In this document: positions 1 to 64,000 of the stretch, piece by piece | Position numbering within the stretch: position 1 is the stretch's first letter | Layout of the letters: each line of letters starts with the position of its first letter | From: Cyanophora paradoxa CCMP329 | Lineage: Eukaryota > Plantae > Glaucophyta | Assembly: GCA_004431415.1 (NCBI GenBank) | Contig: QPMI01000212.1 | Coordinates: 1-64,000, forward strand | Reading direction: 5' to 3' | DNA: 64,000 nucleotides | Position numbers and translations under genes: made by a program | Notes under the pieces: model-generated | Told to the model about the DNA's origin: nothing | Database searches by the model: none | The model's input: only the letters and a program-made list of their open reading frames with translations

Positions 1-159
1 ACACAGCTTAGAGATCTATATCAAACTGATGATACTTATAGAGCCATGAAAATAGCAAGTTCATGTCAGCGAAAGTATGCAGCCAATGCAGTCTGCTTTG
101 TCAAATATTTGTATGATGTCCCTTACTCAAACAGAGGGAGAAAATCGAAACATGTCTAA
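1..159 (+). CDS. 3' end of a viral hypothetical protein
   Basis: Frame 1 is open from base 1 (TQLRDLYQTDDTYRAMK...GRKSKHV) to a TAA at 157-159. Confidence 0.4.
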   Translation, partial: TQLRDLYQTDDTYRAMKIASSCQRKYAANAVCFVKYLYDVPYSNRGRKSKHV

Positions 160-363
160 ATTATTTTCCAGCATATTACTAGGCTGGGGATATGCTGTTT
201 ATTCGCTGAAATACCAAATCCTTTTTGTATCTGAACCACTCGATATATCATGTGGATAAAATTCGTAGGGATACTTTCTCGATTTCCAACAAAAAATGAT
301 TGGGGGACCCAAAACTACTTAAAGAAAATCTTCTATATATATAAAAGGGACCCCTCGCTGAAA

Positions 364-2654
364 ATGAACGCCAAACAGACAAGTTAATCAAATCGCTCGC
401 TAACTGGCTTCGTTCTGATGAGGAACTCGCCAAAAACATGATTATCCCAGTGAAACCTGACAGCAAAGACCCAGTTTCAAGCATAAGGGAGGTGCTTGGT
501 CCTGGGAAAAGTATGAGGAAGCGCTGGCAACTAATCAGTATGTATCTTGGGGCATTCTGCTCTCAGACAACATGATGGTTATTGACTTTGATGATGAGGA
601 GACTTTGAGAAATTCCGGATATGTTTCCTGATGACTTTGATGCCAATCAGCCCATGGCAAAAACTAAAAAAGGCTATCATGTCTACTTTAAACGACCTGA
701 GGAGTTCACTAAACTCAAAATCACCGATAAGGCTCCAGGCTTTAAAGGCTTTGAAAAGGTTGACCTGAAAACAATCACTGGAACTGGAACTTCTGGATTA
801 ATTAATGTTTGTCCCAGTGTCAACAAGACCTGGGTAATTGCTCCATGGGATGATACCTGTGATTTCAATGAGCCTACTGATGAGTTTAAAAAGTGGATTG
901 CAGAGAACTATATCTATAAGAGTGAGTATACTGCTAATGCTACCTCACATGATGCATTGGAAAAGAGTATTCTTAAAGAGCTGGTGGATATGGGCTTTAT
1001 GCATCCCAATATAATCTCTCAAACTGAACTGGGCTTTAACTTTGATGCTGCTAATAAGGGACTTAATTGCCCATGCTGCAATGGTCCCATGAATCGAATA
1101 ACTGGTATGTTATGAAAGCCAAAGGAGAAGATAAAAAGTATATTGTGTCCAGCTACAGTGGCAATTGCAAAAAACGATTTATCTTCATTGGAATGCAATC
1201 TGATATCTTCAATCTCATTTGATAAGTCCGCTGGTTCTGGAGCGCTCATTATGATGTCAGTCTGTGTGCAAAGAGGTACTAAACATACTTGGAGATACTC
1301 CAAAAAGTCATGGTTCAAACTCAATACTGATACTGGGATTTGGGAGCATGATGACACAAACCAAAAGATTTACTAGACATAAGTTGCCTTGTTGTCCCTC
1401 AATACCTTGGCAGGCTGTGCATTATAGCCAAAGAGCTTTGAAGGATGAAGAGAATAGAACAGCTTTCGAAGAGAATCGAAAACATTAATTTCTATTGCCA
1501 AAAATCTTAAACAATCAGGATATCGCAAATCCCTTCTGACTGATCTGCTCCCTCTGCTGAATGATGATGATTCTATGAAAAGATTGATACAGTTCAATAT
1601 TATATTGATTCGATAATGGTGTATTTGATCTGACAACTATGACTTTCAGAAAGGGGAAACTGGAAGATATGTGAGCAAGAGTGTGGTTTATGATTATACT
1701 GAGAATGTAGACCCCAAAAGTAGACCATCTCAATCAGATTTATAGAGATTGTAGATGATCCAGCAGAGCGAAACTACCTTCTGGCATCTATTGCAATTGC
1801 CCTCAGTGATCAACAAAATCACAGATTCTACATGTGGACTGGTGCTGGGGCAATGGTAAATCACTTGTTCAGGAATACTGCAAACAGATTTCAGGGCTTA
1901 TTATAGCCCTTCGAAATATCTATTGGACCAAACCTAAAAGAACTCATCAGATGCTATCCTGAACTTGCCAAACTCCTTGGAAAGCGACTTGTATTCAGTA
2001 ATGAGCTGAAGATGGTGATAAACTGCAGATCTCCAAAATTAAGGAGGTCACAGGTGGAAATGAAATGACTGTGAGAGCCTTGTTCAAAGACCCAGTAATC
2101 CTCACTCCAATGTTCCAGGTTTACATTACAACTAATGACAATTTGACTATAAATAAACCAGACTTTGCATTCAAAGAGACTTTCATACCAGAGATTCAAT
2201 AATATATTCAGAGAGAAGCCTGAAGCTGGTCAGAAGAAAGCTGACCCAACACTGTTCACACTTCTACACAATGATGATGAGTATAAGATGGCTCACATGA
2301 AGATATTACGGATATGTGGAAGAACAAAGAGGTTGAAGAGATCTTAAGAAATCCCCCTCAATCGATTATTGAACAGGAATAAACTTTATAGCTGAAATGA
2401 TAAGATTGGTGAATGGCTTAGGGATAATTCGAAGTTACCATAATGCAAACGACTTTGTTTCGAGTGATATCATTTACAAATCATACAGAAGTGTCGATGA
2501 TAAAGTTGAATGTGTTTCTGTGATGAAGAGAGTAAGGAAATCTTCAATGTGAAATCAGAGGTTAAACGAATTCAGGGAACCAGAGCAAGGGCTACATTGG
2601 ACTTCGAAAGATAACAAGGTTCAAGAAGACAATGGAGAGGATGTTGAATATTAA
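364..2654 (+). pseudogene. Prim-Pol primase fused to D5-like SF3 helicase, frameshifted
   Basis: Stitched frames give Prim-Pol motifs (IIPVKPDSKDP, GILL..MMVIDFDD, KTKKGYHVYF), a CPCC Zn-binding site, Walker A (WTGAGxNGKS, ~1835-1863), ELAKLLGKRLVFSNE and KEVTGGNEMTVRALFKDP..FQVYITTN. Many 1-nt deletions. Confidence 0.88.
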
Positions 2655-2714
2655 ACAAAACGATTTATGATTGAAATGTATATGTATTTTTATAGCCTTA
2701 CTGGAAATGGTGTT

Positions 2715-2804
2715 GTTCACAGGTGTCACAGGTCCATCCCATCTAGGGCTATAAAAAGAAAAATGACCAGGGGACGATAAAAACCTGTGAACACCTGTGA
2801 CACC
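2715..2804. promoter_or_regulatory. Iteron-like inverted-repeat element, candidate replication origin (copy 1)
   Basis: Tandem (G)TGTCACAGG units face their reverse complement CCTGTGA(A)CAC across a ~50-bp spacer, 60 bp downstream of the primase-helicase stop. Confidence 0.55.
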
Positions 2805-2871
2805 TATCGAAAAAGACCAAAATTTGACAAGAATACTTAAAGCTTACTTGATTGTGTATAGTGAAGACAAA

Positions 2872-3015
2872 ATGGCAAAGGCTCTTGAAGAAATGACCAT
2901 GATTGAGTTAGATAAATGCATTAAACATGGAGATATAGGGGCATATATCGAAATGTCACAGAGATTGATAGGTTACAATGTGTATGCAGCAAAACAAAGA
3001 GAAATAGATCAGTAA
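2872..3015 (+). CDS. Small viral hypothetical protein
   Basis: ATG at 2872 (MAKALEEM...) after an AT-rich leader. No recognisable motif. Confidence 0.35.
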   Translation: MAKALEEMTMIELDKCIKHGDIGAYIEMSQRLIGYNVYAAKQREIDQ

Positions 3016-3373
3016 ACATTCACATAACTGTTTCAGTGTCTGAGAATGCAAACAAAAAACAACAAAAGCATATTTACAAAAGTTATCTGTGACTTGATTG
3101 CAAGTATAAAGCCAATTCCTTTGTATATATTTTTATAGCTGCCTCAGTAGCATACTGAGACCGCTTTTTCTCAATTATCTTATAGACCTGGGGTCCATTG
3201 CTACTTTCAGTTGGCAAATAATATTTAATCGGTCTTCCTCTGGGTCTCTGCTCTCTTTTTGGGCTTTTCTGCGATAATAGGATGCCAGGGCTTGTTGCTT
3301 TTTATACTCTCTATATTCTGGTCCTCTCTATATCGTTTCTGCATTGCTAGAATGTGTCTTATAGCACCCTCAG

Positions 3374-3679
3374 TTAAGGCTCATCACTGGTAAACTCGAT
3401 CAAACTAATTGTATCCTCCATTAATATTTGCTGAGAAACGTTTTCGCCTGGCAAAGACTTCTCCTTGGATATCCTGTTGCTCCTGTTGCTCATATGTATA
3501 CTCTGTGGGTCTGCTGCATTGACTCCACAGAAACTGTAGACCTCCTTCTCTCTTGCTTCTGAGGCATTATCCTCATTATCTGACATCTCAAACTCCACTG
3601 TTGTCTCACAACATCCACTGTGGCAATTGCTCACCACATGCAGACTGAACATCTCGAAGAACTTTCGTATTATGTCCAT
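3374..3679 (-). CDS. Viral hypothetical protein with CxxxCC motif
   Basis: 101-aa ORF beginning MDIIRKFF..NCHSGCCE. The C-terminal frame may be affected by indels. Confidence 0.45.
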   Translation of the reverse strand: MDIIRKFFEMFSLHVVSNCHSGCCETTVEFEMSDNEDNASEAREKEVYSFCGVNAADPQSIHMSNRSNRISKEKSLPGENVSQQILMEDTISLIEFTSDEP

Positions 3680-3699
3680 ATCTCTAATAAAACAGAGAT

Positions 3700-4420
3700 A
3701 ATTAAAGCCAAACTCGTCTTTATATACTGTTGGGCAACTCCCTTTTCTACTTCAGCTTTGGTGGAACCAGTTCAATGGTTCCCTTTGGGTTTTTGTTTTC
3801 ATTTCATCTACTGCCTGCTCATCGATTTGGTTCTCTTTCTTAGCAATAACTGTTTATCTGGACACCAGTGATTCCATTTATAAACTTCCTTCGAAGCATC
3901 TCCTTTAGCTTGGCTCTCTCTTCTTCTCAGTAACATACTGCTTCAAGGCACTTGATTTGGCTTCCAGATCTTTGAGTTTAGCAGTCATCTCATCCCATTG
4001 AGCCTTGGGAATTCGATGAACATTCTGAGTGGAGCAGTCTTGTATGTGACTTCACCAGCCATAGACTGAATAACCTTGTCTGATTCCTTACTAAGACCTT
4101 CACCTTGCGAGCCAGTGAAAGATCTTGCAAGCCTAAACCTTTATCATCAGCAGCCCAATAATTCGCCTGGCACCCTCAGCAACAGCTTTCATTTTGAGGC
4201 TTCTGGTGAGATGTTGAGTTGGTCACTGGTTGAAGCCTGTGGGCTTTGTCATCGACTGATTCCTCATAGGCAGCATTAGAGGGTCCTCTTCTTGCTGTGA
4301 GGGCTTTACCTCATTCATACCATTGAACTTCAGTGGATCTGTGTTAATGGATCCATTGTTTCCACCACCTGAATAGCCAACAGCCCCAGCTGGAATCCCT
4401 ATCTTTCGTTTGGGAGGCAT
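3700..4420 (-). pseudogene. Basic/Lys-rich viral hypothetical protein (possible core protein), frameshifted
   Basis: Starts MPPKRKIG (NLS-like). Coding-like K/E-rich sequence continues across frameshifts. The end is approximate. Confidence 0.4.
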
Positions 4421-4497
4421 TGTATCTTTATTAGAATGAGAGATAATTTTATAACCGCGTTTATATCGCATCAATTTATTGCTATGGACTTGGCTTT

Positions 4498-5226
4498 TCA
4501 CTTCTTTGGGGCTTCCTCTTTTTCTGGTGGTTTCAGTTCATCCTCTTTCTTTTTTGGCTTCCTGTGGAAGCGAGGAAATGGGAAATCTTTCACAGCTCAG
4601 CTTTATCTACATAGTATTTAACTGAGTAGTTTGCAGAGGACCAAATGATATATTGATAGGAGTGAACATACTCTTCAAACATCTTGTAGAAATCCTCTTT
4701 ATTTCGCATTATATTGTATTCTTCCTCTATGGCTTCAAGTTCTTTGCGATTAGCAGCACTGAGAAACATAGCATAGTCAGAATTAACTCGAATAGTCGAC
4801 GAGACTTTCCTTAGCTTTTGTGTGATGCAGATAATGGATATTTTCGAATGGCGACCTCTGGAATACAGAGATCCGATTATTTTATCCCTTGTGAGATCGA
4901 CTATCTCATTATCGATTAAATCATCTAAAACTACACATAACTGGTTAACAGGTTCACCTTTCTCTATTTTCTCTTGCCTCTCATCTAGCAATTTAGCAAT
5001 GTAAGGGGCATCCCATTTTCCCAGTTGCAGTGTTGCCACTTTATCCCAGAAATGATTGAAGCTGGTTCCACTCACAACTAATACAACATCAATCTTTTTG
5101 GCATCATGTAATTGCTTTAACCAATACTTTACAGCTTCTGATTTACCAGTTGCTGATTTTCCTATTGCCAATACACGAAATGGTGTTCTATCATTTCACC
5201 AGCCACAATTCATCCAAATCAGTCAT
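4498..5226 (-). CDS. A32/FtsK-HerA family genome-packaging ATPase
   Basis: Walker A GKSATGKS, Walker B VVLDD, and the family motif SRGRHSKISIICITQ..IRVNSDY. Core ORF is 4590-5171; the termini are reached by inferred frameshifts. Confidence 0.92.
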
Positions 5227-5288
5227 TGTTGTATATCTTTCTTAATAAAGACATATAAAATAATGCAGGAGACTGAAATCGTAACAAT

Positions 5289-6647
5289 CTATAAATTAAT
5301 TCTGCGTAAACCATCTTTGTCCAAAATTATATAGGAATGCATGAGAGCGCGAACATTAACATCGATTACCTTATCTGAAGGCATGTAGAGGGTGAGGAAG
5401 GAAGAAGAGGAATTTGTTAAATCAACATAACCAGACTGGGCAATATTTCGAATCGCCTTCTCTCCATCAATGCAGAAACTTAAACCTGAAAGGACATATT
5501 TATCTGCGACCTTATCCATGTTAGAGCATTTGAAGGCATCAGCAATTAGCTCAGCACCTTTGAGTAGGGAAATTGGCTCAGTGGCAAAAAGTCGCTGTCC
5601 ATTAATTTCAACAGTGAAAGTAATATCTTTGGAGTTAGCATAGGTCTTAAGAACACTGTGGAGCCATTGGATTTGTCAACAGTTTCATGATCACGAACTG
5701 AAACAAGCAGAGCATATACAAGACCTGAGATTTGAGAGAGGTTAATTCGATTGGTTGGGCATTGCCCTTGGCAGGGAAAGCACTAGCATCTACAAATCCA
5801 ATATCAAGGGAGGAATAGCCATGCCAGTAGTCTTTACTTTTTCAATTACAGTAGCGAAAAGCTCATCAGAAACATTAATAGCATGCATGTAAAGGCGAGG
5901 AGAAGTAATAGAAATAACAGGAGTTGTTGCACCAAGACTGAAAGTGGTGATGTTTTGACCAACATGGGCAAGGTTCCATCTGTAAAGTTTCCAAGACCAT
6001 CATCAGCAGTTGCATCAACAGTTCCAACAGCAGTTGTGAGTTCACGACCACCATAGGAAGTTTCAACATAACCCTTTCCAGCATCCTTAAACCAAACAGT
6101 AACAACCATTTCACCAGATAAAGCACCAAGGGGAAGGTAGTGATTTAGCCAAGGCACTGGGATCTCAACGAAAAATGAGCCACCAAGTCGGTTGGTTCCA
6201 TGAGCAGGATACCATGAACCATGCCCATTGAGCGTTTCTTTTTAGCTAGTTGATCCTCCGAATAATAGACCAGGGGGAAATGAGCAAGGAAATCAGAAGG
6301 ATGTGGTAGGTGTAAGATCCATAGGTAATTTCAAGTCGCTGAACTAAGCACCAACTGGGCGAGTGTATCCATTGCGAACAAGGTCCGTATCACCAGCAAA
6401 AGTGATGGCTGGAAGGTCGAAAGCAAGTTCGAGTTTTCCACAGAAATTGTAGCGAGGTAGCTTGAAGGAAATGCGATTTCCAACATTATTCTCAAAAGTA
6501 TTGCTGGGATTCACAACAACTAGAACTGGCTTAGACTTGGATTCGAGACCAAGCATAAGGAGTTATCCAGGAAAAAGGCTTTCGCCTCCTCTGGGGTTGT
6601 TAGGCTTCTTTCAGCGAAAGTCTTTGAAGAGTGGAAGTGATATCCAT
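5289..6647 (-). pseudogene. Major capsid protein (double jelly-roll, PLV-type), frameshifted
   Basis: ~450-aa beta-rich product from fragments: RISFKLPRYNFCGKLELAFDLP, FFVEIPVPW..YLPLGALSGEMVVTVWF, TFTVEINGQRLF, GLSFC..SGYVDLTN..LTL..VNVRAL. It lies between the ATPase and a penton. Confidence 0.8.
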
Positions 6648-6700
6648 TATATTCTCTTTTATTATACTGCAACATAAAAAATCTACCAATGATCCTTAAT

Positions 6701-7709
6701 TTATGCGAAGCTTGTAATAACTGGATAGGAAGGGTGAAGCTGTGACATTCGCATCTTAAAGTATTCATAAACTGGGTCCCCAGCTGGCTCATCACCATAG
6801 CGAATTTCAAAGGTAAGATGAACAGGTTGACCCTCAAAATCAATTGGTTCATTAATAGCATTTACAATATCAACCGAGAAAGTGGATAATCCAACTTTCT
6901 TATTATAGTATTTGTAAAGTGGGTGAGCTTCTGTTGAATTGTAAACAACATGCTCTCCATAGTCTTTATCAGGGACCACTATTTTATGGAAGTAACCAGT
7001 CAGGAGACCATCCCCACATTGCACCAGATCACCCAGCTCCTTTACCCTCACAAACAAAACACTGTCCCTTGTCTTTTCAGGCTCAAAAGAAGATATAATG
7101 CCATTCACTCGACCATCAGTAAAGATTCCATCAGTGAGAGCATCATAAACTTGGGATTTGATTGGGGAATTCCCATATCTTCCAGGATCAAGACCAAGCA
7201 GTCTAGCTGAACTCAATAGCTTTTGGATTGTTTGTTGGCTTGGGTTTACAGCAAGTGAGAAAGCCAGGTAAAAAGGCACTGCCGAGTGGAATATAATTCG
7301 TTTCAGTGACTCATCCCATTTGCAGCGAATGGATGGTTGGGGAGTTCTGCCAATGAATTTTGAGTTGATTACATTCACCAGCTGTTGGTGGCTTTGGATG
7401 GGGGTCTCGCGATTTACCATGAATTGTTTCCATTGTTCAAAATCAGCAGCTGGGCGAGTTGTTGGAATTCCTGAGCTTCCAGCTCCTGGAGTTTGTTCCG
7501 AATAATAAATACTAAATGTGTTATCAACTGTGACATCTCCTGCTTTGGTTTCACCACTCACCATAGGGATGCTGTTATAAAATTCGGCTGAGACCAGTCT
7601 CACAGCCTCACATTCTCATAACTACTGGGAGTCGAGCCACAAAGCTTGATGTGGGACCATCACCAGAGATTGTATTAAATGAGCTAACCTCGATGTAATC
7701 CACAGGCAT
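6701..7709 (-). CDS. Minor capsid protein (penton) 1
   Basis: SSFVARLP..RLVSAEFYNS, LLGLDP, LFVRVKEL, LSTFSVDIVNAINEPIDFEGQPVHLTFEI match the single jelly-roll penton pattern. One frameshift near 7610. Confidence 0.8.
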
Positions 7710-7737
7710 TCTTCTTTATCTATATTTATATATTAAA

Positions 7738-8659
7738 ATGAACCGGCTCGTTAATATTGATAGCAGGGATAGAAGCCAAGGACAAAATGAAAACTCTTAC
7801 AGGGTCACCCTCACAACTCCAGTAGAGAGACCAAGGAATGTAGGGTTCTCTATGCAGAGATTCCAAACAGTATCTATAACAGTGTGGGAACTGATCATCT
7901 AACAGTTCAGTTTAATTACCAAGATGGTTCATATAACCAAGTGATCACACAACAAGTGTATCCCTTCCCAGTGGCTACATCAATCAGGTCATTTTGGGTA
8001 ACACACCTTATAATTATGGGCTGAACTATTCAAGCTTCCAAACCATTGCAGGCAAAACAGTAGCTTTGAGTTCAAGATATTCTATAACCCAACTACCTAT
8101 AAAGTGGAGTTTTACAGTAACCATGAGTTTCGTTTTATTGCAAGCAACCAGAGAATAGGGAAGCTTTTGGTGTGAGTTCTACTGAATACACCAATGGGTA
8201 TTATAGCACTCCTCCTGTTGGTGGATCACCCTATCGACCTGAGAACCTGTTAAAGTATGATGCAAACCTATTACACCTGATCACCCAGCATGGGAACCAC
8301 CTTTTCAGGACCCAGACTCTCATCTAAGCCCTTGCAATATTATTTTGACAGCAGAAAGATGTCTGATATGAATGCTGAGCAGTATCTATACATGCACATT
8401 AAAGAGCTTGCCCCTTTTGCCAGCAGACACAATATAATTCCGAAATCGCAACACATAACCAGGGGCAATCCTTAGATTGCAATTGAGTAAGGATATAGGT
8501 GGCTATGTTTACCATAGTGGTGAACATGCAGAATTCATTCAGATAAATGACAGAAACCTGGTGATAAGGGAACTCACAGTTGAGTTTAAAGATTACTTTG
8601 GTGAACTGATTGATATGAATGGAATCGATAATTCTTTTCAGTTGGAGTTTATCGAATAA
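7738..8659 (+). pseudogene. Minor capsid protein (penton) 2, frameshifted
   Basis: N-terminal LVNIDSRDR and C-terminal IRELTVEFKDYFGELIDMNGIDNSFQLEF are typical of penton-like proteins. Several indels lie between them. Confidence 0.78.
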
Positions 8660-8827
8660 AGGCACCTGTAAAGTCAACTCTCATTGTGGGAGCATTCACA
8701 TACACAAGGGATAAATGCGAATATATTTAATTCTGAGAGAAAAACCTATGTAAAAGCATCCTTGATGCTGAGAGGAAATCCACTCAATAGAGCCACATCA
8801 CCTGAGTTGTGAGCATTGTTAATGTTC

Positions 8828-10201
8828 TCACAGACATATATTTGTTTTGCCATCTGATCGAATAAAAGACCAGTTGATCCCATCAGTGGATGTTGCCACA
8901 TTGAAAGTCTTAATAAAAGCATTGGTGTCCCCTGATCCATAGGCAATCACAGAAGAGAGTTCAAAAGTATATGGGAAAGCAACTTGAAGGTATTCAGTGG
9001 GGGTTTCCCATATCTGCTCAGGAGCATAGGCTCCAGCTTCCCAGCCAAATGCTGAAGGTCTAGCCATGAAAGGCTCTTTACCTGTCACAGAGGATGATGC
9101 AGTAAAGGCATCATCTGCAAGCTGATACCAATTGGCATCCAAAGGAGGTGATGTAGTGAGAGTGGATGAGATGTAAGCCTTTGTAGGGTTCTTAAGTTCA
9201 TAGTTTGCTACTAGAAGGCTGCAAAGCTTATTTATCATATCATTGTTTGCTGCTATGTATGTTTCAGTGAATGCTATCATATCTGGGATTTTAGAAGTGT
9301 CATCCAGAGAGCTTACTATATGATTTGGAAGTGGGACTGATAGCCTATAGTATCTCCCATAATCCTGATCATAGTTGTAGGGTAACAACTCCTCCATCTT
9401 ATCAAGGGCAGAAAGCTCACTTGCAGCCATGAGCATGTTAATCAATGGGCTTCCATCTGTTGAGGCAATCCATGAGAGAATTCCCCAGCTGTTCACAGTC
9501 TCATAAGCATAACCCACATAATCAGACTCTAAATGTGGGTCCACCTCACCACAAGAGATACTTATTACTATAATATCATCATCATCACTGTAAATCTTCT
9601 TTGCATGGCTGTAACCACACACACTGGGATTATTGTTTCCCGAAATGGCACCATCAATGAGACAGACAAATACTCCCCGATTGAAATCAACAATGCTTAC
9701 AGGAGAGAAATATGTAGGAGCAGCAGAAGTAGCCCTAGCAGCAATCTTACAAGGCATAAAGTTGTAGTTGTTGTCATTTGTGATAAATATTGGTTTCATA
9801 TTCTGAGTATCAAAGGATGTGATCACAATGTCCTTTAGGGAATCCTGTATGAGTGATTCACCAGTAACTGAATTGATTGCAGTCTCCAAGGGTCCCACAT
9901 CATACTTTGTATTAAATAGGGCATTTTCGATTATATTTCGAGGATTTGCGAAAATCAAGGGCAGTTGAGTTAGGTAAATATTGTGTAAATCGTTTGCTGT
10001 CAGTTTAGGTTCACCTGGTCTATCAGGATGCCTTATATTCAAACCTATTGCAATGATCCCACCAGTGGAAGTTCCACTCACAAGATCCACAAGATCGATT
10101 ATTCTCCTGCCAGTTCGATTTTCGATTTCTTTTAGCAGCCTGGTTATGATAATGCCCCTTGCACCCCCGCCAGAAAGACTTAAAACGACCTTGAGAGGCA
10201 T
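8828..10201 (-). CDS. Patatin-like phospholipase with C-terminal discoidin (F5/8 type C)-like domain
   Basis: LSGGGARG oxyanion motif, GTSTG nucleophile, ATSAAPTYF and DGA. The C-terminus has EYLQVAF..SSVIAYG..IKTFNVATSTDGINW. The true end is probably further down (~8650-8750) via a frameshift. Confidence 0.92.
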   Translation of the reverse strand: MPLKVVLSLSGGGARGIIITRLLKEIENRTGRRIIDLVDLVSGTSTGGIIAIGLNIRHPDRPGEPKLTANDLHNIYLTQLPLIFANPRNIIENALFNTKYDVGPLETAINSVTGESLIQDSLKDIVITSFDTQNMKPIFITNDNNYNFMPCKIAARATSAAPTYFSPVSIVDFNRGVFVCLIDGAISGNNNPSVCGYSHAKKIYSDDDDIIVISISCGEVDPHLESDYVGYAYETVNSWGILSWIASTDGSPLINMLMAASELSALDKMEELLPYNYDQDYGRYYRLSVPLPNHIVSSLDDTSKIPDMIAFTETYIAANNDMINKLCSLLVANYELKNPTKAYISSTLTTSPPLDANWYQLADDAFTASSSVTGKEPFMARPSAFGWEAGAYAPEQIWETPTEYLQVAFPYTFELSSVIAYGSGDTNAFIKTFNVATSTDGINWSFIRSDGKTNICL

Positions 10202-10244
10202 CTTTTACTTATCAGGAATTTTATAAATCCATATAGTAAAAGCC

Positions 10245-13200
10245 ATGAGCTTCAATTACCCACCAAATCTAGAAACCATTCAAGATGATAATGCAAGCAG
10301 CACCAAGCATGTGAACTTTGATAATATTAAAGTAAAGGGTTCAGTTTCGATTGACCACAGTTCCGATAATTCATCCAAGACTCAATCAAGGGAGCATGCT
10401 TTATCTGTGAATCAAACCGATCCAGATAAGGAGGAAGTTAGTGTTGCTTTTAGCTTGGGTAATGTGAAAGCAAACCAAGTGGCAGAGATCAAAGCAACAA
10501 GAAGGAGACCTAGGAAACTGAAAACCAGTGGCACTCACCCAGATATACCTTCCAGGTTTGATAGTGGTCGATTGATTTTCAATGTTCAAGATGAGCAGGG
10601 CAAACAGAACACAGCTTTGCGAATTTACAATGAGGGCAGCACTGCAAAAGCTGAGGTCCCCCAAGTATTGCAAGTGGGTCCCATTGCCAACACAAATCAG
10701 GTCTCCTACACAAATGATGTCTACCCCAAGGATATTACATATGACTTTGCAAGGAATGAGCCTTTTGGGTTCTTTACTCCAAAAGATGTCCATCAAAAAA
10801 AGCCATCAATTACAATCAACAGTAGCCCCAGTCAGCCAGTAGCAATCCATTTACATCCTGATTTAGTCGAAATGGATAGGCACCTTTTGCCTTTGTATAG
10901 CAATGTGAAAGACCTTGGAATTAGAACCAGGCAATGGCGAAATATCCATGGCAGCAATGTGTATGCAAATGGGGAGAAACTTGTGAGTGAGAAAACTCTA
11001 AGGGAAATAATTGAGCATTATGGTCCCAATGGACCAACAGTCCCATTCCCTATTCCATTTCCAAATGGACCTCCCGATTTAACACCAAAGAAACAGCCTG
11101 GAAGAGAATACACAGCAACTGAAGATGTAGCCTTTGGGCAGCATATTGTTAGTTGGGAGCAAGTTCGCAATAAACCTATAATTGAACCCAGAAAGCAAAT
11201 AGATGAGCAGTATTTACCTCCTGAAGTCGATATATTAGAGCTTGATGAATATCAATTCGTTCCAGATGAGGAAGAGTATTTACCAGATGGTTTTGACCCA
11301 CAAGAATATGAATATGATCAGTATGACCCCAATGAGGAGGAGATACTACCAGATGGCTTAGATCCCCAAGAGTTTGAGTATGAGCAGAACTATGAACCTG
11401 ATGAGGAGTATTTGCCAGATGGGCATGATCCACCAGCTGTTGATTATGAGCAACCTTATGAACCCCATGAGGAATTGTTACCAGATGGATTTCGACCTGA
11501 GATCTGGGAGTTCTTTCCTGATTATGAACAAATAAATAATAAACCTGCAAAGTATCCCCCAGAGGATCACAATCATGATTGGGATGAGATCTTAGGCAAA
11601 CCACAGAAATACCCACCAGAAGACCACAGGCATGATTGGGGTGATATTGATGGGATTCCAGATAAGTTTGCAGCAAGCAACCATGAACACACCTGGGATG
11701 AGATCAATGACCAACCAGAATTTGCAAAAGTTGAGCCTCTTGCTACTCTGGGAGTTTCTCTTTACCAGACTTGCAATGTCCCTGAAAGGATCTTTTTGAA
11801 TCACCACTATGTTCATGTGAATGGGACACTTGCGAATTCAGCTATGAGAGGACCACTTCATATTAGGACATTACCAGGCTCTTATAATCCACCACCTGAA
11901 CCAGGAGCAACCATACCAAATATCTTTGTGTCAAGCTACATGGAGGCTGACATTCCCACAGATACATTCAGAGTCCCAACAGACCCAGCAACCTACCAAA
12001 ATTACAACTCTGCTATACAGGTTCATGTAGCAGATGTAAGCAGTTTAGATGGCTCAAGACCAATGATAGTTTTCAGTCGAGATAAGTATTCCTACATTCC
12101 CATAGTGGGAACTGCAAATGATAATTATGGAAGGGCAGAGCTTGCATGGATTAAAACAGATTATGGTGGGGTTCTGGAAGCCAATCAGAGGATGGCAGCA
12201 AAAAACATACACAATGAAAATATTTCGAGAGTGGTCACAGAGGATTATCTAGAAGATCAAGGATATATTGATGAAGGTGAACTCACAAATATTCTTTCTC
12301 TTTTTGTGATCAAAAATGACACAAACCTTACAGTCACTTCCAATATCTACACCAGTAACCTTTATACAAGTAACATTTTCACAAGTAACCTATGGGCAAG
12401 TAACATTTGGACAAGAAAACTATGGGCAGATGATATTTACACAAGTAATCTTACAGTGTATCGAAATATAACAATTGGAACACAAAACACTATACAAATA
12501 CTTTATAGACCTTACTACGCTGTTACAACTGTCATTGATCCAGCCCCAATTATTCCAAATTGTATATTTGCATGGAAAGCATCAGGTCAACATGGTCAGT
12601 TGATATATTATCAAGGTCAGATATATAACAGAGTTACTACACAGATACCATATCTAACAAATTATTCAAATTGGGAAACTGTTTATTATTATTTGAATGC
12701 AACCCTAAACAATCAAATTTCGATTGGGAAAGAATTAAACATGGCTTATAGGAATAGTGTTTCAATAGATTGGTCATTAGGTCTTACATTATTCTTTATA
12801 GGTAGGATCAATACTACAAATCCTTCTTATATGTTGAGTATAAGGGATAGTTCTTATCAAAATTGGATTGGATATGGTTGTAAAAATCAAAAGTTTGGTG
12901 TTTCACTACAAATTCAAAACGATATAGAAAATGCAACTCCTCCATTATTCGATGCATCATATATTTATAATTCGTGGAATTATTGGGATTTCACTGTTTC
13001 CTCAGAGCAAATTGTCGTAGGAATGGGTGGTATTGATATTGGAACATTATCGGGTGATTTTCTTCCACCTTCTAATTTTGCATCATTTGGTTCTTCTGTT
13101 GCTAATGGAGATCTTGCCGAAATTATCGTTTTCAATCGTGCGTTATCTATTGAAGAAAAGAAGGCGGTTAGATATTATATACAATTATTGTATGGATTTC

Positions 13201-14588
13201 CAAATACGCAGCCCATATTGAATAATGAAGATCTTAAAATTAATTCGAGCAATATATTTATTGAAAATCTCACAGTTACCAAAAATGCAACTCTACCACA
13301 TCATCCAACATCGAATGTTGTTTTAGATTGGTTAGCAAAACAAAAACACACAAAAGCAGATATTACGGATTTCGCCCATACTCACACAAAAGATCAAATC
13401 ACAGATTTCGCCCATACTCACACAAAAGATCAAATCACAGATTTCGCCCATACACACACCAAAGATCAAATAACAGATTTCGCACACACTCACACAAAAG
13501 ATCAAATAACAGATTTCGCACATACTCACACAAAAGATCAAATAACAGATTTCGCCCATACTCATTTATGGGAGCATATCACAAATCCTCCGTTAACCTT
13601 CCCACCTGATTCACACACTCATGATTATTCAGAGATTACAAATAGCAACCACAGGCACCCATGGAGCGAAATAGACGAACAGCCAGTTTTTGCCCAATTG
13701 AATGCAATCGGAAACGTTTTTAATGGAGTCACACTTTACCAATCAATTAATACACCTGAAAGGCTATTTTTGAATGATCATTATGTTAGTCTCAATGGTT
13801 CATTTACAGGTGAAACAGGCACACCGATGGTGGGAACTCTTGCAGTAAGATTACCCAGGGATCCAATCGTAAATGGAGTGTATAGTGGCGATTTCAATGT
13901 AGGAGTAAACGATACTTTCCCCAGTATCTATGTTACGAATTATCACCCAGGAGAAATAGGACAAGTAGCGGATTTTTCAGCAGCTATTCAAATTAACGTA
14001 ACAGATCAAAGCGCATATGATGGAGCAAGACCTAAAATAGTATTCACAAGGGAGAAAGTTGTAAACTATCTTCCCGTTGCGGGACAACCCACAGATGATC
14101 ACGGTAAATGTGAGATGGCGTGGATTAAAACAACAACAGGAGGCGCCTTAGAAGTCAATCAGAGAATGGCGGCGAAAAACTTACACAATACAACCCTTTC
14201 AGGTGTTGTTACAGATGATTACCTAACCAATAAAGGGTATCTTACAACAGCAGATTTAAGCAGCTATGTAACAGAAAGTGAATTGGGAACGACTCTAAAT
14301 AATTATACAACAGATGCAGAGTTAACAGCAGCTCTAGGAAATTATTTACCTCTTACAGGTGGGACAGTTAATGGAACTGTAAACGCTACTAGTCTACAAA
14401 TTGGTGGAAACACAATTCCAAAAGGATATGATTTCGATCAATTAGATGTAGTATCAACAGATAGAAGCGCAAATAATTGGAATTTGAATTGGTCACCAAG
14501 AACAGGACAAACAGGATGTTATACAACACCACAAAATGATGAAGATTGTAGCGGTTGTTTTATGAGGTGGACTGTCCCACAGGTATGA
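10245..14588 (+). CDS. Large virion fibre protein, N-terminal part
   Basis: 1447 aa with acidic EEYLPDG repeats, HxHxWxEI..KP and AHTHTKDQITDF phage-tail-type repeats, TSNL/I repeats, a LamG-like segment (GDLAEIIVFNRALS) and YLPLTGGT. Confidence 0.8.
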   Translation: MSFNYPPNLETIQDDNASSTKHVNFDNIKVKGSVSIDHSSDNSSKTQSREHALSVNQTDPDKEEVSVAFSLGNVKANQVAEIKATRRRPRKLKTSGTHPDIPSRFDSGRLIFNVQDEQGKQNTALRIYNEGSTAKAEVPQVLQVGPIANTNQVSYTNDVYPKDITYDFARNEPFGFFTPKDVHQKKPSITINSSPSQPVAIHLHPDLVEMDRHLLPLYSNVKDLGIRTRQWRNIHGSNVYANGEKLVSEKTLREIIEHYGPNGPTVPFPIPFPNGPPDLTPKKQPGREYTATEDVAFGQHIVSWEQVRNKPIIEPRKQIDEQYLPPEVDILELDEYQFVPDEEEYLPDGFDPQEYEYDQYDPNEEEILPDGLDPQEFEYEQNYEPDEEYLPDGHDPPAVDYEQPYEPHEELLPDGFRPEIWEFFPDYEQINNKPAKYPPEDHNHDWDEILGKPQKYPPEDHRHDWGDIDGIPDKFAASNHEHTWDEINDQPEFAKVEPLATLGVSLYQTCNVPERIFLNHHYVHVNGTLANSAMRGPLHIRTLPGSYNPPPEPGATIPNIFVSSYMEADIPTDTFRVPTDPATYQNYNSAIQVHVADVSSLDGSRPMIVFSRDKYSYIPIVGTANDNYGRAELAWIKTDYGGVLEANQRMAAKNIHNENISRVVTEDYLEDQGYIDEGELTNILSLFVIKNDTNLTVTSNIYTSNLYTSNIFTSNLWASNIWTRKLWADDIYTSNLTVYRNITIGTQNTIQILYRPYYAVTTVIDPAPIIPNCIFAWKASGQHGQLIYYQGQIYNRVTTQIPYLTNYSNWETVYYYLNATLNNQISIGKELNMAYRNSVSIDWSLGLTLFFIGRINTTNPSYMLSIRDSSYQNWIGYGCKNQKFGVSLQIQNDIENATPPLFDASYIYNSWNYWDFTVSSEQIVVGMGGIDIGTLSGDFLPPSNFASFGSSVANGDLAEIIVFNRALSIEEKKAVRYYIQLLYGFPNTQPILNNEDLKINSSNIFIENLTVTKNATLPHHPTSNVVLDWLAKQKHTKADITDFAHTHTKDQITDFAHTHTKDQITDFAHTHTKDQITDFAHTHTKDQITDFAHTHTKDQITDFAHTHLWEHITNPPLTFPPDSHTHDYSEITNSNHRHPWSEIDEQPVFAQLNAIGNVFNGVTLYQSINTPERLFLNDHYVSLNGSFTGETGTPMVGTLAVRLPRDPIVNGVYSGDFNVGVNDTFPSIYVTNYHPGEIGQVADFSAAIQINVTDQSAYDGARPKIVFTREKVVNYLPVAGQPTDDHGKCEMAWIKTTTGGALEVNQRMAAKNLHNTTLSGVVTDDYLTNKGYLTTADLSSYVTESELGTTLNNYTTDAELTAALGNYLPLTGGTVNGTVNATSLQIGGNTIPKGYDFDQLDVVSTDRSANNWNLNWSPRTGQTGCYTTPQNDEDCSGCFMRWTVPQV
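13347..13565 (+). repeat. 36-bp coding tandem repeat x6 (HTKDQITDFAHT)
   Basis: Six near-identical units CACACAAAAGATCAAATCACAGATTTCGCCCATACT are directly visible. Confidence 0.95.
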
Positions 14589-16186
14589 AATCATTTTATA
14601 TTCAGCATATGCCTTGGTATAATGGCAGATATTTTGATATCTATGGTCAGACTCTCAATAACAATCAGCATTTCTTAAAACGTGTAAACGATTATCAAGG
14701 AATACAGTCAGTAAATCATGATGGGACAAATAATACTATCTTGTTTGTATCAATTAATTGCGAGTTTTACAAGTATATTTATGTTCAAGGTCGAAAAGGT
14801 CGCATTCATCTCACAGGAGTTTTTGGTTGGAGTAGACAAAGAGCAACGGATAATGAGGTTGGTATGATCTCTTGGGATAATATTTTTAGTAAACCATCAT
14901 TTTATTCAGCCGCAGACCTTCCACAAACAGCGACATGGCCAACAAATACATGGTTAAAATCAACCGACACTGTTCCGCGAATTTGGTTTGGAAATGGTGA
15001 TTGCACATATATTCGAGGTTATGGAAATGGTGATGGTGTTTCAATTGAATTCAGAGACTCAGCAGATGGAGCAATATTAAAGTCTTATAACAATGGTAAC
15101 TTTTGGGTGAAAAACACTATTACAGCACCCACTATTAATGCTACTACCAAACTCCAAATAAATGGTAATGATGTCCCAAAGTTTCACACAGCGGATTCAT
15201 CAAAAGGAGGAATTGAATTTAATAGATGTTCTTATAACGATTGGGAGTGGGCATGGAGTTCATCATGGGATCCATATTATAATTATGGTTCTTACGTTTA
15301 TAATAAGCAATCGGATGATCAAACTTCAACCGCTTGGATAGACTTCGATATTCCAGAAGGATATCTCAAAGGAACAGCGTTTTTAACTTATCTACCTTGG
15401 ACTAACTCACGAATTTTTGAAATTTGGGGAGTAAATCGACAAGGAAATGAAGTTTTTATTACATCAGTGAATAGTTATCAACCATACGCCACATCTCCTG
15501 ACAGTAACCACAGCGGTTTAAATAATGTTCCTATACATCTCGGTAATCGATTTTTGACTATTCGGATTAGACCAAAGATTGGAAGAGTTCATATTATGGG
15601 TATAAGTTACATGAAAATTTGGGTTGGACATAGTTATGGAGGTCACACCGGTTATATTCATTGGAATAATGTTTATAGTAAACCAAATCTTTTAACAGGC
15701 ACTGTGGGAAGTTGGTTTAATTCCAGTGATGGATACAATCGTATCCATTTCGGAAATAACACCTCTACATACCTGAAAGGAAGGGGAAATTATCCAATTG
15801 TATTTCGAAATGAATTAGATTCTGATGTTTGTTGGATTGATCATGACGGGCGGATGTGGATAAACAATTATTTAACACAAGGAAGTGACATAAGATACAA
15901 AACAGATATTAAAAAGATAACCGGCGCTCTCAAAGCTGTTGAGAAATTAGAGGGAGTGAGTTTTAAACGAATTGGAAGTGAAAAAGATGGAGTTAAATTA
16001 GGTTTAATTGCACAAGATGTTCGAAAGGTAATACCAGAGGTAGTTAATGTTAAAAAAGACGATGGCTACCTATCTCTTGAATACACAGGTTTAATTCCAG
16101 TTCTCATTGAAGCTGTGAAGGAGTTGTCCCAAAAATGCAAAGATCTACAGGATCAAATAGACCAAATTAAAAATGTCAAAGTATAA
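14555..16186 (+). CDS. Fibre protein C-terminal part with peptidase S74 intramolecular chaperone
   Basis: SDIRYKTDI..ALKAVEKLEGVSF..GLIAQDVRKVIPEVV..LEYTGLIPVLIEAVKEL plus a coiled coil. Probably continuous with the upstream ORF. Confidence 0.88.
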   Translation: MFYEVDCPTGMKSFYIQHMPWYNGRYFDIYGQTLNNNQHFLKRVNDYQGIQSVNHDGTNNTILFVSINCEFYKYIYVQGRKGRIHLTGVFGWSRQRATDNEVGMISWDNIFSKPSFYSAADLPQTATWPTNTWLKSTDTVPRIWFGNGDCTYIRGYGNGDGVSIEFRDSADGAILKSYNNGNFWVKNTITAPTINATTKLQINGNDVPKFHTADSSKGGIEFNRCSYNDWEWAWSSSWDPYYNYGSYVYNKQSDDQTSTAWIDFDIPEGYLKGTAFLTYLPWTNSRIFEIWGVNRQGNEVFITSVNSYQPYATSPDSNHSGLNNVPIHLGNRFLTIRIRPKIGRVHIMGISYMKIWVGHSYGGHTGYIHWNNVYSKPNLLTGTVGSWFNSSDGYNRIHFGNNTSTYLKGRGNYPIVFRNELDSDVCWIDHDGRMWINNYLTQGSDIRYKTDIKKITGALKAVEKLEGVSFKRIGSEKDGVKLGLIAQDVRKVIPEVVNVKKDDGYLSLEYTGLIPVLIEAVKELSQKCKDLQDQIDQIKNVKV

Positions 16187-16189
16187 TAA

Positions 16190-16495
16190 ATGGCGACCTA
16201 TCCTCTTGGTGGAACCACCTATTCTACTGAGCCTGTTGCGCTTTCTTTTGATACAATCACCCTTGTAAACGCATTACAAACAGTTGAAAAAACGATTCAG
16301 CAAACTAACAAGCTCTCACCAGTTGTCAATGAGTATAAAAACCTCTTGGTTAATGTCCTTGCTCAAGCTGCATATGGTGACCCTGTTGCTAAATACACTG
16401 AGTGTGATAACAACATTAAAGCAATGACATCCAACCTGCAAGTTCTTTCAACTGTTTACCAATCCCTTGGATCGAATTTAATCACTTTGGCTTGA
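16190..16495 (+). CDS. Viral hypothetical helical protein
   Basis: Intact 101-aa ORF tightly packed in the fibre cluster. Confidence 0.7.
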   Translation: MATYPLGGTTYSTEPVALSFDTITLVNALQTVEKTIQQTNKLSPVVNEYKNLLVNVLAQAAYGDPVAKYTECDNNIKAMTSNLQVLSTVYQSLGSNLITLA

Positions 16496-16534
16496 TTGCA
16501 GTTTATTTTTCTTTCCTTCTTAGTAAAAGAAGCA

Positions 16535-17380
16535 ATGGGTGAATATAATCGAGTTCAACTGCCTATATATTCCCTTGGATCCCCTGCAATGCATTTTCGC
16601 CAGCATGAAGTAAATGATGAGGTTCGTGGTTTAGAATCCACAGAGAGACCCAATTCCAATGGCAACTCCTTTGATAAAAATTCGATTATTCGAGTTAAAG
16701 AGCTGAGAGCTGATAAGAATTCTGGTGTGGTTAAAACAACTCGACTTCTTGTCACAAATGCTAACTTTTTCCAGCCTACCAATGGAGGTCCTGATGCTTA
16801 CAGTGTTGATCTGAAAGCCCTTGATTTCGATAAGAATTCTGCTGCTGTTACTGTGAGATCAGGAGGAGCATTTATTGGGGGTGGCTGTCGAATTTCAGGT
16901 CAGCTTTCATCCTCAATTTCGTATAATGATGTCCCAGATACTCTAGAGCAAAATGTAGAAGACCCCCAACGAATTCGATTATATACTCCTGTTGCACAGC
17001 AGCCACTAGTTCAATTTTACATTGGATATACTGTTACTCTTGAAAACTCGGAATTAATTGAAGGAACCAAAAGAGTACTGAGAGGTCTTGCGATTCCATC
17101 TGCAATGCTTTCCCTTTGTAGAGCCAACAACAATCAAGTAGGTCATAAATACTATTTCAATGTTCAGGGATATAATCATTTCGGTTATGGCTACTGTGTT
17201 TATAATAATAATTTCACCTTTGACTTGTTTGTTACAGATATTGGGTTATATACTATAACTCTTATCGGTTTGAGAACAGATATAGCCGCTGTATCAGCTC
17301 TTAGAGGTGTAACTCCTGATACTCTTTCAGTTACAGGGTTTTACATGGAGCCAGATGTAATTGATGACCCAACCCCATAA
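16535..17380 (+). CDS. Short fibre-like protein, paralogue A
   Basis: ATG at 16535. Shares ELRxDKNxGxVKTTxLLVTNANF and SGGAxIGxGxRxxG with the next ORF. Confidence 0.75.
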   Translation: MGEYNRVQLPIYSLGSPAMHFRQHEVNDEVRGLESTERPNSNGNSFDKNSIIRVKELRADKNSGVVKTTRLLVTNANFFQPTNGGPDAYSVDLKALDFDKNSAAVTVRSGGAFIGGGCRISGQLSSSISYNDVPDTLEQNVEDPQRIRLYTPVAQQPLVQFYIGYTVTLENSELIEGTKRVLRGLAIPSAMLSLCRANNNQVGHKYYFNVQGYNHFGYGYCVYNNNFTFDLFVTDIGLYTITLIGLRTDIAAVSALRGVTPDTLSVTGFYMEPDVIDDPTP

Positions 17381-17403
17381 AAGATATATCCCTTTAATGT
17401 AAA

Positions 17404-18237
17404 ATGGCTGAGCAACCCCCACTTGAACGAATTATTACACCACAGCTATCATTAGCTGCCCCAGCAAACCATGTTCTGCAGCATGCTACTTTTGATGATG
17501 TGGAAGGTCTCCAATCAACAGAGGTCCAACCTACAATGAACACCTTTGGTTCCACCCATAAACTGAGATTACAGGAACTCAGATGTGATAAAAATAATGG
17601 AATAGTTAAGACAACTAAGCTACTTGTGACAAATGCAAACTTTTCTGCTCATTATGGAGACCCAGATAGCTATGGAGATCCTCTGTCTACTTATTCTTTT
17701 GAATCTAGGTCGGGAGCTATTAACTGCAAATCGGGAGGAGCTTATATTGGTGATGGTCTTAGGGTTGGTGGGGCTGTTGGAGCGCCTCTATTTGTGAATG
17801 ATCAGCCCAATCCCATTGATCCTAACACAAGAATTCGAACCTATGTCCCCAGCATGAATGCCCCATACATTATAAAGATATTCCCCATTGTTGTAAATGA
17901 ACAAACAGCAGTAGTAGACTCTCTTGTTGAAATTGGTGACCACTACAAGGTAGTTGTGGATATCCCACCAGATGTATATGCTGTATGTCAAGTAGAGGGT
18001 GGAACTCCTAATTTTGCAGTTGTGATCACCCCATATGATAATTTTGGTATTGCTTATCATGGAGTCAATTTCGGTTTGGAAGACTATCAGTTCTTAGTGA
18101 GAGCCACCAAGTTTGGTATCTACAAGTGTGTGATGTTTGCAGAGAGAACCGATTTTATTGCAAAGCAGAATACCTATGCTGAATACTATGGGACAAATCG
18201 ATATTTCCCCATTTTTGGGCAGGATACTGCTCCATAA
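17404..18237 (+). CDS. Short fibre-like protein, paralogue B
   Basis: 277 aa, a clear paralogue of 16535-17380. Confidence 0.75.
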   Translation: MAEQPPLERIITPQLSLAAPANHVLQHATFDDVEGLQSTEVQPTMNTFGSTHKLRLQELRCDKNNGIVKTTKLLVTNANFSAHYGDPDSYGDPLSTYSFESRSGAINCKSGGAYIGDGLRVGGAVGAPLFVNDQPNPIDPNTRIRTYVPSMNAPYIIKIFPIVVNEQTAVVDSLVEIGDHYKVVVDIPPDVYAVCQVEGGTPNFAVVITPYDNFGIAYHGVNFGLEDYQFLVRATKFGIYKCVMFAERTDFIAKQNTYAEYYGTNRYFPIFGQDTAP

Positions 18238-18259
18238 GAATATTGGTTATATATAGAGT

Positions 18260-18532
18260 ATGGATAGTAAAACAAAAAAGTTTATTGATGCTGCTATGAC
18301 AGTTCATGGTAAAGATAAATTCGATTACAGTGAGACACATTACATCAAAGCTCAAGAGAAAGTATCTGTTAGATGTTTGCAGTGTAACAAGGTGATCCTT
18401 ACATATCCCTTTAATCATGTGAAGGGATCAGGTTGTAGGGAATGCAACAAAAAGCATTCTCAGGCTTACAGGAAAAGGGCTACTTCATCAATCAAAGTAG
18501 AGTACAGGGATATTTGCATTAGGTTCGATTAG
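18260..18532 (+). CDS. Zinc-ribbon protein (DUF723-like, endonuclease-associated type)
   Basis: FIxxAxxVHG..FDYS..Y....KVxVRCxxC....P.NHxxGSGCxxC pattern, common in phages and large DNA viruses. No nuclease domain is attached. Confidence 0.7.
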   Translation: MDSKTKKFIDAAMTVHGKDKFDYSETHYIKAQEKVSVRCLQCNKVILTYPFNHVKGSGCRECNKKHSQAYRKRATSSIKVEYRDICIRFD

Positions 18533-18561
18533 GATTAATTAATTTTTCTAAGGTATTCTTA

Positions 18562-18960
18562 ATGGAGACTAAATACAGAGGCTTTCATGTAATGCTTGAT
18601 TACAAGGCTAAAACAGCTATAGCAACAGGTTATGAGCATGTTAGCTTTCTTGGTAATTGGATTATGAGAACCCTTGAACAAGCAATATTGAGACAAGGTA
18701 TTAGGATTGTTCATAAACACTGTGAGATATTTGATGGGAAACTATCACCTCCTGGTTTTGCATTGGTTCTGCTATTAGATGAAAGCCATTGTACAGCTCA
18801 TTGTTATTCCAATGAAGGCATGTTAGCAATTGATATATTCAGTTGTGGTAAAGAAGCTCAGCATAAAACACAAGCAGTTGCAGATGAGATCGATAAAACA
18901 ATGAATTTCCTCACATTTGAGAAGACTGAGAGACATAAACATGATAGATTCCCGTTTTGA
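18562..18960 (+). CDS. speD: S-adenosylmethionine decarboxylase proenzyme (prokaryotic-type, pyruvoyl-dependent)
   Basis: 132 aa with GxHxxxD, F...PPGF..V.LLDESH.TAH.Y..EG..AIDIFSCG. The E-S self-cleavage site and the conserved Cys are intact. Confidence 0.9.
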   Translation: METKYRGFHVMLDYKAKTAIATGYEHVSFLGNWIMRTLEQAILRQGIRIVHKHCEIFDGKLSPPGFALVLLLDESHCTAHCYSNEGMLAIDIFSCGKEAQHKTQAVADEIDKTMNFLTFEKTERHKHDRFPF

Positions 18961-19402
18961 TAGGTTTATATAATGATAATCAGGGTAATTTACCTTTTTT
19001 ATTACAAAAGCTTTCTACAATGATTATTTTCCGGATTCCGGTCATTCTTTACGATAGAAATTCTACTGTATGATGTAGCCGAAATATGAATGCACCCTAC
19101 ATTAAGCAATGTCAAATAATTAGAATAATGTTCGATTTCCTTACACTAAAACCTCAGCATCTGCCCAAGATTCCCCCTATAATTAAAGTGGACTCAAGGT
19201 TGACTCATATTAATCGTAAAAGTAGTAATAGTATATGGATTTTGTTACGAATTCAATGCAAGGGTTGACTAAGTGGGTTGAGTTGACTCAAATTTCACAG
19301 GAAATAACAATGAATCAGAGTATAAAATGCATTTTTTGAATCAACTACACCAACTAACACTGAGATTTTCACAATATAAGAGGTCCTTACTGAATATGGT
19401 AT

Positions 19403-19494
19403 GTGTCACAGGTGTCACAGGTTTATCCCAGCTCAAGCCCTATAAAGAGTGATTTTCCCTTTCGATGGGATGGACCTGTGACACCTGTGACACC
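19403..19494. promoter_or_regulatory. Iteron-like inverted-repeat element (copy 2, inverted relative to copy 1)
   Basis: GTGTCACAGGTGTCACAGG ... CCTGTGACACCTGTGACACC. Bases 19464-19490 are the exact reverse complement of 2717-2743. Confidence 0.6.
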
Positions 19495-19745
19495 CAATTA
19501 TTTCAAAAATCCTAAGGGTCCCCCCTTAGACTCATTAAAACATGATAATAACATATCAATTTCATGTATAATTACGATTGGATTCAATAAGAGATCTATT
19601 TGTTTTATTTAACAAATGAATCTTTTATGGATCTTAATCGAGTTTAGCGATATGTTTCCGATTAAATGAATTAAATTTAATTAAATTTAATCGAGAAAGT
19701 ACATGAATATAATATCGATTAAATCAATTAACTTTTAGACCAATC

Positions 19746-20028
19746 ACACATAGTAAAATGCGGAGTTTTAACCAGAGGCAAGATCTAATTGAGATTCAGT
19801 TATATTATTCGGAAATATATACAGATTATCGATAGACTCAGTAAGACTAATCGGAAAATAAGAGAAATTTACGATAAAATATCGAAAAGAATACAAAATA
19901 ATCGAAATAAATGAATATTCGATAAGATATACACAGATTATCGATTGATTGAAATAGAATATACGAGATATATCAACAAAATCAATTAAGATAAGCCGAG
20001 GGTTAAAACTCCGCATTTTACTATGTGT
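19746..20028. repeat. Terminal 283-bp unit bounded by perfect 28-bp inverted repeats
   Basis: ACACATAGTAAAATGCGGAGTTTTAACC (19746-19773) and its reverse complement (20001-20028). The latter ends exactly at the AT/GC boundary. Confidence 0.9.
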
Positions 20029-23000
20029 CTGCCGCAGGTCCGGAGCTGCCCAGGAGTGGTCAGTCACCGGAATCGCGCGCACGTGCGGAGACGAGAGTGC
20101 CTGAACGTGCCTGGATTGTCAAGCCGGATCGGCCGGGGACACGGCCGTAAATCGAAGCGGGCTCCTTGAATGCGTAGTCGGCTGCGGTGCTCACTGGCGC
20201 TGCGGTCAGACGAGTCGCTCGGACGCGGTTGAAGGGAGGACGCACATCCCTCCCCGAACGAGAAGGTCGTTCCGCAGCCGCCCCAGTTGACCCACCAACG
20301 CAGCGAGAAACGGAAGAAGCGCGCCCAGTCTGACATTACGTCTCAGACAGAGATCGAAGCGGCAGGGTCGCGCCGCACCAAGATAGAAGCTCCAGGCTCC
20401 GAATGTGCCGTTGGCATACGAAATGAGGGAAACCCCGTAGTCGACCGGCACGCCGGGGGTGTTCCAGAAGGGGAAGCTCGCGGGCGAGGCGGCCCCGAGG
20501 AGCACCGAGTTAGTGAAGCGCGCCGGCGGGAACGTTGACTGGGGAGCTTGGAAGTCTTCGAAGAAGGTCGACGAGTGGTTCGTGGTCGGCACGAGGGCGA
20601 TGGCCTCTGCGGTCTGGTCGTAGATGAGGGACGACTTGACATAGACGTAGTGCAGCGAGATCTCGTCCACCGCGTTGCCTGCACGGGCGGCTGTCACGGC
20701 CCGCTCCGAGCGCGCGCACGTGCACCTTGCAGCAAGCGCGCACCGTCATCGAAGCCCGTGAAGCCGGAGACGGCGAAGGCCCAATCGCGCTTCGGTCTCC
20801 AGTTGGGAAGCACGACGCACTCGACCGTCTGGACGCTCTCGACAAAGACATCGGCGCACCGCTCCGCCGCGTTCGCGTTGACCCTGTAGTTCGACCGCAC
20901 GAACAGGCGGACGCGGGTCGGCCAGGGATCGGGGTCGCCGCGCAGCCGCGCGCGCTCGCGCATGTCGGCCGTGTCAGGGATGTCGAACGTCGAGAGGAGG
21001 GTGCGCCCGGGCCAGTACAGCTGCACGCGACGCTGCGCAGAGAAGACGACGGCGCTGATGCCACCGGTCGGGAGGTAGCCGACGAGCGGAACGTAGAGCT
21101 TGCGGTCCGCGCCGTCCGGGCTGGTGCGCGGGCCGTAGCTGAGGATGACGCCGCCGCCGCCGCGCGTGTCGGAGCCCATCGAGACCTCGGCGTCGAACCG
21201 GAACTGGTCGGAGTAGTAGGCGCCCGAGCTCCAGTCCGCGGGGTAGAAAACGATCCCGCCGTACTGGGGCCCGGGGACGCCGGCCCGCGCGAGGCGCAGC
21301 CTCTCCAGGTGCTCCGTCTTCCACTCGCGCTCGGAGCAGGATTGGAAGTAGTTGCAGTGGCCGTCCATGAAGGTCGGCGTGTTGCCCGCCGAGCCGTACA
21401 GCCCCCACGTCGGCATATAGCCGGTGGCCAGCGTCCTTTGCGCTTTGCTCTTCCAGAACCCCGTGTTGAGTACGACGACGGCGCCGGGCAGGGTCGTGTC
21501 CGCCTCTGCCTTCAAGTAGCGTGTGACCTCCCGTGACCCAAGGGAGACGTCGCCCCCGACCTCCAGCGCCCCGATGCTGGTCTTGACGTCCCAGTAGCCT
21601 TGCCAGCTCGGCGTCAGCTTCTGCCTGCAGAGGTAGCCCCAGTCGCCCATGTTGCACGGCGAGGCCCCGGAGTCTTTGATGTCTGGAACGCGCAGTGTGA
21701 GGTGGGAGCGGGGCGCGGGCGCGGCGCGGGCGGGGGACGTCGACGGCGCACTGTGGTCCCAACCGACCCATCTTATGGGCGGGAGTACGCCGTCATACCG
21801 CGGGCCCGTGTCGACGGCGAAGAACGTCCCGTCACTGTCTTCCAGCGCAAGGCTGCCGATCGCGAGGAACCATAGGCTCTGCACGGGGAAAGCCACGTTC
21901 AGCGGCCTTGTGACCGTCGTTACGCCGCCCGCGTTCCACGCCGACACGAAGACGGTGCGCTGGCCCCACGTCGAGAAGTCCTTCGTGCCAGAGTGCGTCT
22001 CGAACTGCGGGCCGCAGAACTCCTCTTCGTCGAAGTCCGCCTGGTAGCGCTCGCTGGCCGGGACGGACAGAGTCGTCCCGTCGCCGAACGAGATGTTCCA
22101 GGAGATGGGGGCGACGCCCGTGAGGTCGCCCGTGACCTTCACCGTGTACGTGTATTGCAGGAACGGAACCTGAGGAATAATTAAGGAAACAGCGTCACAG
22201 CTGCACTTGATAGATAGATAGCGCGATACCAACGGGGCGCACCCACTGGACAGCGCAGAGGGTGCCCTCGGGACACGCTGGGTTGCGTTTCCGCTTGAGG
22301 GTCGGCCAGTTGAAGGTGACCTCGACGCTGGGCGGGGGCCGGCTCTGGACCGTGATTGTCGAGGTCACGGCCGTGGTGCCGACGGTGTTTGCGGCGCTGA
22401 TCTCCACACTGTGCTGGCCGACGGCGCAGAAGCGGCGAATGAAGGTCATCCCGCCCTGCCTGGCGATTTTGGCCCCATTGAAACTCCACTGGTACTGAAC
22501 CGGCGCGGCCGACGCGTTCGACGGCGGCATGTAGGCATCGATCGTCGCGAATTCGCCCCAGAAAGCAGGCGAACGGAGGATAGCCTGGGGCGGCGGCGGC
22601 TCCCGCGCTGCGGAGGCGTCACGGATGGCGATCGCGATCAAAGTCGGACGGCGCGGCGCGGCACACAGGCGATCTCGAAACGGTACACGGGCGCGGCGTA
22701 GGTTTCTTTGAAATCTCCGCTGTCGTAGTACGCGTACAGATACGCACTCCGGACACCGAAACTGCATGCGACGGGCGGCGATCAGATGGGTCTGATCATG
22801 AGTGGAATCTCAAAAAGCCAGGCACCGATCGAACGAAATCTGCGTGCTGCGCTCGTCGTACCGCGTGAACCCGCCACGATCAGCGATGACCCACCACCTG
22901 CGACGAGGTCAGCTGCGAAGAACGCAAGGCCGGGCCTCTCTCGCCAGGTCGGCTGCGGGATGCCTACGCAGACGTCAGGCGCGCGGCTCGCAACACAGCG

Positions 23001-26000
23001 CTAGCGGTGCCAGCGACGGACCCGAGAAGTCGGTGAAGGAAGGCATGAACAGGACCGGGACGAATGACTCGCTGCGCCGCGGCGGCGCCGGTGAATTTAC
23101 AGAGCGGGACTGACATGTACACCATCCGAGAAGCTTTAAGCGCACTGGACGGCAGGGGCCTTGAAGAAGCGAATGTCGTACGTCGCGTTTGAGGCCGGCT
23201 GCAGCGACCTGGCTGCCATCGCCAGCTGCCGGTCGACCTCTGACAGATTTCCGAAATTGATTTCCGAAATTCGAACAGAAGAGACGTTTGATTTGAGGAG
23301 GGCGCATGCGCACGGGCGAGGATGGTGAGCCAGTATGTGTCCGCCTCGACATTAAAGGTCGTCTGAGAGCTCTCCGAGATGCCGTTGCGCCCGAACATCG
23401 TGATCTTAATGTAGTACGTTCCTGCGAAGCTGTTAGGTGGACGGCGCGGAGTTCTCGAGCGGACTGGTGGCGGAAAGCATACCGGCCGTGGGGAATTCTG
23501 AGTAGCAGTGGAAAAGGGGTGAGCGAGAGAAGAAAAGAGCGATCGCGAGGGGAGAGGCGCGACGCACGGAGCTGGCAGCTCAGCTTGCCGCCGCAGAGCC
23601 CCTCGATGTCGACGCCCGAGTCGGTCTCCCACTTGAAGGAGAGGAGCTTGTCGCCCGCCGTCTGGATCGCCTCGAGGAACGCGGGCCGGCCCTGCAAAGG
23701 GTCGGAAGGAGGATCCCGGAAGGAGATCTAGAAGGAGGAAGGGAGCAGAGCGGAGCGGAGCAATTTTCCGCTATCGTATAAACCAATGGTCGGTTATGAA
23801 GGTGTAAAAACTATCATGGATTTATTATTTAATAGCTTAAATTTAAAAGATAGAAAAAGGCCGGACCACGAGGATGCGGCCCGTGCTGAGCTCGAGGCCC
23901 GTGATGCCGACCGTGGGCGCGGGCGCCTCGTCGGGCTCCACTCTGACGCAACTGCGCATGCACGTTCAGTTCAACTGTTCGTTCGTTCGTTCAGCTGTTC
24001 AGTGAAGTCGACAGCGCACAAGTTCCACATCGGGCGGGGCTCGAAGTACACCGTGAAGAGGTCAAAGTCGTGCTTGATCTGTCGGGCAAAATTAAATGTG
24101 AGTCGGCGTCTTCGTGAAGACGAAGCAGAGGCGCGCGTTCGCGATGGAGAAGCGCTGCTCGGGGATCGTCAGGACGCCCAGATCCACCCCGGGTGTCTTC
24201 AGCGCCAGCTCCGCCTCCACCCCGATCGCCGGCGTCAGGCCTGCGCGCGCGCGCGCCGGTGATCATGGGTCGCGCGCAGGGAGCGGTGAGCGGACTCGGG
24301 AGCACGGACCGATGTCGATCGACACCTCAGCAAAGTGGTGGCTGCCGGGAAAAGGCGGTCAGAGGACGTTTCTTTAGCCTCTTACCTCAGCGCCGTTCGC
24401 GATCGCGCACGAGTAATCAAGCTCGTCCGGCGGGATCCGAGCCGGATCCTTGCAGCGCCTGCACATGTGCACGCGCGCCGTCAAAAAGAGCGACGAGGAC
24501 GCGCGCTTGGGCATGTCGATCTCGAGCTCACGGCGTTGGCAGGTCGATGGTGAGGTCCACTCTGGGGGCGATGACGAAGCGCGGGCCGACGAGGTCGAAG
24601 AACTTCAGCTTGGCGCCCGTCTTGAGGCTGCGGGGCGCGAGGCGCGCGCGGCTCAGCAACGAATTCGAAGGGGAAGGCACCGCTTTCGATTCGAGATCTA
24701 GAGCGCACAGGAGCGAGATCTCGCCGCGCTGGCGGGGAATGGTGAACTGAGGGTTCGGGAAGTGCGTCTGCGCCGAAATCGTCATGATCAGTCGCAACTA
24801 AAGGTATTTACCCTGCCTTGCAATTGGATCCATTAGAGAAACATTATGCATGTGTACAACGTGTTAAAGGAGCTTCCGTTTTAGCTTCTAAAGATATATA
24901 ATGCATATGGTACATGAACGGCATGATCGAGAGAGGGCAGATTGCTCCGAGCTCGAGAAGGGATCGGCACCTCGTAGTAGAAATCGGTGATGGGCCCCCA
25001 GCCGTCGTCCGACGTGTACTGGAAGCCCACCTCCAGACCCGCGAACACCACCTGGGGGCCGGGGCGGGGCGGTCAGCCGCGAGCCTCCAGGCTGCGTGCG
25101 ACCGATCCGGCTGGACCCCTCCAGGCTATATATAGCTAACCGGGTCGAATCTGCGGGGCGGTCATGATCAGCCGTCGGTCAGCGCGCGGGATCGGAGCCG
25201 CGGTTCTCGGCCGGCGCACTTCATTATGTAGGGGTCCCCGGCGGCGTATCTCGTGTCCAGGTCGATAAAAAGGTAGCTGCGGGGCGCGGTTATCGTGAGA
25301 AGGCGGAGGGAGGAGGGGTCGAGTTGCCGGGGAGATAGATCTAGACCGAGCCCGGGCGCACCCGGTGAGGCGGCACGGGATGCCGGCGAGGTTGATCCAC
25401 TTGTCCAGGACGCGCACGGAGCACTCGATCTCGCTGGGGCCGGGGCGGGGCGGGGCGGCTCAGGTCAGAGAAGGAAGGCAAGAATACAAATGGCAACTGA
25501 AGAGTATGCTGCGCTTTTAAAGGATGTTTATAGAAGAATAACTTGGTATACGTGTGCTTTATATTCTTTGGCATAAAATAAAAGTACTAATGAGTACGCA
25601 CTTGGGGTCGCATGCCGTCGTCTTGTCGTCGTCGGGGTTCCGCCTCTTCGTGATGCCTTCGCACAGCCGCTCGAGCTCGTCGGAACAGGTGCGGCGGCGT
25701 CGCGGGTGCGGGGGAGGGGGGGGGGGGGAGGGGGGGGGGCGAAGCACCGTCCACGACCTCGCCCTTCCTCGGCTTCTTGTCGCGCGTGGCGACTCGCTTC
25801 TTCGTGCGCTGCACGCGCGTCGTGCGCTGGACGGGCTTCCCGTCGCGCCAGCCCGACCGCGTGACCGCCGGCGCGTTCACGGGCGCCGAGACGGGCCGGT
25901 CCGCGTCCTCGTTCGCCTGCCTGTGCTCCTCCAGCTCCCGCCTGCGCCGCGGCCGCGGCCGCGGCCGCGCCGTCGGCCCTCGACGACGAAGAAAACGGCA

Positions 26001-29000
26001 AAGATGTATATATATCTAGAGGAGGAGGGCGGCCTGCTCCGGATCCTAGAGGAGAGCGCAAAGATCTAGAGGAGGGCGGCCTATATATATATACTCCGGA
26101 TCCTAGCTAGCTATATAGAGGAGAGCGCAAACTTGAAAGATCTAGAGGAGGGCGGCCTGCTCACTCCTGCTGCTCGACGAGGGTCTCGTTCCGAGTGCGC
26201 TCCACCATGTAGTTGCTCGCGAGCGAGTCGAGCCCGATGCTCTCGAGCAGGTCGTCCTGCAGAGACGTACGTACGTATAAGTGAGGCGCGGGACGCGGGA
26301 CGCGCACGCCCGCCCGGGTGGGAGGGCGAGCCTGCATCTGCACGAGCATGTCCACTTCCTCGCGCGCCGCGAGGCGGACCGTGATGCCAGCGCCGGCTCC
26401 CGCCTGCACACATTAGAGAAGAAGGGGCGGAATGGAATCCAGATCCAGAGCGACCGGTACATGTACAGGCGCGCACCTCGGCCTTGAAGGAGACCTTGAA
26501 CTGGGAGAGCGAGACGCCCAGCAGGTTCGACATGTCCTCCAGGTCGATCGTCACGGTGGCCTTGATGATGACCTCGACTTGGCCGGGGTTCATGAGCACG
26601 CTTCGGCGCTGTCAGCGGCGGGCGGGCGGTGCTGGGCGGAGGGCGGAGGGAGGGCGGGCCGCACAAGCAGTTGTGGCAGAAGACGTGAAGGGTCTCGGTC
26701 TCGCTTCCTGCGGGGGGCCGGGATCAGTGCATTGGACAAGGGGCACCGATGGGGCGATTGGAGGGGGGGGGGAAGGGGGAGGGGGGTACCGAGGAGATCA
26801 ATCGGCTTGACGGCAGAGCGGGTTTCGGGGTCTGAGCGCGCGGCAGCTTTAGAGGAAGAATTCGAGGCGCGTCTTAACGCGGGTGCGAAGACGGACCGTA
26901 GTTGAATCCCTTGAGGCCCCTGCGAACGCTGAGTTAAACGTGGACAGAATGTATTACTGCTCCCTCTAGCTATATATATATAGCGCGCACTTCTTGCCCG
27001 AGGAGGCGAGGCTCGACTGCAGCTTGGAGAGGGTGTCCGTGAGCCCCGGGATATCGACGCTGAGGCTCCCCGAGAGGAGGTCGTACAGGACCCGCGCCTC
27101 GACGTTGATGCTGCGCGGAGCACATTTAAATGAAAATGCGTCGCGGAGCCCAGCGCTGAATATATATGAATATTGTTATACTTCGTCGCTTTTAAAAAAT
27201 AATGAGCGGAATGCAGGAAAAATATGAATATCATTAGCAGAATGCTGGATTAAATTTTGGATATTCGTTAGAGAATGCTGGATTAAAATATGGATATTCA
27301 GCGGGACGGCGCCGGCTGCGGGCGGAGGCTGGAGCTGCAGGCTCCGGATCTGGTGGGAGGCCCGCGCACTCATACTGGCCTCCGAGGTCGTCGATGAAGT
27401 CTTCGCGGGGCCGCGGCCGGGCGTCAGCCGCGCAGGATCGAATTTGAAGGGGACCGGGGCGGGAGCTAAAGCGGAGGGCACTGTCACAGTGTACCTGCGA
27501 CGGCGTCGAAGGCGTCCGCGATGTCGTCGAAGAATCGCAGCTGGCGTCCGGGTCGGCTCGTCGGCTCGGAGGGTTTTGTTTGTTTTTGGGGGGGTTTTTT
27601 TGGGGGGGGGGGAGGGGGGGACCTGGCGCCCGTGCTTCTTGCGGAGCCCCCCGACGGCCGCCCGCAGCTCCCCCCGGTCCTCCTCGGTGAAGGTACGGTT
27701 GGCGACCAGGAACGGCCGCAGCGACTCGGCGAGGTCCTGCCGCCGCGCCGCGTCAGGCGCGCACTGGCGGGGGGGGGGGGGGGGGGGGGGGGGGGGGCGG
27801 GGGGGGGGCGGGGGGGGGGGTTTCGCCTTCATCGCCTCGGCGCGCCGCTCGGCGTGCAGGAGCGGCCGGTGGAGGGAGGGCGAGCGGCCCGGGGACCGCT
27901 CCTTTCGCCGCAGCTTGGAGAGGTACCTGCGCCGACGAACTTCGGACGAGGGCCGGGTCCGTGGGGGGGGGGGGGGGGGGGGGGGGGAAGGGCCGCGGAC
28001 GACTCGGGATCGTGGAGCACGGGGTACGTCTTTGCGCGCGGGGGGCCCGGGCCGGGGTGAGAGGAGCGGGCGGCGGCGGCGTGAAGCTTAAGGGAGGGGG
28101 GGGCATACGACGTTGAAGCGGAGGTCGAGGTGCTCCCACAGGTCCAGGGCGGCGGCGGGGCGCGTGAAGAGCGTGACGCCGCCCCGCGTCTGCACCGAGT
28201 CGAGCAGCTGGCGGTAGACGGGCCCGGGCTCCCCCTGGCCGTCCGCGCAGCCCCACGCGTCCGAGCCTACGACGAAGGCGCCGTGGGGCAGCCTCGAGAG
28301 CCGCTCGGCGGCGGCGCGGCTCCCGGTGGCGACGTGCAGCGCGCCGGGCATGCAGCGCACGGCCTCGACGCCGTCGTCCGCGTCCAGATTGTGGACGTGC
28401 TCGCGCGGCACCTGGCCGGTCGACGCGTTAGCTACAGACGGAAGCGCGGCTTTAATTGTCGTAGTCACGGCGGCTAACGCTATAGACGCTATAGACGAAA
28501 TAGCTATTGTCGTAGTCGACCCGTTAGCTATATATAGACGAAAGCGCGGCTTTGATTTTTTTTCGCGCACGGCGTGGTCGTAGTGGAGGTCGACGGTGTG
28601 GCCCGTGCGCAGCCGGCGCGAGACGTGCTGCGAGTAGGCCTTCCGCTTCCGCAGCGCATGGGCGGGGAGCCAGGCCAGCTGCGCGGTTGGCGCGCCGTCA
28701 GGAGCGCGCCGGCGCGGTTATAATTAGCTACAGGAGTGCGCCTGCGGATAGGTCTGCTCCAGGGGGTGCCGTCGCAGCCTCGCGGGGTGCGCATGCGCAT
28801 GCATATGCGAGCTGGCGTGGTGGCGGGCGCCGTTGATCGCGTTCGCGTGGGCGTTGCCGGCGCCGTGAGATCGGTGCTGCGGCGGCGCGTGCACGTGCTC
28901 CCGTCCCTCGCCGCCAGGGCCGTGCGGATGCCGCCCCACAGACCAGCGCGTGTCCGGCACTGTCCATTAGCCATAGAGTCAGTTCTGCGGCGAGCTGCAC

Positions 29001-29379
29001 CAAGAGGGGACCTCGTACCATGAGAAAACCAATCGATTTCATGCGCTGCGAGGGGAGGGCGCGCCGGCGGTTTGTGTGGTCGACGTCGGACCTCGGTCAG
29101 TTACAACCTCGGGGCGCCGGCGCGGCGCGTGGCACGATGCGAGGGCGAAGCGCGGCGCAAGCTAAATGGTCGGACCTGTCGACGTGTGCAATTCTTCAAT
29201 GCCGAAAGGCGCGGGCTGCGCGCGATCGTCAAGTCGGAGGTGAGCCCTAGGCCTCCGACTCGGCGACGCGATCGACTGGCCGCGCGCGCGGCGCGCACCT
29301 TGCGCTGAGGACGAGCCTCTGCGCCGAGTGCTGCAACAAGAAGCAGCAGGCACGCGCAGAGGATGGGCCCGATAGACAT
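20029..29379 (-). CDS. Large multi-exon secreted protein with PKD domains and L-type-lectin-like segments, 3'-truncated by the provirus
   Basis: Signal peptide MSIGPILCACLLLLVAALGAEA at 29379. PKD patterns WNISFGDGT..VFVSAWNAGG and YQWSFNG..VEISAANTVG. Lectin-like YGGIVFYP..FRFDAEV..WAFAVSGFTG. That all exons form one gene is inferred. Confidence 0.55.
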
Positions 29380-29878
29380 AACGGCTGCTGCGCATGCGGC
29401 CACCGGCCGCGGCCGCGGGCCCGGGTCCCGCGACCGCCGGCCGCGGCGGCCGAGCATCGTTCTCCACGCCAGCCAACTTGAGCCAAGGCCTGTAGCTACG
29501 TATAAACTCTGCTCCGCCAGCCTAACTGCTGACGACCGCGATCCGTCGCGGCGCGCCGAACGAGCTGAATTCGAACTTGGAAGGCTGGACGGTCGGACAG
29601 CCGCGCCGGCCCGGCGGGGAAGATGCCGGGGGAAGATACAGCTGCTGCCGCAGTGCCTCAGCTCTCAGGGCCTGCGCTGCTGCGCACCTCGAGCTCGGTC
29701 CAAGGTCGACGGTCCTGCAGCCAGTGCAGCTGCCAGCTGCCGCAGGCCCGCAGTGCCACGGTACCGGTGCCGGCGTGCCGCAGTGCTGCTCTCCAGGCTG
29801 CAGCGCTAGCTACGCAGCCTACCGGTACGCGTGCTGTCCGGTAGTTTTCAAGTTTCGCGGGCGCTCGCGACTCGCGAG

Positions 29879-31446
29879 CAGGGATGTGAAAATTATTGGG
29901 GGTCCCCCGAGGGTCCAAAACTTATGGCGATAATTTTTCCCTTGTATGTATAATTTATGGAAAATTATGGGAAAAATTATGCCATACAAAGCGGAAAAGT
30001 TTCGTCGCTCAGCCTTGTTTCGTTGCTCAGAAGCATTATATGCTTGTTAAAGTGCTTTATTGACTCTCAGAAATATGTCCTGGGCCGCTAATGACGCTCT
30101 GGAGCAATTTTTTTTATGTAACGCAGTAATCTATTCAGTTCATAATCACTAAGACAAAAGTACTGAGCCGACACGGCACAACATCCAAGGATGAGGCCTA
30201 TAACGTCAACTCGCCCCACAAGGGAGCATATACTCTGAACTAGAGAAAAGAAACACGAATAGAAGTTCCCCCATGGGTTTTACTCCTACCACTGCCGACC
30301 ATCTGCTGGATTCCTAGGGCAACGAAGGCCGGACTATATTCTGCATATGTGGCAGAGTCCTCCTCCAAGCAGAAAACTTGCGCCCTCCGGCCACAAGGGA
30401 TCCCTGTCGCCGCTCCCTATGAAAGGATTACAGCTAAGGGTGGTGCTAGCCGTAGCTGGGGGTGCACGCAGCTCGTCGCCACCGCATCAAGGCTGAAGTC
30501 GAAAATTGACCACCATCCGCTAGTGGTGAGTACTACGGTTTCGCGTTGTTCCAGGCACGCGCTCAGCTGACTGCGCCACGCCAGCTGTGGACTGAATGTG
30601 CTACTGGAGAAGAGGCCTGGAAACCGGGTCCTGGGGGACCCGGGCGAAAACCAGGGGGCGCACGGCATCGCCAGCCGCAGCCAGCGACCTGTGCTCCTCG
30701 GCCGAGAGATACCGCCTCCAGCTGGCGCGCGCGCGTGCGAAGTCCGCTGCGGCGGGGGTTGGGAGGCCCCGGGCCGCCCGAGTGCTCAGAAGCACGTCGC
30801 CTCGCCAGGAGTCCAAGCATCTGTGCGGCCGCGACGCCCACGGCCGCGACGCGGGCGCGCAATCACACGACCGACGATCATCTGCGCGGGCGCAACGCAG
30901 GTCGCCGGCCCCATAGCAGCGGGCGGCCGATCGCTGCCGCAGAGAAGTGCTTGGGCTGAACGAGAGAGCAGCTGCTGAAGCCGCCGCTGGTGTCCGCTGG
31001 AGTAGCTCGCCGAACCGACCCGCGATGCAGAGTCCTAACGGACGCGCGGCAAACCAGCTAGGGAAGGGCTAAAGGCACCGCCGAGGCGATTCGCGGCAGC
31101 CGGAGAGGCGCCCGGCGGGCAGGAGCCCGCCACCTACTTCCTCTCCAGGTCGGGGTACGCGAATCCAATGACGCTCTGGAGCAAGGATGGCTGGGTGACA
31201 GAGGGGGGGTAGGGGCTCTTAGAGAGGGGAAGAGGCGCCGACGCACCTCACATTCAGCACCCGCAAAGCAGCCTTATTTGCTTTCAATACACTGTACATC
31301 TATCTTATAATTAGAGGCGCCAGGGGGGTGTCCTCTAAAAATTTTCTATAAATTATGGATGGCCGAAACGGGGGGCAAAAATTATCCCATAATTTTTCGA
31401 AAAATTATGGAATACTTTTTCCATAATTTATGGGCGGCAAACCCTG
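29879..31446. mobile_element. Non-autonomous hAT-type DNA transposon
   Basis: Termini CAGGGATGTGAAA...AAACCCTG, an 8-bp target-site duplication (TSD) CTCGCGAG (29871-29878, 31447-31454), and subterminal AATTATGG/CCATAATT repeats at both ends. Confidence 0.85.
30108..31166 (-). mobile_element. Retroposed insertion (5'-truncated LINE or SINE-like) nested in the hAT element
   Basis: 18-bp direct repeat AATGACGCTCTGGAGCAA at 30090-30107 and 31167-31184, with a T8 tract (poly-A on minus) abutting the left copy. Confidence 0.75.
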
Positions 31447-32627
31447 CTCGCGAGTCGCGCCACGCGGCAAGCGCCGGACGCCGCCGGGACGCGTACGCGC
31501 GCGGCGCGCGCCACCGCCGCCACGCGGCATGCGCAATTGCAAGCTCGAGCTTATGATCATCTGCATGATTCATGATCAAATCTTGGCTCGGAATCGATAT
31601 CATGATCAGGCTCGGAAGTTGTCGGAACAGAGGTTACAGAGCATCCGATGATCGGAGGCCTTCATGGATCGAAGCTCCACATCAATTGCAACGTCGCGGA
31701 GGTTCCGAGTTTGAACACACCTAGATCGATCTAGAAAATGATTGAATTTGTCAGCATTTTCTGCTTATGCGCTGCTGGCCGCTCTGGCAGCCTGCTGCTT
31801 TTAATGTGCATGCGGAGTCTCATTGCGGACCGCCAATTGCATTTTTTTTGGTGAATTAACGGCGCAATTAACCGCCCCAACTTGGCGAATTGGCCCCCAA
31901 TTTGCCGGCAGCAGGCCGGGGCCCGGGGGTGCCAGGCTGCCACTGCCAGCACTGCCAGGCCCTGAGCAGAACTTGCTGCAGAACTTCGGAAGCTCCAGCC
32001 AATCATTACTGTTGCAAAGTTCATCGATATCAATGTCAAGTTCATTGTCAACGTTAACATTGCAATTGTCAAGCATTGTCAACAAGTTGACATCAACTTG
32101 ACAACGTTAACAACTTGTCAGTGACACTCATTGTCGATGTCATATTGCATGAAAGGCCGCCGCTCCGGGCTGCGTTTACCGTGAACGTTCATTATCATGA
32201 TCATCATAGATATCGGATCACGATATCGATTTCATGATGCATGCGCATCATATACATGTCTTCCGTCACTCATGGTTTCAGATCTAGAAACCGCGGCGTG
32301 CTACGTGTAAATAATTATAATCAAACTTTTTGATTCTGCATGCATATGCCATGACTCAGACAGTCACTCAATGATGTGCACTGCGGCATGCGCACGTGGT
32401 GTAGTTTTGGTGACTAAGTTACTAAAGTTATCACTGTGAGTCTAAATCTAATGCCGGGCATTGGCTGAAACAGACCGCGGCCGAGTCTGAAAATGTAGGT
32501 ATTTCTAGTGCCGGTGCCGGATACTATGATGATTAATATTCACCATGAAAACCGACGCATTTGTAGGTTTTCTTAACAATCTAGGCACCAAGAAAGATAT
32601 GGGGAGCTAGCTGGCCGCAGGCTACAG

Positions 32628-35534
32628 CTACAGGAGGAGGTCCATGGCGCTAGCGAAGGGCTGCGACTCGGGGGCCCCCGCCCCCTGCGGCCCGTCGTCG
32701 GCATCGCCCTCGTACCCCCCCTCGAAGGCGTCCTCGGGGGCCCCGGCCCCCGCCGGCGGCCCCCGCGCCAGGATCACCGACTCCACCGCAGGCCCCGCCC
32801 CGTCCTCCTCCTCCGCCTCCGCCTCCGCCTCCGCCGCATCCTCCGCATCCACACGCTTGGCCCGGGGCGTCGGCGCCGGCTTCGAATTAGGCTCCGGCTC
32901 CGAGAGGAGGCCGGCGGGCGGGGCGTCCCCCGCCACGAAGGTCGAGGGCGGGCTCTGGAAGGCCGCCGGCCCCGCCGCCTTTCCGCAGCTGACGAACTCG
33001 CGCGCATCAAGCTTTCCGTCCCCGTCCCCGGCGCCGTAGTACCCCGCGCCCTCCTGGAGGCGCGTCCCGTCGTACAGGCGGATCGCCTCCTCGGCGCGGG
33101 CGATGGAGACGGGCCGCGCCGCGCCCTGCGTCGCCCGCGCGAGCCGCCCCGCGTCCGCCTCGCCCGCCGCCCCGAACAGCGTCCGCCACGTCGCCTGCTC
33201 CCCGCTGAAGTTGTACCCCTCCTGCGCGCCCCGCTCGAGAAATAAAGGAGCGAGAGGAAGGAAAAGGCGGGGAGGGGCGGGCCTCGAGGGAGCGGTGGAG
33301 GAGGTGCGCGAGCTTCCCCGCGTGGTCCGTGGCCCCCAGGGCGCGGTAACCCTCCTCGCGGGCCGCCGCCCCGCACGCCTCGCGCTCGGTGCCCTCCTCC
33401 TGCGCTTGCCGCTGGGGCTCCCCCCGCGCCCCGGGGCCCGCCGGCCCCTCGTCGAAGTTCCGGGTACGCGCCCCGCCCTCCTCCTCCTCCTCCTCCTCCT
33501 CCTCCTCGGAGGTGCACCGCCTGTACCCGTCGAACGCGTCGGGCGCCGAGTCGACGCAGGCGCCCTTGGAGCCGGAGCCGGAGCCCAGGGCGAGCTTCGA
33601 GCCGAGCTGCTGCCGCCCCGCGGCGCCCTCCAGCTCGGGGCCCCCGTCCAGCGTCACGAAGGGGCACTTGTTCGCCTTCGTCAGGAAGGCGGGCTCCCTG
33701 GGGGGGTACAGGGCGTAAGAAAGAGGGAGGGAGGAGGAGAGAGAGAGGGGAAGGCCACTGCTATCTTAGGGCGGTCCAGCTAAACGAGAGAGGGGGCGGG
33801 CGGCCTGGGAGTGACGGCATCCGGCTGTCCGTAGAGCTTCTAGAAGGAGAAGAGGGGAGGATGGCGTACCCCTCGACGACGCTGCGGTCGACGAACTCGT
33901 AGGTCTTGGGGAGCTGCGGCCCGATCTGGGTGGGCGGCCCCTTCTCCACCCACTTGCCCTCCTGCATGCGCCAGGGCCCCGCCACCGCCGGCTTCTCTAT
34001 GCGCTCGCCCACGATCGTCACCGGCTCGCCCCGCCGCTCGCCCACCAGGCGGCTCCCCAGCGGCCTCGCGTCGCTCGTCACGTGCGCTGCCCTCACGTGA
34101 GCGTCGACGTCGGCTCAGGTGAGGGGCAAGGGGGGTACAGTGCGGACCGACGTAGGTGCCGACCTCCTTCCCCGTGCGGTAGTACATCTCGGGGGCCCCG
34201 CCGGACCCCGCGGCGGTACCCAGGGGCGACCCGAACGCAGCCGGCCTGCGCGCGGGGGTACGCGAGCGTAAGGAACGGGGCGGAGTCGAACCGATCTTCG
34301 GAAGAAAGCGCACGAGTCCGCCCATGAGAGGTTCAGGCGGGGGGTAGAAGGCGCGGCCAGGTCCAGGGGTACGCCGGCGCCGCCCGTAGCGTCGGAGCCT
34401 CCTAGGAGGGCGAGTGCCTCCAGGCCCGTGAGCCCCTCGCCGAGCCGCGCCACCGCCGCCTCGAGCTGCGAACGGAGTCTCAGAGGCCGGCAGGGAGGGG
34501 GGGGGGGAGTCTGAGCGGAGTCTGAGCGGCCGGAAGAGAGGGGGGGGGGGGGGGGGGGGGCGGTCCAAGCGGTCGGGCGGGCGCGCGGAAGAGGCGGCGC
34601 ACGGCGAGACTAAGCGGAAGGGGGCGGGCGCCGCGCGGCGGGCGGGCGGGCGGGTGGGAGGCGGTCTAAGCGGCCAGGCAGAGGCGGGGGCGGGCGGGCG
34701 GGCGGAGCCGGGTCCGTGTAAGCGGGCGAGGAGGGGGGTAGCGCACGGCGCCGTCGAGCGGGGAGTGGTCGTCCCAGGCGGAGCGGGCAGCCCATCCCGA
34801 GCCGGCCTCCGCCGAGTCCGCAGGCGAGAGCGAACCCCCGCTCCCCTCCCCTCCTTGTTCTTCCTCGGCCCTCGAAACGGAGGTGGAGGAGGGGGCCGGG
34901 GCGAGGGGCCGGGGCGCCCCCGTTGCGTACAGGATCGCCGGGTCCCGTAGCTCCAGGCTCGTCGCGAGGTGCAGGGCGGCCTCGCGTTCGGTCTCCGTCT
35001 CCGTCGCGTAGCGCTGGACCGTGGGGCGCATCACCTCCTGCTTCACCACGCGCTCCGCCCGCGCCTCGTACGCCGCCTTCCCCACCACGCTCGGGCCTTT
35101 AATCTGCCCCCCCCCCCTCTCAGGGACGGGTACGGGTGCAGGGGGGGGGGAGGAGATGAAATTGACCTCGATGACCTCCCCGAAGACGGTGAGGGGCCGC
35201 GCGAACTCGGCGGCCTTGGCCGCGGCGCCCTTGCCCTCCGCCCCGCACGGCTCGCCCGAGGAATCGAGGGGCGAGCCCGAGGGCTCCCGGTGCAGCCGCA
35301 GCGCCGGGTCCTTGATCGAGTAGCGTGTCCGGTCCTCCTTGTCCGCCTCTGCACGCGCCGCGCACGGCCCGGCTCATCAGCGGCGGCGGCGGAGGAGGAG
35401 GAGGAGGAGGAGGCGGCGGCGGTGGTTTCAGGCGCACGGATTCGATCGTAGAAGGCCTTTCCGCCGAGAATGTCGGGCAGCGGCTCGCCCGACGCCGACC
35501 GGAAGCCCGCGGCCGTCTGCGGGCGGCTTGAGAG

Positions 35535-35567
<33 letters not shown>

Positions 35568-35981
35568 ATCCGGTCGCGGGCGCACCTGCGGGTCATGCAG
35601 CGGCACGAGCGGGTCGAGCACGGGCGCCCCGGCCACCCTCGCCGGGCTGCTGGCGCCCGCCTCGATCATCTCCTCGCCGCGCCAGTGCGCGCCTCTGCGA
35701 GAGCGTCGCGCACGCCCAGGAGCGGCGCCGCGGGCGAGTGCGCTCACCAGAATCGCTCTCCCGGCGCCAGCCGCCGCCACAGCCTCGCTCGCACGCTGGA
35801 GGGTTTTCAGCTGCAGGACCTCTGATGGGCGGAGAGCCGTTGAAAGAAGGCCAGCAGCTGAGGCTTGATAGTACAGGCGAGCAGTTGGTGCGGCCGGGCC
35901 CGTAGGCTCCGAGGCTCCTTGCCCGTGTCGTGTGCTCGGAGCGGGTTCAGATGCACGCGGCTGGGTTATAGAATCCTCCAA
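32628..35981 (-). CDS. Multi-exon host hypothetical protein with one EF-hand-like motif
   Basis: Coding-like exons separated by short introns, with GDGDGKLDAREF near 32990-33030. Boundaries approximate. Confidence 0.45.
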
Positions 35982-36126
35982 GAGCTCAGCTGCGTGTGCG
36001 GCGGCTGGGAATTCAATGCGGAAGAGGAGCAGCCGTCAGCTGTGGGGGGTATAGCCCTTGTTTGCGGGGGGTTCTGCTGCGAATTTCTGCACATTCCCGC
36101 TAGCGCAGCGTCAGCGGATGCATATG

Positions 36127-37405
36127 CATGATGCCAGAGATGACCCAGACGAGCACAGTCCGATCGTCGGGCTGCCCAGAGAGATACTGTCGCTGATCAT
36201 CGAGCGCCTCGGCCTGCAGTGCGCGGCCAGCGCGAGGGCAGTGTGCTCCAGCTGGCGCCAGGCGGCAGACGCGGTGCAGTGGAGGTGGCTGGAACTCACG
36301 ACTCGGCGCGCGGCGCGCGCGGAACAGCTCGCGAAGACCCTCGTTCCAGCTGCAGCTGGCGCTGCGGCCGCGGCTGATCAGGCGGCCGCGGCCGGCGAAG
36401 CCCGCGGCCGGTGGATCCGCCTGGCCGCCGGCGCGTGCGTCTGATTGGAGTTCAGCGGCCCCGGAGACTTCGACGATGCCGAGGACCCCGAGCTGAGCTG
36501 GGGCGCGGCGCTCAAGCTCGTCGCGGCGAGCGCGGCGGCGAGCGGCGCCGGCGGCCTGGGCGGCATGGAGCTCTTCTGCCAGCGCTCGTCGAGCTGCTGC
36601 GCCGGCGACCTCCTCCGCGCCCTCACCCCGCCGGCCCCGCCGGCGCCGCCCGGAGGATGCGCGCAGGGCGCGCTCCGGTACCTCCGCCTCACCGGCAGCG
36701 ACCGCAGCAGCTACAGCCTCAGCGGCGAGTCGCCGGAGTGCGCCGGCCTGCCCGACGGCCTCGAGGATCTCCTGCGGCCCTTCCCGCGCCTCGAGGTCCT
36801 CGACCTTCCCTCGTGCTGCACCGCCGACGCCGTCGCCGTCTCGGCCCTCGCCCGCTCCCTCCCGCGCCTCAGGGAGGTCCGCTCCCGTCCTGCGGCCCGC
36901 CCGCCCGCCCGCCCGCCTGCTCCTGCACCCTGCTGATCGACATCCCACCCCCCTCCCCCCCCTCAGCTGCAGCTCGGGTTCGCCCCGGGCCTCGAGTGCG
37001 CGGCGGGCCTGGCGCCGCTGGCCGCCCTCGAGATCCTCGACCTGAAGGGCCGCCCGGGAGACGTCCCCGACCTCGCCCCCGTCCTCGAGGGCCTCGCCGC
37101 CGGGCCCGCCGCCCGCTCCCTCCAGCGGTGCGCCTCCAATCTAAGCTCTGCTAAGCTAATTATAAGCTAAGCTATAGTACCAAGCCAGGCTAAGCGCTAA
37201 GCTAAGCTTGTAGCTTAGTATCTAGTACCGATCCTTTGCTTTCTCCAAATGTTAACAGTTCTGAAGCTCAGTTCGCTAAGCTTAAGCTTTTCCCGCCAGC
37301 ATCCAGGGCGACGGGGAGCTGACGGAGTTCGGCCTGCGCGCCCTCCCGCGCCTCACCGCGCTGCGCTGCCTCCAGGGCCAGTACGCGGTGCGCTCGCTCG
37401 CCGCG

Positions 37406-37440
<35 letters not shown>

Positions 37441-38306
37441 CCCCCGCCCCCGCCCCCGCCGCGCCCGCCCCGTCTTCGTTCCCGCCCCCCGCCCCGCCCT
37501 CCGCCTCTTCGTCCCCGCCCCCGCCCCCGCCTCCGCCCCCGCCGAACTCGAATCTGATCTCCGCCCGAACTCGAATCTGATTTCCGCCCCCCGTTGCTTC
37601 TCTGCAGGTGGAAGGCTCCGTCCCCGCGGCGGCCCTCGCCGCCCTCGCCTCCTGCACCTCCTCCTCTTCGGCCCCCGGGGCGAGGAGGCGGTACCCCTGC
37701 TCGCGGAGCTCCTCGCCGGCTTCAGGGCGGCCCTCGAGCGTACCCCCCTCCTCGAACTCGGCCTCAACATCCGTGCGTTCTTTCGTTTCTCCTCCATTCG
37801 ACTTCAGTTTAATTTGCTCTGACCATCCGGCCGACCGTCAGCCCTGCCGCCGTCCTCGGAATCCCTCGCGGCCCTTTCTTCCCTCGTGCGGGCGGCCGGG
37901 CCGGGCCGCCTGGAGCTCTCGGTCGACCTGAACTTCAGGGACGGCGGCGCGGGCCTGCCGTCCGACCCCGCCGCCGCCGCCGCCCTCTGCGAGGCCCTGG
38001 TGGCCGCCCCGCCCCGCAGCGTCGACTTCACGGTGAACGCCGACCCGGATGCCGTCGCCGCCGGCCGCCTCGCCGCCCTCGCCGCCCTCGCGGGGTGCTA
38101 CCCCCTCACCCAATTCGAGGCCCGTCCCCCGCCCTGCCCAGGCCTAGCCTCCGGGTCTGACCGGAGGCGCAGGTTCGGCTCCGGCTGGGATCCCCCAAGA
38201 GTCTGCCGCGGCCGGCCCGGCGGCCGCCGAGCCGTGCGGCGAGCCCTCCCCTCCGCCCCCCTGAGGGTGTGGAATGTCCCGAACTTGATGTTCGCTGATG
38301 TTTGAT
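36127..38306 (+). CDS. F-box / LRR protein (in-frame TGA at 36442-36444; possible pseudogene)
   Basis: F-box LPREILSLIIERL..ARAVCSSWR, followed by LRR-like PFPRLEVLDLP, LPRLRE, LAPLAALEILDL. Confidence 0.75.
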
Positions 38307-38633
38307 GAGCTTGAAGCTTCGCCTGCTGATGAGTTTACTGAGGTAAACGTTGACCTCGAAGCAAATGCAAGAGTTCTAGTGCGCATGCAGTCGCGCTACA
38401 TGTACACGCCGTAGGATGCGCATCGATGTATGCCCCAGAGCGTGCAGGGTGCACGTGGACATGGCCCGCCGACGTGCGCCCCCATCCTAATTATAACGGC
38501 GCGGCGGGCCGTGCACGGCAGGCATATGCATGCTTATGGCAGGCACGGCACGGCACAGCACGCGTACGGCATGGCAAGCTTGAGATCGAATTGTATCGCC
38601 CCGTTCCTGTTCGTGTGGGCCCTGCCCGTGGCC

Positions 38634-39350
38634 ATGGACACCCCCGACCCCGCATCGCTCCGGATCCTCTCCGCCCTCGCCTTCCGCGGGGTATACGTAC
38701 CCTGCTGGCTCGACATCCCCCTCGACGTCCGCCCGTACCCCCCTTCCCCCCCCCCACCCCACTCTTTCAGTGACGGCTCCGCAGGGCGCCGCCTTTTCGG
38801 AGGCGGCGGAGGCGGCGCTGGCGGACTGCGCGGCGTGTACCCCTTCTCTCCCACGCCACCGGCTCTTCCTCCCGTCTCCCCGCCCCGCGCGCCCCGCCCC
38901 GCATGCGCAGTGCTTGGACGCCCTCCTCTCGTCGCTCGAGGGCTACGTGCCCCCCCGCTCCGGACCCGCCGCCAAAGGTGCATGCGCAGAGGCTGCCGGC
39001 GCGCCACGGGGCCCGGCGCCGGCCCCGCATGGCCAGAAACGCTGTGCCCCGCTCCTTTGATCATGATTTGCCCCCCGCTGCCGCGCCCTAGCCTCTTACG
39101 CCCCGGGTGTCCAGGCGCGGGCGGCGGCGCTGCAGGCGAAGCTCGCCGCCGGCGCCCGCGAGCTGAACTTCGGAAGGAAGTGGCCTTACCGGTACCGGTA
39201 CCCCCGCCCCGCCCCGCCCCGCCACGCCCCCGTGTGGCCAACCGCCGGCCCCGCCCCGCCCCGCGCAGCTCGAGCGGCAGATAGCGACCCTCGAGGCGGC
39301 CGCCGCCCGCGAGTCATCGTCCCGCGACGCGAATTCGAAGGGGGAGAAGA
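38634..39350 (+). CDS. Small multi-exon hypothetical protein
   Basis: Exon-like segments MDTPDPASLRILSALAFRGVYVPCWLD and CLDALLSSLEGY, separated by GT..AG introns. Confidence 0.3.
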
Positions 39351-39695
39351 AGGCGCGGGGCGGGCCCGTGCCGCCGCCCCCGCCGCCGCGGCGCCCCCGC
39401 TCGAGCCTCGGAGCCCGCATAAGTCGAGGCGGACGCCCCGGCTGCTCCCTGGCCCCGCCGCCAAAGAGGGACAAGGGAAAGCTTAAGAGCAAGGCATGCG
39501 CCCTCATGTGAGGGCCGGACTCGGGCCGCCGAGCAGCCGCATCGAGCTTGAGGGGCGCCCTTGCGCCGTTTGCAGGCTTGCCCGCCCCGGCCCAGTGCCC
39601 AGGCCCCACCGCCACTGCGTGTGTCGCGTGTACTGCGCGTACTATTGCGCGCCGGCGCACGGGAAGCGGGGCGCGGGGCGCGGGGCGCGGGGCCG

Positions 39696-40380
39696 CTACA
39701 AGCAGTCGGCGTCGACGGCCGCCTCCTCCGCCTCGAAGAAGTCGCCCTCCGCCGCCTCGCCTGCACACGGGCGCGGTCACCGCCGGCCGCACGGGCGAAC
39801 GGGCGAGGAAGGCGGGGGCGCACCGGCGCAGGCAAAGGCGGGCATGTCGCCGCTGGCGCCGTCCAGCGCCAGCGCGACCTGCGGGGCGGGGCGGGCCCGG
39901 CGCGCGCCCGCTCAGTCCAGCGGGCGGGCGGGTCGGGGGCCAGAGTGAGGTAGGGCGGACCTCGTCCGCCTCGCTGATCAGGGAGCCCGAGGAGAAGATC
40001 GGGCCGTCGCCGTTGTCGCCGCCGCTGCTGCCCGCCGCCACGCCGTTCGGGTTCACGGCCTTGCAGGCGTTCAGGCACGAGATGTAGGCCGTGTTCTTGA
40101 GGTAGCCGGCGCTGTAGCTGCTCCCCGCCGGCGTGCGGGCGTCAGGCGGCAGAACGCAGGCGCAGCCGCCGCGGCGGGCGGGCGAGGCGGCGCTCACGCG
40201 GAGGTGCAGCCCAGCCGGCACGCCTCCTTTGCCTGCGAAGCGAGCGCGGGTGAGATCTCCGGCGGCTTCTCGCATCGGGGAGGCCGGGCGGTTTGGGCGG
40301 TTTGAAGCGCGGCGGCAGTTGCGCCCTCGCCAGCCGGGACACGAAATGATTGCAAAGCTATTGTGCGGAAGGCGGCATTC
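39696..40380 (-). CDS. Small multi-exon hypothetical protein
   Basis: Exon-like GSSYSAGYLKNTAYISCLNACKAVNP and GDFFEAEEAAVDADCL*. The start is uncertain. Confidence 0.35.
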
Positions 40381-40581
40381 GAAAGGCTGTGCATCTAACG
40401 CCGCAGTAAGGTGGCGGGCGGAGCTCCGCTTGTGAAGCTGCTCGGGCGTGCCGCACCCCCTCGGAGCTGTCGCCAATGTACGTCGTCGTCGGATTGAAGC
40501 CTGCCGACATCTTTCCGGAGGACTTGCGATGATAAGGGGGGGTATCGCGTTCAAATCGTTCAAAGTGGTTTAGCCGTATAC

Positions 40582-43500
40582 GTGTCCAAGCTGGAGGACG
40601 ACGACGACTACCGGTCGAAGCGTGGCGGCGACGACTACCTGCCGGCTGCCATCAGCCCGCCGCCAGCTCGAAACGCACCAAGCCGCGGCCTGCAGCCCCT
40701 CGAGCACTTGTGGGAGCAGCACAACCTCAGCCTAGGTTCGGTTCACATCGACGATTACCGCCCCGACGCCGAGCCGTCGCTGTCCCTGGATCTCTCGCCC
40801 GTTAGGGGCCGCACGCCGCCGGGCAGCGACGTCGGCATCACAGAGCGGACCCGGAAGACCGAGGTATCCGAGGCGGGCGTACGGACCGCCGAGGGCGCCG
40901 CGCACGAGCAGGCGGGCCCAGCTGCAGGCCCAGGCCTCGGCAAGAAAGTCAGCTTCGCGCGCCAGCTCACAGGTCGGCCGCCGCCGCCGCGCCGGCTTCG
41001 CCTCGCACAGTTCGCCCATTTACAGCGCGTCCCGCGTGCAGCCGGCGGCGGCTGGGTCGACGCCACGTACCTTCCGCACCCAGAACAGAAGATGTCGGCC
41101 TGGGCGCGGTCCGGAACCACTATTTTGCTCTCGCCCCCGCGCGGCGCACGCACCCATCTTTGATGCGCGGGCGCGCGCAGGCTGCGGTCGGCCTTTTCGA
41201 GGCTGGACATGGACGACCTGTTCGCCTACCAGACGCGCGCCCCACCCCGCCCCGGCCCGCCGCATCCGGCCCAGGCCCCGTTGACTGACGCCTCCGCCCG
41301 CCGCGCAGGCCCAAGCTGGTGCCGCGGGCGGGAGGGCGGGCGCGCGCGGGGCCGAAGCGGCTCGCTAAGGGGCGGGGCCGCAGGTCACGATGCGCGACCG
41401 GCGACTCGGCCTGCTCCACACGGCCTTCATGATCGCTATCTTCGTCTACATAGTCGTCTTCGTGATCATTATCGAGAAGGGGTACCTGGCCCGCGAGACG
41501 CCCGTGGCCGTCGTCCGCTCGTCCTTCCTCGAACCTCGAGCCTTCTCGCCGGCCGCCTCCCTTCCCTACTGCAGTGCGACCGGCCGGCCCTACCCCTCCC
41601 TCCCCTCCTTTCTTTCCGCCTGCGCCGAGCGCGCGGGGAATTGCAGGCCAGTCGGCGGCCATCGACTCGCGGGGCCGGGCGAACCACCCGTGCCTCTACT
41701 GGGACTTTCGGGAGGCGCAGTACCCCGCCGAGGGCTCCGACCGCATCTTCCTCACGTCGCGCGTCACGGAGACGCGCGAGGCCGTGCGCTGTACCCCCCC
41801 CCGGGGGGGGCGCGCCGCCCTCCGCCCCCCGCCCGCCGCCCACCGCCGCCCCCGCAGGCGCTGCCGGATGCGTGCCAGCCGGAGCCGACGTCGCCCGAGT
41901 GCGCGGCGCGGGGGGTAGAGGCGCGCGAGACTTACTACGTCGCCGACGTCGAGGGTACCCCTCCCGCCACGTCCGCGCCTCGTAGCCCCCCCACCTCACC
42001 GCGCTGTACCCCAGAGTTCACGCTGATGGTGGACCACGGGGCGCTGGGCTTCAAGCTCCAGGTCGGCGCCAGCGTACCCGGCATGAAGGGCCGGCTCGTC
42101 GGTGCGCGCCCGCGTAACCCCCTCGGACCCCTTCCCCCCACTTCGCCGTCTGAGCGCCCCGCGCCCTCCCCTGCAGACCTCGACGGCAAGGAAATCAAGG
42201 CGCGCCCTCACGCCTCTCCCCATCCCTCCCTCCCCCCCCCCCCCCTCCCCCTTCCCCCCTCTCTTCCCTTGCGAGCCGCCGCCGGCATACGCAGGCCTTC
42301 ACGGACGGGGCGCGACCCGGGGACATCATGACCGGTGCCTCCCCCCCCGCCCCCCTGTACCCCGCCTCGCTTCCCCCTCTCCCCCTCTTACCCCCTGTCC
42401 CGCCTCGCTGCTCCCTCCCCTTCTCTAACGGGTCTTGGCGGGCGGCAGTGCGCGAGCTGCTGCAGGCCGCAGGCAACGTCGACCTGGACGGTACCCCCCT
42501 CTCCTTCCCCCCTCCCTCTCCGCCCCCCCCAAGCGAACCCCGTACCCCGCGCGCAGCGAACTCGGCGTCGTCGACGGCGGAGGCGGGCGAGTCGGTGCGC
42601 TCGGACGGCCTCGTGCTCGTCGTCTACATCGACTACGGCAACCGCGGCATCGCCCCGAACCAGGGTACGCGTTATTACCTATATATGTCTTCTTCCCTTC
42701 TCTTCTCGGAGGAGGAGGGGGGCATGGCTCGCCTGAGCTTCGAGGGCAGACGAGATCAGCTACAAGTACAAGGTGCGGGCGATCCAGGGCAAAAAGTACA
42801 AGGCCGAGGAGGTCCTCTGGGCGCCGTACCCCTCCCGCCGCGTCATTCGCAACCGCCACGGCCTCCTCATCACCTTCGTGGTCCGTACCCCCCTCCCTTT
42901 TCCCCCTCCCCGCCCCCCTCCCAAGAGACCTCACGCCCCGACGCCGCGCAGGCCGTCGGTGCGCGGGCCTTGTACCCCCCCTGCACCAAACGCTCCGCGC
43001 GCGCGAGCCGAGCCGAGCCGATCGTCGGGGCGGCGGGGGTACAGGCGAGGTTGGCGTCTTCAGCTTCCAGACGATGCTCATCAACCTCGTCACGGCCCTC
43101 GGTACGACGTACCCCCATTCGCCACTCCTTCCCGGCGAGCAAGCGAGCGGGCGTTCTCCCGCAGGGCTCATGGCCGTCGCGACGACCGTCACCGTGCTTC
43201 TCCCCCCCCCTACCCCCCTCACCTCACCCCCAACTCCCCTCCCCCCCCCCCCCCCCCCCCACAGGACATGCTGGCGCTGCACCTGATGCCGCAGAAGAAG
43301 TACTACAAGGAGTACAAGTTCCAGGCCCGCCCCGCCCTCGCCCTCGCCCGCCCCGCCCTCTCCCGCCCCGCCCTGCCCACCCCGCCCGCCTTGGCCCGCC
43401 CCGCCCCGCCCCGCCCCGCCCCGCCCCGCCCCGCCCCGCCCCGCCCGCCTGGGCCCGACCCGCCCGGCCCGGCCCCGTCCTGACCCGGCCCGCTCTAGAC

Positions 43501-44420
43501 CTCCCGCGCGAGGGGACCCCGGCCTCACCTGACCTGACCGCTCCTCCCCCCCCGGCCTCAGGTGACGGAGGACTTCAGCAACCTTCGGGACAAGCTCCGC
43601 GCCGAGAAGCGCGACGAGGAGGCCAAGCGCCGGTCCGCCCGCGCCCAGCCCGCCCCAAGACCGCCACCCTCTTTTTAGCTATCCCTTGAACTTGATTCCT
43701 TCCCCCACCCCGCCCCGCCCCGCCCCCGCCTTACCTTCCCTCCTCGTTTCAGGGCCTTCATATTAGCCGGCCACCCTATTTACAGCCATCTAGACCTATT
43801 GAATTAGATCTAGGCTCGCCCTCTAGACAACCCCTCTCGCCCTCACCCGCCCGCCCCGCCCCGCCCCGCCCCAGGGCCTTCCTGGACGGGCGGGCGGACG
43901 CGCTGGCGGGGGCGGGCATGGAGGGCACGGTCGTCACCCCGAAGGCCGCGTTCGGCTTCGGGGCCCTCGCGGGGTCGCCTCCCGTCGTCTCCGCTGCGTG
44001 CGCCTCCTTTCATACTCAATCTTAAGCTTTCATACTTATAATATGCTATATATGCTATATGCGCTTGTAATATGCTATATGGTCGTCTCCGCCGCGTGCG
44101 CCCCTTTTATACTTAAGCTTCACATACTTAAGCTACTTAAGCTTTTAATATTTAAGCCTCACATAAGCCGCGTGCGCCCCCTTTCTGAACTTTGTGTGCT
44201 GTACTACACACACTCTTTAATTATTCTTTGCTGCTCCGCTCGGCTCCGCTCCGCTCTTCTAAGAGGGGGCGCAGGGACCGGCTGCCGCGGGAGGCGCCGC
44301 GGGAGCGGGCCGACGCCTCCTTCGAGTTCTCCATCGGCTGAGGGCGCGCGCCGGCGCCCCCGCGCCCGCCGCCGCCGCCGCTCCACAGCTCGATCTTCCG
44401 ATCGCCTGGCCTCTGAATAG
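40582..44420 (+). CDS. P2X purinergic receptor (ATP-gated cation channel), multi-exon
   Basis: Spliced product has FAYQTPKLV (YxTxK), RDRRLG-TM1-EKGY, LPYC, CLYWD, YYVADVE.FTLMVDH, RHGLLITF, GxFSFQTMLINL-TM2 and KYYKEYKF (YxxxK). Start and end approximate. Confidence 0.92.
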
Positions 44421-44666
44421 CTCGCCCTTGTATATTGCTATCTACGTAGGTTATTTTTCTAGAAGTTCTATTTGCTCATTGATTTTGAAACGACCCCCCC
44501 CCTCCCCCCCCCCTCCCCCCCCCCCTCCCTTGGCCCCCTGGGTCAGGGCTGCGGGGCCTTGACGATGGCCGCTGGAGAGGGAAGCTAATTTTACAGGCCC
44601 AGCTGCAGCTGCAGTCAGCAAGGGGACGTGCGGTTCGAATCCCGGCTGCGGTGCGCGCGCCAAAGC

Positions 44667-46304
44667 TTAAGCTTCGCGATCGATATCGGAAGAGCATCGA
44701 TATCGATCTGCACAAATGCAACGAGGGGATTGGCGCCCGATTCGGAAGAAACCGCCGCGGCCGGGGTACAAGCTTTTAAGAACGTCGAGAGATCGATGCG
44801 GAGCTATCTTCCCTACACGGTATCGCGTCGCGGGGTACGCGGATTCGAAGGGGTTACGCAAATTCAAAGGGGGGCGCCGGCAGGCTGGGAGGCTGGGGGA
44901 TCCGGAGCTGCATGCACAGGCCAGGGCCAAGATCATGCGTATAGGACAGGATAAATATATTCTGTACGTCTCATCGCGCTTAAAACTATTCGAGCACGCG
45001 GAGGAGCACGGCCGCCGCGCGCTCCGAGTCGGTCGTGTCGACGCAGACGCCTCTGAAGGGCGAGCTGTAGCCCATTTCTTCGTAGAGATCGAGTACCCGT
45101 TCCTGCAGCGGCGGCACACACCCATCGGCCAGGCTCAGAATTTCGAAGCGGGGCGTGGGGAGAGGGAAGGTTGGGGGGGGGGGGGGGGGGGGGGGGGGCG
45201 CTAGAGGGATACCTGGTACTCTGGATCGTCTTCGCCGAGTCGCTCCCGCAGCGCCCGCTCTGCGTTCCCCGCCTGTTCGTACCGCTCGCTGCGAGGGCGC
45301 TGCTCGTTCCTTGGAAGCCGTACCCCTGGCGGGGGGGGGGTACGCACGAGAGGGTGCGGCTGGTGGCCTCCGAGTCCGCTGTGCAGAGGATGATGGAGCA
45401 GCCGTGGCCAAAGAGTTCGTCTGAGGCGTCGGTAATATGCTCTGCATCCCCGTACTTTGTCTCTGGGATTTCGTATTCGGCTAGATAGTGGACCCTCGGC
45501 GAGAAGGGCGAGCGGTGCATGAAGGCCAGGCCCCCGCGGAACGAGCTCGGTTCCTTCTGCGCGGGAGATCAGTTTTGAGTTCGAGGCCAGCTGCCTGCGG
45601 CCGGCGGACCTTATAGCGGCGGTGCAGCTTGTCGACGAAGTCGATGCAGGCAGCCGCCCAGCGCACGCCCACGACGCCCCCGACGCGTACGGGTTCGCAG
45701 CTCCGATACTGCGGACGGCGCCGGCGCCCGCCGCGGGCGTGAGCCGCAACGTACAGAGGCGCCGCAGTGCCGCAGTGCGGCACGGCCCACCTTCTTGCAG
45801 AAGTCAATGTACCGAGTGCTGCAATTTGCAACCGCGCCGCGCGCACGTGAGCCGTCGATCAGCGGTCCGCGCGCGCGCCGACATGCACGCGCGACGCAAA
45901 GCCAACAATCGAACTCGCTTGTGCGTCGTGTAGCCGAGTGCCTGCAGGCGCGCGAGGAGCCCGCCCTTGTTGGCGCCGCCAGGGCCTTCCAGCATGACGA
46001 TATGCAGGCCCTCGCGCTCGACATTGTTCCGCCGCCGCAGCTTTTCCTTTGCCTCTTCCACCTTCTCGACTACGCGCGGCGCGCGTCAGCGGATCTGATC
46101 GGAAGAGAACGACGCCAACAGACTGTGCGCACCCGGGATGATGGCACGGTACAAAGAGATGTCGCTGTAAAGTCTGCGCATGCCAGTGGAGCGGCCGGTT
46201 GCGCCTGCCACTGCATGCGCAGCTGGCGCCGACATTCGCTGACATCGCCACCTACGCCAGCTAGCGAGCTGACTTCGAAAAGGGATCAGCGCAATAAACG
46301 CCAT
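44667..46304 (-). CDS. P-loop nucleoside/nucleotide kinase-like protein (thymidylate kinase-like), multi-exon
   Basis: HIVMLEGPGGANKGGLLARLQALGY resembles the hhhhEGxxGxGK loop. HRSPFS corresponds to DRS, and VDTT lies near the C-terminus. Confidence 0.55.
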
Positions 46305-47127
46305 AGCTTCGGGAGACGAGCTCGATCGACGTCGGGGCGAGCTCACGCGTACGCAGCCCGTTGCGTGTACCCGGCCTACGATCGCGAATCGGCGTTGGCC
46401 GCTAGCGCTAGCGCTGCCGGCCGGGCGCCGGCGACGGCCGGCGCCGATTGTTTTACTGGTTCCTGATCACTGAGTCATGAAGCAATGCGAAGGGGAGCGG
46501 ACTGCGGCGAGGAGGCCGCATGCGCAGCGGCTGCAGCGCCAGCGCTGCAGCTGCTCGCGATCGGGCGCGCGCCGGCGCCCCCTACAGCTAGGCCGCTGGG
46601 CCTAGGCCTCCCCCGGCCCGCCTCGTCGAACGCGTGCCGCACGCACTGCGGCACTGCGGCACCGGCCCCCGCGCCCGGGGCCCTGGGCCCGCCCCCGCCC
46701 CCGCGCGCAGGGGATCCGGAGCCGGAGCCGGAGCCGTACGCGTGCGGCTGGGGTGGGGCGGGTCCGGCAGGCCCTTCGCAATTGGCCTTGGCGAGGCGGC
46801 GGCGGGCCGCCCGGCGGCGGACTCGGGAGGTGGCGGCGACATTTAATTTACAGTTCGCGAGCGATTTCTGAAACTGAAACGTTAACTGTCTTCCGAAACT
46901 GAGGAAGCGCTTTCTGACACAGACTGCAGCTAGTCATGGCGTAGAGTACATCCAGTAAATTGGGATACAGTCAAGGATAAATTGGAGAGCAATAATAATA
47001 CCATATATAGTGCCGAATGCGCAGTGCTTGAAAGCCTATAAGGCGTCTGGCGCGCGTTACTCGTATCAAAGCGACGCTCATGATCATGATCGCGATGAAT
47101 AGAACTAGTACTGATCATGATCGTTGA

Positions 47128-50100
47128 TCAGCGCTTGAGATGGACGATGCGCTGGATGGCGAGGCCCTTGATCAGCTCGAAGGCGACGAAGAAGACCGCG
47201 AGCCAGCTGCGGGGTAGAATAAAGAGTAAGAAGAAGTTAGACGGCGAGCTATAGGAAGCTCAAGGGAGAGGAAGGGGGGTACACGCACATGAGGTTGAGG
47301 TAGCGGTTGCCGTGGCTGTACCCGAAGCTGGCGACGGCGTCGTCGCCCCCCTTGTAGCACATCTGCTTCGCGTACATCCTGCGGCGCCGCAGGGTTACGA
47401 TTTTCGAATCGAAGTTAGACCCGAGGAAGCTTAGCTAAGCTTAAGGAATTGAATCGAAAGCTTAAGGAAGCTAAGCTTAAGGAAGCGTATATTGAGCTTA
47501 AGGAATCTTAAGCTTCAGCTCCAGGAAGCCGAGCGCACTCGTCGGGGCAGCCCTCGAAGGCGAGGCCCTGCATCTCGTTCGTGACCATGCTCTCGAGGGG
47601 GTAGTGCAGGAAGAAGAGGTAGTAGGCCCAGATCCAGGGGCGCGGCATGTCCGTGTTCGAGACCCTGCGGGGGCGGGGGCGGGGGCGATAAGACGGGGCC
47701 GCGGCGCTGTGAGCGGGGGCGGGGCGGGGGCGGAGGCGAAGGCGGAGCTCATGATCAAGGCGACACTTAAGGAAGCTAACTAGTAAGCTGAAGGAATTCC
47801 TAGTAAGCTTAACTAGTAAGCCGGAGCTGAAGGAGGCTAAGGAGCGGGGGCGGGGGCGGAGGCGGAGGCGGAGGCGAAACGAAGCGAAACGGGGCGGGTA
47901 ACATTGAGTTATTTAATAGTGGCTGGTTAGCTGAGAGGAGGCGGAGGCGGAGCTCGAGGCGGGGCGGGGCGGGCGCACATGAAGCCGGCGAAGAAGGAGC
48001 CGGCGGCGATGCAGAAGCCGGCCATCGCCTGCGCGCGAGGGATTAGTTTAGGCCCCAGCTGCAGGGGAGTGGCGGGGGCGGGGGCGGGTCTCCTATAGCT
48101 AGGCGGGGCGGCGGCCTCCCATATATATATATATATATATATATATCCACCTCTCTATCTCTGGCTGTGAGGGGGCGGGCGGGCGGGGGCACCTGCGCGG
48201 CGGTGGCCACGGGGAGGAGGTACGAGAGCATCTCGTTGAAGGCCGTCGCCGTCAGCTGGAAGACCCTGAGGGGGGGGGGGGGGGGGGGGGGGGAGGGGGG
48301 GGAAGGCCGGTGTCAGAGAGGCAGGAATCTAGATCCAGCTAGAGCGCAGAGCTCCCAAAAAGCAAGGCCGGGATCAAGAGGTTCTAGCAGATCTAGATAT
48401 ACATAGAATCCAGTAAAGGGCGGGGCAGAGCAGAGCTGCCCGATCGCGATCGCGAGCGCACCAGAGGACGAGGAGGGCGTAGGCGAAGCGCTGGCCCGCG
48501 TCCGACGGGTTCAGGCCTGCCGATCAGATCAGATCGGATCGGATCGGATCGGATCGGGGGAGAAGAGAAGAGAGGAGGGGCACCGACGATTCTTAATAGG
48601 AAAGTCTCTAAGACTTAAATGCCGGATCGGATGGAGACGGCTTTATTTCTTCTAGAGAGCTTTGATTCGAATTCTTTCTATCTTTCTGTTAAACCGCACC
48701 GGCGATCCAGTAGACCATGACGAGAGATAGCCTAATTATAAGGTGGCTAAGGTGGCTTGAAGGGCGGGTGGAGACGGCTCTAATTCTCCTTTCGAATTCT
48801 TTCTATCTCTCAGTTAGAGCGGATCGGACCTGCGATCCAGTAGACCATGACGAGAGATAGCCTAATTATAAGGTGGCTAAGGTGGCTTGAAGGGCGGGCG
48901 GAGACGGCTCTAATTCTCCTTTCGAATTCTCTCTATCTCTCAGTTAGAGCGGATCGGACCGGCGATCCAGTAGACCATGACGATGTAGACGATCAGGTTC
49001 GCGAGGTTCACGGGCGTCCCGACGAGGAAGGAGGAGAGCCTGCGGGACCTTCAAGTTTAGATAGCTATAGAGCCACACAGATTAGTTCTAGGACAGATTA
49101 TATATATGAGTTCTAGGTCTCCTCGGGCGGTGCGCACCAGTGGGCCGCCGGCTTGTACATGCCTGCGCTCGCGCGCGCGCCCGTCTCAGGCGCGGAGCCC
49201 GGCACTAGCGACCAGGGCGGGGCCGGGGCGGACCCTGGGAGCGCTCGCGGTAGAAGATCTCGCGGATGGAGAAGTTGTCGGGGATGTCGCCCACCGCCCG
49301 CACCATCGTGTACCTGCGGGGCCGGATCGAATCCGATCAGGAGGCCGCTCAGAGCCCCAAAATATCCGGACGTGCAACCGGAATTATAAAACGCGTCGGG
49401 CCTAGAAGATTTCGGTACAAGACATCTAGATCTCGATCTATCTAAATTCGGGCGCATGCTCACATGACCATGAGGAAGACGAGGGAGTTGCGCATGCGGG
49501 CGTTGGCCTGGTCCAGGCCCCGGTCCGCGTACATCGTCCCCGTCACGAACCCCATGAAGATGTTGCTGGGGGGCTCTTGGTCTTAGATGGCTGCAGCGAG
49601 CAGCCATGGCCGAGGGGAAGGGCTACCTGAATATCTTGGCGTAGACGAGGTGCGGCGAGCGCCAGATGTCGAGGAGCTTGCGGCGCACGAGGGCGCGCGT
49701 CTGGAAGGCCAGGCCCGTCGCCGACCGGTGCTCGAACTTCGCCTCCTCTGCCCGTGGCTAAGTAAGAGGCCGCGAACCCGAAGCGGAGCGGAGCGGCCGC
49801 GCGCGGAGCGGGAGGAGCTATAGCTAGAGTTGCAGGCGAAACCACGCGTGCCGGGCACAGCCGAGTGCCTTGCCATTGGGCTATCTCTCGGCGGGGCGGG
49901 GCGGGGCGTTCCGTTCCGCGCACAGCCGATCGCGAGTGCCTCGGGCTATGTATCTCCCGGCGGGGCAGGAATAAAGCGAGGGATGTAGATCCCTCGCGGG
50001 TGTGGCGGAGGCGCTAGGCGTGCTCCCGTTCTAGAAGCGGTGGCGTCCCCCGTTCTCGAGGCGCAGAAATGCGCGTACCTCGCGGGCGCTGTCGTACGTC

Positions 50101-53100
50101 AGTTCCCGTACGGAACTGACGTACTCTCTCTCTGTACGGGAACTGACGTACGACAGCGCCCGCGAGGTACGCGCATTTCTGCGCCTCGAGAACGGGGGAC
50201 GCCACCGCTTCTAGAACGGGAGCACGCCTAGCGCCTCCGCCACACCCGCGAGGGATCTACATCCCTCGCTTTATTCCTACGGCGGGGCGGGGCGGGGCGC
50301 ACCGATGACGAAGTTAAGCTAAAGCTAAAGTTTGGTTGAAGCTCAAGTAGGGCGTTATAATCAGCTAATTATAAGGCTAAATTAAAGTCACCGATGGCGA
50401 AGGAGGCGTGCAGCTGGTCGAGCTCGGCGCGGCACGCGGCCGCCTCGTCGCTCTCGCGCCACGCCGCCGCGAAGTCGACCGCGCCCTCCTTCCCGTCCCT
50501 TCGGGGCTCCTTGCCCATCACCACGTCCAGGATGTGGTCCGCCTGGTGAGACCGCGTGAGGCTAAGGTGAGGCTAAGGCCTAGGCCGCCTGGCCGCCTGG
50601 CCGCGGGCCAAGGTGAGGCCGGCCGGGCGCCGCGACTTGAACTGCTGAGAGCCGCCGCGACGCCGGGCCGGGCGCCAGACGCACCGGGTTGCGGTAGTGG
50701 GCCCTGTGGAAGCCGAGCTTCTCGAAGTAGGACATGACCGTGTCCGCGTTCTCCCCCATCTGAAGAAGCGGTTCGAGGCGCGGGAGAGAATGGGGGCGGG
50801 GAGAGGGGCGGAGCCGACCTTGCCGAAGTAGGCCACCTCGCCGCCCTTCTTCAGGAGGAGCAGCGAGTCGAATTTCTTGAAGATTTCCGCGCTGGGCTGG
50901 TGGATGGTGCAGATGATCGCCTGGCCCTTGCCCGCCAGCTCGCGCAGCAGCTCCACGATCTGCAGCGCGCTCGCCGCGTCCAGGCCCGTCGTCGGCTCGT
51001 CTGCTCGGAGAGTCAGACGGGCTAAGAAATCAAAGGGCGGGCGGGCGGGAGGGCACCGAGGAAGAGGAGGGAGGGGCGGGGCACGAGCTCCATGGCGATG
51101 CAGACGTGCTTGCGCATGGCGACGGAGATGCCGCCCGCCGCCAGCGTCCCGATCACCTGCGACGACGAAGTCAGCCGACGAAGACAGACAGACAGACAGA
51201 CAGGCTCTGGGCTGGGGGGCGGCCGGGTCGGCCTCGGCCTCGGACGCGCCTCGTTCACGTACGGGCGGAGGTGCAGCGCGTCGATCGCCGCGTCCGCGGC
51301 GCTGCGCGCCGGATCCGGGTCGGCAATCGCGAGCCGAAGGATAGAAGGATAGGCACGTCGTTCACGTAGGGGCGAAGGATAGAGGCCCAGGAAAGGGCGG
51401 GCGCGGGCGTGTGCGCACGCGGCCTTCTCCTCCTCGGGGATGGATGCGTCGAGCCGCAGGCTGGCCGACGTCATGATCGCCTCTTTAATCGTCTGCGGCG
51501 CTAAAATAAGAACTAGAGAGCGCGGCACGCGCGTACGCTAGACTGGCTAGCTAGCGCCGACCATGGTGCTGAGGAGGAGGTCGAACTGCTCGACGTAGCC
51601 GGACATGCGGAGGAAGCAGGGGTCCCGCGGCCTCTTGTTGATGAGCAGCTCACCCGCCGTCTTGCCGCCCGTCTTGCGGTCCGCCAGCACGTCGAGAAGA
51701 GTGCTGCGCGCGGGGCGCATCGTCAGAAGCGTAAGGGAACGAGGCGCGGCAGAGAGTAGATCTGGAGAGGGCGCGCGCGCGCGTGCGCACGTCTTGCCGC
51801 CGCCGCTGGGGCCCATGAGCTGTGGAAGCGAAATTGAAGGCGGTCAGCTCAGAAGAACAAGAAGAAGCTTAAGGCGTCCAGCTCAGAAGATGGGCGTTCG
51901 CATAATGTAAGAATTGATCAAAGAAGATTCATAGGAACGGAGCGCACAGCGACGAGGCCGCCGGAGCGGCAGAGAAATAGCCTAAGGTGGCTTAGGTGTG
52001 GCGGTAGAGTTAAGACTCTGCCCTGTCGGGCAAGACTTGCTTGCACTGGGTGTACCTAAGCAAGTCTTGCCCGACAGGGCAGAGTCTTAACTCTACCGCC
52101 ACACCTAAGCCACCTTAGGCTATTTCTCCGGTCGCCGGAGCGGCAGAAGCCGGTCACGCCCGTCAGCAGCATCTTCTCCTGCTTCTTGTTCTTGGGGTCC
52201 GGCACGCTGCGGGCGGGCGGCGGCGCCGGCCATGGTCAGCCGGACGAGAAGAGGCGGACCGGAGAGGAGAGGCGAAGGTTGCGCAAGGGCGTCGCGCGCG
52301 CACCTGTAGCAGAGATCCTTGAAGGTGATGAGGGCGCGCGGCGGTGTGAAGTGGCGGTTGCGGTCTGCGCGCGCGGCTCCAGACGTCAGGCAACGGATTT
52401 CAAGCTCAGGGACGAGGAGGGAACGCGCCCGCGTCGGCGTCGGCGGAGGAGGGGAGGTCGACAGCGGCGGCGCCGCCCGCGGAGCCGGCGTCCTCGGGGG
52501 GTACCCACTGCTTGCGCCAGCGCCTGAAGACGAAGCCAGCGCCCGCGATTGACAGGTAGAAGAGCCACTGGCCCACCAAGATCTGAAGGAAGGAAGGACG
52601 GAAGGGCGTGATCGTGAGGCGCTCGCGCCCGATTTCAATCAGAGGGCGGGGATCGACTCAGCGCAACGCAGCGCACCAGGATGCACCACCAGTACCACTC
52701 GGGCTCCTTGTGCATGTTGAACATGTCGAGGACGGCCGACCCGCCCTCGGGCATGTCGCTCAGCTGGAGGTCGTGCAGCTCGTTGATGCAGAGGGCCTGA
52801 GAGGGAGGGAGGGAGGGAGAGGCCTCGTTAGGGCGGGCGGGGCGAGAAGAAGGGTATTCGTATCGCTGCGCACCTCGTGGGGGTAGCGGTAGAAGGTAAA
52901 GTAGTGCAGCCATATCTGTCGCGGAAACGCTGAGGAAGGGCGGGCAGGTTGGGATGGATTGGCGCAAATATACGCACCCACGGCTTCGGGATCTTGTCCC
53001 GGGGTACGAGGAAGCCGTTGAAGAGGAGGAGGAGGGGCGGCAGGATGGCGGCGACGATGGCGCCGATGGGCAGCGTCGGCGTCCATGCCGAGATCGCCCT

Positions 53101-56100
53101 GCCGAGGAATGAGAAGGGAAGAGAAGTACAAGTGCCAGAGGCAGATCTAGAGCACACATGACGGAGGCGTCGGCAGTGAGGGTCGTCAGCAGAAGGGCTG
53201 GCGCGCTCAATTATGAGCCCAAGACCACCGAAAAGCGAGGATAAATCGAACAGAATTCGAGGCGCACTTAGGATGTATTTGCCGAAGCGGACGCTGTTGG
53301 AGACGCTCTGCAGGCCCACCGTCCAGTACGTGAGGAAGGCGCTGGCATGGGGCGGCGCGCGTGCGTCAGGGGCGGGAAGCAAATCAATCGAAGGAAATCT
53401 TAACGAAGGAAATCGACCGAATGCTTAAGCTCAAGCAAGGCGCAAGTGAAGTTAAGCTAGGTTAGCTAAGTTAAGAGAGTTCAAAGGGGGGCGCACAAGG
53501 CGAGGACCTCGGCGAAGAGGCGGGGGACGTCCGCCAGGACGATGGCGAGGAACCTGGCCGCGAGGCACTGTCAGAGGGAGAGAGGCGGGTCAGGAGCGCA
53601 GGTCACGAAGGCACGGCCACGGTCGAGGCCGCGAGCTGTCCAGCTAGCGCCTATCGGAAGAAGACGAGAAGGAGCGGAGGCCTGGCGGAGGAGGGGGGCG
53701 CCAGGCGGCGGGGCGGTAGGAGCGGTCGGAGAGATAGCATAAGGCAGCTAAGAGACTCTGCCGGAGACGGAGAGGGAGCTTCGCACCACGCGGCGGGGCG
53801 GTAGTAGCGGTCGGCGGCCTCCTTGTAGAGCATGGCGCGGTCGAGGAAGAAGCGCTCCGTCTTGGAGATGGCCGCGAAGCCGAACCCCAGCACCGCCGCC
53901 TGAGGAGAGGGCGGGTCACGTCCGCGCTCGCGTTTCGCTTAAGGCTTAACGGACTGGAGGGCTTGGCTGTCTGGGGCGGGGGGTGGGGGTGGGGTGGGGG
54001 GTGGGGGGGGGGGGGGGGGGGGGGGCTACATGCAGCGCTAGCTGGGCGGGGCGGGCGGGCGGGGGGTATGGTGGTGGTGGTGGGGGGGAGGGCGGGGGGG
54101 TACCTGGAGGAAGGCAACGCGGTTCTGGGCGCCGCGCAGCGTGTCGGAGCTGCTCACGTACAGCGTCCCGATGATGAACGCCATGAAAACCTGCCCGAGG
54201 GCGCGGGGCGCGGGGCTTAGACGCTCGCTAGGCTTAGGGGGAGGGGGGGAAGGGGGGGGGGGGAAGCGCCATCTGGAGGGCGAAGCGGCCGATGTTGGGG
54301 CCCTTGTCGCGGACCAGCAGCTTGGAGAAGCGAACGTAGTTCATCCAGAGCTGGAACCAGAAGGGCCGCGCGAACTCGCCCCGCAGCGGCGCCGCCGGCT
54401 TCTCGAGCGTCCGCCCCTCCGCCTCCGCCTCCGCCACCTCCGCATCGACCCGCCTCGCCTCCGGCGACGCGGCAAAGCTTCGGGCCGGGGCGCGAGCGCG
54501 CGCGTCAGCGAGGGGCGAAGCTCTCGAGGGTGGGTGGTCCCGGCCCTCGCACCGGTCGGCGAGCTGGGAGGAGGTCGGGGCGGGCCCCTGGCCCCGCCAG
54601 AAGGCCTTGCCCGGCTCCTCGGTGACCCACTGCAGGAAGTCCTGCGGGCCCGCAGTCAGATCAGATCAGGGCTGATCAGATCAGATCAGATCAGAAGGGG
54701 CCCTCCGGGCCTCCTTTTGGCTCTCACCTGAGGGGGCATGCCGTGCGGGCGGTGGTAGCCCATGTCGACGAAGTACTTTAGCGCGTCCTGCGTAGGGCCC
54801 TGGTACACCACGCGGCCCGCCGCCAGCATCATCAGCCGGTCTGGGCGGCCACGGCCGGGGCGCCCGGTCAGAGGGCGGCAAAAGCAGGGGTACGGCAGGC
54901 GGCACCGAAGCAGCAGAAGGCCTCCCAGGAGGGCTGGAGGAGGCACGCCATGACGGCGACACCCTCGCTGGCGAACGTCCGCAGCGCGCGGCAGAGGTCC
55001 AGCGTCGCTGTCGCGTCCAGGCCTGCCGAGGAGGGGGTACCGGTGAGAAAAGAAGAGGGGGGGAAGCGCTGGGGGGGGGGGGGGTAACCGTCGGAGGCCT
55101 GGTCCATGAGGATGACGGACTTGAGGCTCGCGACGCCCTCGAGGCCGACGGTCACGCGCCGCTTCTCGCCGCCCGAGACGCCCCGGACCGCCTGGTTACC
55201 GATCTGGGGGTACGCCGTCAACCCAGGGGGGGGAGGGGCGGGAGGGGGCTGAGCGGGGGGAGGGCGGGTACGGGGCGCACGATCGTGTCGGCGACGTGTG
55301 AGAGATTGAGGGACTTCATCGCAACCGTGACCTGCGCTCCTTTAGAGGGCGGCGCCCGAGTCGCAGCGGGGGGTACGGCGCCGGGGCGCCGGCGGACCGC
55401 GTCGGAGACGTGGTGGCTGGTCATGTCGGGAGGCGCCCGCAGGCGCGCGGAGAACTCGAAGGCCTCCCGCACGGTCATCAGCGCTGCGGAGAGCAAAGGG
55501 ACCGAAATCAGCGGGGAGGGAGGGGGGGGGGGGGGGAATATGGGGGGTTCGCGCACGGTAGTGCTCGTCGGACTGCTCGACCAGCGCGACGCTGCGGTGG
55601 TATGTGTGACCCGGCGCTTCGCCGTTCAGAAGGACCTGGGGCGGAGCGGGGTCAGGGGGTGGGCCGGGCCGGGGCGCGGGGCGGCGCTCGCCTCGCCGCT
55701 TATGGTCCCCTCTGAGAGCTCCGACGTTTGGCGCGCGAGGATCTTAAGGAGCGTCGACTGCGCGGGGCGTTGTCAGCGGCGGCGGAGGCGACGGCGGCGA
55801 CGGCGGCGACGGGGGGGGGGGGGGGGGGGTACGGGGCGGCGCGCCTTTCCAGAGCGGGGTCCGCCAAGAAGAAGCGTGGCGGAGCCGGGCGACACGCATC
55901 CCGTCACGTCCTTTAGAACGTTCACCGCCCGCTTCTCCGCGCGCCGAAACGGGTTCGAGAACTGCGCCGCGGGACTCGGCACGTGAATACGGGTCCACGC
56001 TGCTCCGCTCTGCGCATGCGCGCGCGCGTCGCCGCGCACCGCGCTGGCGAGCGTGTGCGCCTCGCGGGATGCCTTGGAGGCCTTGATGCTGAAGGAGACG

Positions 56101-56553
56101 TTGCGGAAAGTGAGGAAGCTCCGCCCGTGGTCGAAGCCGGCCTCCCGCAGCCGCCGCGCGGCCTCCACGACCAGCGAGACGCGCCGCGGGTCGTACACGG
56201 GCGGGAGGGCGAGCGCGTGCTCCAGCGACACGCGCGTGGCGTCGATGAACTTCGCATCGGCGGTCGAGAACGGCACCGGCGTGCCGCCCGAGCGCGGCGA
56301 GTCGCTGGAGTCGCTTTCCGAGCTCGAGCCTGGGGCGCATACGCGTGAGGACTTGCGCGCGCCGAAAAGGGCGCGGGCGCGGGCACGCACCCTTTAGCTT
56401 CACGATCTGGACCGTAACATTGCCGGCCGGCCCGGCCGGCCCGCGCATATGCATGCGGACGTGCGGCGCGCCCGCCGCGGCCGCGAACTCATGGTCTTGC
56501 AACGGAGCCGGGGCCGGGGGCTGCGCGCCGCGGCGCTCGCCCGCACTCACCAT
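47128..56553 (-). CDS. Full-size ABCG (PDR-type) ABC transporter, multi-exon
   Basis: NBD1 has [15 protein letters not shown] and [17 protein letters not shown]2 has [38 protein letters not shown] and CTIHQPS. Two TM blocks; ends IVHLKR*. Confidence 0.95.
48701..48983. repeat. 130-bp tandem duplication of an exon end plus intron start in the ABCG gene
   Basis: GCGATCCAGTAGACCATGACGA occurs three times at 130-bp spacing with near-identical spacers. Confidence 0.9.
49966..50279. mobile_element. Fold-back (hairpin) MITE, hAT-like, in an ABCG intron
   Basis: 145-bp perfect arms (49967-50111, 50134-50278), a 22-bp spacer, termini CAGG...CCTA and an 8-bp TSD CGGCGGGG. Confidence 0.88.
51972..52128. 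repeat. 157-bp hairpin insertion inside an ABCG coding exon
   Basis: 71-bp perfect arms and a 15-bp loop, flanked by a 15-bp duplication CGCCGGAGCGGCAGA (51959-51973, 52133-52147). Confidence 0.9.
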
Positions 56554-57885
56554 GGCAACTTTCGACGATGGCCGCAGAGGAGCAGCTTGCTAGCAACTTC
56601 AAGGCAAATGGCTGCAGCTGCGAGGGCAACAACGACAGGCGCTGTCGCACGCAAGCGCAACATGCGCATGCTCTCCGCCCATCGGGCCAACGTACCGGCT
56701 GCCGTGACCGAGCTCGCAATTCGCATCATTTTGGGGTACAACAAAGGTTTGGGGTACAACAAACTTTTGTCGTCATGTTTGGGTACGACGATTTCGGCGT
56801 GCTCCCTTCCGAGCTCGCTCGCGGCGGCCGCGGCCGCGGCTGCGGCTTAAAATTTATATTACGGCAGGATCGACACGCTGGCTACTCAAGATCACACACG
56901 CGGTCACCCCGAATCCCAAGTTCGAATCCCGACCGAAACTTTCAGCGATCGACGCGTGCACGCGGTTACGAGCCCGCCGATCTCCGAGCTCCGAAGCGCA
57001 ACCAACGCCCTGAGCTTGTTAGATAAGGCCGGAATAGCACCTTGTCGCGTCCCCGGGCGAGCCGTGTGAGCTTCGGACCGTCGGCGCGCGCGGCCTTAAG
57101 CTTAGGCCGCGGCTGCCTGCGGGGCCGGCCGGCCTTTCGACGTTCGCTCCTTGCTCCTTCACGGCGTCGGGGCAGTTCCTCGGAGAGCGGTACAAGAAAG
57201 CATATTATGGCGTCGACGTCGCGGCAGAAACAGGTGAACATCGGTATCAACCTTTTGAACGCGTGCTCCTTACGCGATCCTAACTCAGGCTGACGCTGCA
57301 CCATGGCCATCTGGCCCGCGCGCCGTCGACGTCGGCTATTTCGCTGGAAAGAAGTTGGGAAGCGAAGCGCGTGCTGGCTTGGAGAAGGCTGGAAGGGATG
57401 TGCGAAGCGGGATTGAGGATGCCGGCAGAGACGTGCGGAACGGCTTATATGTTGTGCGTAGTCGGTCGGCTCTTTCCCGACGATTGCGGATACTGCCTCA
57501 CGGTCCCTAGCTGGCCTCGCAGGTCGGTGCCGGCCTCGTTTTGGCTGCAGTGGTGCGCGAGTTTGGCGCCCACCTCCGGACCCGTTCACGTGGTCCACGA
57601 GGAAAAGGATCCCAAGCCGGAGACGTCGTCAAGGCGACCCTGAAGAAGACCAAGGACACTCTTGGTGTGTTGCATCGTTGCATGCTGCCAGGCTGCACGA
57701 GGCGCACTGTTGATAATGCGTTTCTCGCAGCCTAAGTCGCAGGCCCGCGGTCTTGAGGTCTCGGTCGGCCCCGCCCCTAGTACCTGCCTCGGTGCGCAAC
57801 TTCCTTTGAGTAGTTGTGGGCCTGACTGATCTTTCAGGCTGCGTTGGCGGGCCTGGCGCACTGGGTGGACAGGGCTCCCTCTTGA

Positions 57886-58570
57886 GCTGACCGCAGGCTA
57901 CAGCTACAGGAGGGAATGGAGCTTCTGTCTTTCTGTCGTTCTCCAGCAGATGCCGCATTGTTCGGGCGGGGGCGAAGGAGCTATAGGAAGAGGGTAGGGG
58001 GGGGGGGGGGGGGGGGGGGCTTGGAGACTAGCTATAGAGGGGACTGCAGATGGGTGCCTTCATCGTTCCGGGAGTCCGGCGGGCGGGGGCGGGAGGGCGG
58101 CTAGGCGGCGGATCCGAAGCCGGAGGCGGCGCGGGGGGCGGCGGAGGCGACGTGGTGGAGGGGCCGGCCGCGGGCCCCCGGCCACTCCGCCGCCCTCGCC
58201 TCCGCCAGCAGCTCCAGCGCCTCCGCCAGCAGCTCCAGGGCCCCTCAGATCAGATCAGATCAGATCTGATCTGATCTGAGCGCACCGCGGGCGAAGGCGG
58301 CGTTGTCGAAGTAGACGCGGCGCCGGCGGGCCTCCCGCGCGGCGGCGAGGGCCGCCCGCAGCGCCGCGAGGCGCCCCGGGGCTCCGGCCCCCGCCGCCAG
58401 CGCCACCGCCGCGTCCTCGTGCCGTAGTACGCCTGCGCGGAGCAAATTAAACGAAGGCGCCCCGGCCCGCGCCTCAGCTGCATGCAGAGGCCGCGGGAGA
58501 AGGCGCGGAGGCGGGGCGGGGCGGGGCCGGGCGGGCCTTGATCATGAGGCTGGCCATGGGGAAGATGGGG
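57886..58570 (-). repeat. Diverged segmental duplicate, copy A (3' exons of a hypothetical gene)
   Basis: Colinear with 60071-60800. Encodes PGRLAALRAALAAAREARR..YFDNAAFAR and ALELLAEARAAEWPGARGRPLHHVA. Confidence 0.8.
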
Positions 58571-60070
58571 GGCGCCAGGTCCGACGTCGACGTCGACCCC
58601 GCCGGCGCCCCGGCCCGTCCTATAGCTAGGCCTCCTCGATCGAGCTCGTCCTCGGGGGCGGCGGCCGCCCGGACTCCGGGACGATGGAGGCCAGCTAGGC
58701 GGCGATCGCGATGCGCGACACGGCTAGCGCTCATGATCACCATACGCTCCGCCGGCATATGCATGGTCACCATCGGCGCCGGCACGCCGGCGCCTGGCCT
58801 GCGCATGCCACAGCTAGCGCTGCAGGCTGCTCGGCCTGCCATGCCTATAGCTCAGCGGCTATAGCTAGCTTTATATATAGCTATAGGCCCTAGGCCTGCC
58901 TGATCATATGCATATGCATGACGTCGACCGGCGGGGCCGCCGGGGCGGGGCGGGCGCACCGCCCCAGGCTGCCTCGGCGACCCTTGTGTGCGAGTTATAC
59001 CGCGGTAGCTATAGCAGCCGGGCTCGCATGCGCACGCGCATGCGCAGCTGCAGGCTCGATCCGAGGCTGCATGCATGCGCATGCATGCAGGAGCGGGTTT
59101 AGACGCACGAGCACGCGGCTGGGCTGGGTTAAAGAATGCTCCGAGAGCTCAGCTACGTACGCGTGTGCGGCGCGGCGGCTGTACATGTCCGCTGCTGTCG
59201 GCTGTGGGGGGTATAGGCCTTGTTTGCCTTCATTGGGAGGTCGACGTCGGCCGCAATGGACGAGAGCCTTCAAGCCCGTGTCCAGGCGGCTTACAATCAC
59301 GTTCCGGACCCGAAACAGCAAGAGGAGTTGCGGGAGTTCATCCTCGCCTTCGGGCGCTGCTGCCATCCTGACGGTGCGTGCTGCCGGGCCATGGAGTTAA
59401 GCACACCGCGGTCGGCTCTTTTTAAGGAGCGGGGAAGTTCAATAAACCTCGATAAGTGGTGATAAGAGCCCCGAGTGTCGATAAGTTGGCGGCGCGGCGC
59501 GCTGCTCAGCGGTTGTGGCAACGCGCTGGGGCGCAATTGTGGTTAAACCGTTGTGGCTCCAAATTGCGCTCCAAATTGACGAAGCTCGAAGCCCGGGCAT
59601 GCCTGCTGCACGAGGATCGCTCTAGATCTGACGGGCGGCATATGCATATTGCATGCAGAGACCGATCCGGTCAAGTTAACCGAGGCCTTTTTCCGGGCCA
59701 CGATCTTCAAGGAGGGGCTGCCACCGGGACTTCCATGGCCGAGTGCGTGACTGCTTGATCATGATTCTAGGCTTAATTCTAGCTTGCGCCGCGGCGCGTA
59801 CGTCTCCATCGGCGCGGCCGGCTGATGAAGACCCGTCCGTCGATCGTAGGCCGCCTCTGGGAGCAGAGCTCGGCGTCGACGCCGGCTTCGCATACTGTGG
59901 CTGGCAATTCACAAACATAGCCGTTTGAATTGTATATACGTAGGTTTTTCTGACAGGCTCAAGAAGTGCAAGCAAAAATGCATATGGAGGCAGCAGGGAT
60001 CGGAGCTCGAGGAGAAATTAAAGAAAGAATTCGAAAGAGAGAGGGATCCCACGAAAGCTAGCTATAGCTA

Positions 60071-60800
60071 GCTGACCGCAGGCTACAGCTACGTGTATAC
60101 AGGAGCGCGCTTGCGAAGGGGTGAGCCTCGGGGGCCCCCGCCCCCTGCGGCCCCCCCGCGGTAGGAAATGGACCGTCACTCTTTCTGTCTTTCCCCAGCA
60201 GCGATGCCGCATGGTTCGGGCGGGGGCGGGGGCGAGGGAGGGAGGGGGCAGGAGGGGGGGGGGGGGGGGGGGGGGGGGGAGCTTGGGGACTGGAGGGGAC
60301 TGCAGCTGGGTGCTTTCCTCGCTCCGGGAGTCCGGCGGGCGGGGGCGGGGGGCGGCTAGGCGGCGGGGGCGGCGGGCCGGAGGCGGCGCGGGAGGCGGCG
60401 GGGGCGACGTGGTGGAGGGGCCGGCCGCGGGCCCCCGGCCACTCCGCCGCCCTCGCCTCCGCCAGCAGCTCCAGCGCCGCCTCCACCCCTGGCCCCGGGC
60501 CCCTCAGATCAGATCAGATCAGATCAGATCTGATCTGAGCGCACCGCGGGCGAAGGCGGCGTTGTCGAAGTAGCCGCGGCGGGCCTCCCGCGCGGCGGCG
60601 AGGGCCGCCCGCAGCGCCGCGAGGCGCCCGGGGCTCCGGCCCCCGCCGCCAGCGCCACCGCCGCGTCCTCGTACGCCTGCGCGGAGCAAACGAAGGCGCC
60701 CCGGCCCGCGCCTCACAGACCGCGGGAGAAGGCGCGGGGGCGGTGCGGGGCGGGGCGGGGCGGGCCTTGCAATTGAGGCTGGGGACGATGGGGGGCGCCG
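60071..60800 (-). repeat. Diverged segmental duplicate, copy B (hypothetical gene extending upstream to ~62450)
   Basis: Same exons, same GATCA microsatellite intron and same downstream motif as copy A. Confidence 0.8.
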
Positions 60801-63326
60801 GGCCCGACCCGCCGGGCCGGTTTTGAGGCGGTTCTGCTCGGCGATGGAGGGGACCTCGGCGCAGAGGCGGTTCTGCTCGGCGCAGAGGAGCGCGCGCCGC
60901 CTGGCGAAGAGCTCCCCGTCGAGGCGGGCCCGCTCCGTCCGCCGGGCCCTGCGAGAGAGCCGCCGGCCGCGGGCGCGAGCGCCGCGCACACCCTTGCAGA
61001 GGTCGATCTGCGATCGCGAAGGGAGGCGCGTTAGCGCGTGCGCGGGGCGCAGAAAGGTCATACTCAGGCGCATTGTTTGCGAGATTTCTTCTATATATAG
61101 CTATGGTCGCGAGCGCCGCGAACTTTGCAGAACGGGCGCTAGTCTTCTAGTCTCCTAGTCTTCTGCTGCTAGCTATAGACTAGACTTCGGCCCCGCGGCC
61201 AACCGGCCCCGTCCCGCCCCGCCCCGCCCGCCCCGCGCGGACCATCTCCGTCGTCTTCGCGCTGACAAGCGTCGTGAGGTGCTGCATTTCCGCTCCGCAG
61301 CCGCTGGCTCTCCGCGAACGACTCCGAAGTCTGCTCCAAAGTCTGGGCCGGGGTACGGGTGCGAGCGGGGTGGGGGGTACACCTTGCGCTCGTACGTGAC
61401 GTGGACCTCGAGGAGGCCCTGGCCCGGGCCCCTTCGCCTTCCACTTCTGCTACCCGAGGTTCAGCTGGATGCGTACCCCCGGCGCTTGGAACTCTGCGCG
61501 GGGCGTTGGCGAAGCTAAGGCGCAGTCGGCGGCGCCGGCCGCCGCCGCCGCCGCGCGCGTACCCGTGTTGATGCGCTCCCAGGGGATTTCGTAGCACCCC
61601 GGGAAATCGTTCTGCACGGCGGGCCGGCTGCAAATCAGACCGAGGAGCTCGAGGACGAGGGGTACGTGCGCAGAGGACGCTCGCGGGGGAGGGGGGGGTA
61701 CGTGCCTGGAGGATGTCCTGGTCCATGACGCGGAACGTCAGCTTGGGGTCCTTTCTTCCCGTTCTCGTCCAGGAAGCTGCGGGCGGGCCGGGGCGGCGGG
61801 CCGGGGGGTACGCCGCAATTCGGCTAGCTTCGAATTCGAATGCACAAGCGCGGACCTCGGTGCGGAGCTCCTGCTGCGGGGAGAGGGGGGGGAGGGGGGA
61901 GGGGGGGATGGGGGAGGGGGGGGTAGGGGTCGTTGCGGGTACAGGCGCGGGCGATCGCGAGGAGGGTTACGTGTGCTGCCGGCCTTGTTTACGGGCACGA
62001 AGCGGAGGATGACCTGAGGGGGTACATGGATGGCGGCGGCGCGGGGTAAGCGTGCGGTGGGGGTACGGGCGCACGTAGAGGTCGCGCAGTCCGTTCACAT
62101 CCTCCGACTTGCGTCGCGCGAACGGATCGCGCGCATCTTGCAGCGCCGCGGTGCGGGGCTGCAGCTGGCCCGTGAGGGCGCGGCGCGGCACGGTGCAGCG
62201 GCGGCGGACCGTCTGGAATTGCGGTTACTTGCACGCAGTTGTTCAAGCCGCGATGCTCTGCCGAGACGAGCACGCGCTGCGCCTCGCGGGTCGGGCCTGC
62301 AGCTGGGCCCGGGCCGCGGCGCTCGGGGCCGGGCGCGTGATCTGCTCGCGGAGGACTTTGTCCTCTTGCTCCAGCCGCCATGGCCAGCTCTGCGCGCTTG
62401 ATCATGAGCTCGACTCGGCGAAGGAGGGCGCTCCGAGAAGCTATGTTCACCTCTATCGCTGCAGCTCCGCGACACGCGCTGTCAGTTTAGTCCGCCGTGT
62501 ACGCCGGCTGCCCGTAGGGACCGCCGCCGGGGACGTGGGGCCCGCGGTGGGGGCCGCGGCCGGCAACGGCAGCCGCTGAGCGGACGCCACAAAATGACTA
62601 AGGTCTGCACGTGACCGCCATGAACGTGCACGTTCGAGCACGAGAACGTGCACACGGACGCCGCTGCGAAGCGCGGCTCAGGACACGCGCGCTCGAGAAA
62701 GGAGGATCGAGCAGCGGAGAAAACGCCTCGAGCTCGCTGGATATCGATGCTTATACTTGATCCTTTGTTGCGCTGGCCGGATCCTCGGATGCTCTCGATA
62801 TTGTACCCCAGGCTCATCCAGCCAGGACCAGCCTGGACCAGCCAGGACCAGCCTCCAGGCTCTCGAGAAGCAGGCTAGCTGCAGCAGTTGCCTCGCTCCA
62901 GCGTGAGCGTCTGATCCGCTTCGGCATCAGCTGCCTCACTCCTCTTGCCTTCCGCGGGTCGCCTCACAACCGCGCGCGCGCGGGTACGGTCCGCGTTGGC
63001 ATTGACGTTAAACGTTCTTCCAGCCGCGAGTCCGCCTGGGCGTTAACGTCGTTCTTTTGTTCGATACACCCTCTAGATCTCACAGGCTTCTCGTTCGACA
63101 GGCACCTAGACGACGACTTCGCCATGTCAAGGCTTCTGCAAGGTTCTTGGCCATCTTCCGATCTTGTTGATCGCACAGCCGGATCGGCTGTACATGTGCT
63201 TGCAAGGTTCACAGCTGGAGATGCACCCGTCGTCGTCGCTGTGCGCGTACGCGTTCTCCTTCAGCTTGATCATGAGCTCGCTGCTATAGCTACCTTCTTG
63301 GCTGATCCAGCGAGTATTTACTGCAC

Positions 63327-63824
63327 ATGAAGCAGGCGGGGCCTCAAGAAGTGGGATTTGCGCTGCAGATGTCTACTGCAGCAGCGAGGGATCTGGGCGC
63401 GAACTTCGCTTTGAATGCTGCGAAGGAGCTGAAGGAGGGCATGATTGAATCCTCGAAGCAGCTGAGCGTCGCATCGGCGAACCTCGGAGTGGAAGCTGCG
63501 AAGGTGCTGACCGTCGCATCGGCGAACCTCGGAGTGGAAGCTGCGAAGGAAATGAAGGAGCTCGGCACGCTAGCTGCGAAGGAAATGAAGGAGCTCGGCA
63601 CGCTCTTCATTGTCGGCTGGATAGTAGTTTCTATAATCAACAAGCCCACGCGAGGCGATGGCCAGGGTGCGAGCGCGTCGCCCGCTCGTTGCTGGCCGCT
63701 GCGGCCGGGCTCTGATCCGAGCTCGAGCAGGTGGCCGCAGCGAGCTGCCGCTGCTTCGCGAGCCGTAGGGGGGCGCAGCGAGCCGTGGCTTTCCCACGAG
63801 CCGCAGCTGCCCCGCGAGCCGTAG
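63327..63824 (+). CDS. Hypothetical protein with helical repeats and a C-terminal hydrophobic anchor
   Basis: VASANLGVEAAK x2 and AAKEMKELGTL x2, then LFIVGWIVVSII. The true start and end are probably spliced. Confidence 0.45.
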   Translation: MKQAGPQEVGFALQMSTAAARDLGANFALNAAKELKEGMIESSKQLSVASANLGVEAAKVLTVASANLGVEAAKEMKELGTLAAKEMKELGTLFIVGWIVVSIINKPTRGDGQGASASPARCWPLRPGSDPSSSRWPQRAAAASRAVGGRSEPWLSHEPQLPREP

Positions 63825-64000
63825 TGGGCGCGACCGCCTCCAGGTCTCTTTTCCTTCTGGGGCGAGCTCCCTCTCCAAGGCTTCGCGCCGCGCCCATCCG
63901 CATCCGTCCCTCGCCCCCAGCTCTAACGGACGCCCACGGCCGGCCGTGTTTGCCTCTCTTATCGGATCATGAGACGCCGAGAGCGAGGCGAGGCTTTGCC

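Follow-up and report, generated by a model that had tools for sequence, protein, structure and literature searches.

Polinton-like viruses (PLVs) integrated in glaucophyte genomes are the closest described relatives of the element analyzed here. Among these, 366 major capsid protein (MCP) hits in Cyanophora paradoxa have been assigned to two clusters (MMPC21 and MMPC29) that were treated as new PLV clusters (PMC10120064). Patatin-discoidin fusions and S74 fibers are reported in PLVs, and a table of gene counts for glaucophyte PLVs (row Glaucocystophyceae, n=156) includes 85 with rve integrases, 89 with lipases, 37 with S74, 66 with AdoMet_dc and 40 with D5_N, and none with either a tyrosine recombinase or a protease (PMC12220804, Table S6); the main text of that work does not take up the AdoMet_dc column, and the word “decarboxylase” is absent from it. 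Maverick-Polintons are, likewise, integrated double jelly-roll viruses with an A32 ATPase and a penton.

We analyzed a window of 64,000 nucleotides (contig QPMI01000212.1, C. paradoxa CCMP329), of which positions 1..20028 belong to an integrated PLV and represent its right-hand part. Most probably, the element is a single insertion of a PLV family present in multiple copies in a GC-rich eukaryote, likely, to judge by one named homologue and the literature, C. paradoxa itself, carrying a capsid module, a primase-helicase, fibers, a patatin-discoidin lipase and a decarboxylase that likely converts arginine to agmatine. The closest homologue of the MCP is a C. paradoxa protein (P0003), which shares 272 of 441 aligned residues (62%), and a second listed member, of 465 aa, is also visibly similar; the match to P0003 exceeds the threshold of at least 25% identity over at least 30% of the length by which membership in the published clusters can be judged (PMC10120064). 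The A32 ATPase, primase-helicase, lipase, discoidin-patatin fusion, S74 fiber and AdoMet_dc gene, together with the lack of a protease, are common to the window and to C. paradoxa and other glaucophyte PLVs. The initial annotation suggested that this gene combination may define an undescribed lineage, which fails because the MCP family (PMC10120064) and the accessory genes (PMC12220804) are already described or tabulated; largely the same gene set has thus been reported, although as counts per host group, with no gene map or co-occurrence within a single element, which the window provides. The element is thus mostly known, as a member of a multi-copy virus family that has been catalogued before.

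Boundaries and integrity of the inserted copy

The GC content steps sharply at 20028/20029, from 0.385 in 1-20028 to 0.664 in 20029-64000, and the observed/expected CpG ratio is 0.36-0.39 in the coding part of the element vs 1.1 in the flank; host CpG methylation might silence the element between episodes. In each of three DNA runs, a contig begins at 20002 and continues into the flank (its 27 element letters are below the 31-letter rule of the search tool), and one spliced contig spans 19552-20045 and host exons. The junction is, accordingly, real and lies inside a spliced host coding sequence. These bridging contigs largely refute a chimeric assembly, in which a free virus or contaminant was joined to host DNA; despite the abrupt change in composition and the error-rich sequence leftward of it, such an artifact is hardly credible, and the integrated PLV-type provirus of about 20 AT-rich kb recognized in the initial annotation stands. 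The host gene broken by the insertion (20029..21650, minus strand) has a spliced frame that, in translation, is open through four introns and enters the element for 14 codons, to a stop at 19986-19988. The terminal segment of the element (19746..20028) lies between perfect 28-bp inverted repeats (19746-19773 and 20001-20028).

At the other side, base 1 is overrun by 5-6 short-read contigs per DNA run, so that the element is incomplete in the window, which includes neither its left end nor its integrase. An rve integrase from this missing part would have carried out the integration. Contig depth, which is a rough guide only, is 33, 106 and 36 in the flank in the three runs, and reaches 1838, 5476 and 4348 in single element contigs. 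The summed depth of 1-3000 is lower than that of the capsid module, which would be compatible with an exchange of replicases among family members, although depth cannot rank the parts. Putative RNA runs match some portions of the element, but because DNA carried over from such a high-copy element might account for this, we do not claim expression. An Rfam search of 1-21000 yielded no match.

Gene content and relationships of the element

Family searches covered 32 ORF fragments of the element, of which four scored above a Pfam cut-off. The replicase, in many frameshifted pieces that were joined by three-frame reading (364..2654, plus strand, start approximate), is a primase-SF3 helicase of the Prim-Pol/D5-like type. 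Its helicase end (2005-2199) matches the PHROG DNA primase family (E 5e-11), TIGR01613 and DUF5906, supplying the primase/polymerase-helicase fusion that, as the alternative to pPolB, typifies PLV replicases. The helicase part of the initial Prim-Pol/SF3 assignment is thus upheld; the N-terminus has no profile match, and its motifs are those we take to be Prim-Pol. About 60 bp past the helicase stop, sequence comparison and folding identify a palindrome of mirrored 9-bp direct repeats (2715..2804), likely the replication origin from which the primase-helicase would copy the element; a like pattern adjoins primase-helicase genes in two of four viral loci. A second copy of the palindrome (19403..19493) is 72% identical to 2696-2804. 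The A32-like packaging ATPase (4451..5226, minus strand, four single-base gaps), present as initially annotated, matches Pfam Pox_A32 at 4593-5195 (minus strand, E 1.7e-10) and shares 220 of 256 residues with its homologue P0001. It would package the genome into a double jelly-roll capsid assembled without a maturation protease. Unlike Maverick-Polintons, the element combines its ATPase and putative penton with a primase-helicase; neither a protein-primed PolB nor a maturation protease had a Pfam or PHROG match among the 32 fragments from the 20 kb in the window.

The MCP gene (5289..6647, minus strand) contains nine single-base gaps. In a Foldseek search with a model of P0003, the homologue of the window's gene, all first matches were double jelly-roll MCPs, led by PBCV-1 Vp54 (E 2.5e-11) and the SGIV MCP, at low model confidence (pLDDT 46, TM about 0.3). 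A row identical to P0003 over 400 residues is listed as a viral MCP with an HHpred value of 98.47% (PMC10120064, Table S2). By homology and modelling, therefore, the product is a double jelly-roll MCP, as the initial annotation supposed. Scans of IMG/VR and JGI metagenomes with the MCP and the ATPase found no relative, and a profile-free MCP search of 1.84 billion proteins returned six matches; the alignment excluded one of them, the 3989-aa repeat protein P0005, as spurious. Two neighboring genes, as proposed initially, are plausibly pentons, that is, single jelly-roll minor capsid proteins, a claim that motifs and weak matches bear out in part. Gene A (6701..7711, minus strand), with a frameshifted N-terminus, has Atlas feature matches of 0.97 to Preplasmiviricota/Nucleocytoviricota proteins (recognition 2254, which is weak) and a C-terminal motif that we take to be that of pentons; its single-sequence fold is of very low confidence (pLDDT 33). 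The frameshifted gene B (7738..8659, plus strand) starts with IDSRDR, presumably another penton motif, and its C-terminus weakly matches the gene preceding the putative MCP in L085, a PLV-like contig (E 0.008).

The entry module of fibers and a patatin-discoidin fusion is supported. The fusion (8660..10201, minus strand; open ORF 8828-10201, the end of the discoidin, or F5/8 C, domain being read in other frames) matches Pfam Patatin (E 1.8e-20) and, slightly below the cut-off, F5_F8_type_C (E 6.7e-6); its GGGxRG, GTSTG and DGA motifs align to the patatin 1oxw and its C-terminus matches factor VIII C2. Such a lipase may breach a membrane while anchored through the discoidin domain. The 1447-aa fiber-like protein (10245..14588, plus strand) has PHROG tail and tail fiber matches down to E 7e-12 and a 12-aa tail-repeat array (13347-13564), found in a tandem-repeat search. 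The following 533-aa fiber (14585..16186, plus strand) ends in an S74 autocleaving chaperone (Peptidase_S74, E 4.4e-15; PHROG tail fiber, E 1e-28; PDB 6f45). Attachment would proceed via trimeric fibers matured by this chaperone. Three fibers had been proposed, of which these two are backed by tail fiber matches. The third is plausible: a tandem paralogous pair (16535..18237, plus strand; 281 aa at 16535-17380 and 277 aa at 17404-18237; 33% identity, E 2e-40) has no Pfam, PHROG or NCBIfam match, the second member also having no phage match, and possibly encodes short fibers. The 101-aa ORF at 16190..16495 (plus strand) has no Pfam or PHROG family match, and a 90-aa zinc-ribbon protein (18260..18532, plus strand) resembles the N-terminal modules of HNH endonucleases (PHROG endonuclease, E 3e-9).

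Two further readings concern what this copy is. Dozens of indels in 1-8750 and many substitutions vs the majority contigs could mark a decayed fossil with truly broken left-hand genes. The substitutions indicate that the window holds a distinct copy. Each of the nine breaks in the MCP and the four in the ATPase, compared with the homologues, is the loss of one base, and in-frame stops are absent; for this reason, the frameshifts are likely long-read consensus or assembly errors, although some indels may be real. Furthermore, 12 of 12 indels shown (of 97) in the comparison with short-read contigs are bases missing in the window, and for five of these 12, there is at least one DNA run in which every contig over the site has the missing base; one contig of 337 bases differs from the window by seven gaps and two substitutions. 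With 10 kb of rightward ORFs open, one of 1447 codons, decay is improbable, and the copy may be intact. It is also fairly unlikely that the element is a small Nucleocytoviricota-related virus, mriyavirus-like or of an NCLDV-like PLV group, rather than a PLV in the narrow sense. In the fold matches, the MCPs of PBCV-1, iridovirus and other NCLDV outrank those of virophages, but few PLV capsid structures are solved, which biases this ranking. No HUH, VLTF2/3, Mriya48 or similar gene had a Pfam or PHROG match in the 32 fragments of this right-hand part, although with general profiles frameshifted small ORFs could hide such genes. Mriyaviricetes-related regions occur in a glaucophyte assembly, according to a preprint (10.1101/2025.04.19.649669), and NCLDV-like PLV groups with rve integrases are described in section 6 of 10.64898/2026.06.19.733378; both C. 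paradoxa MCP clusters were, however, treated as PLVs in PMC10120064.

The SpeD-fold decarboxylase

The gene at 18562..18960 (plus strand) encodes a 132-aa pyruvoyl decarboxylase of the SpeD fold (Pfam AdoMet_dc, E 1.8e-11). It scores 45 bits against TIGR03330, the AdoMetDC equivalog, whose cut-off is 75.65. The best 80 of its 392 GTDB matches are all archaeal (39-56% identity), 41 of them labelled Poseidoniales/marine group II, in a scan whose patterns were taken from the alignment of the query itself and which favors a marine group II-type clade. Among these best 80, a DHS/SpeY gene is present in 78 loci and a SpeB homologue in 34. The archaeal clade with this speY/speB arrangement has been assayed as arginine decarboxylases, SpeDA (PMC10407285, sections 4 and 7); the viral protein is connected to it through taxon and gene order, in a comparison that covered the GTDB relatives. 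By similarity and neighborhood, the viral protein is close to this marine group II clade: the best GTDB archaeal relatives score 106-110 bits with it, and four validated phage AdoMetDCs score 33-38 bits. A tree was built from 35 sequences, comprising the query, six other homologues, the four validated AdoMetDCs, 11 IMG/VR sequences and 13 archaeal ORFs chosen from 64 extracted; in this tree, the viral protein falls in a polytomy with an unresolved backbone. Of the candidate prolines diagnostic of AdoMetDC, that of HxWP is absent and that of PxG present, and neither is invariant in the four phage enzymes. The core is near-identical to that of the SpeDA of marine group II archaea, Nannochloropsis and Tribonema (SPPGF...DESH..AHCYS..G.LAID.F.CG; PMC10407285), from which the viral gene differs in standing alone, without speB or speY. 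The Gln, Thr, Phe and Tyr near the cleavage site of the ornithine decarboxylase SpeDC are all absent, as judged by eye at positions inferred from figure S5 of PMC10407285, and we reject this activity for the viral protein.

A true AdoMetDC, draining SAM against host DNA methylation or feeding spermidine synthesis, would account for the Pfam match and for the intact pyruvoyl-forming residues (S75, H80 and C95), and class 1b AdoMetDCs are encoded by algal giant viruses (PMC9992855). The drain would also fit the CpG depletion of the element and the likely host, which, according to PMC12344493, methylates CpG and silences virus-derived genes. We nevertheless consider this quite unlikely: the catalytic Ser, His and Cys are common to all SpeD homologues whatever their substrate (PMC10407285), the score is well below the equivalog cut-off, the nearest prokaryotic relatives (the best 80 of 392) have the SpeY-neighbored SpeDA arrangement, and no spermidine synthase was seen in the element (Pfam, 32 fragments). 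The SAM-consuming counter-defense role initially proposed is thus unsupported, given that sequence similarity places the protein with SpeD homologues that decarboxylate arginine. Given the low AdoMetDC score and the archaeal SpeY-neighbored relatives, the likely activity is decarboxylation of arginine to agmatine, which would enter polyamine synthesis or neutralize DNA charge during replication.

Related SpeD-fold genes (29-36% identity) lie beside A32 ATPase, primase-helicase or fiber genes in the IMG/VR PLV-like contigs L085, L090-L092 and L094, whose putative MCPs have no tblastn match to the window MCP family and whose decarboxylases group apart, in a supported branch of their own (97/88). 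L085 encodes a collagen fiber and, unlike the window element, what we take from its motif to be a tyrosine-recombinase-like gene. On balance, we favor the view that PLV “AdoMet_dc” genes are marine-group-II-type arginine decarboxylases, a recurrent agmatine auxiliary gene in glaucophyte and unrelated PLVs, shared with giant viruses, which would make these the smallest known viruses of eukaryotes to reprogram polyamine metabolism.

Implications for glaucophyte PLVs

With this element, a family already catalogued gains one more mapped copy. In the papers examined, we found no isolated virus of the cultured alga C. paradoxa, in whose genome PLV copies that look decayed may in fact be intact and capable of induction. 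The 132-aa enzyme that this 20-kb virus retains probably carries a wrong annotation in the only table where it is listed. Should the decarboxylase produce agmatine, a polyamine gene would be present in small integrating viruses, which would bear on the competition of PLVs with their hosts or with giant viruses for polyamines.

Insertion of the element into a host gene

The right-hand part of the Polinton-like virus (PLV) occupies 1-20028, with a GC content of 0.385 vs 0.664 in the remainder of the window and a sharp step at 20028/9. In each of three DNA runs, a contig starting at 20002 enters the flank with zero mismatches (depths 33, 106 and 36); these contigs hold 27 element letters, fewer than the 31 taken to define bridging, and their common start is what many insertions with one common end would give. 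The junction is bridged by a single contig, presumably from an RNA run, which spans 19552-20045 and then follows host exons across four canonical introns. The integration is real, and the 20028/20029 junction, for which the initial annotation had considered a chimeric assembly, is not chimeric given the three DNA-run contigs and the bridging spliced contig. Because the spliced host frame runs without a stop through 463 codons to the junction and 14 more past it, the virus is inserted in a coding exon. At 19986-21650 (-), the spliced contig reads into the virus end, so that the host protein is cut short and ends in 14 residues encoded by the virus.

The flank is eukaryotic, with P2X receptor-like and ABC-2 transporter-like gene fragments (41369-43700, +, and 50573-56393, -; matches below cut-off) and short, GC-rich, spliced introns. 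It also contains a 130-bp tandem repeat (48666-48983), near-perfect long inverted repeats (49967-50278 and 51972-52128; arms of 148 nt and 71 nt, spacing 15-16 nt) and a host segment duplicated ~2.25 kb apart (57949-58536 and 60203-60765).

In the three DNA runs, the deepest element contigs have 55, 52 and 120 times the depth of the flank, a ratio that is not a copy number; the high depth fits the 366 major capsid protein (MCP) hits reported for C. paradoxa, which fall into two clusters marked as new (PMC10120064). Short-read contigs overrun base 1, so that the element extends beyond the left edge of the window, and neither an integrase nor a target-site duplication was seen in the part within it. 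The integrase is likely to be of the rve type because, in Table S6 of PMC12220804, rve is counted in 85 of 156 glaucophyte PLVs and tyrosine recombinase in 0 of 156.

All breaks in the MCP (9/9; 5289-6647, -) and the ATPase (4/4; 4451-5226, -) are single-base losses, with zero in-frame stops. Among 97 indel rows in the comparison with short-read contigs, all 12 listed are bases missing in the window, and individual contigs show 7 gaps vs 1 or 2 substitutions per about 330 bases. Since, in addition, ORFs are open throughout 8828-18960, the frameshifts point to long-read consensus error, as judged against contigs only, the window copy being distinct from other copies by its own substitutions. 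The insertion is probably intact.

Capsid and entry genes of a catalogued family

The anatomy described in the initial annotation holds. The Pfam cut-off was passed by 4 of the 32 scanned ORF fragments (A32 ATPase, patatin, Peptidase_S74 and AdoMet_dc), whereas an F5/8 discoidin match in the patatin ORF fell below threshold. The patatin retains the glycine loop and the serine and aspartate motifs, and the C-terminus of its ORF is similar to the factor VIII C2 domain. PHROGs and NCBIfam profiles recognised a primase-helicase fragment, tail-fibre matches in ORFs of 1447 and 533 aa, and a zinc-ribbon endonuclease module. Both genes flanking 7711/7738 contain what we take to be penton motifs; the assignment further draws on a feature match graded weak by the Atlas itself and on 22 residues that match a different PLV-like contig, in the gene preceding its putative MCP. 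The two proposed pentons are retained as penton-like genes.

With the C-terminal MCP fragment as query, one longer protein was found, P0003, labelled Cyanophora paradoxa in its source database, to which the MCP is identical at 272 of 441 residues over 5292-6647 in a frameshift-aware alignment. In Foldseek searches with a poor P0003 model (pLDDT 46, folded with four homologues), every listed PDB match was a double jelly-roll capsid protein, PBCV-1 Vp54 first (E 2.5e-11), with the same outcome in BFVD, in agreement with the proposed capsid fold. Over the 400 residues compared, P0003 is an MCP entry in Table S2 of PMC10120064 (HHpred probability 98.47), next to a 465-aa MCP whose start is visibly nearer to the start of the MCP in the window. 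The host is likely C. paradoxa because the homologue carries that name and because of these MCP entries, rather than through a host marker.

Section 13 of PMC12220804 describes S74 fibres as ubiquitous among PLVs of most eukaryotic groups and discoidin in 11 glaucophyte PLVs, single, paired or patatin-fused, with a proposed role in entry or endosomal escape. Table S6 counts, among the 156 glaucophyte elements, lipases in 89, S74 in 37, AdoMet_dc in 66, D5_N in 40, Prim-Pol in 8, pPolB in 49 and protease in 0, and AdoMet_dc in 45/706, 10/177 and 17/57 elements of three cryptophytes; the word "decarboxylase" is absent from the main text. The entry module is therefore already described and the decarboxylase already tabulated, in counts that do not show co-occurrence within one element. 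With its MCP family in PMC10120064, the element is a real insertion belonging to a glaucophyte PLV family that is already catalogued, and not the undescribed lineage suggested previously.

Repeats, CpG depletion and depth

A palindrome of mirrored 9-bp repeats closely follows the helicase stop (2715-2804), with a second copy at 19403-19493; we infer that it is a replication origin. In IMG/VR, the exact pattern occurs at 4 loci on 3 contigs, and a primase-helicase gene adjoins 2 of the 4. The palindrome of the element recurs on phage-like contigs (L096-L099:4001-4100), one of which has two copies, like the element. Summed contig depth over 1-3000 (primase-helicase) is ~1/3 of that over 3000-9000 (capsid module), dropping near the palindrome; such a pattern would be compatible with an exchange of replicases among family members, with the proviso that depth cannot rank parts.

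CpG observed/expected is 0.36-0.39 in the coding part, 1.04 in the last kilobase of the element and 1.1 in the flank. CpG methylation in C. paradoxa covers repeats and virus-derived genes, according to PMC12344493, and the depletion fits silencing of the element by methylation. The terminal 283 bases (19746-20028), which carry one arm of a perfect 28-bp inverted repeat at each end, are not CpG-depleted, in contrast to the rest of the element, and are TCGA-rich (8 in the last 529 bases).

Substrate of the decarboxylase

The decarboxylase (18562-18960, +) retains S75, H80 and C95, and these Ser, His and Cys residues are common to all SpeD homologues irrespective of substrate (PMC10407285, section 7). 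A SAM-consuming counter-defence enzyme, as initially proposed, finds little favour: the protein scores 45 bits against the AdoMetDC equivalog profile (cut-off 75.65), and 33-38 bits against four phage enzymes validated as AdoMetDC (PMC9992855) vs 106-110 against the best archaeal proteins. A GTDB scan, using patterns derived from the decarboxylase's own family, gave 392 relatives, of which the best 80 are all from archaeal MAGs (39-56% identity), 41 titled Poseidoniales, Thalassarchaeaceae or marine group II and 39 only Euryarchaeota, Methanobacteriota or Thermoplasmatota. The core is nearly identical across 64 extracted archaeal ORFs; a DHS/SpeY gene is present in 78 of the 80 loci (the two exceptions are short) and a SpeB homologue in 34. 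In one marine group II archaeon (L012:4001-5305), the SpeD homologue and a deoxyhypusine synthase-like (SpeY) domain share a single ORF.

In assays, marine group II proteins with the same gene arrangement, together with close algal homologues, decarboxylated arginine and did not restore spermidine (PMC10407285, section 4); the likeness to these enzymes is one of clade and gene order, not of directly compared sequences, and in the SpeD tree the decarboxylase fell in a polytomy. Of two candidates for the diagnostic proline, neither is invariant among the four validated phage AdoMetDCs. On this basis, arginine is the probable substrate, and SAM an improbable one. CpG depletion and methylation made a SAM drain attractive, an idea to which they lend no support in view of the enzyme's clade.

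Relatives of the decarboxylase occur on 11 IMG/VR contigs: two giant-virus MAG contigs, one phage, three of unclear type, and five (L085, L090, L091, L092 and L094) that look PLV-like, judging from an ATPase, a primase-helicase, a putative MCP or a collagen fibre; these five are unrelated to the element but have a SpeD-fold decarboxylase. The 18-kb L085 also encodes a LicD-family protein, a collagen fibre and a tyrosine recombinase-like protein. Among the literature matches listed, no paper treats SAM or arginine decarboxylases of PLVs or virophages, or polinton polyamines. What stays new is modest and testable, namely, that this PLV carries a likely arginine decarboxylase.

Follow-up and report, generated by a model that had tools for sequence, protein, structure and literature searches.

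An AT-rich, high-copy, polinton-like element of Cyanophora paradoxa contains two sites, A and B, which are likely bound by the primase-helicase that the element itself encodes. Site A probably serves as the replication origin and site B as a second or auxiliary one, likely of the type used by self-loading helicases in SaPI, PICI and pRN1. This reading is supported by the position of the motif, its presence beside other primase-helicases, a compensatory allele in a sister element and the domain layout of the protein. The replication of most polinton-like viruses is stated to be unknown in one account (bioRxiv 10.64898/2026.07.28.741278). In the literature no report of iteron origins in these viruses was found, and such repeats might be listed in the papers' supplements. 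The locus provides a defined 90-bp candidate origin and a second site for polinton-like virus replication, and the two helicase alleles with units switched in one base represent a natural specificity control, so that origin recognition in this group is open to a direct bench test. If the reading is true, eukaryotic viruses would share an origin layout which one paper described as exclusive, among bacterial replicons, to PICIs (PMC6092414).

The Element and Its Primase-Helicase

The element is located in a window of 64 kb, the whole stretch of DNA analysed. It has a GC content of 38%, within a flank of 56-77% GC, and comprises at least 20 kb, with its left end outside the window. Its size, low GC content and primase-helicase gene agree with those of polinton-like viruses (15-30 kb), and the A32-type packaging ATPase of this group was also identified. 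Polinton-like viruses further have a double jelly-roll major capsid protein, for which the window has a probable gene in fragments, as well as an integrase and terminal inverted repeats at both ends, of which the right-hand one lies in the window. The following features were assigned:

360..2654, + strand, primase-helicase gene (Prim-Pol / D5_N / SF3) with frameshifts in the assembly, gene ends inferred
4590..5195, - strand, A32-type packaging ATPase (PF04665, E 1.7e-10)
5289..6600, - strand, fragmented gene, probably of the major capsid protein, recognized only by its position and by eye
8828..10204, - strand, patatin-like lipase with an F5/8 domain
10245..16186, + strand, two fibre-like genes, of which the second encodes an S74 chaperone domain
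18562..18960, + strand, S-adenosylmethionine decarboxylase gene, the final ORF before the non-coding right end
19746..20028, no strand, terminal inverted repeat (z -10) located at the GC boundary, with arms matching perfectly over 28 bp, the right end of the element

For the primase-helicase, the full-length protein P0003 was used as a proxy, with which the window gene is collinear over residues 6-725 of 775 (38% identity, 21 breaks). With 139.5 bits, P0003 is above the cut-off (108.7) of TIGR01613, the model of P4-family primase-helicases, and its fold resembles those of ASFV PrimPol and MPXV E5. The Prim-Pol match was below the cut-off in P0003 and above it in 6 of the 14 relatives scanned; the DUF5906 match in the window gene was below the cut-off. 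A winged-helix domain is present at the C-terminus of P0003, where the order is helix-helix-helix-hairpin; for the window's own gene only the first half of this domain was aligned, up to position 2498, with a profile E-value of 5.2. The P0003 profile also aligned (100%) to the C-terminus of bacterial helicases flanking the same motif.

Searches of IMG/VR with the ATPase and P0003 as queries identified no close relatives of the element, and the primase and capsid pieces yielded no match in the "longer" protein searches. The capsid gene pieces had no database match, the fold predicted for 6704-7615 from the single sequence was of no use (pLDDT 33), and no Rfam family matched in 1-20500.

Two Sites of Facing Iterons

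Both sites cover about 90 bp and consist of two units of 9-10 bp facing two inverted units across a spacer of 51-53 bp. This layout, as proposed in the first-pass annotation, was found at each site, but four perfect units are present only at site B. The sites and the repeats adjoining them are:

2696..2713, + strand, outer flank of site A, direct match to 19385-19403
2714..2802, no strand, site A, two units facing two inverted units, candidate primary origin
19262..19358, no strand, degenerate second inverted array, GTTGA-type units facing inverted units, immediately left of site B
19385..19403, + strand, outer flank of site B, matching 2696-2713 in direct orientation
19404..19492, no strand, site B, four perfect TGTCACAGG units with a 53-bp spacer, candidate second or auxiliary origin

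At site A, the left units occupy 2714-2732 and the inverted right units 2784-2802, with a spacer of 51 bp (53 bp in short-read contigs), and each arm is composed of one perfect unit and one unit with an extra T. At site B, the complementarity of the arms extends inward to 35 bp. The earlier placement of site A behind the primase-helicase gene and of site B in a subterminal position was borne out: site A follows the inferred stop codon of this gene at a distance of about 60 bp, which is not the case for site B, located 536 bp inward from the right end of the element.

The two sites are genuine and far above chance. Exact copies of TGTCACAGG occur six times in the 64 kb, all of them within sites A and B, and TCACAGGTGTCACAGGT with up to three mismatches was found four times in the window, compared to 0.04 expected. 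A generic facing-iteron detector identified just sites A and B in 1-20100, none in the remaining 44 kb and none in eight resamples. The degenerate array left of site B was missed by this detector in both its strict and its relaxed form. In a separate analysis, the z-scores were -7.3 for site B and -2.9 for site A.

The spacers contain 61% and 57% A+T, compared to 61.5% for the element, and their cores of 21-22 nt contain 73% and 62%. Relative to the element the spacers are not AT-rich, so that they lack the AT-rich centre typical of SaPI/PICI origins. The GC skew showed no turn specific to site B, and a scan for sigma-70 promoters and terminators around site A remained at chance level.

The Motif beside Other Primase-Helicases

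The same units, mostly with spacers of 47-55 bp, were identified in loci from IMG/VR, metagenomes and GTDB, and the sequence of the units has been retained between elements that are only distantly related. A primase/helicase gene lies within 300 bp, mostly at 6-20 bp, in 38 of 71 bacterial and phage loci, a redundant set (17 clusters by spacer words) from which the profile seeds were also drawn and which includes three partial matches within a peptidase gene (L022, L043 and L044) regarded as chance; one further locus of this kind was identified in addition. For the other 33 loci no primase-helicase was found within 300 bp, some of these being located at contig ends or representing partial matches. 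An adjacent helicase is absent at 14 of the 36 loci of marine alphaproteobacterial type which carry the site, and for six phage loci with four units a D5-type helicase was not found in their records (three records searched). In the bacterial elements the units are located right behind the helicase stop codons. In two records from unrelated hosts, the copy next to the helicase is accompanied by a second one at a distance of 35-36 kb, once in direct and once in inverted orientation.

Three related virophages and one further element have the same layout, with other units, near their D5 primase-helicases. At 76 of 79 IMG/VR D5 loci, mostly giant-virus records, the strict layout was absent within 10 kb. 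None of the loci of the motif scan (up to L069) matched capsid-block or fibre peptides of the element.

The TG...CA ends, the length of about 90 bp and the orphan copies in marine bacteria would also fit a short non-autonomous mobile palindrome of the MITE type which was inserted twice. This is scarcely plausible, given that no target-site duplication was seen at either site by inspection, that the outer flank is common to both sites, that 44 kb of host DNA contain no copy and that the motif is tightly linked to helicase genes.

Orientation of the Sites

In the first-pass annotation, the sites were described as inverted copies with different spacers. The exact reverse complement of 27 bp on which this was based (2717-2743 versus 19464-19490) was confirmed; when the element was resampled 40 times under a first-order Markov model, the longest inverted match had a length of 13-17 bp. 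However, only the inner arms match in inverted orientation, whereas the outer flank and the centre of the spacer match directly. The alignment of site A to site B gave a score of 101 in direct orientation (77% over 64 nt) and of 91 in inverted orientation, and the left outer flanks scored 25 when paired directly, with 13-18 for the three remaining pairings. For the spacers the score was tied at 25; they are not entirely different, since a central ATCCCA..CTATAAA..AG stretch is common to both in direct orientation. Sites A and B are better described as direct repeats than as inverted copies. The 27-bp inverted identity would likely be a by-product of arm-to-arm copying (template switching) inside a near-palindrome and not a sign of inversion.

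The alternative that the sites are recombination sites inverting the 16.7-kb structural block received no support and is highly improbable. Besides the superior direct alignment, neither a strand-switch joint of the inverted form nor a matching loose end was present in the contigs of four runs (15 of 41 joints listed in one survey), in which rare forms are dropped. What speaks for inversion is the 27-bp identity itself and a possible end of a recombinase gene at 1-260, recognized by eye only, the fragments of which matched no family. Paired copies in the two other records differ in their orientation, and the motif follows helicases rather than recombinases. The crossover core of tyrosine recombinases consists of short inverted arms flanking a spacer of 6-8 bp, whereas here tandem units surround 51-53 bp.

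The CTATAAA present in both spacers in the same orientation, together with a short ORF beginning about 70 bp past site A, might suggest promoter or transcription-factor elements around a TATA-like core. This explanation is very unlikely: site B has no ORF downstream, and in the bacterial elements the units behind the helicase stop codons lack such a CTATAAA core.

A Sister Allele with Switched Units

A search for the motif in sister elements, proposed earlier as a check, identified a sister allele in the same host which carries a switched form of the units. The central base is switched in at least two units per arm, and the arms stay complementary. A sister contig across the 3' end of the helicase gene (44 differences in about 350 nt) runs into TGTGACAGG twice, and right-arm contigs contain the exact reverse complement of the TGTGACAGG units. 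We infer that the switched left and right arms are located on one molecule. In viral_contigs, the switched motif had no matches.

Site A is spanned by contigs in two of the four runs, which contain two additional spacer bases, so that both spacers have a length of 53 bp. A flank of the B type joined to an arm of the A type was found in all four runs, showing an exchange between the two positions. This exchange speaks for an alternative in which site A acts as the origin, whereas site B has no function or is a spare copy, derived from duplication or from the exchange of replication modules between family members. Site B has no neighbouring helicase gene, like the 14 marine loci mentioned above, and is adjoined by a degenerate array of another type. 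However, site B is more perfect than site A, with four exact units and the lower z-score, it retains the 53-bp spacing, and distant second copies exist in two other records; a spare copy is rather unlikely.

Relative to the short-read contigs, the region has single-base indels at 183 places, which would be in line with an assembly artefact. As an origin of the two sites this is barely conceivable, since contigs span site A, since the sites differ in inner arms and flanks, and since each of the 30 bins of 101-20100 is covered in four of four runs. The helicase region has a lower summed contig depth than most of the structural block. Parts of the fibre genes have low values as well, and the depth does not represent copy number; for this reason it was not used as evidence.

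A Model for Initiation and Comparison to Known Systems

For the reading of site A as origin and site B as second site, work on SaPI and pRN1 suggests that a hexamer would recognize the facing units by its C-terminal winged-helix domains. With one hexamer on either side and about five helical turns between the two, the spacer would be opened, and priming would be carried out by the Prim-Pol domain. If the element circularises, the integration and replication genes would be flanked by sites B and A in direct orientation. As a tentative extension, Prim-Pol/D5 polinton-like viruses and some virophages might use internal iteron origins of the bacterial-satellite type, and allele-specific helicase-iteron pairs might enable sister elements to persist side by side in the same host genome; the element here might need or use both sites, which would bracket its exchangeable replication module.

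In satellite phage P4, two separated cis sites, ori and crr, are both required, and the layout of crr differs from that of ori. The element resembles P4 in having two separated sites with the same repeats and one primase-helicase, but sites A and B have one common layout. In addition, the primase is of the Prim-Pol type, whereas the domain layout given for the P4 alpha protein is of the DnaG type (PMC2777425).

For the Sulfolobus plasmid pRN1, ORF904 is described as a Prim-Pol, SF3 helicase and winged-helix protein, and its origin as a movable inverted repeat of about 100 bp, 54 bp behind the gene, with a 21-nt stem and a 58-nt loop; in these descriptions the structure is conserved, in contrast to the sequence, and no iterons are identified (PMC4234260, PMC2777425). 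Site A, with about 90 bp, about 60 bp behind its gene and with arms of 18-20 bp around 51-53 bp, is similar to this origin as described, and the same domains are present in the protein, as judged by P0003, with which the window gene is collinear. In contrast to the pRN1 descriptions, the arms here are tandem units with a sequence common to bacterial elements, the site occurs twice and the host is a eukaryote.

The SaPI/PICI Rep and PriRep5 are reported as self-loading SF3 helicases with a C-terminal winged helix, acting on origins directly behind the gene with at least two allele-specific iterons per side in opposite orientation (PMC9371898, PMC6092414, bioRxiv 10.64898/2026.10.17.759575). These origins have an AT-rich centre and 6-12 penta- or hexanucleotide iterons (5-6 bp) across about 300 bp. 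Compared to these accounts, site A, though not site B, lies just 3' of the primase-helicase gene, both sites contain at least two opposed iterons per side, and the helicase alleles of the Cyanophora element have allele-specific units. Different are the four units of 9-10 bp in 89 bp, a centre that is not AT-rich against the background, the second copy 16.7 kb away and the nature of the element as a capsid-encoding eukaryotic one.

For polinton-like viruses themselves, an end-module model has been put forward, in which the origin consists of terminal palindromes or of inverted repeats close to the primase-helicase gene (PMC11296320, bioRxiv 10.64898/2026.07.28.741278). A terminal palindrome is also present in this element. 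While terminal repeats are favoured in these papers, the element described here has an internal iteron site and a subterminal twin, both apart from the terminal repeat.

Sequence and Layout of Sites A and B

2714-2802: site A, two-unit arms facing each other, behind the primase-helicase gene (about 360-2654, + strand)
19188-19358: a degenerate array immediately left of site B, in which GTTGA-type units face inverted ones
19404-19492: site B, same layout as site A, near the right end of the element (1-20028 in the window)

The first-pass annotation described two inverted palindromes 16.7 kb apart, each consisting of two units facing two inverted units. The 27-bp inverted identity between the sites is exact, with resamples reaching 13-17 bp at most (n = 40), and all six exact copies of TGTCACAGG in the window are located inside sites A and B. 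The two-facing-two layout holds for site B, with four perfect units, but is imperfect in site A, where two units are perfect and two carry an extra T. Only the inner arms are crossed (A-left equals B-right, and A-right resembles B-left), while the left flank and the spacer centre are direct and a direct alignment of the sites is better (101 vs 91 inverted). In spanning contigs from two of four short-read runs, the spacer of site A is two bases longer, giving 53 bp at both sites. The GTTGA-type array is possibly an origin for another helicase type.

The Motif in Bacterial and Phage Loci

Database scans identified 71 motif loci (16 from IMG/VR, 51 from metagenomes, 4 from GTDB), which are redundant and form 17 spacer clusters. 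The location beside a primase or helicase gene was found to recur, within 300 bp, in 38 of the 71 loci, or 39 after one further case. Among 82 of 121 nearby frames examined, the flanking genes code for Prim-Pol/D5 proteins of SAR116-type and other marine bacteria and for VapE-type SF3 helicases, with single cases of TOPRIM-DUF927, AAA_25 and DUF3631. The spacers are mostly 47-55 bp long, and in an alignment of 10 chosen sites the units are nearly invariant, while spacers and flanks are not.

For 33 of the 71 loci, no primase or helicase gene is present within 300 bp. Six of these are phage loci (L004, L007-L010, L016) with a four-unit site, for which a search of three records identified no D5-type helicase; five of them have a gene for a family A DNA polymerase close by. 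Orphan sites were also observed in contigs of marine alphaproteobacterial type (L023, L028-L030, L032, L033, L039-L041, L055, L059, L064, L065, L069 and G006), adjoining varied metabolic genes and in several cases at contig ends.

Two high-GC IMG/VR records (L005/L014 and L013/L018; 81 and 61 kb) contain paired TGTCACAGG sites 35-36 kb apart, with one copy just upstream of the primase-helicase, 17 bp from its frame. One record has its pair in direct orientation and the other in inverted orientation, a mixture more in keeping with origins than with inversion sites.

The Primase-Helicase and Its Candidate Origin

A phmmer search with 609-1112 of the frameshifted primase-helicase gene as query revealed 149 relatives. 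The top-ranking one, P0003 (775 aa), aligns collinearly to 375-2498 of the window, with 38% identity and 21 breaks. P0003 passes the TIGR01613 model and matches Prim-Pol (below cut-off), D5_N and DUF5906. Its predicted fold (pLDDT 86.7), which ends in a C-terminal domain of three helices and a hairpin, matches ASFV PrimPol and mpox E5. Only the first half of the window's own C-terminal domain was aligned, with a score of 49.5 vs 28.4 for shuffles (maximum 42). The stop of the gene appears to lie at about 2654.

The winged-helix domain of SaPI helicases binds facing iterons behind its own gene, probably with one hexamer per side (PMC9371898; bioRxiv 10.64898/2026.10.17.759575), and this origin layout is common to PICIs (PMC6092414). 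For pRN1, whose protein shares the domain order of the primase-helicase beside site A, a stem-loop of 100 bp located 54 bp downstream of the gene is required and still functional when moved (PMC4234260, PMC2777425). By analogy, the C-terminal winged-helix domain would bind the facing units of site A, which probably works as a replication origin of this kind; for site B, a role as a functional second or auxiliary site is slightly favoured. Unlike SaPI and PICI origins, sites A and B are not AT-rich at their centre when compared with the background, and their units are fewer and longer; for this reason they are not filed in that class, although they would work in a similar way.

Facing Arrays in Virophages

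L157:8239-8345, L152:1609-1714 and L163:251-356: GTGTAGGG-type arrays, each with three units that face three inverted ones, upstream of the Prim-Pol/D5 gene

A strict facing-unit detector, applied to 79 IMG/VR loci that carry related D5 genes (from the best 80 of 414), was positive in these three. All are related virophages with Sputnik-type capsid genes, and their arrays precede the primase-helicase by about 0.7-1 kb or less. Their inner arms are of two types, paired 1/2, 2/2 and 1/1 (swapped or homogenised). Sites A and B show this pattern too, which is what template switching between inverted arms would produce. A relaxed detector gave 13 further matches, mostly simple repeats, with one plausible case among them, L150, in which the array is 190 bp behind the D5 gene; the remaining D5 loci, mostly giant-virus records, showed no facing-unit layout within 10 kb. 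L150 carries a D5 primase-helicase and, by eye, a recombinase-like gene; L150:1-9950 is exactly its own reverse complement, being either a linear element with hairpin ends or an artefact of amplification.

No report of iterons in polinton-like viruses or virophages was found in the main texts of openly accessible papers; for virophage iterons, the nearest concerns a phage satellite. The closest proposals are an end-module and a terminal palindrome (PMC11296320; bioRxiv 10.64898/2026.07.28.741278, PMC10120064). Particular to the element with sites A and B are the twin site, a unit sequence also present in bacterial elements and a compensatory allele.

Alleles and Rearrangement

A second site-A allele accounts for about half of the contig depth and shows 12 differences in the 92 positions directly upstream. 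It runs into TGTGACAGG twice, as loose ends in three of four runs and aligned through in the fourth, and the reverse complement of this arm is present in right-arm contigs of three of the four runs. Thus, at least two units per arm have changed together, and complementarity and similar depth suggest that the switched left and right arms are on one molecule. One contig connects the TGTGACAGG arm to a helicase 3' end that carries 44 differences in about 350 nt; since the helicase alleles also differ by about 10% mid-gene, this is no sign of a special co-change of the binding domain. In all four runs, a site-B-like flank (21 of 30 letters in register, by eye) is joined to an A-type arm, so that either arms move between the positions or the sites are near-identical in a sister subfamily.

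The sites had also been proposed to invert the structural block. In contigs of the four runs, no joints were identified at site A and none of 11 loose ends there matched the inverted product; among 15 of 41 contig joints listed, none was at either site. Together with the better direct alignment and the mixed orientation of paired copies elsewhere, this argues against inversion.

The Element in Its Host

1-20028: encodes an A32 ATPase, patatin, fibre-like proteins and AdoMet decarboxylase
13305-13592: six to eight 36-bp coding repeats inside the 1447-aa fibre-like gene
18562-18960: S-adenosylmethionine decarboxylase gene, adjoining an HNH-associated zinc-finger gene in this small, virus-like element
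19746-20028: terminal inverted repeat of 283 bp whose 28-bp arms are perfect, located at the GC boundary and right end of the element

Window 1-20028 (GC 38% vs 56-77% in the enclosing DNA) is read as an integrated polinton-like virus, with a putative capsid gene by eye and its left end beyond the window. Its terminal repeat, with 227 bp of very AT-rich DNA between the arms (z -10), is similar to the terminal palindromes described in non-pPolB elements. Ahead of it, at 19670-19691, lies a perfect 22-bp A/T palindrome.

Of the 21 runs listed, all from one organism, 20 contain half or more of the words of 10001-20000. Contigs of four runs contain many variants relative to the window, with 183 indel places; the 12 listed are all single bases absent from the window, which makes assembly errors the likely source of most frameshifts. 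In the organism itself, the genes that are broken here are probably whole. In the same contigs (101-20100), the family of the element is high-copy and diverse, and contig joints show length variants of the 36-bp fibre-gene repeats among its members.
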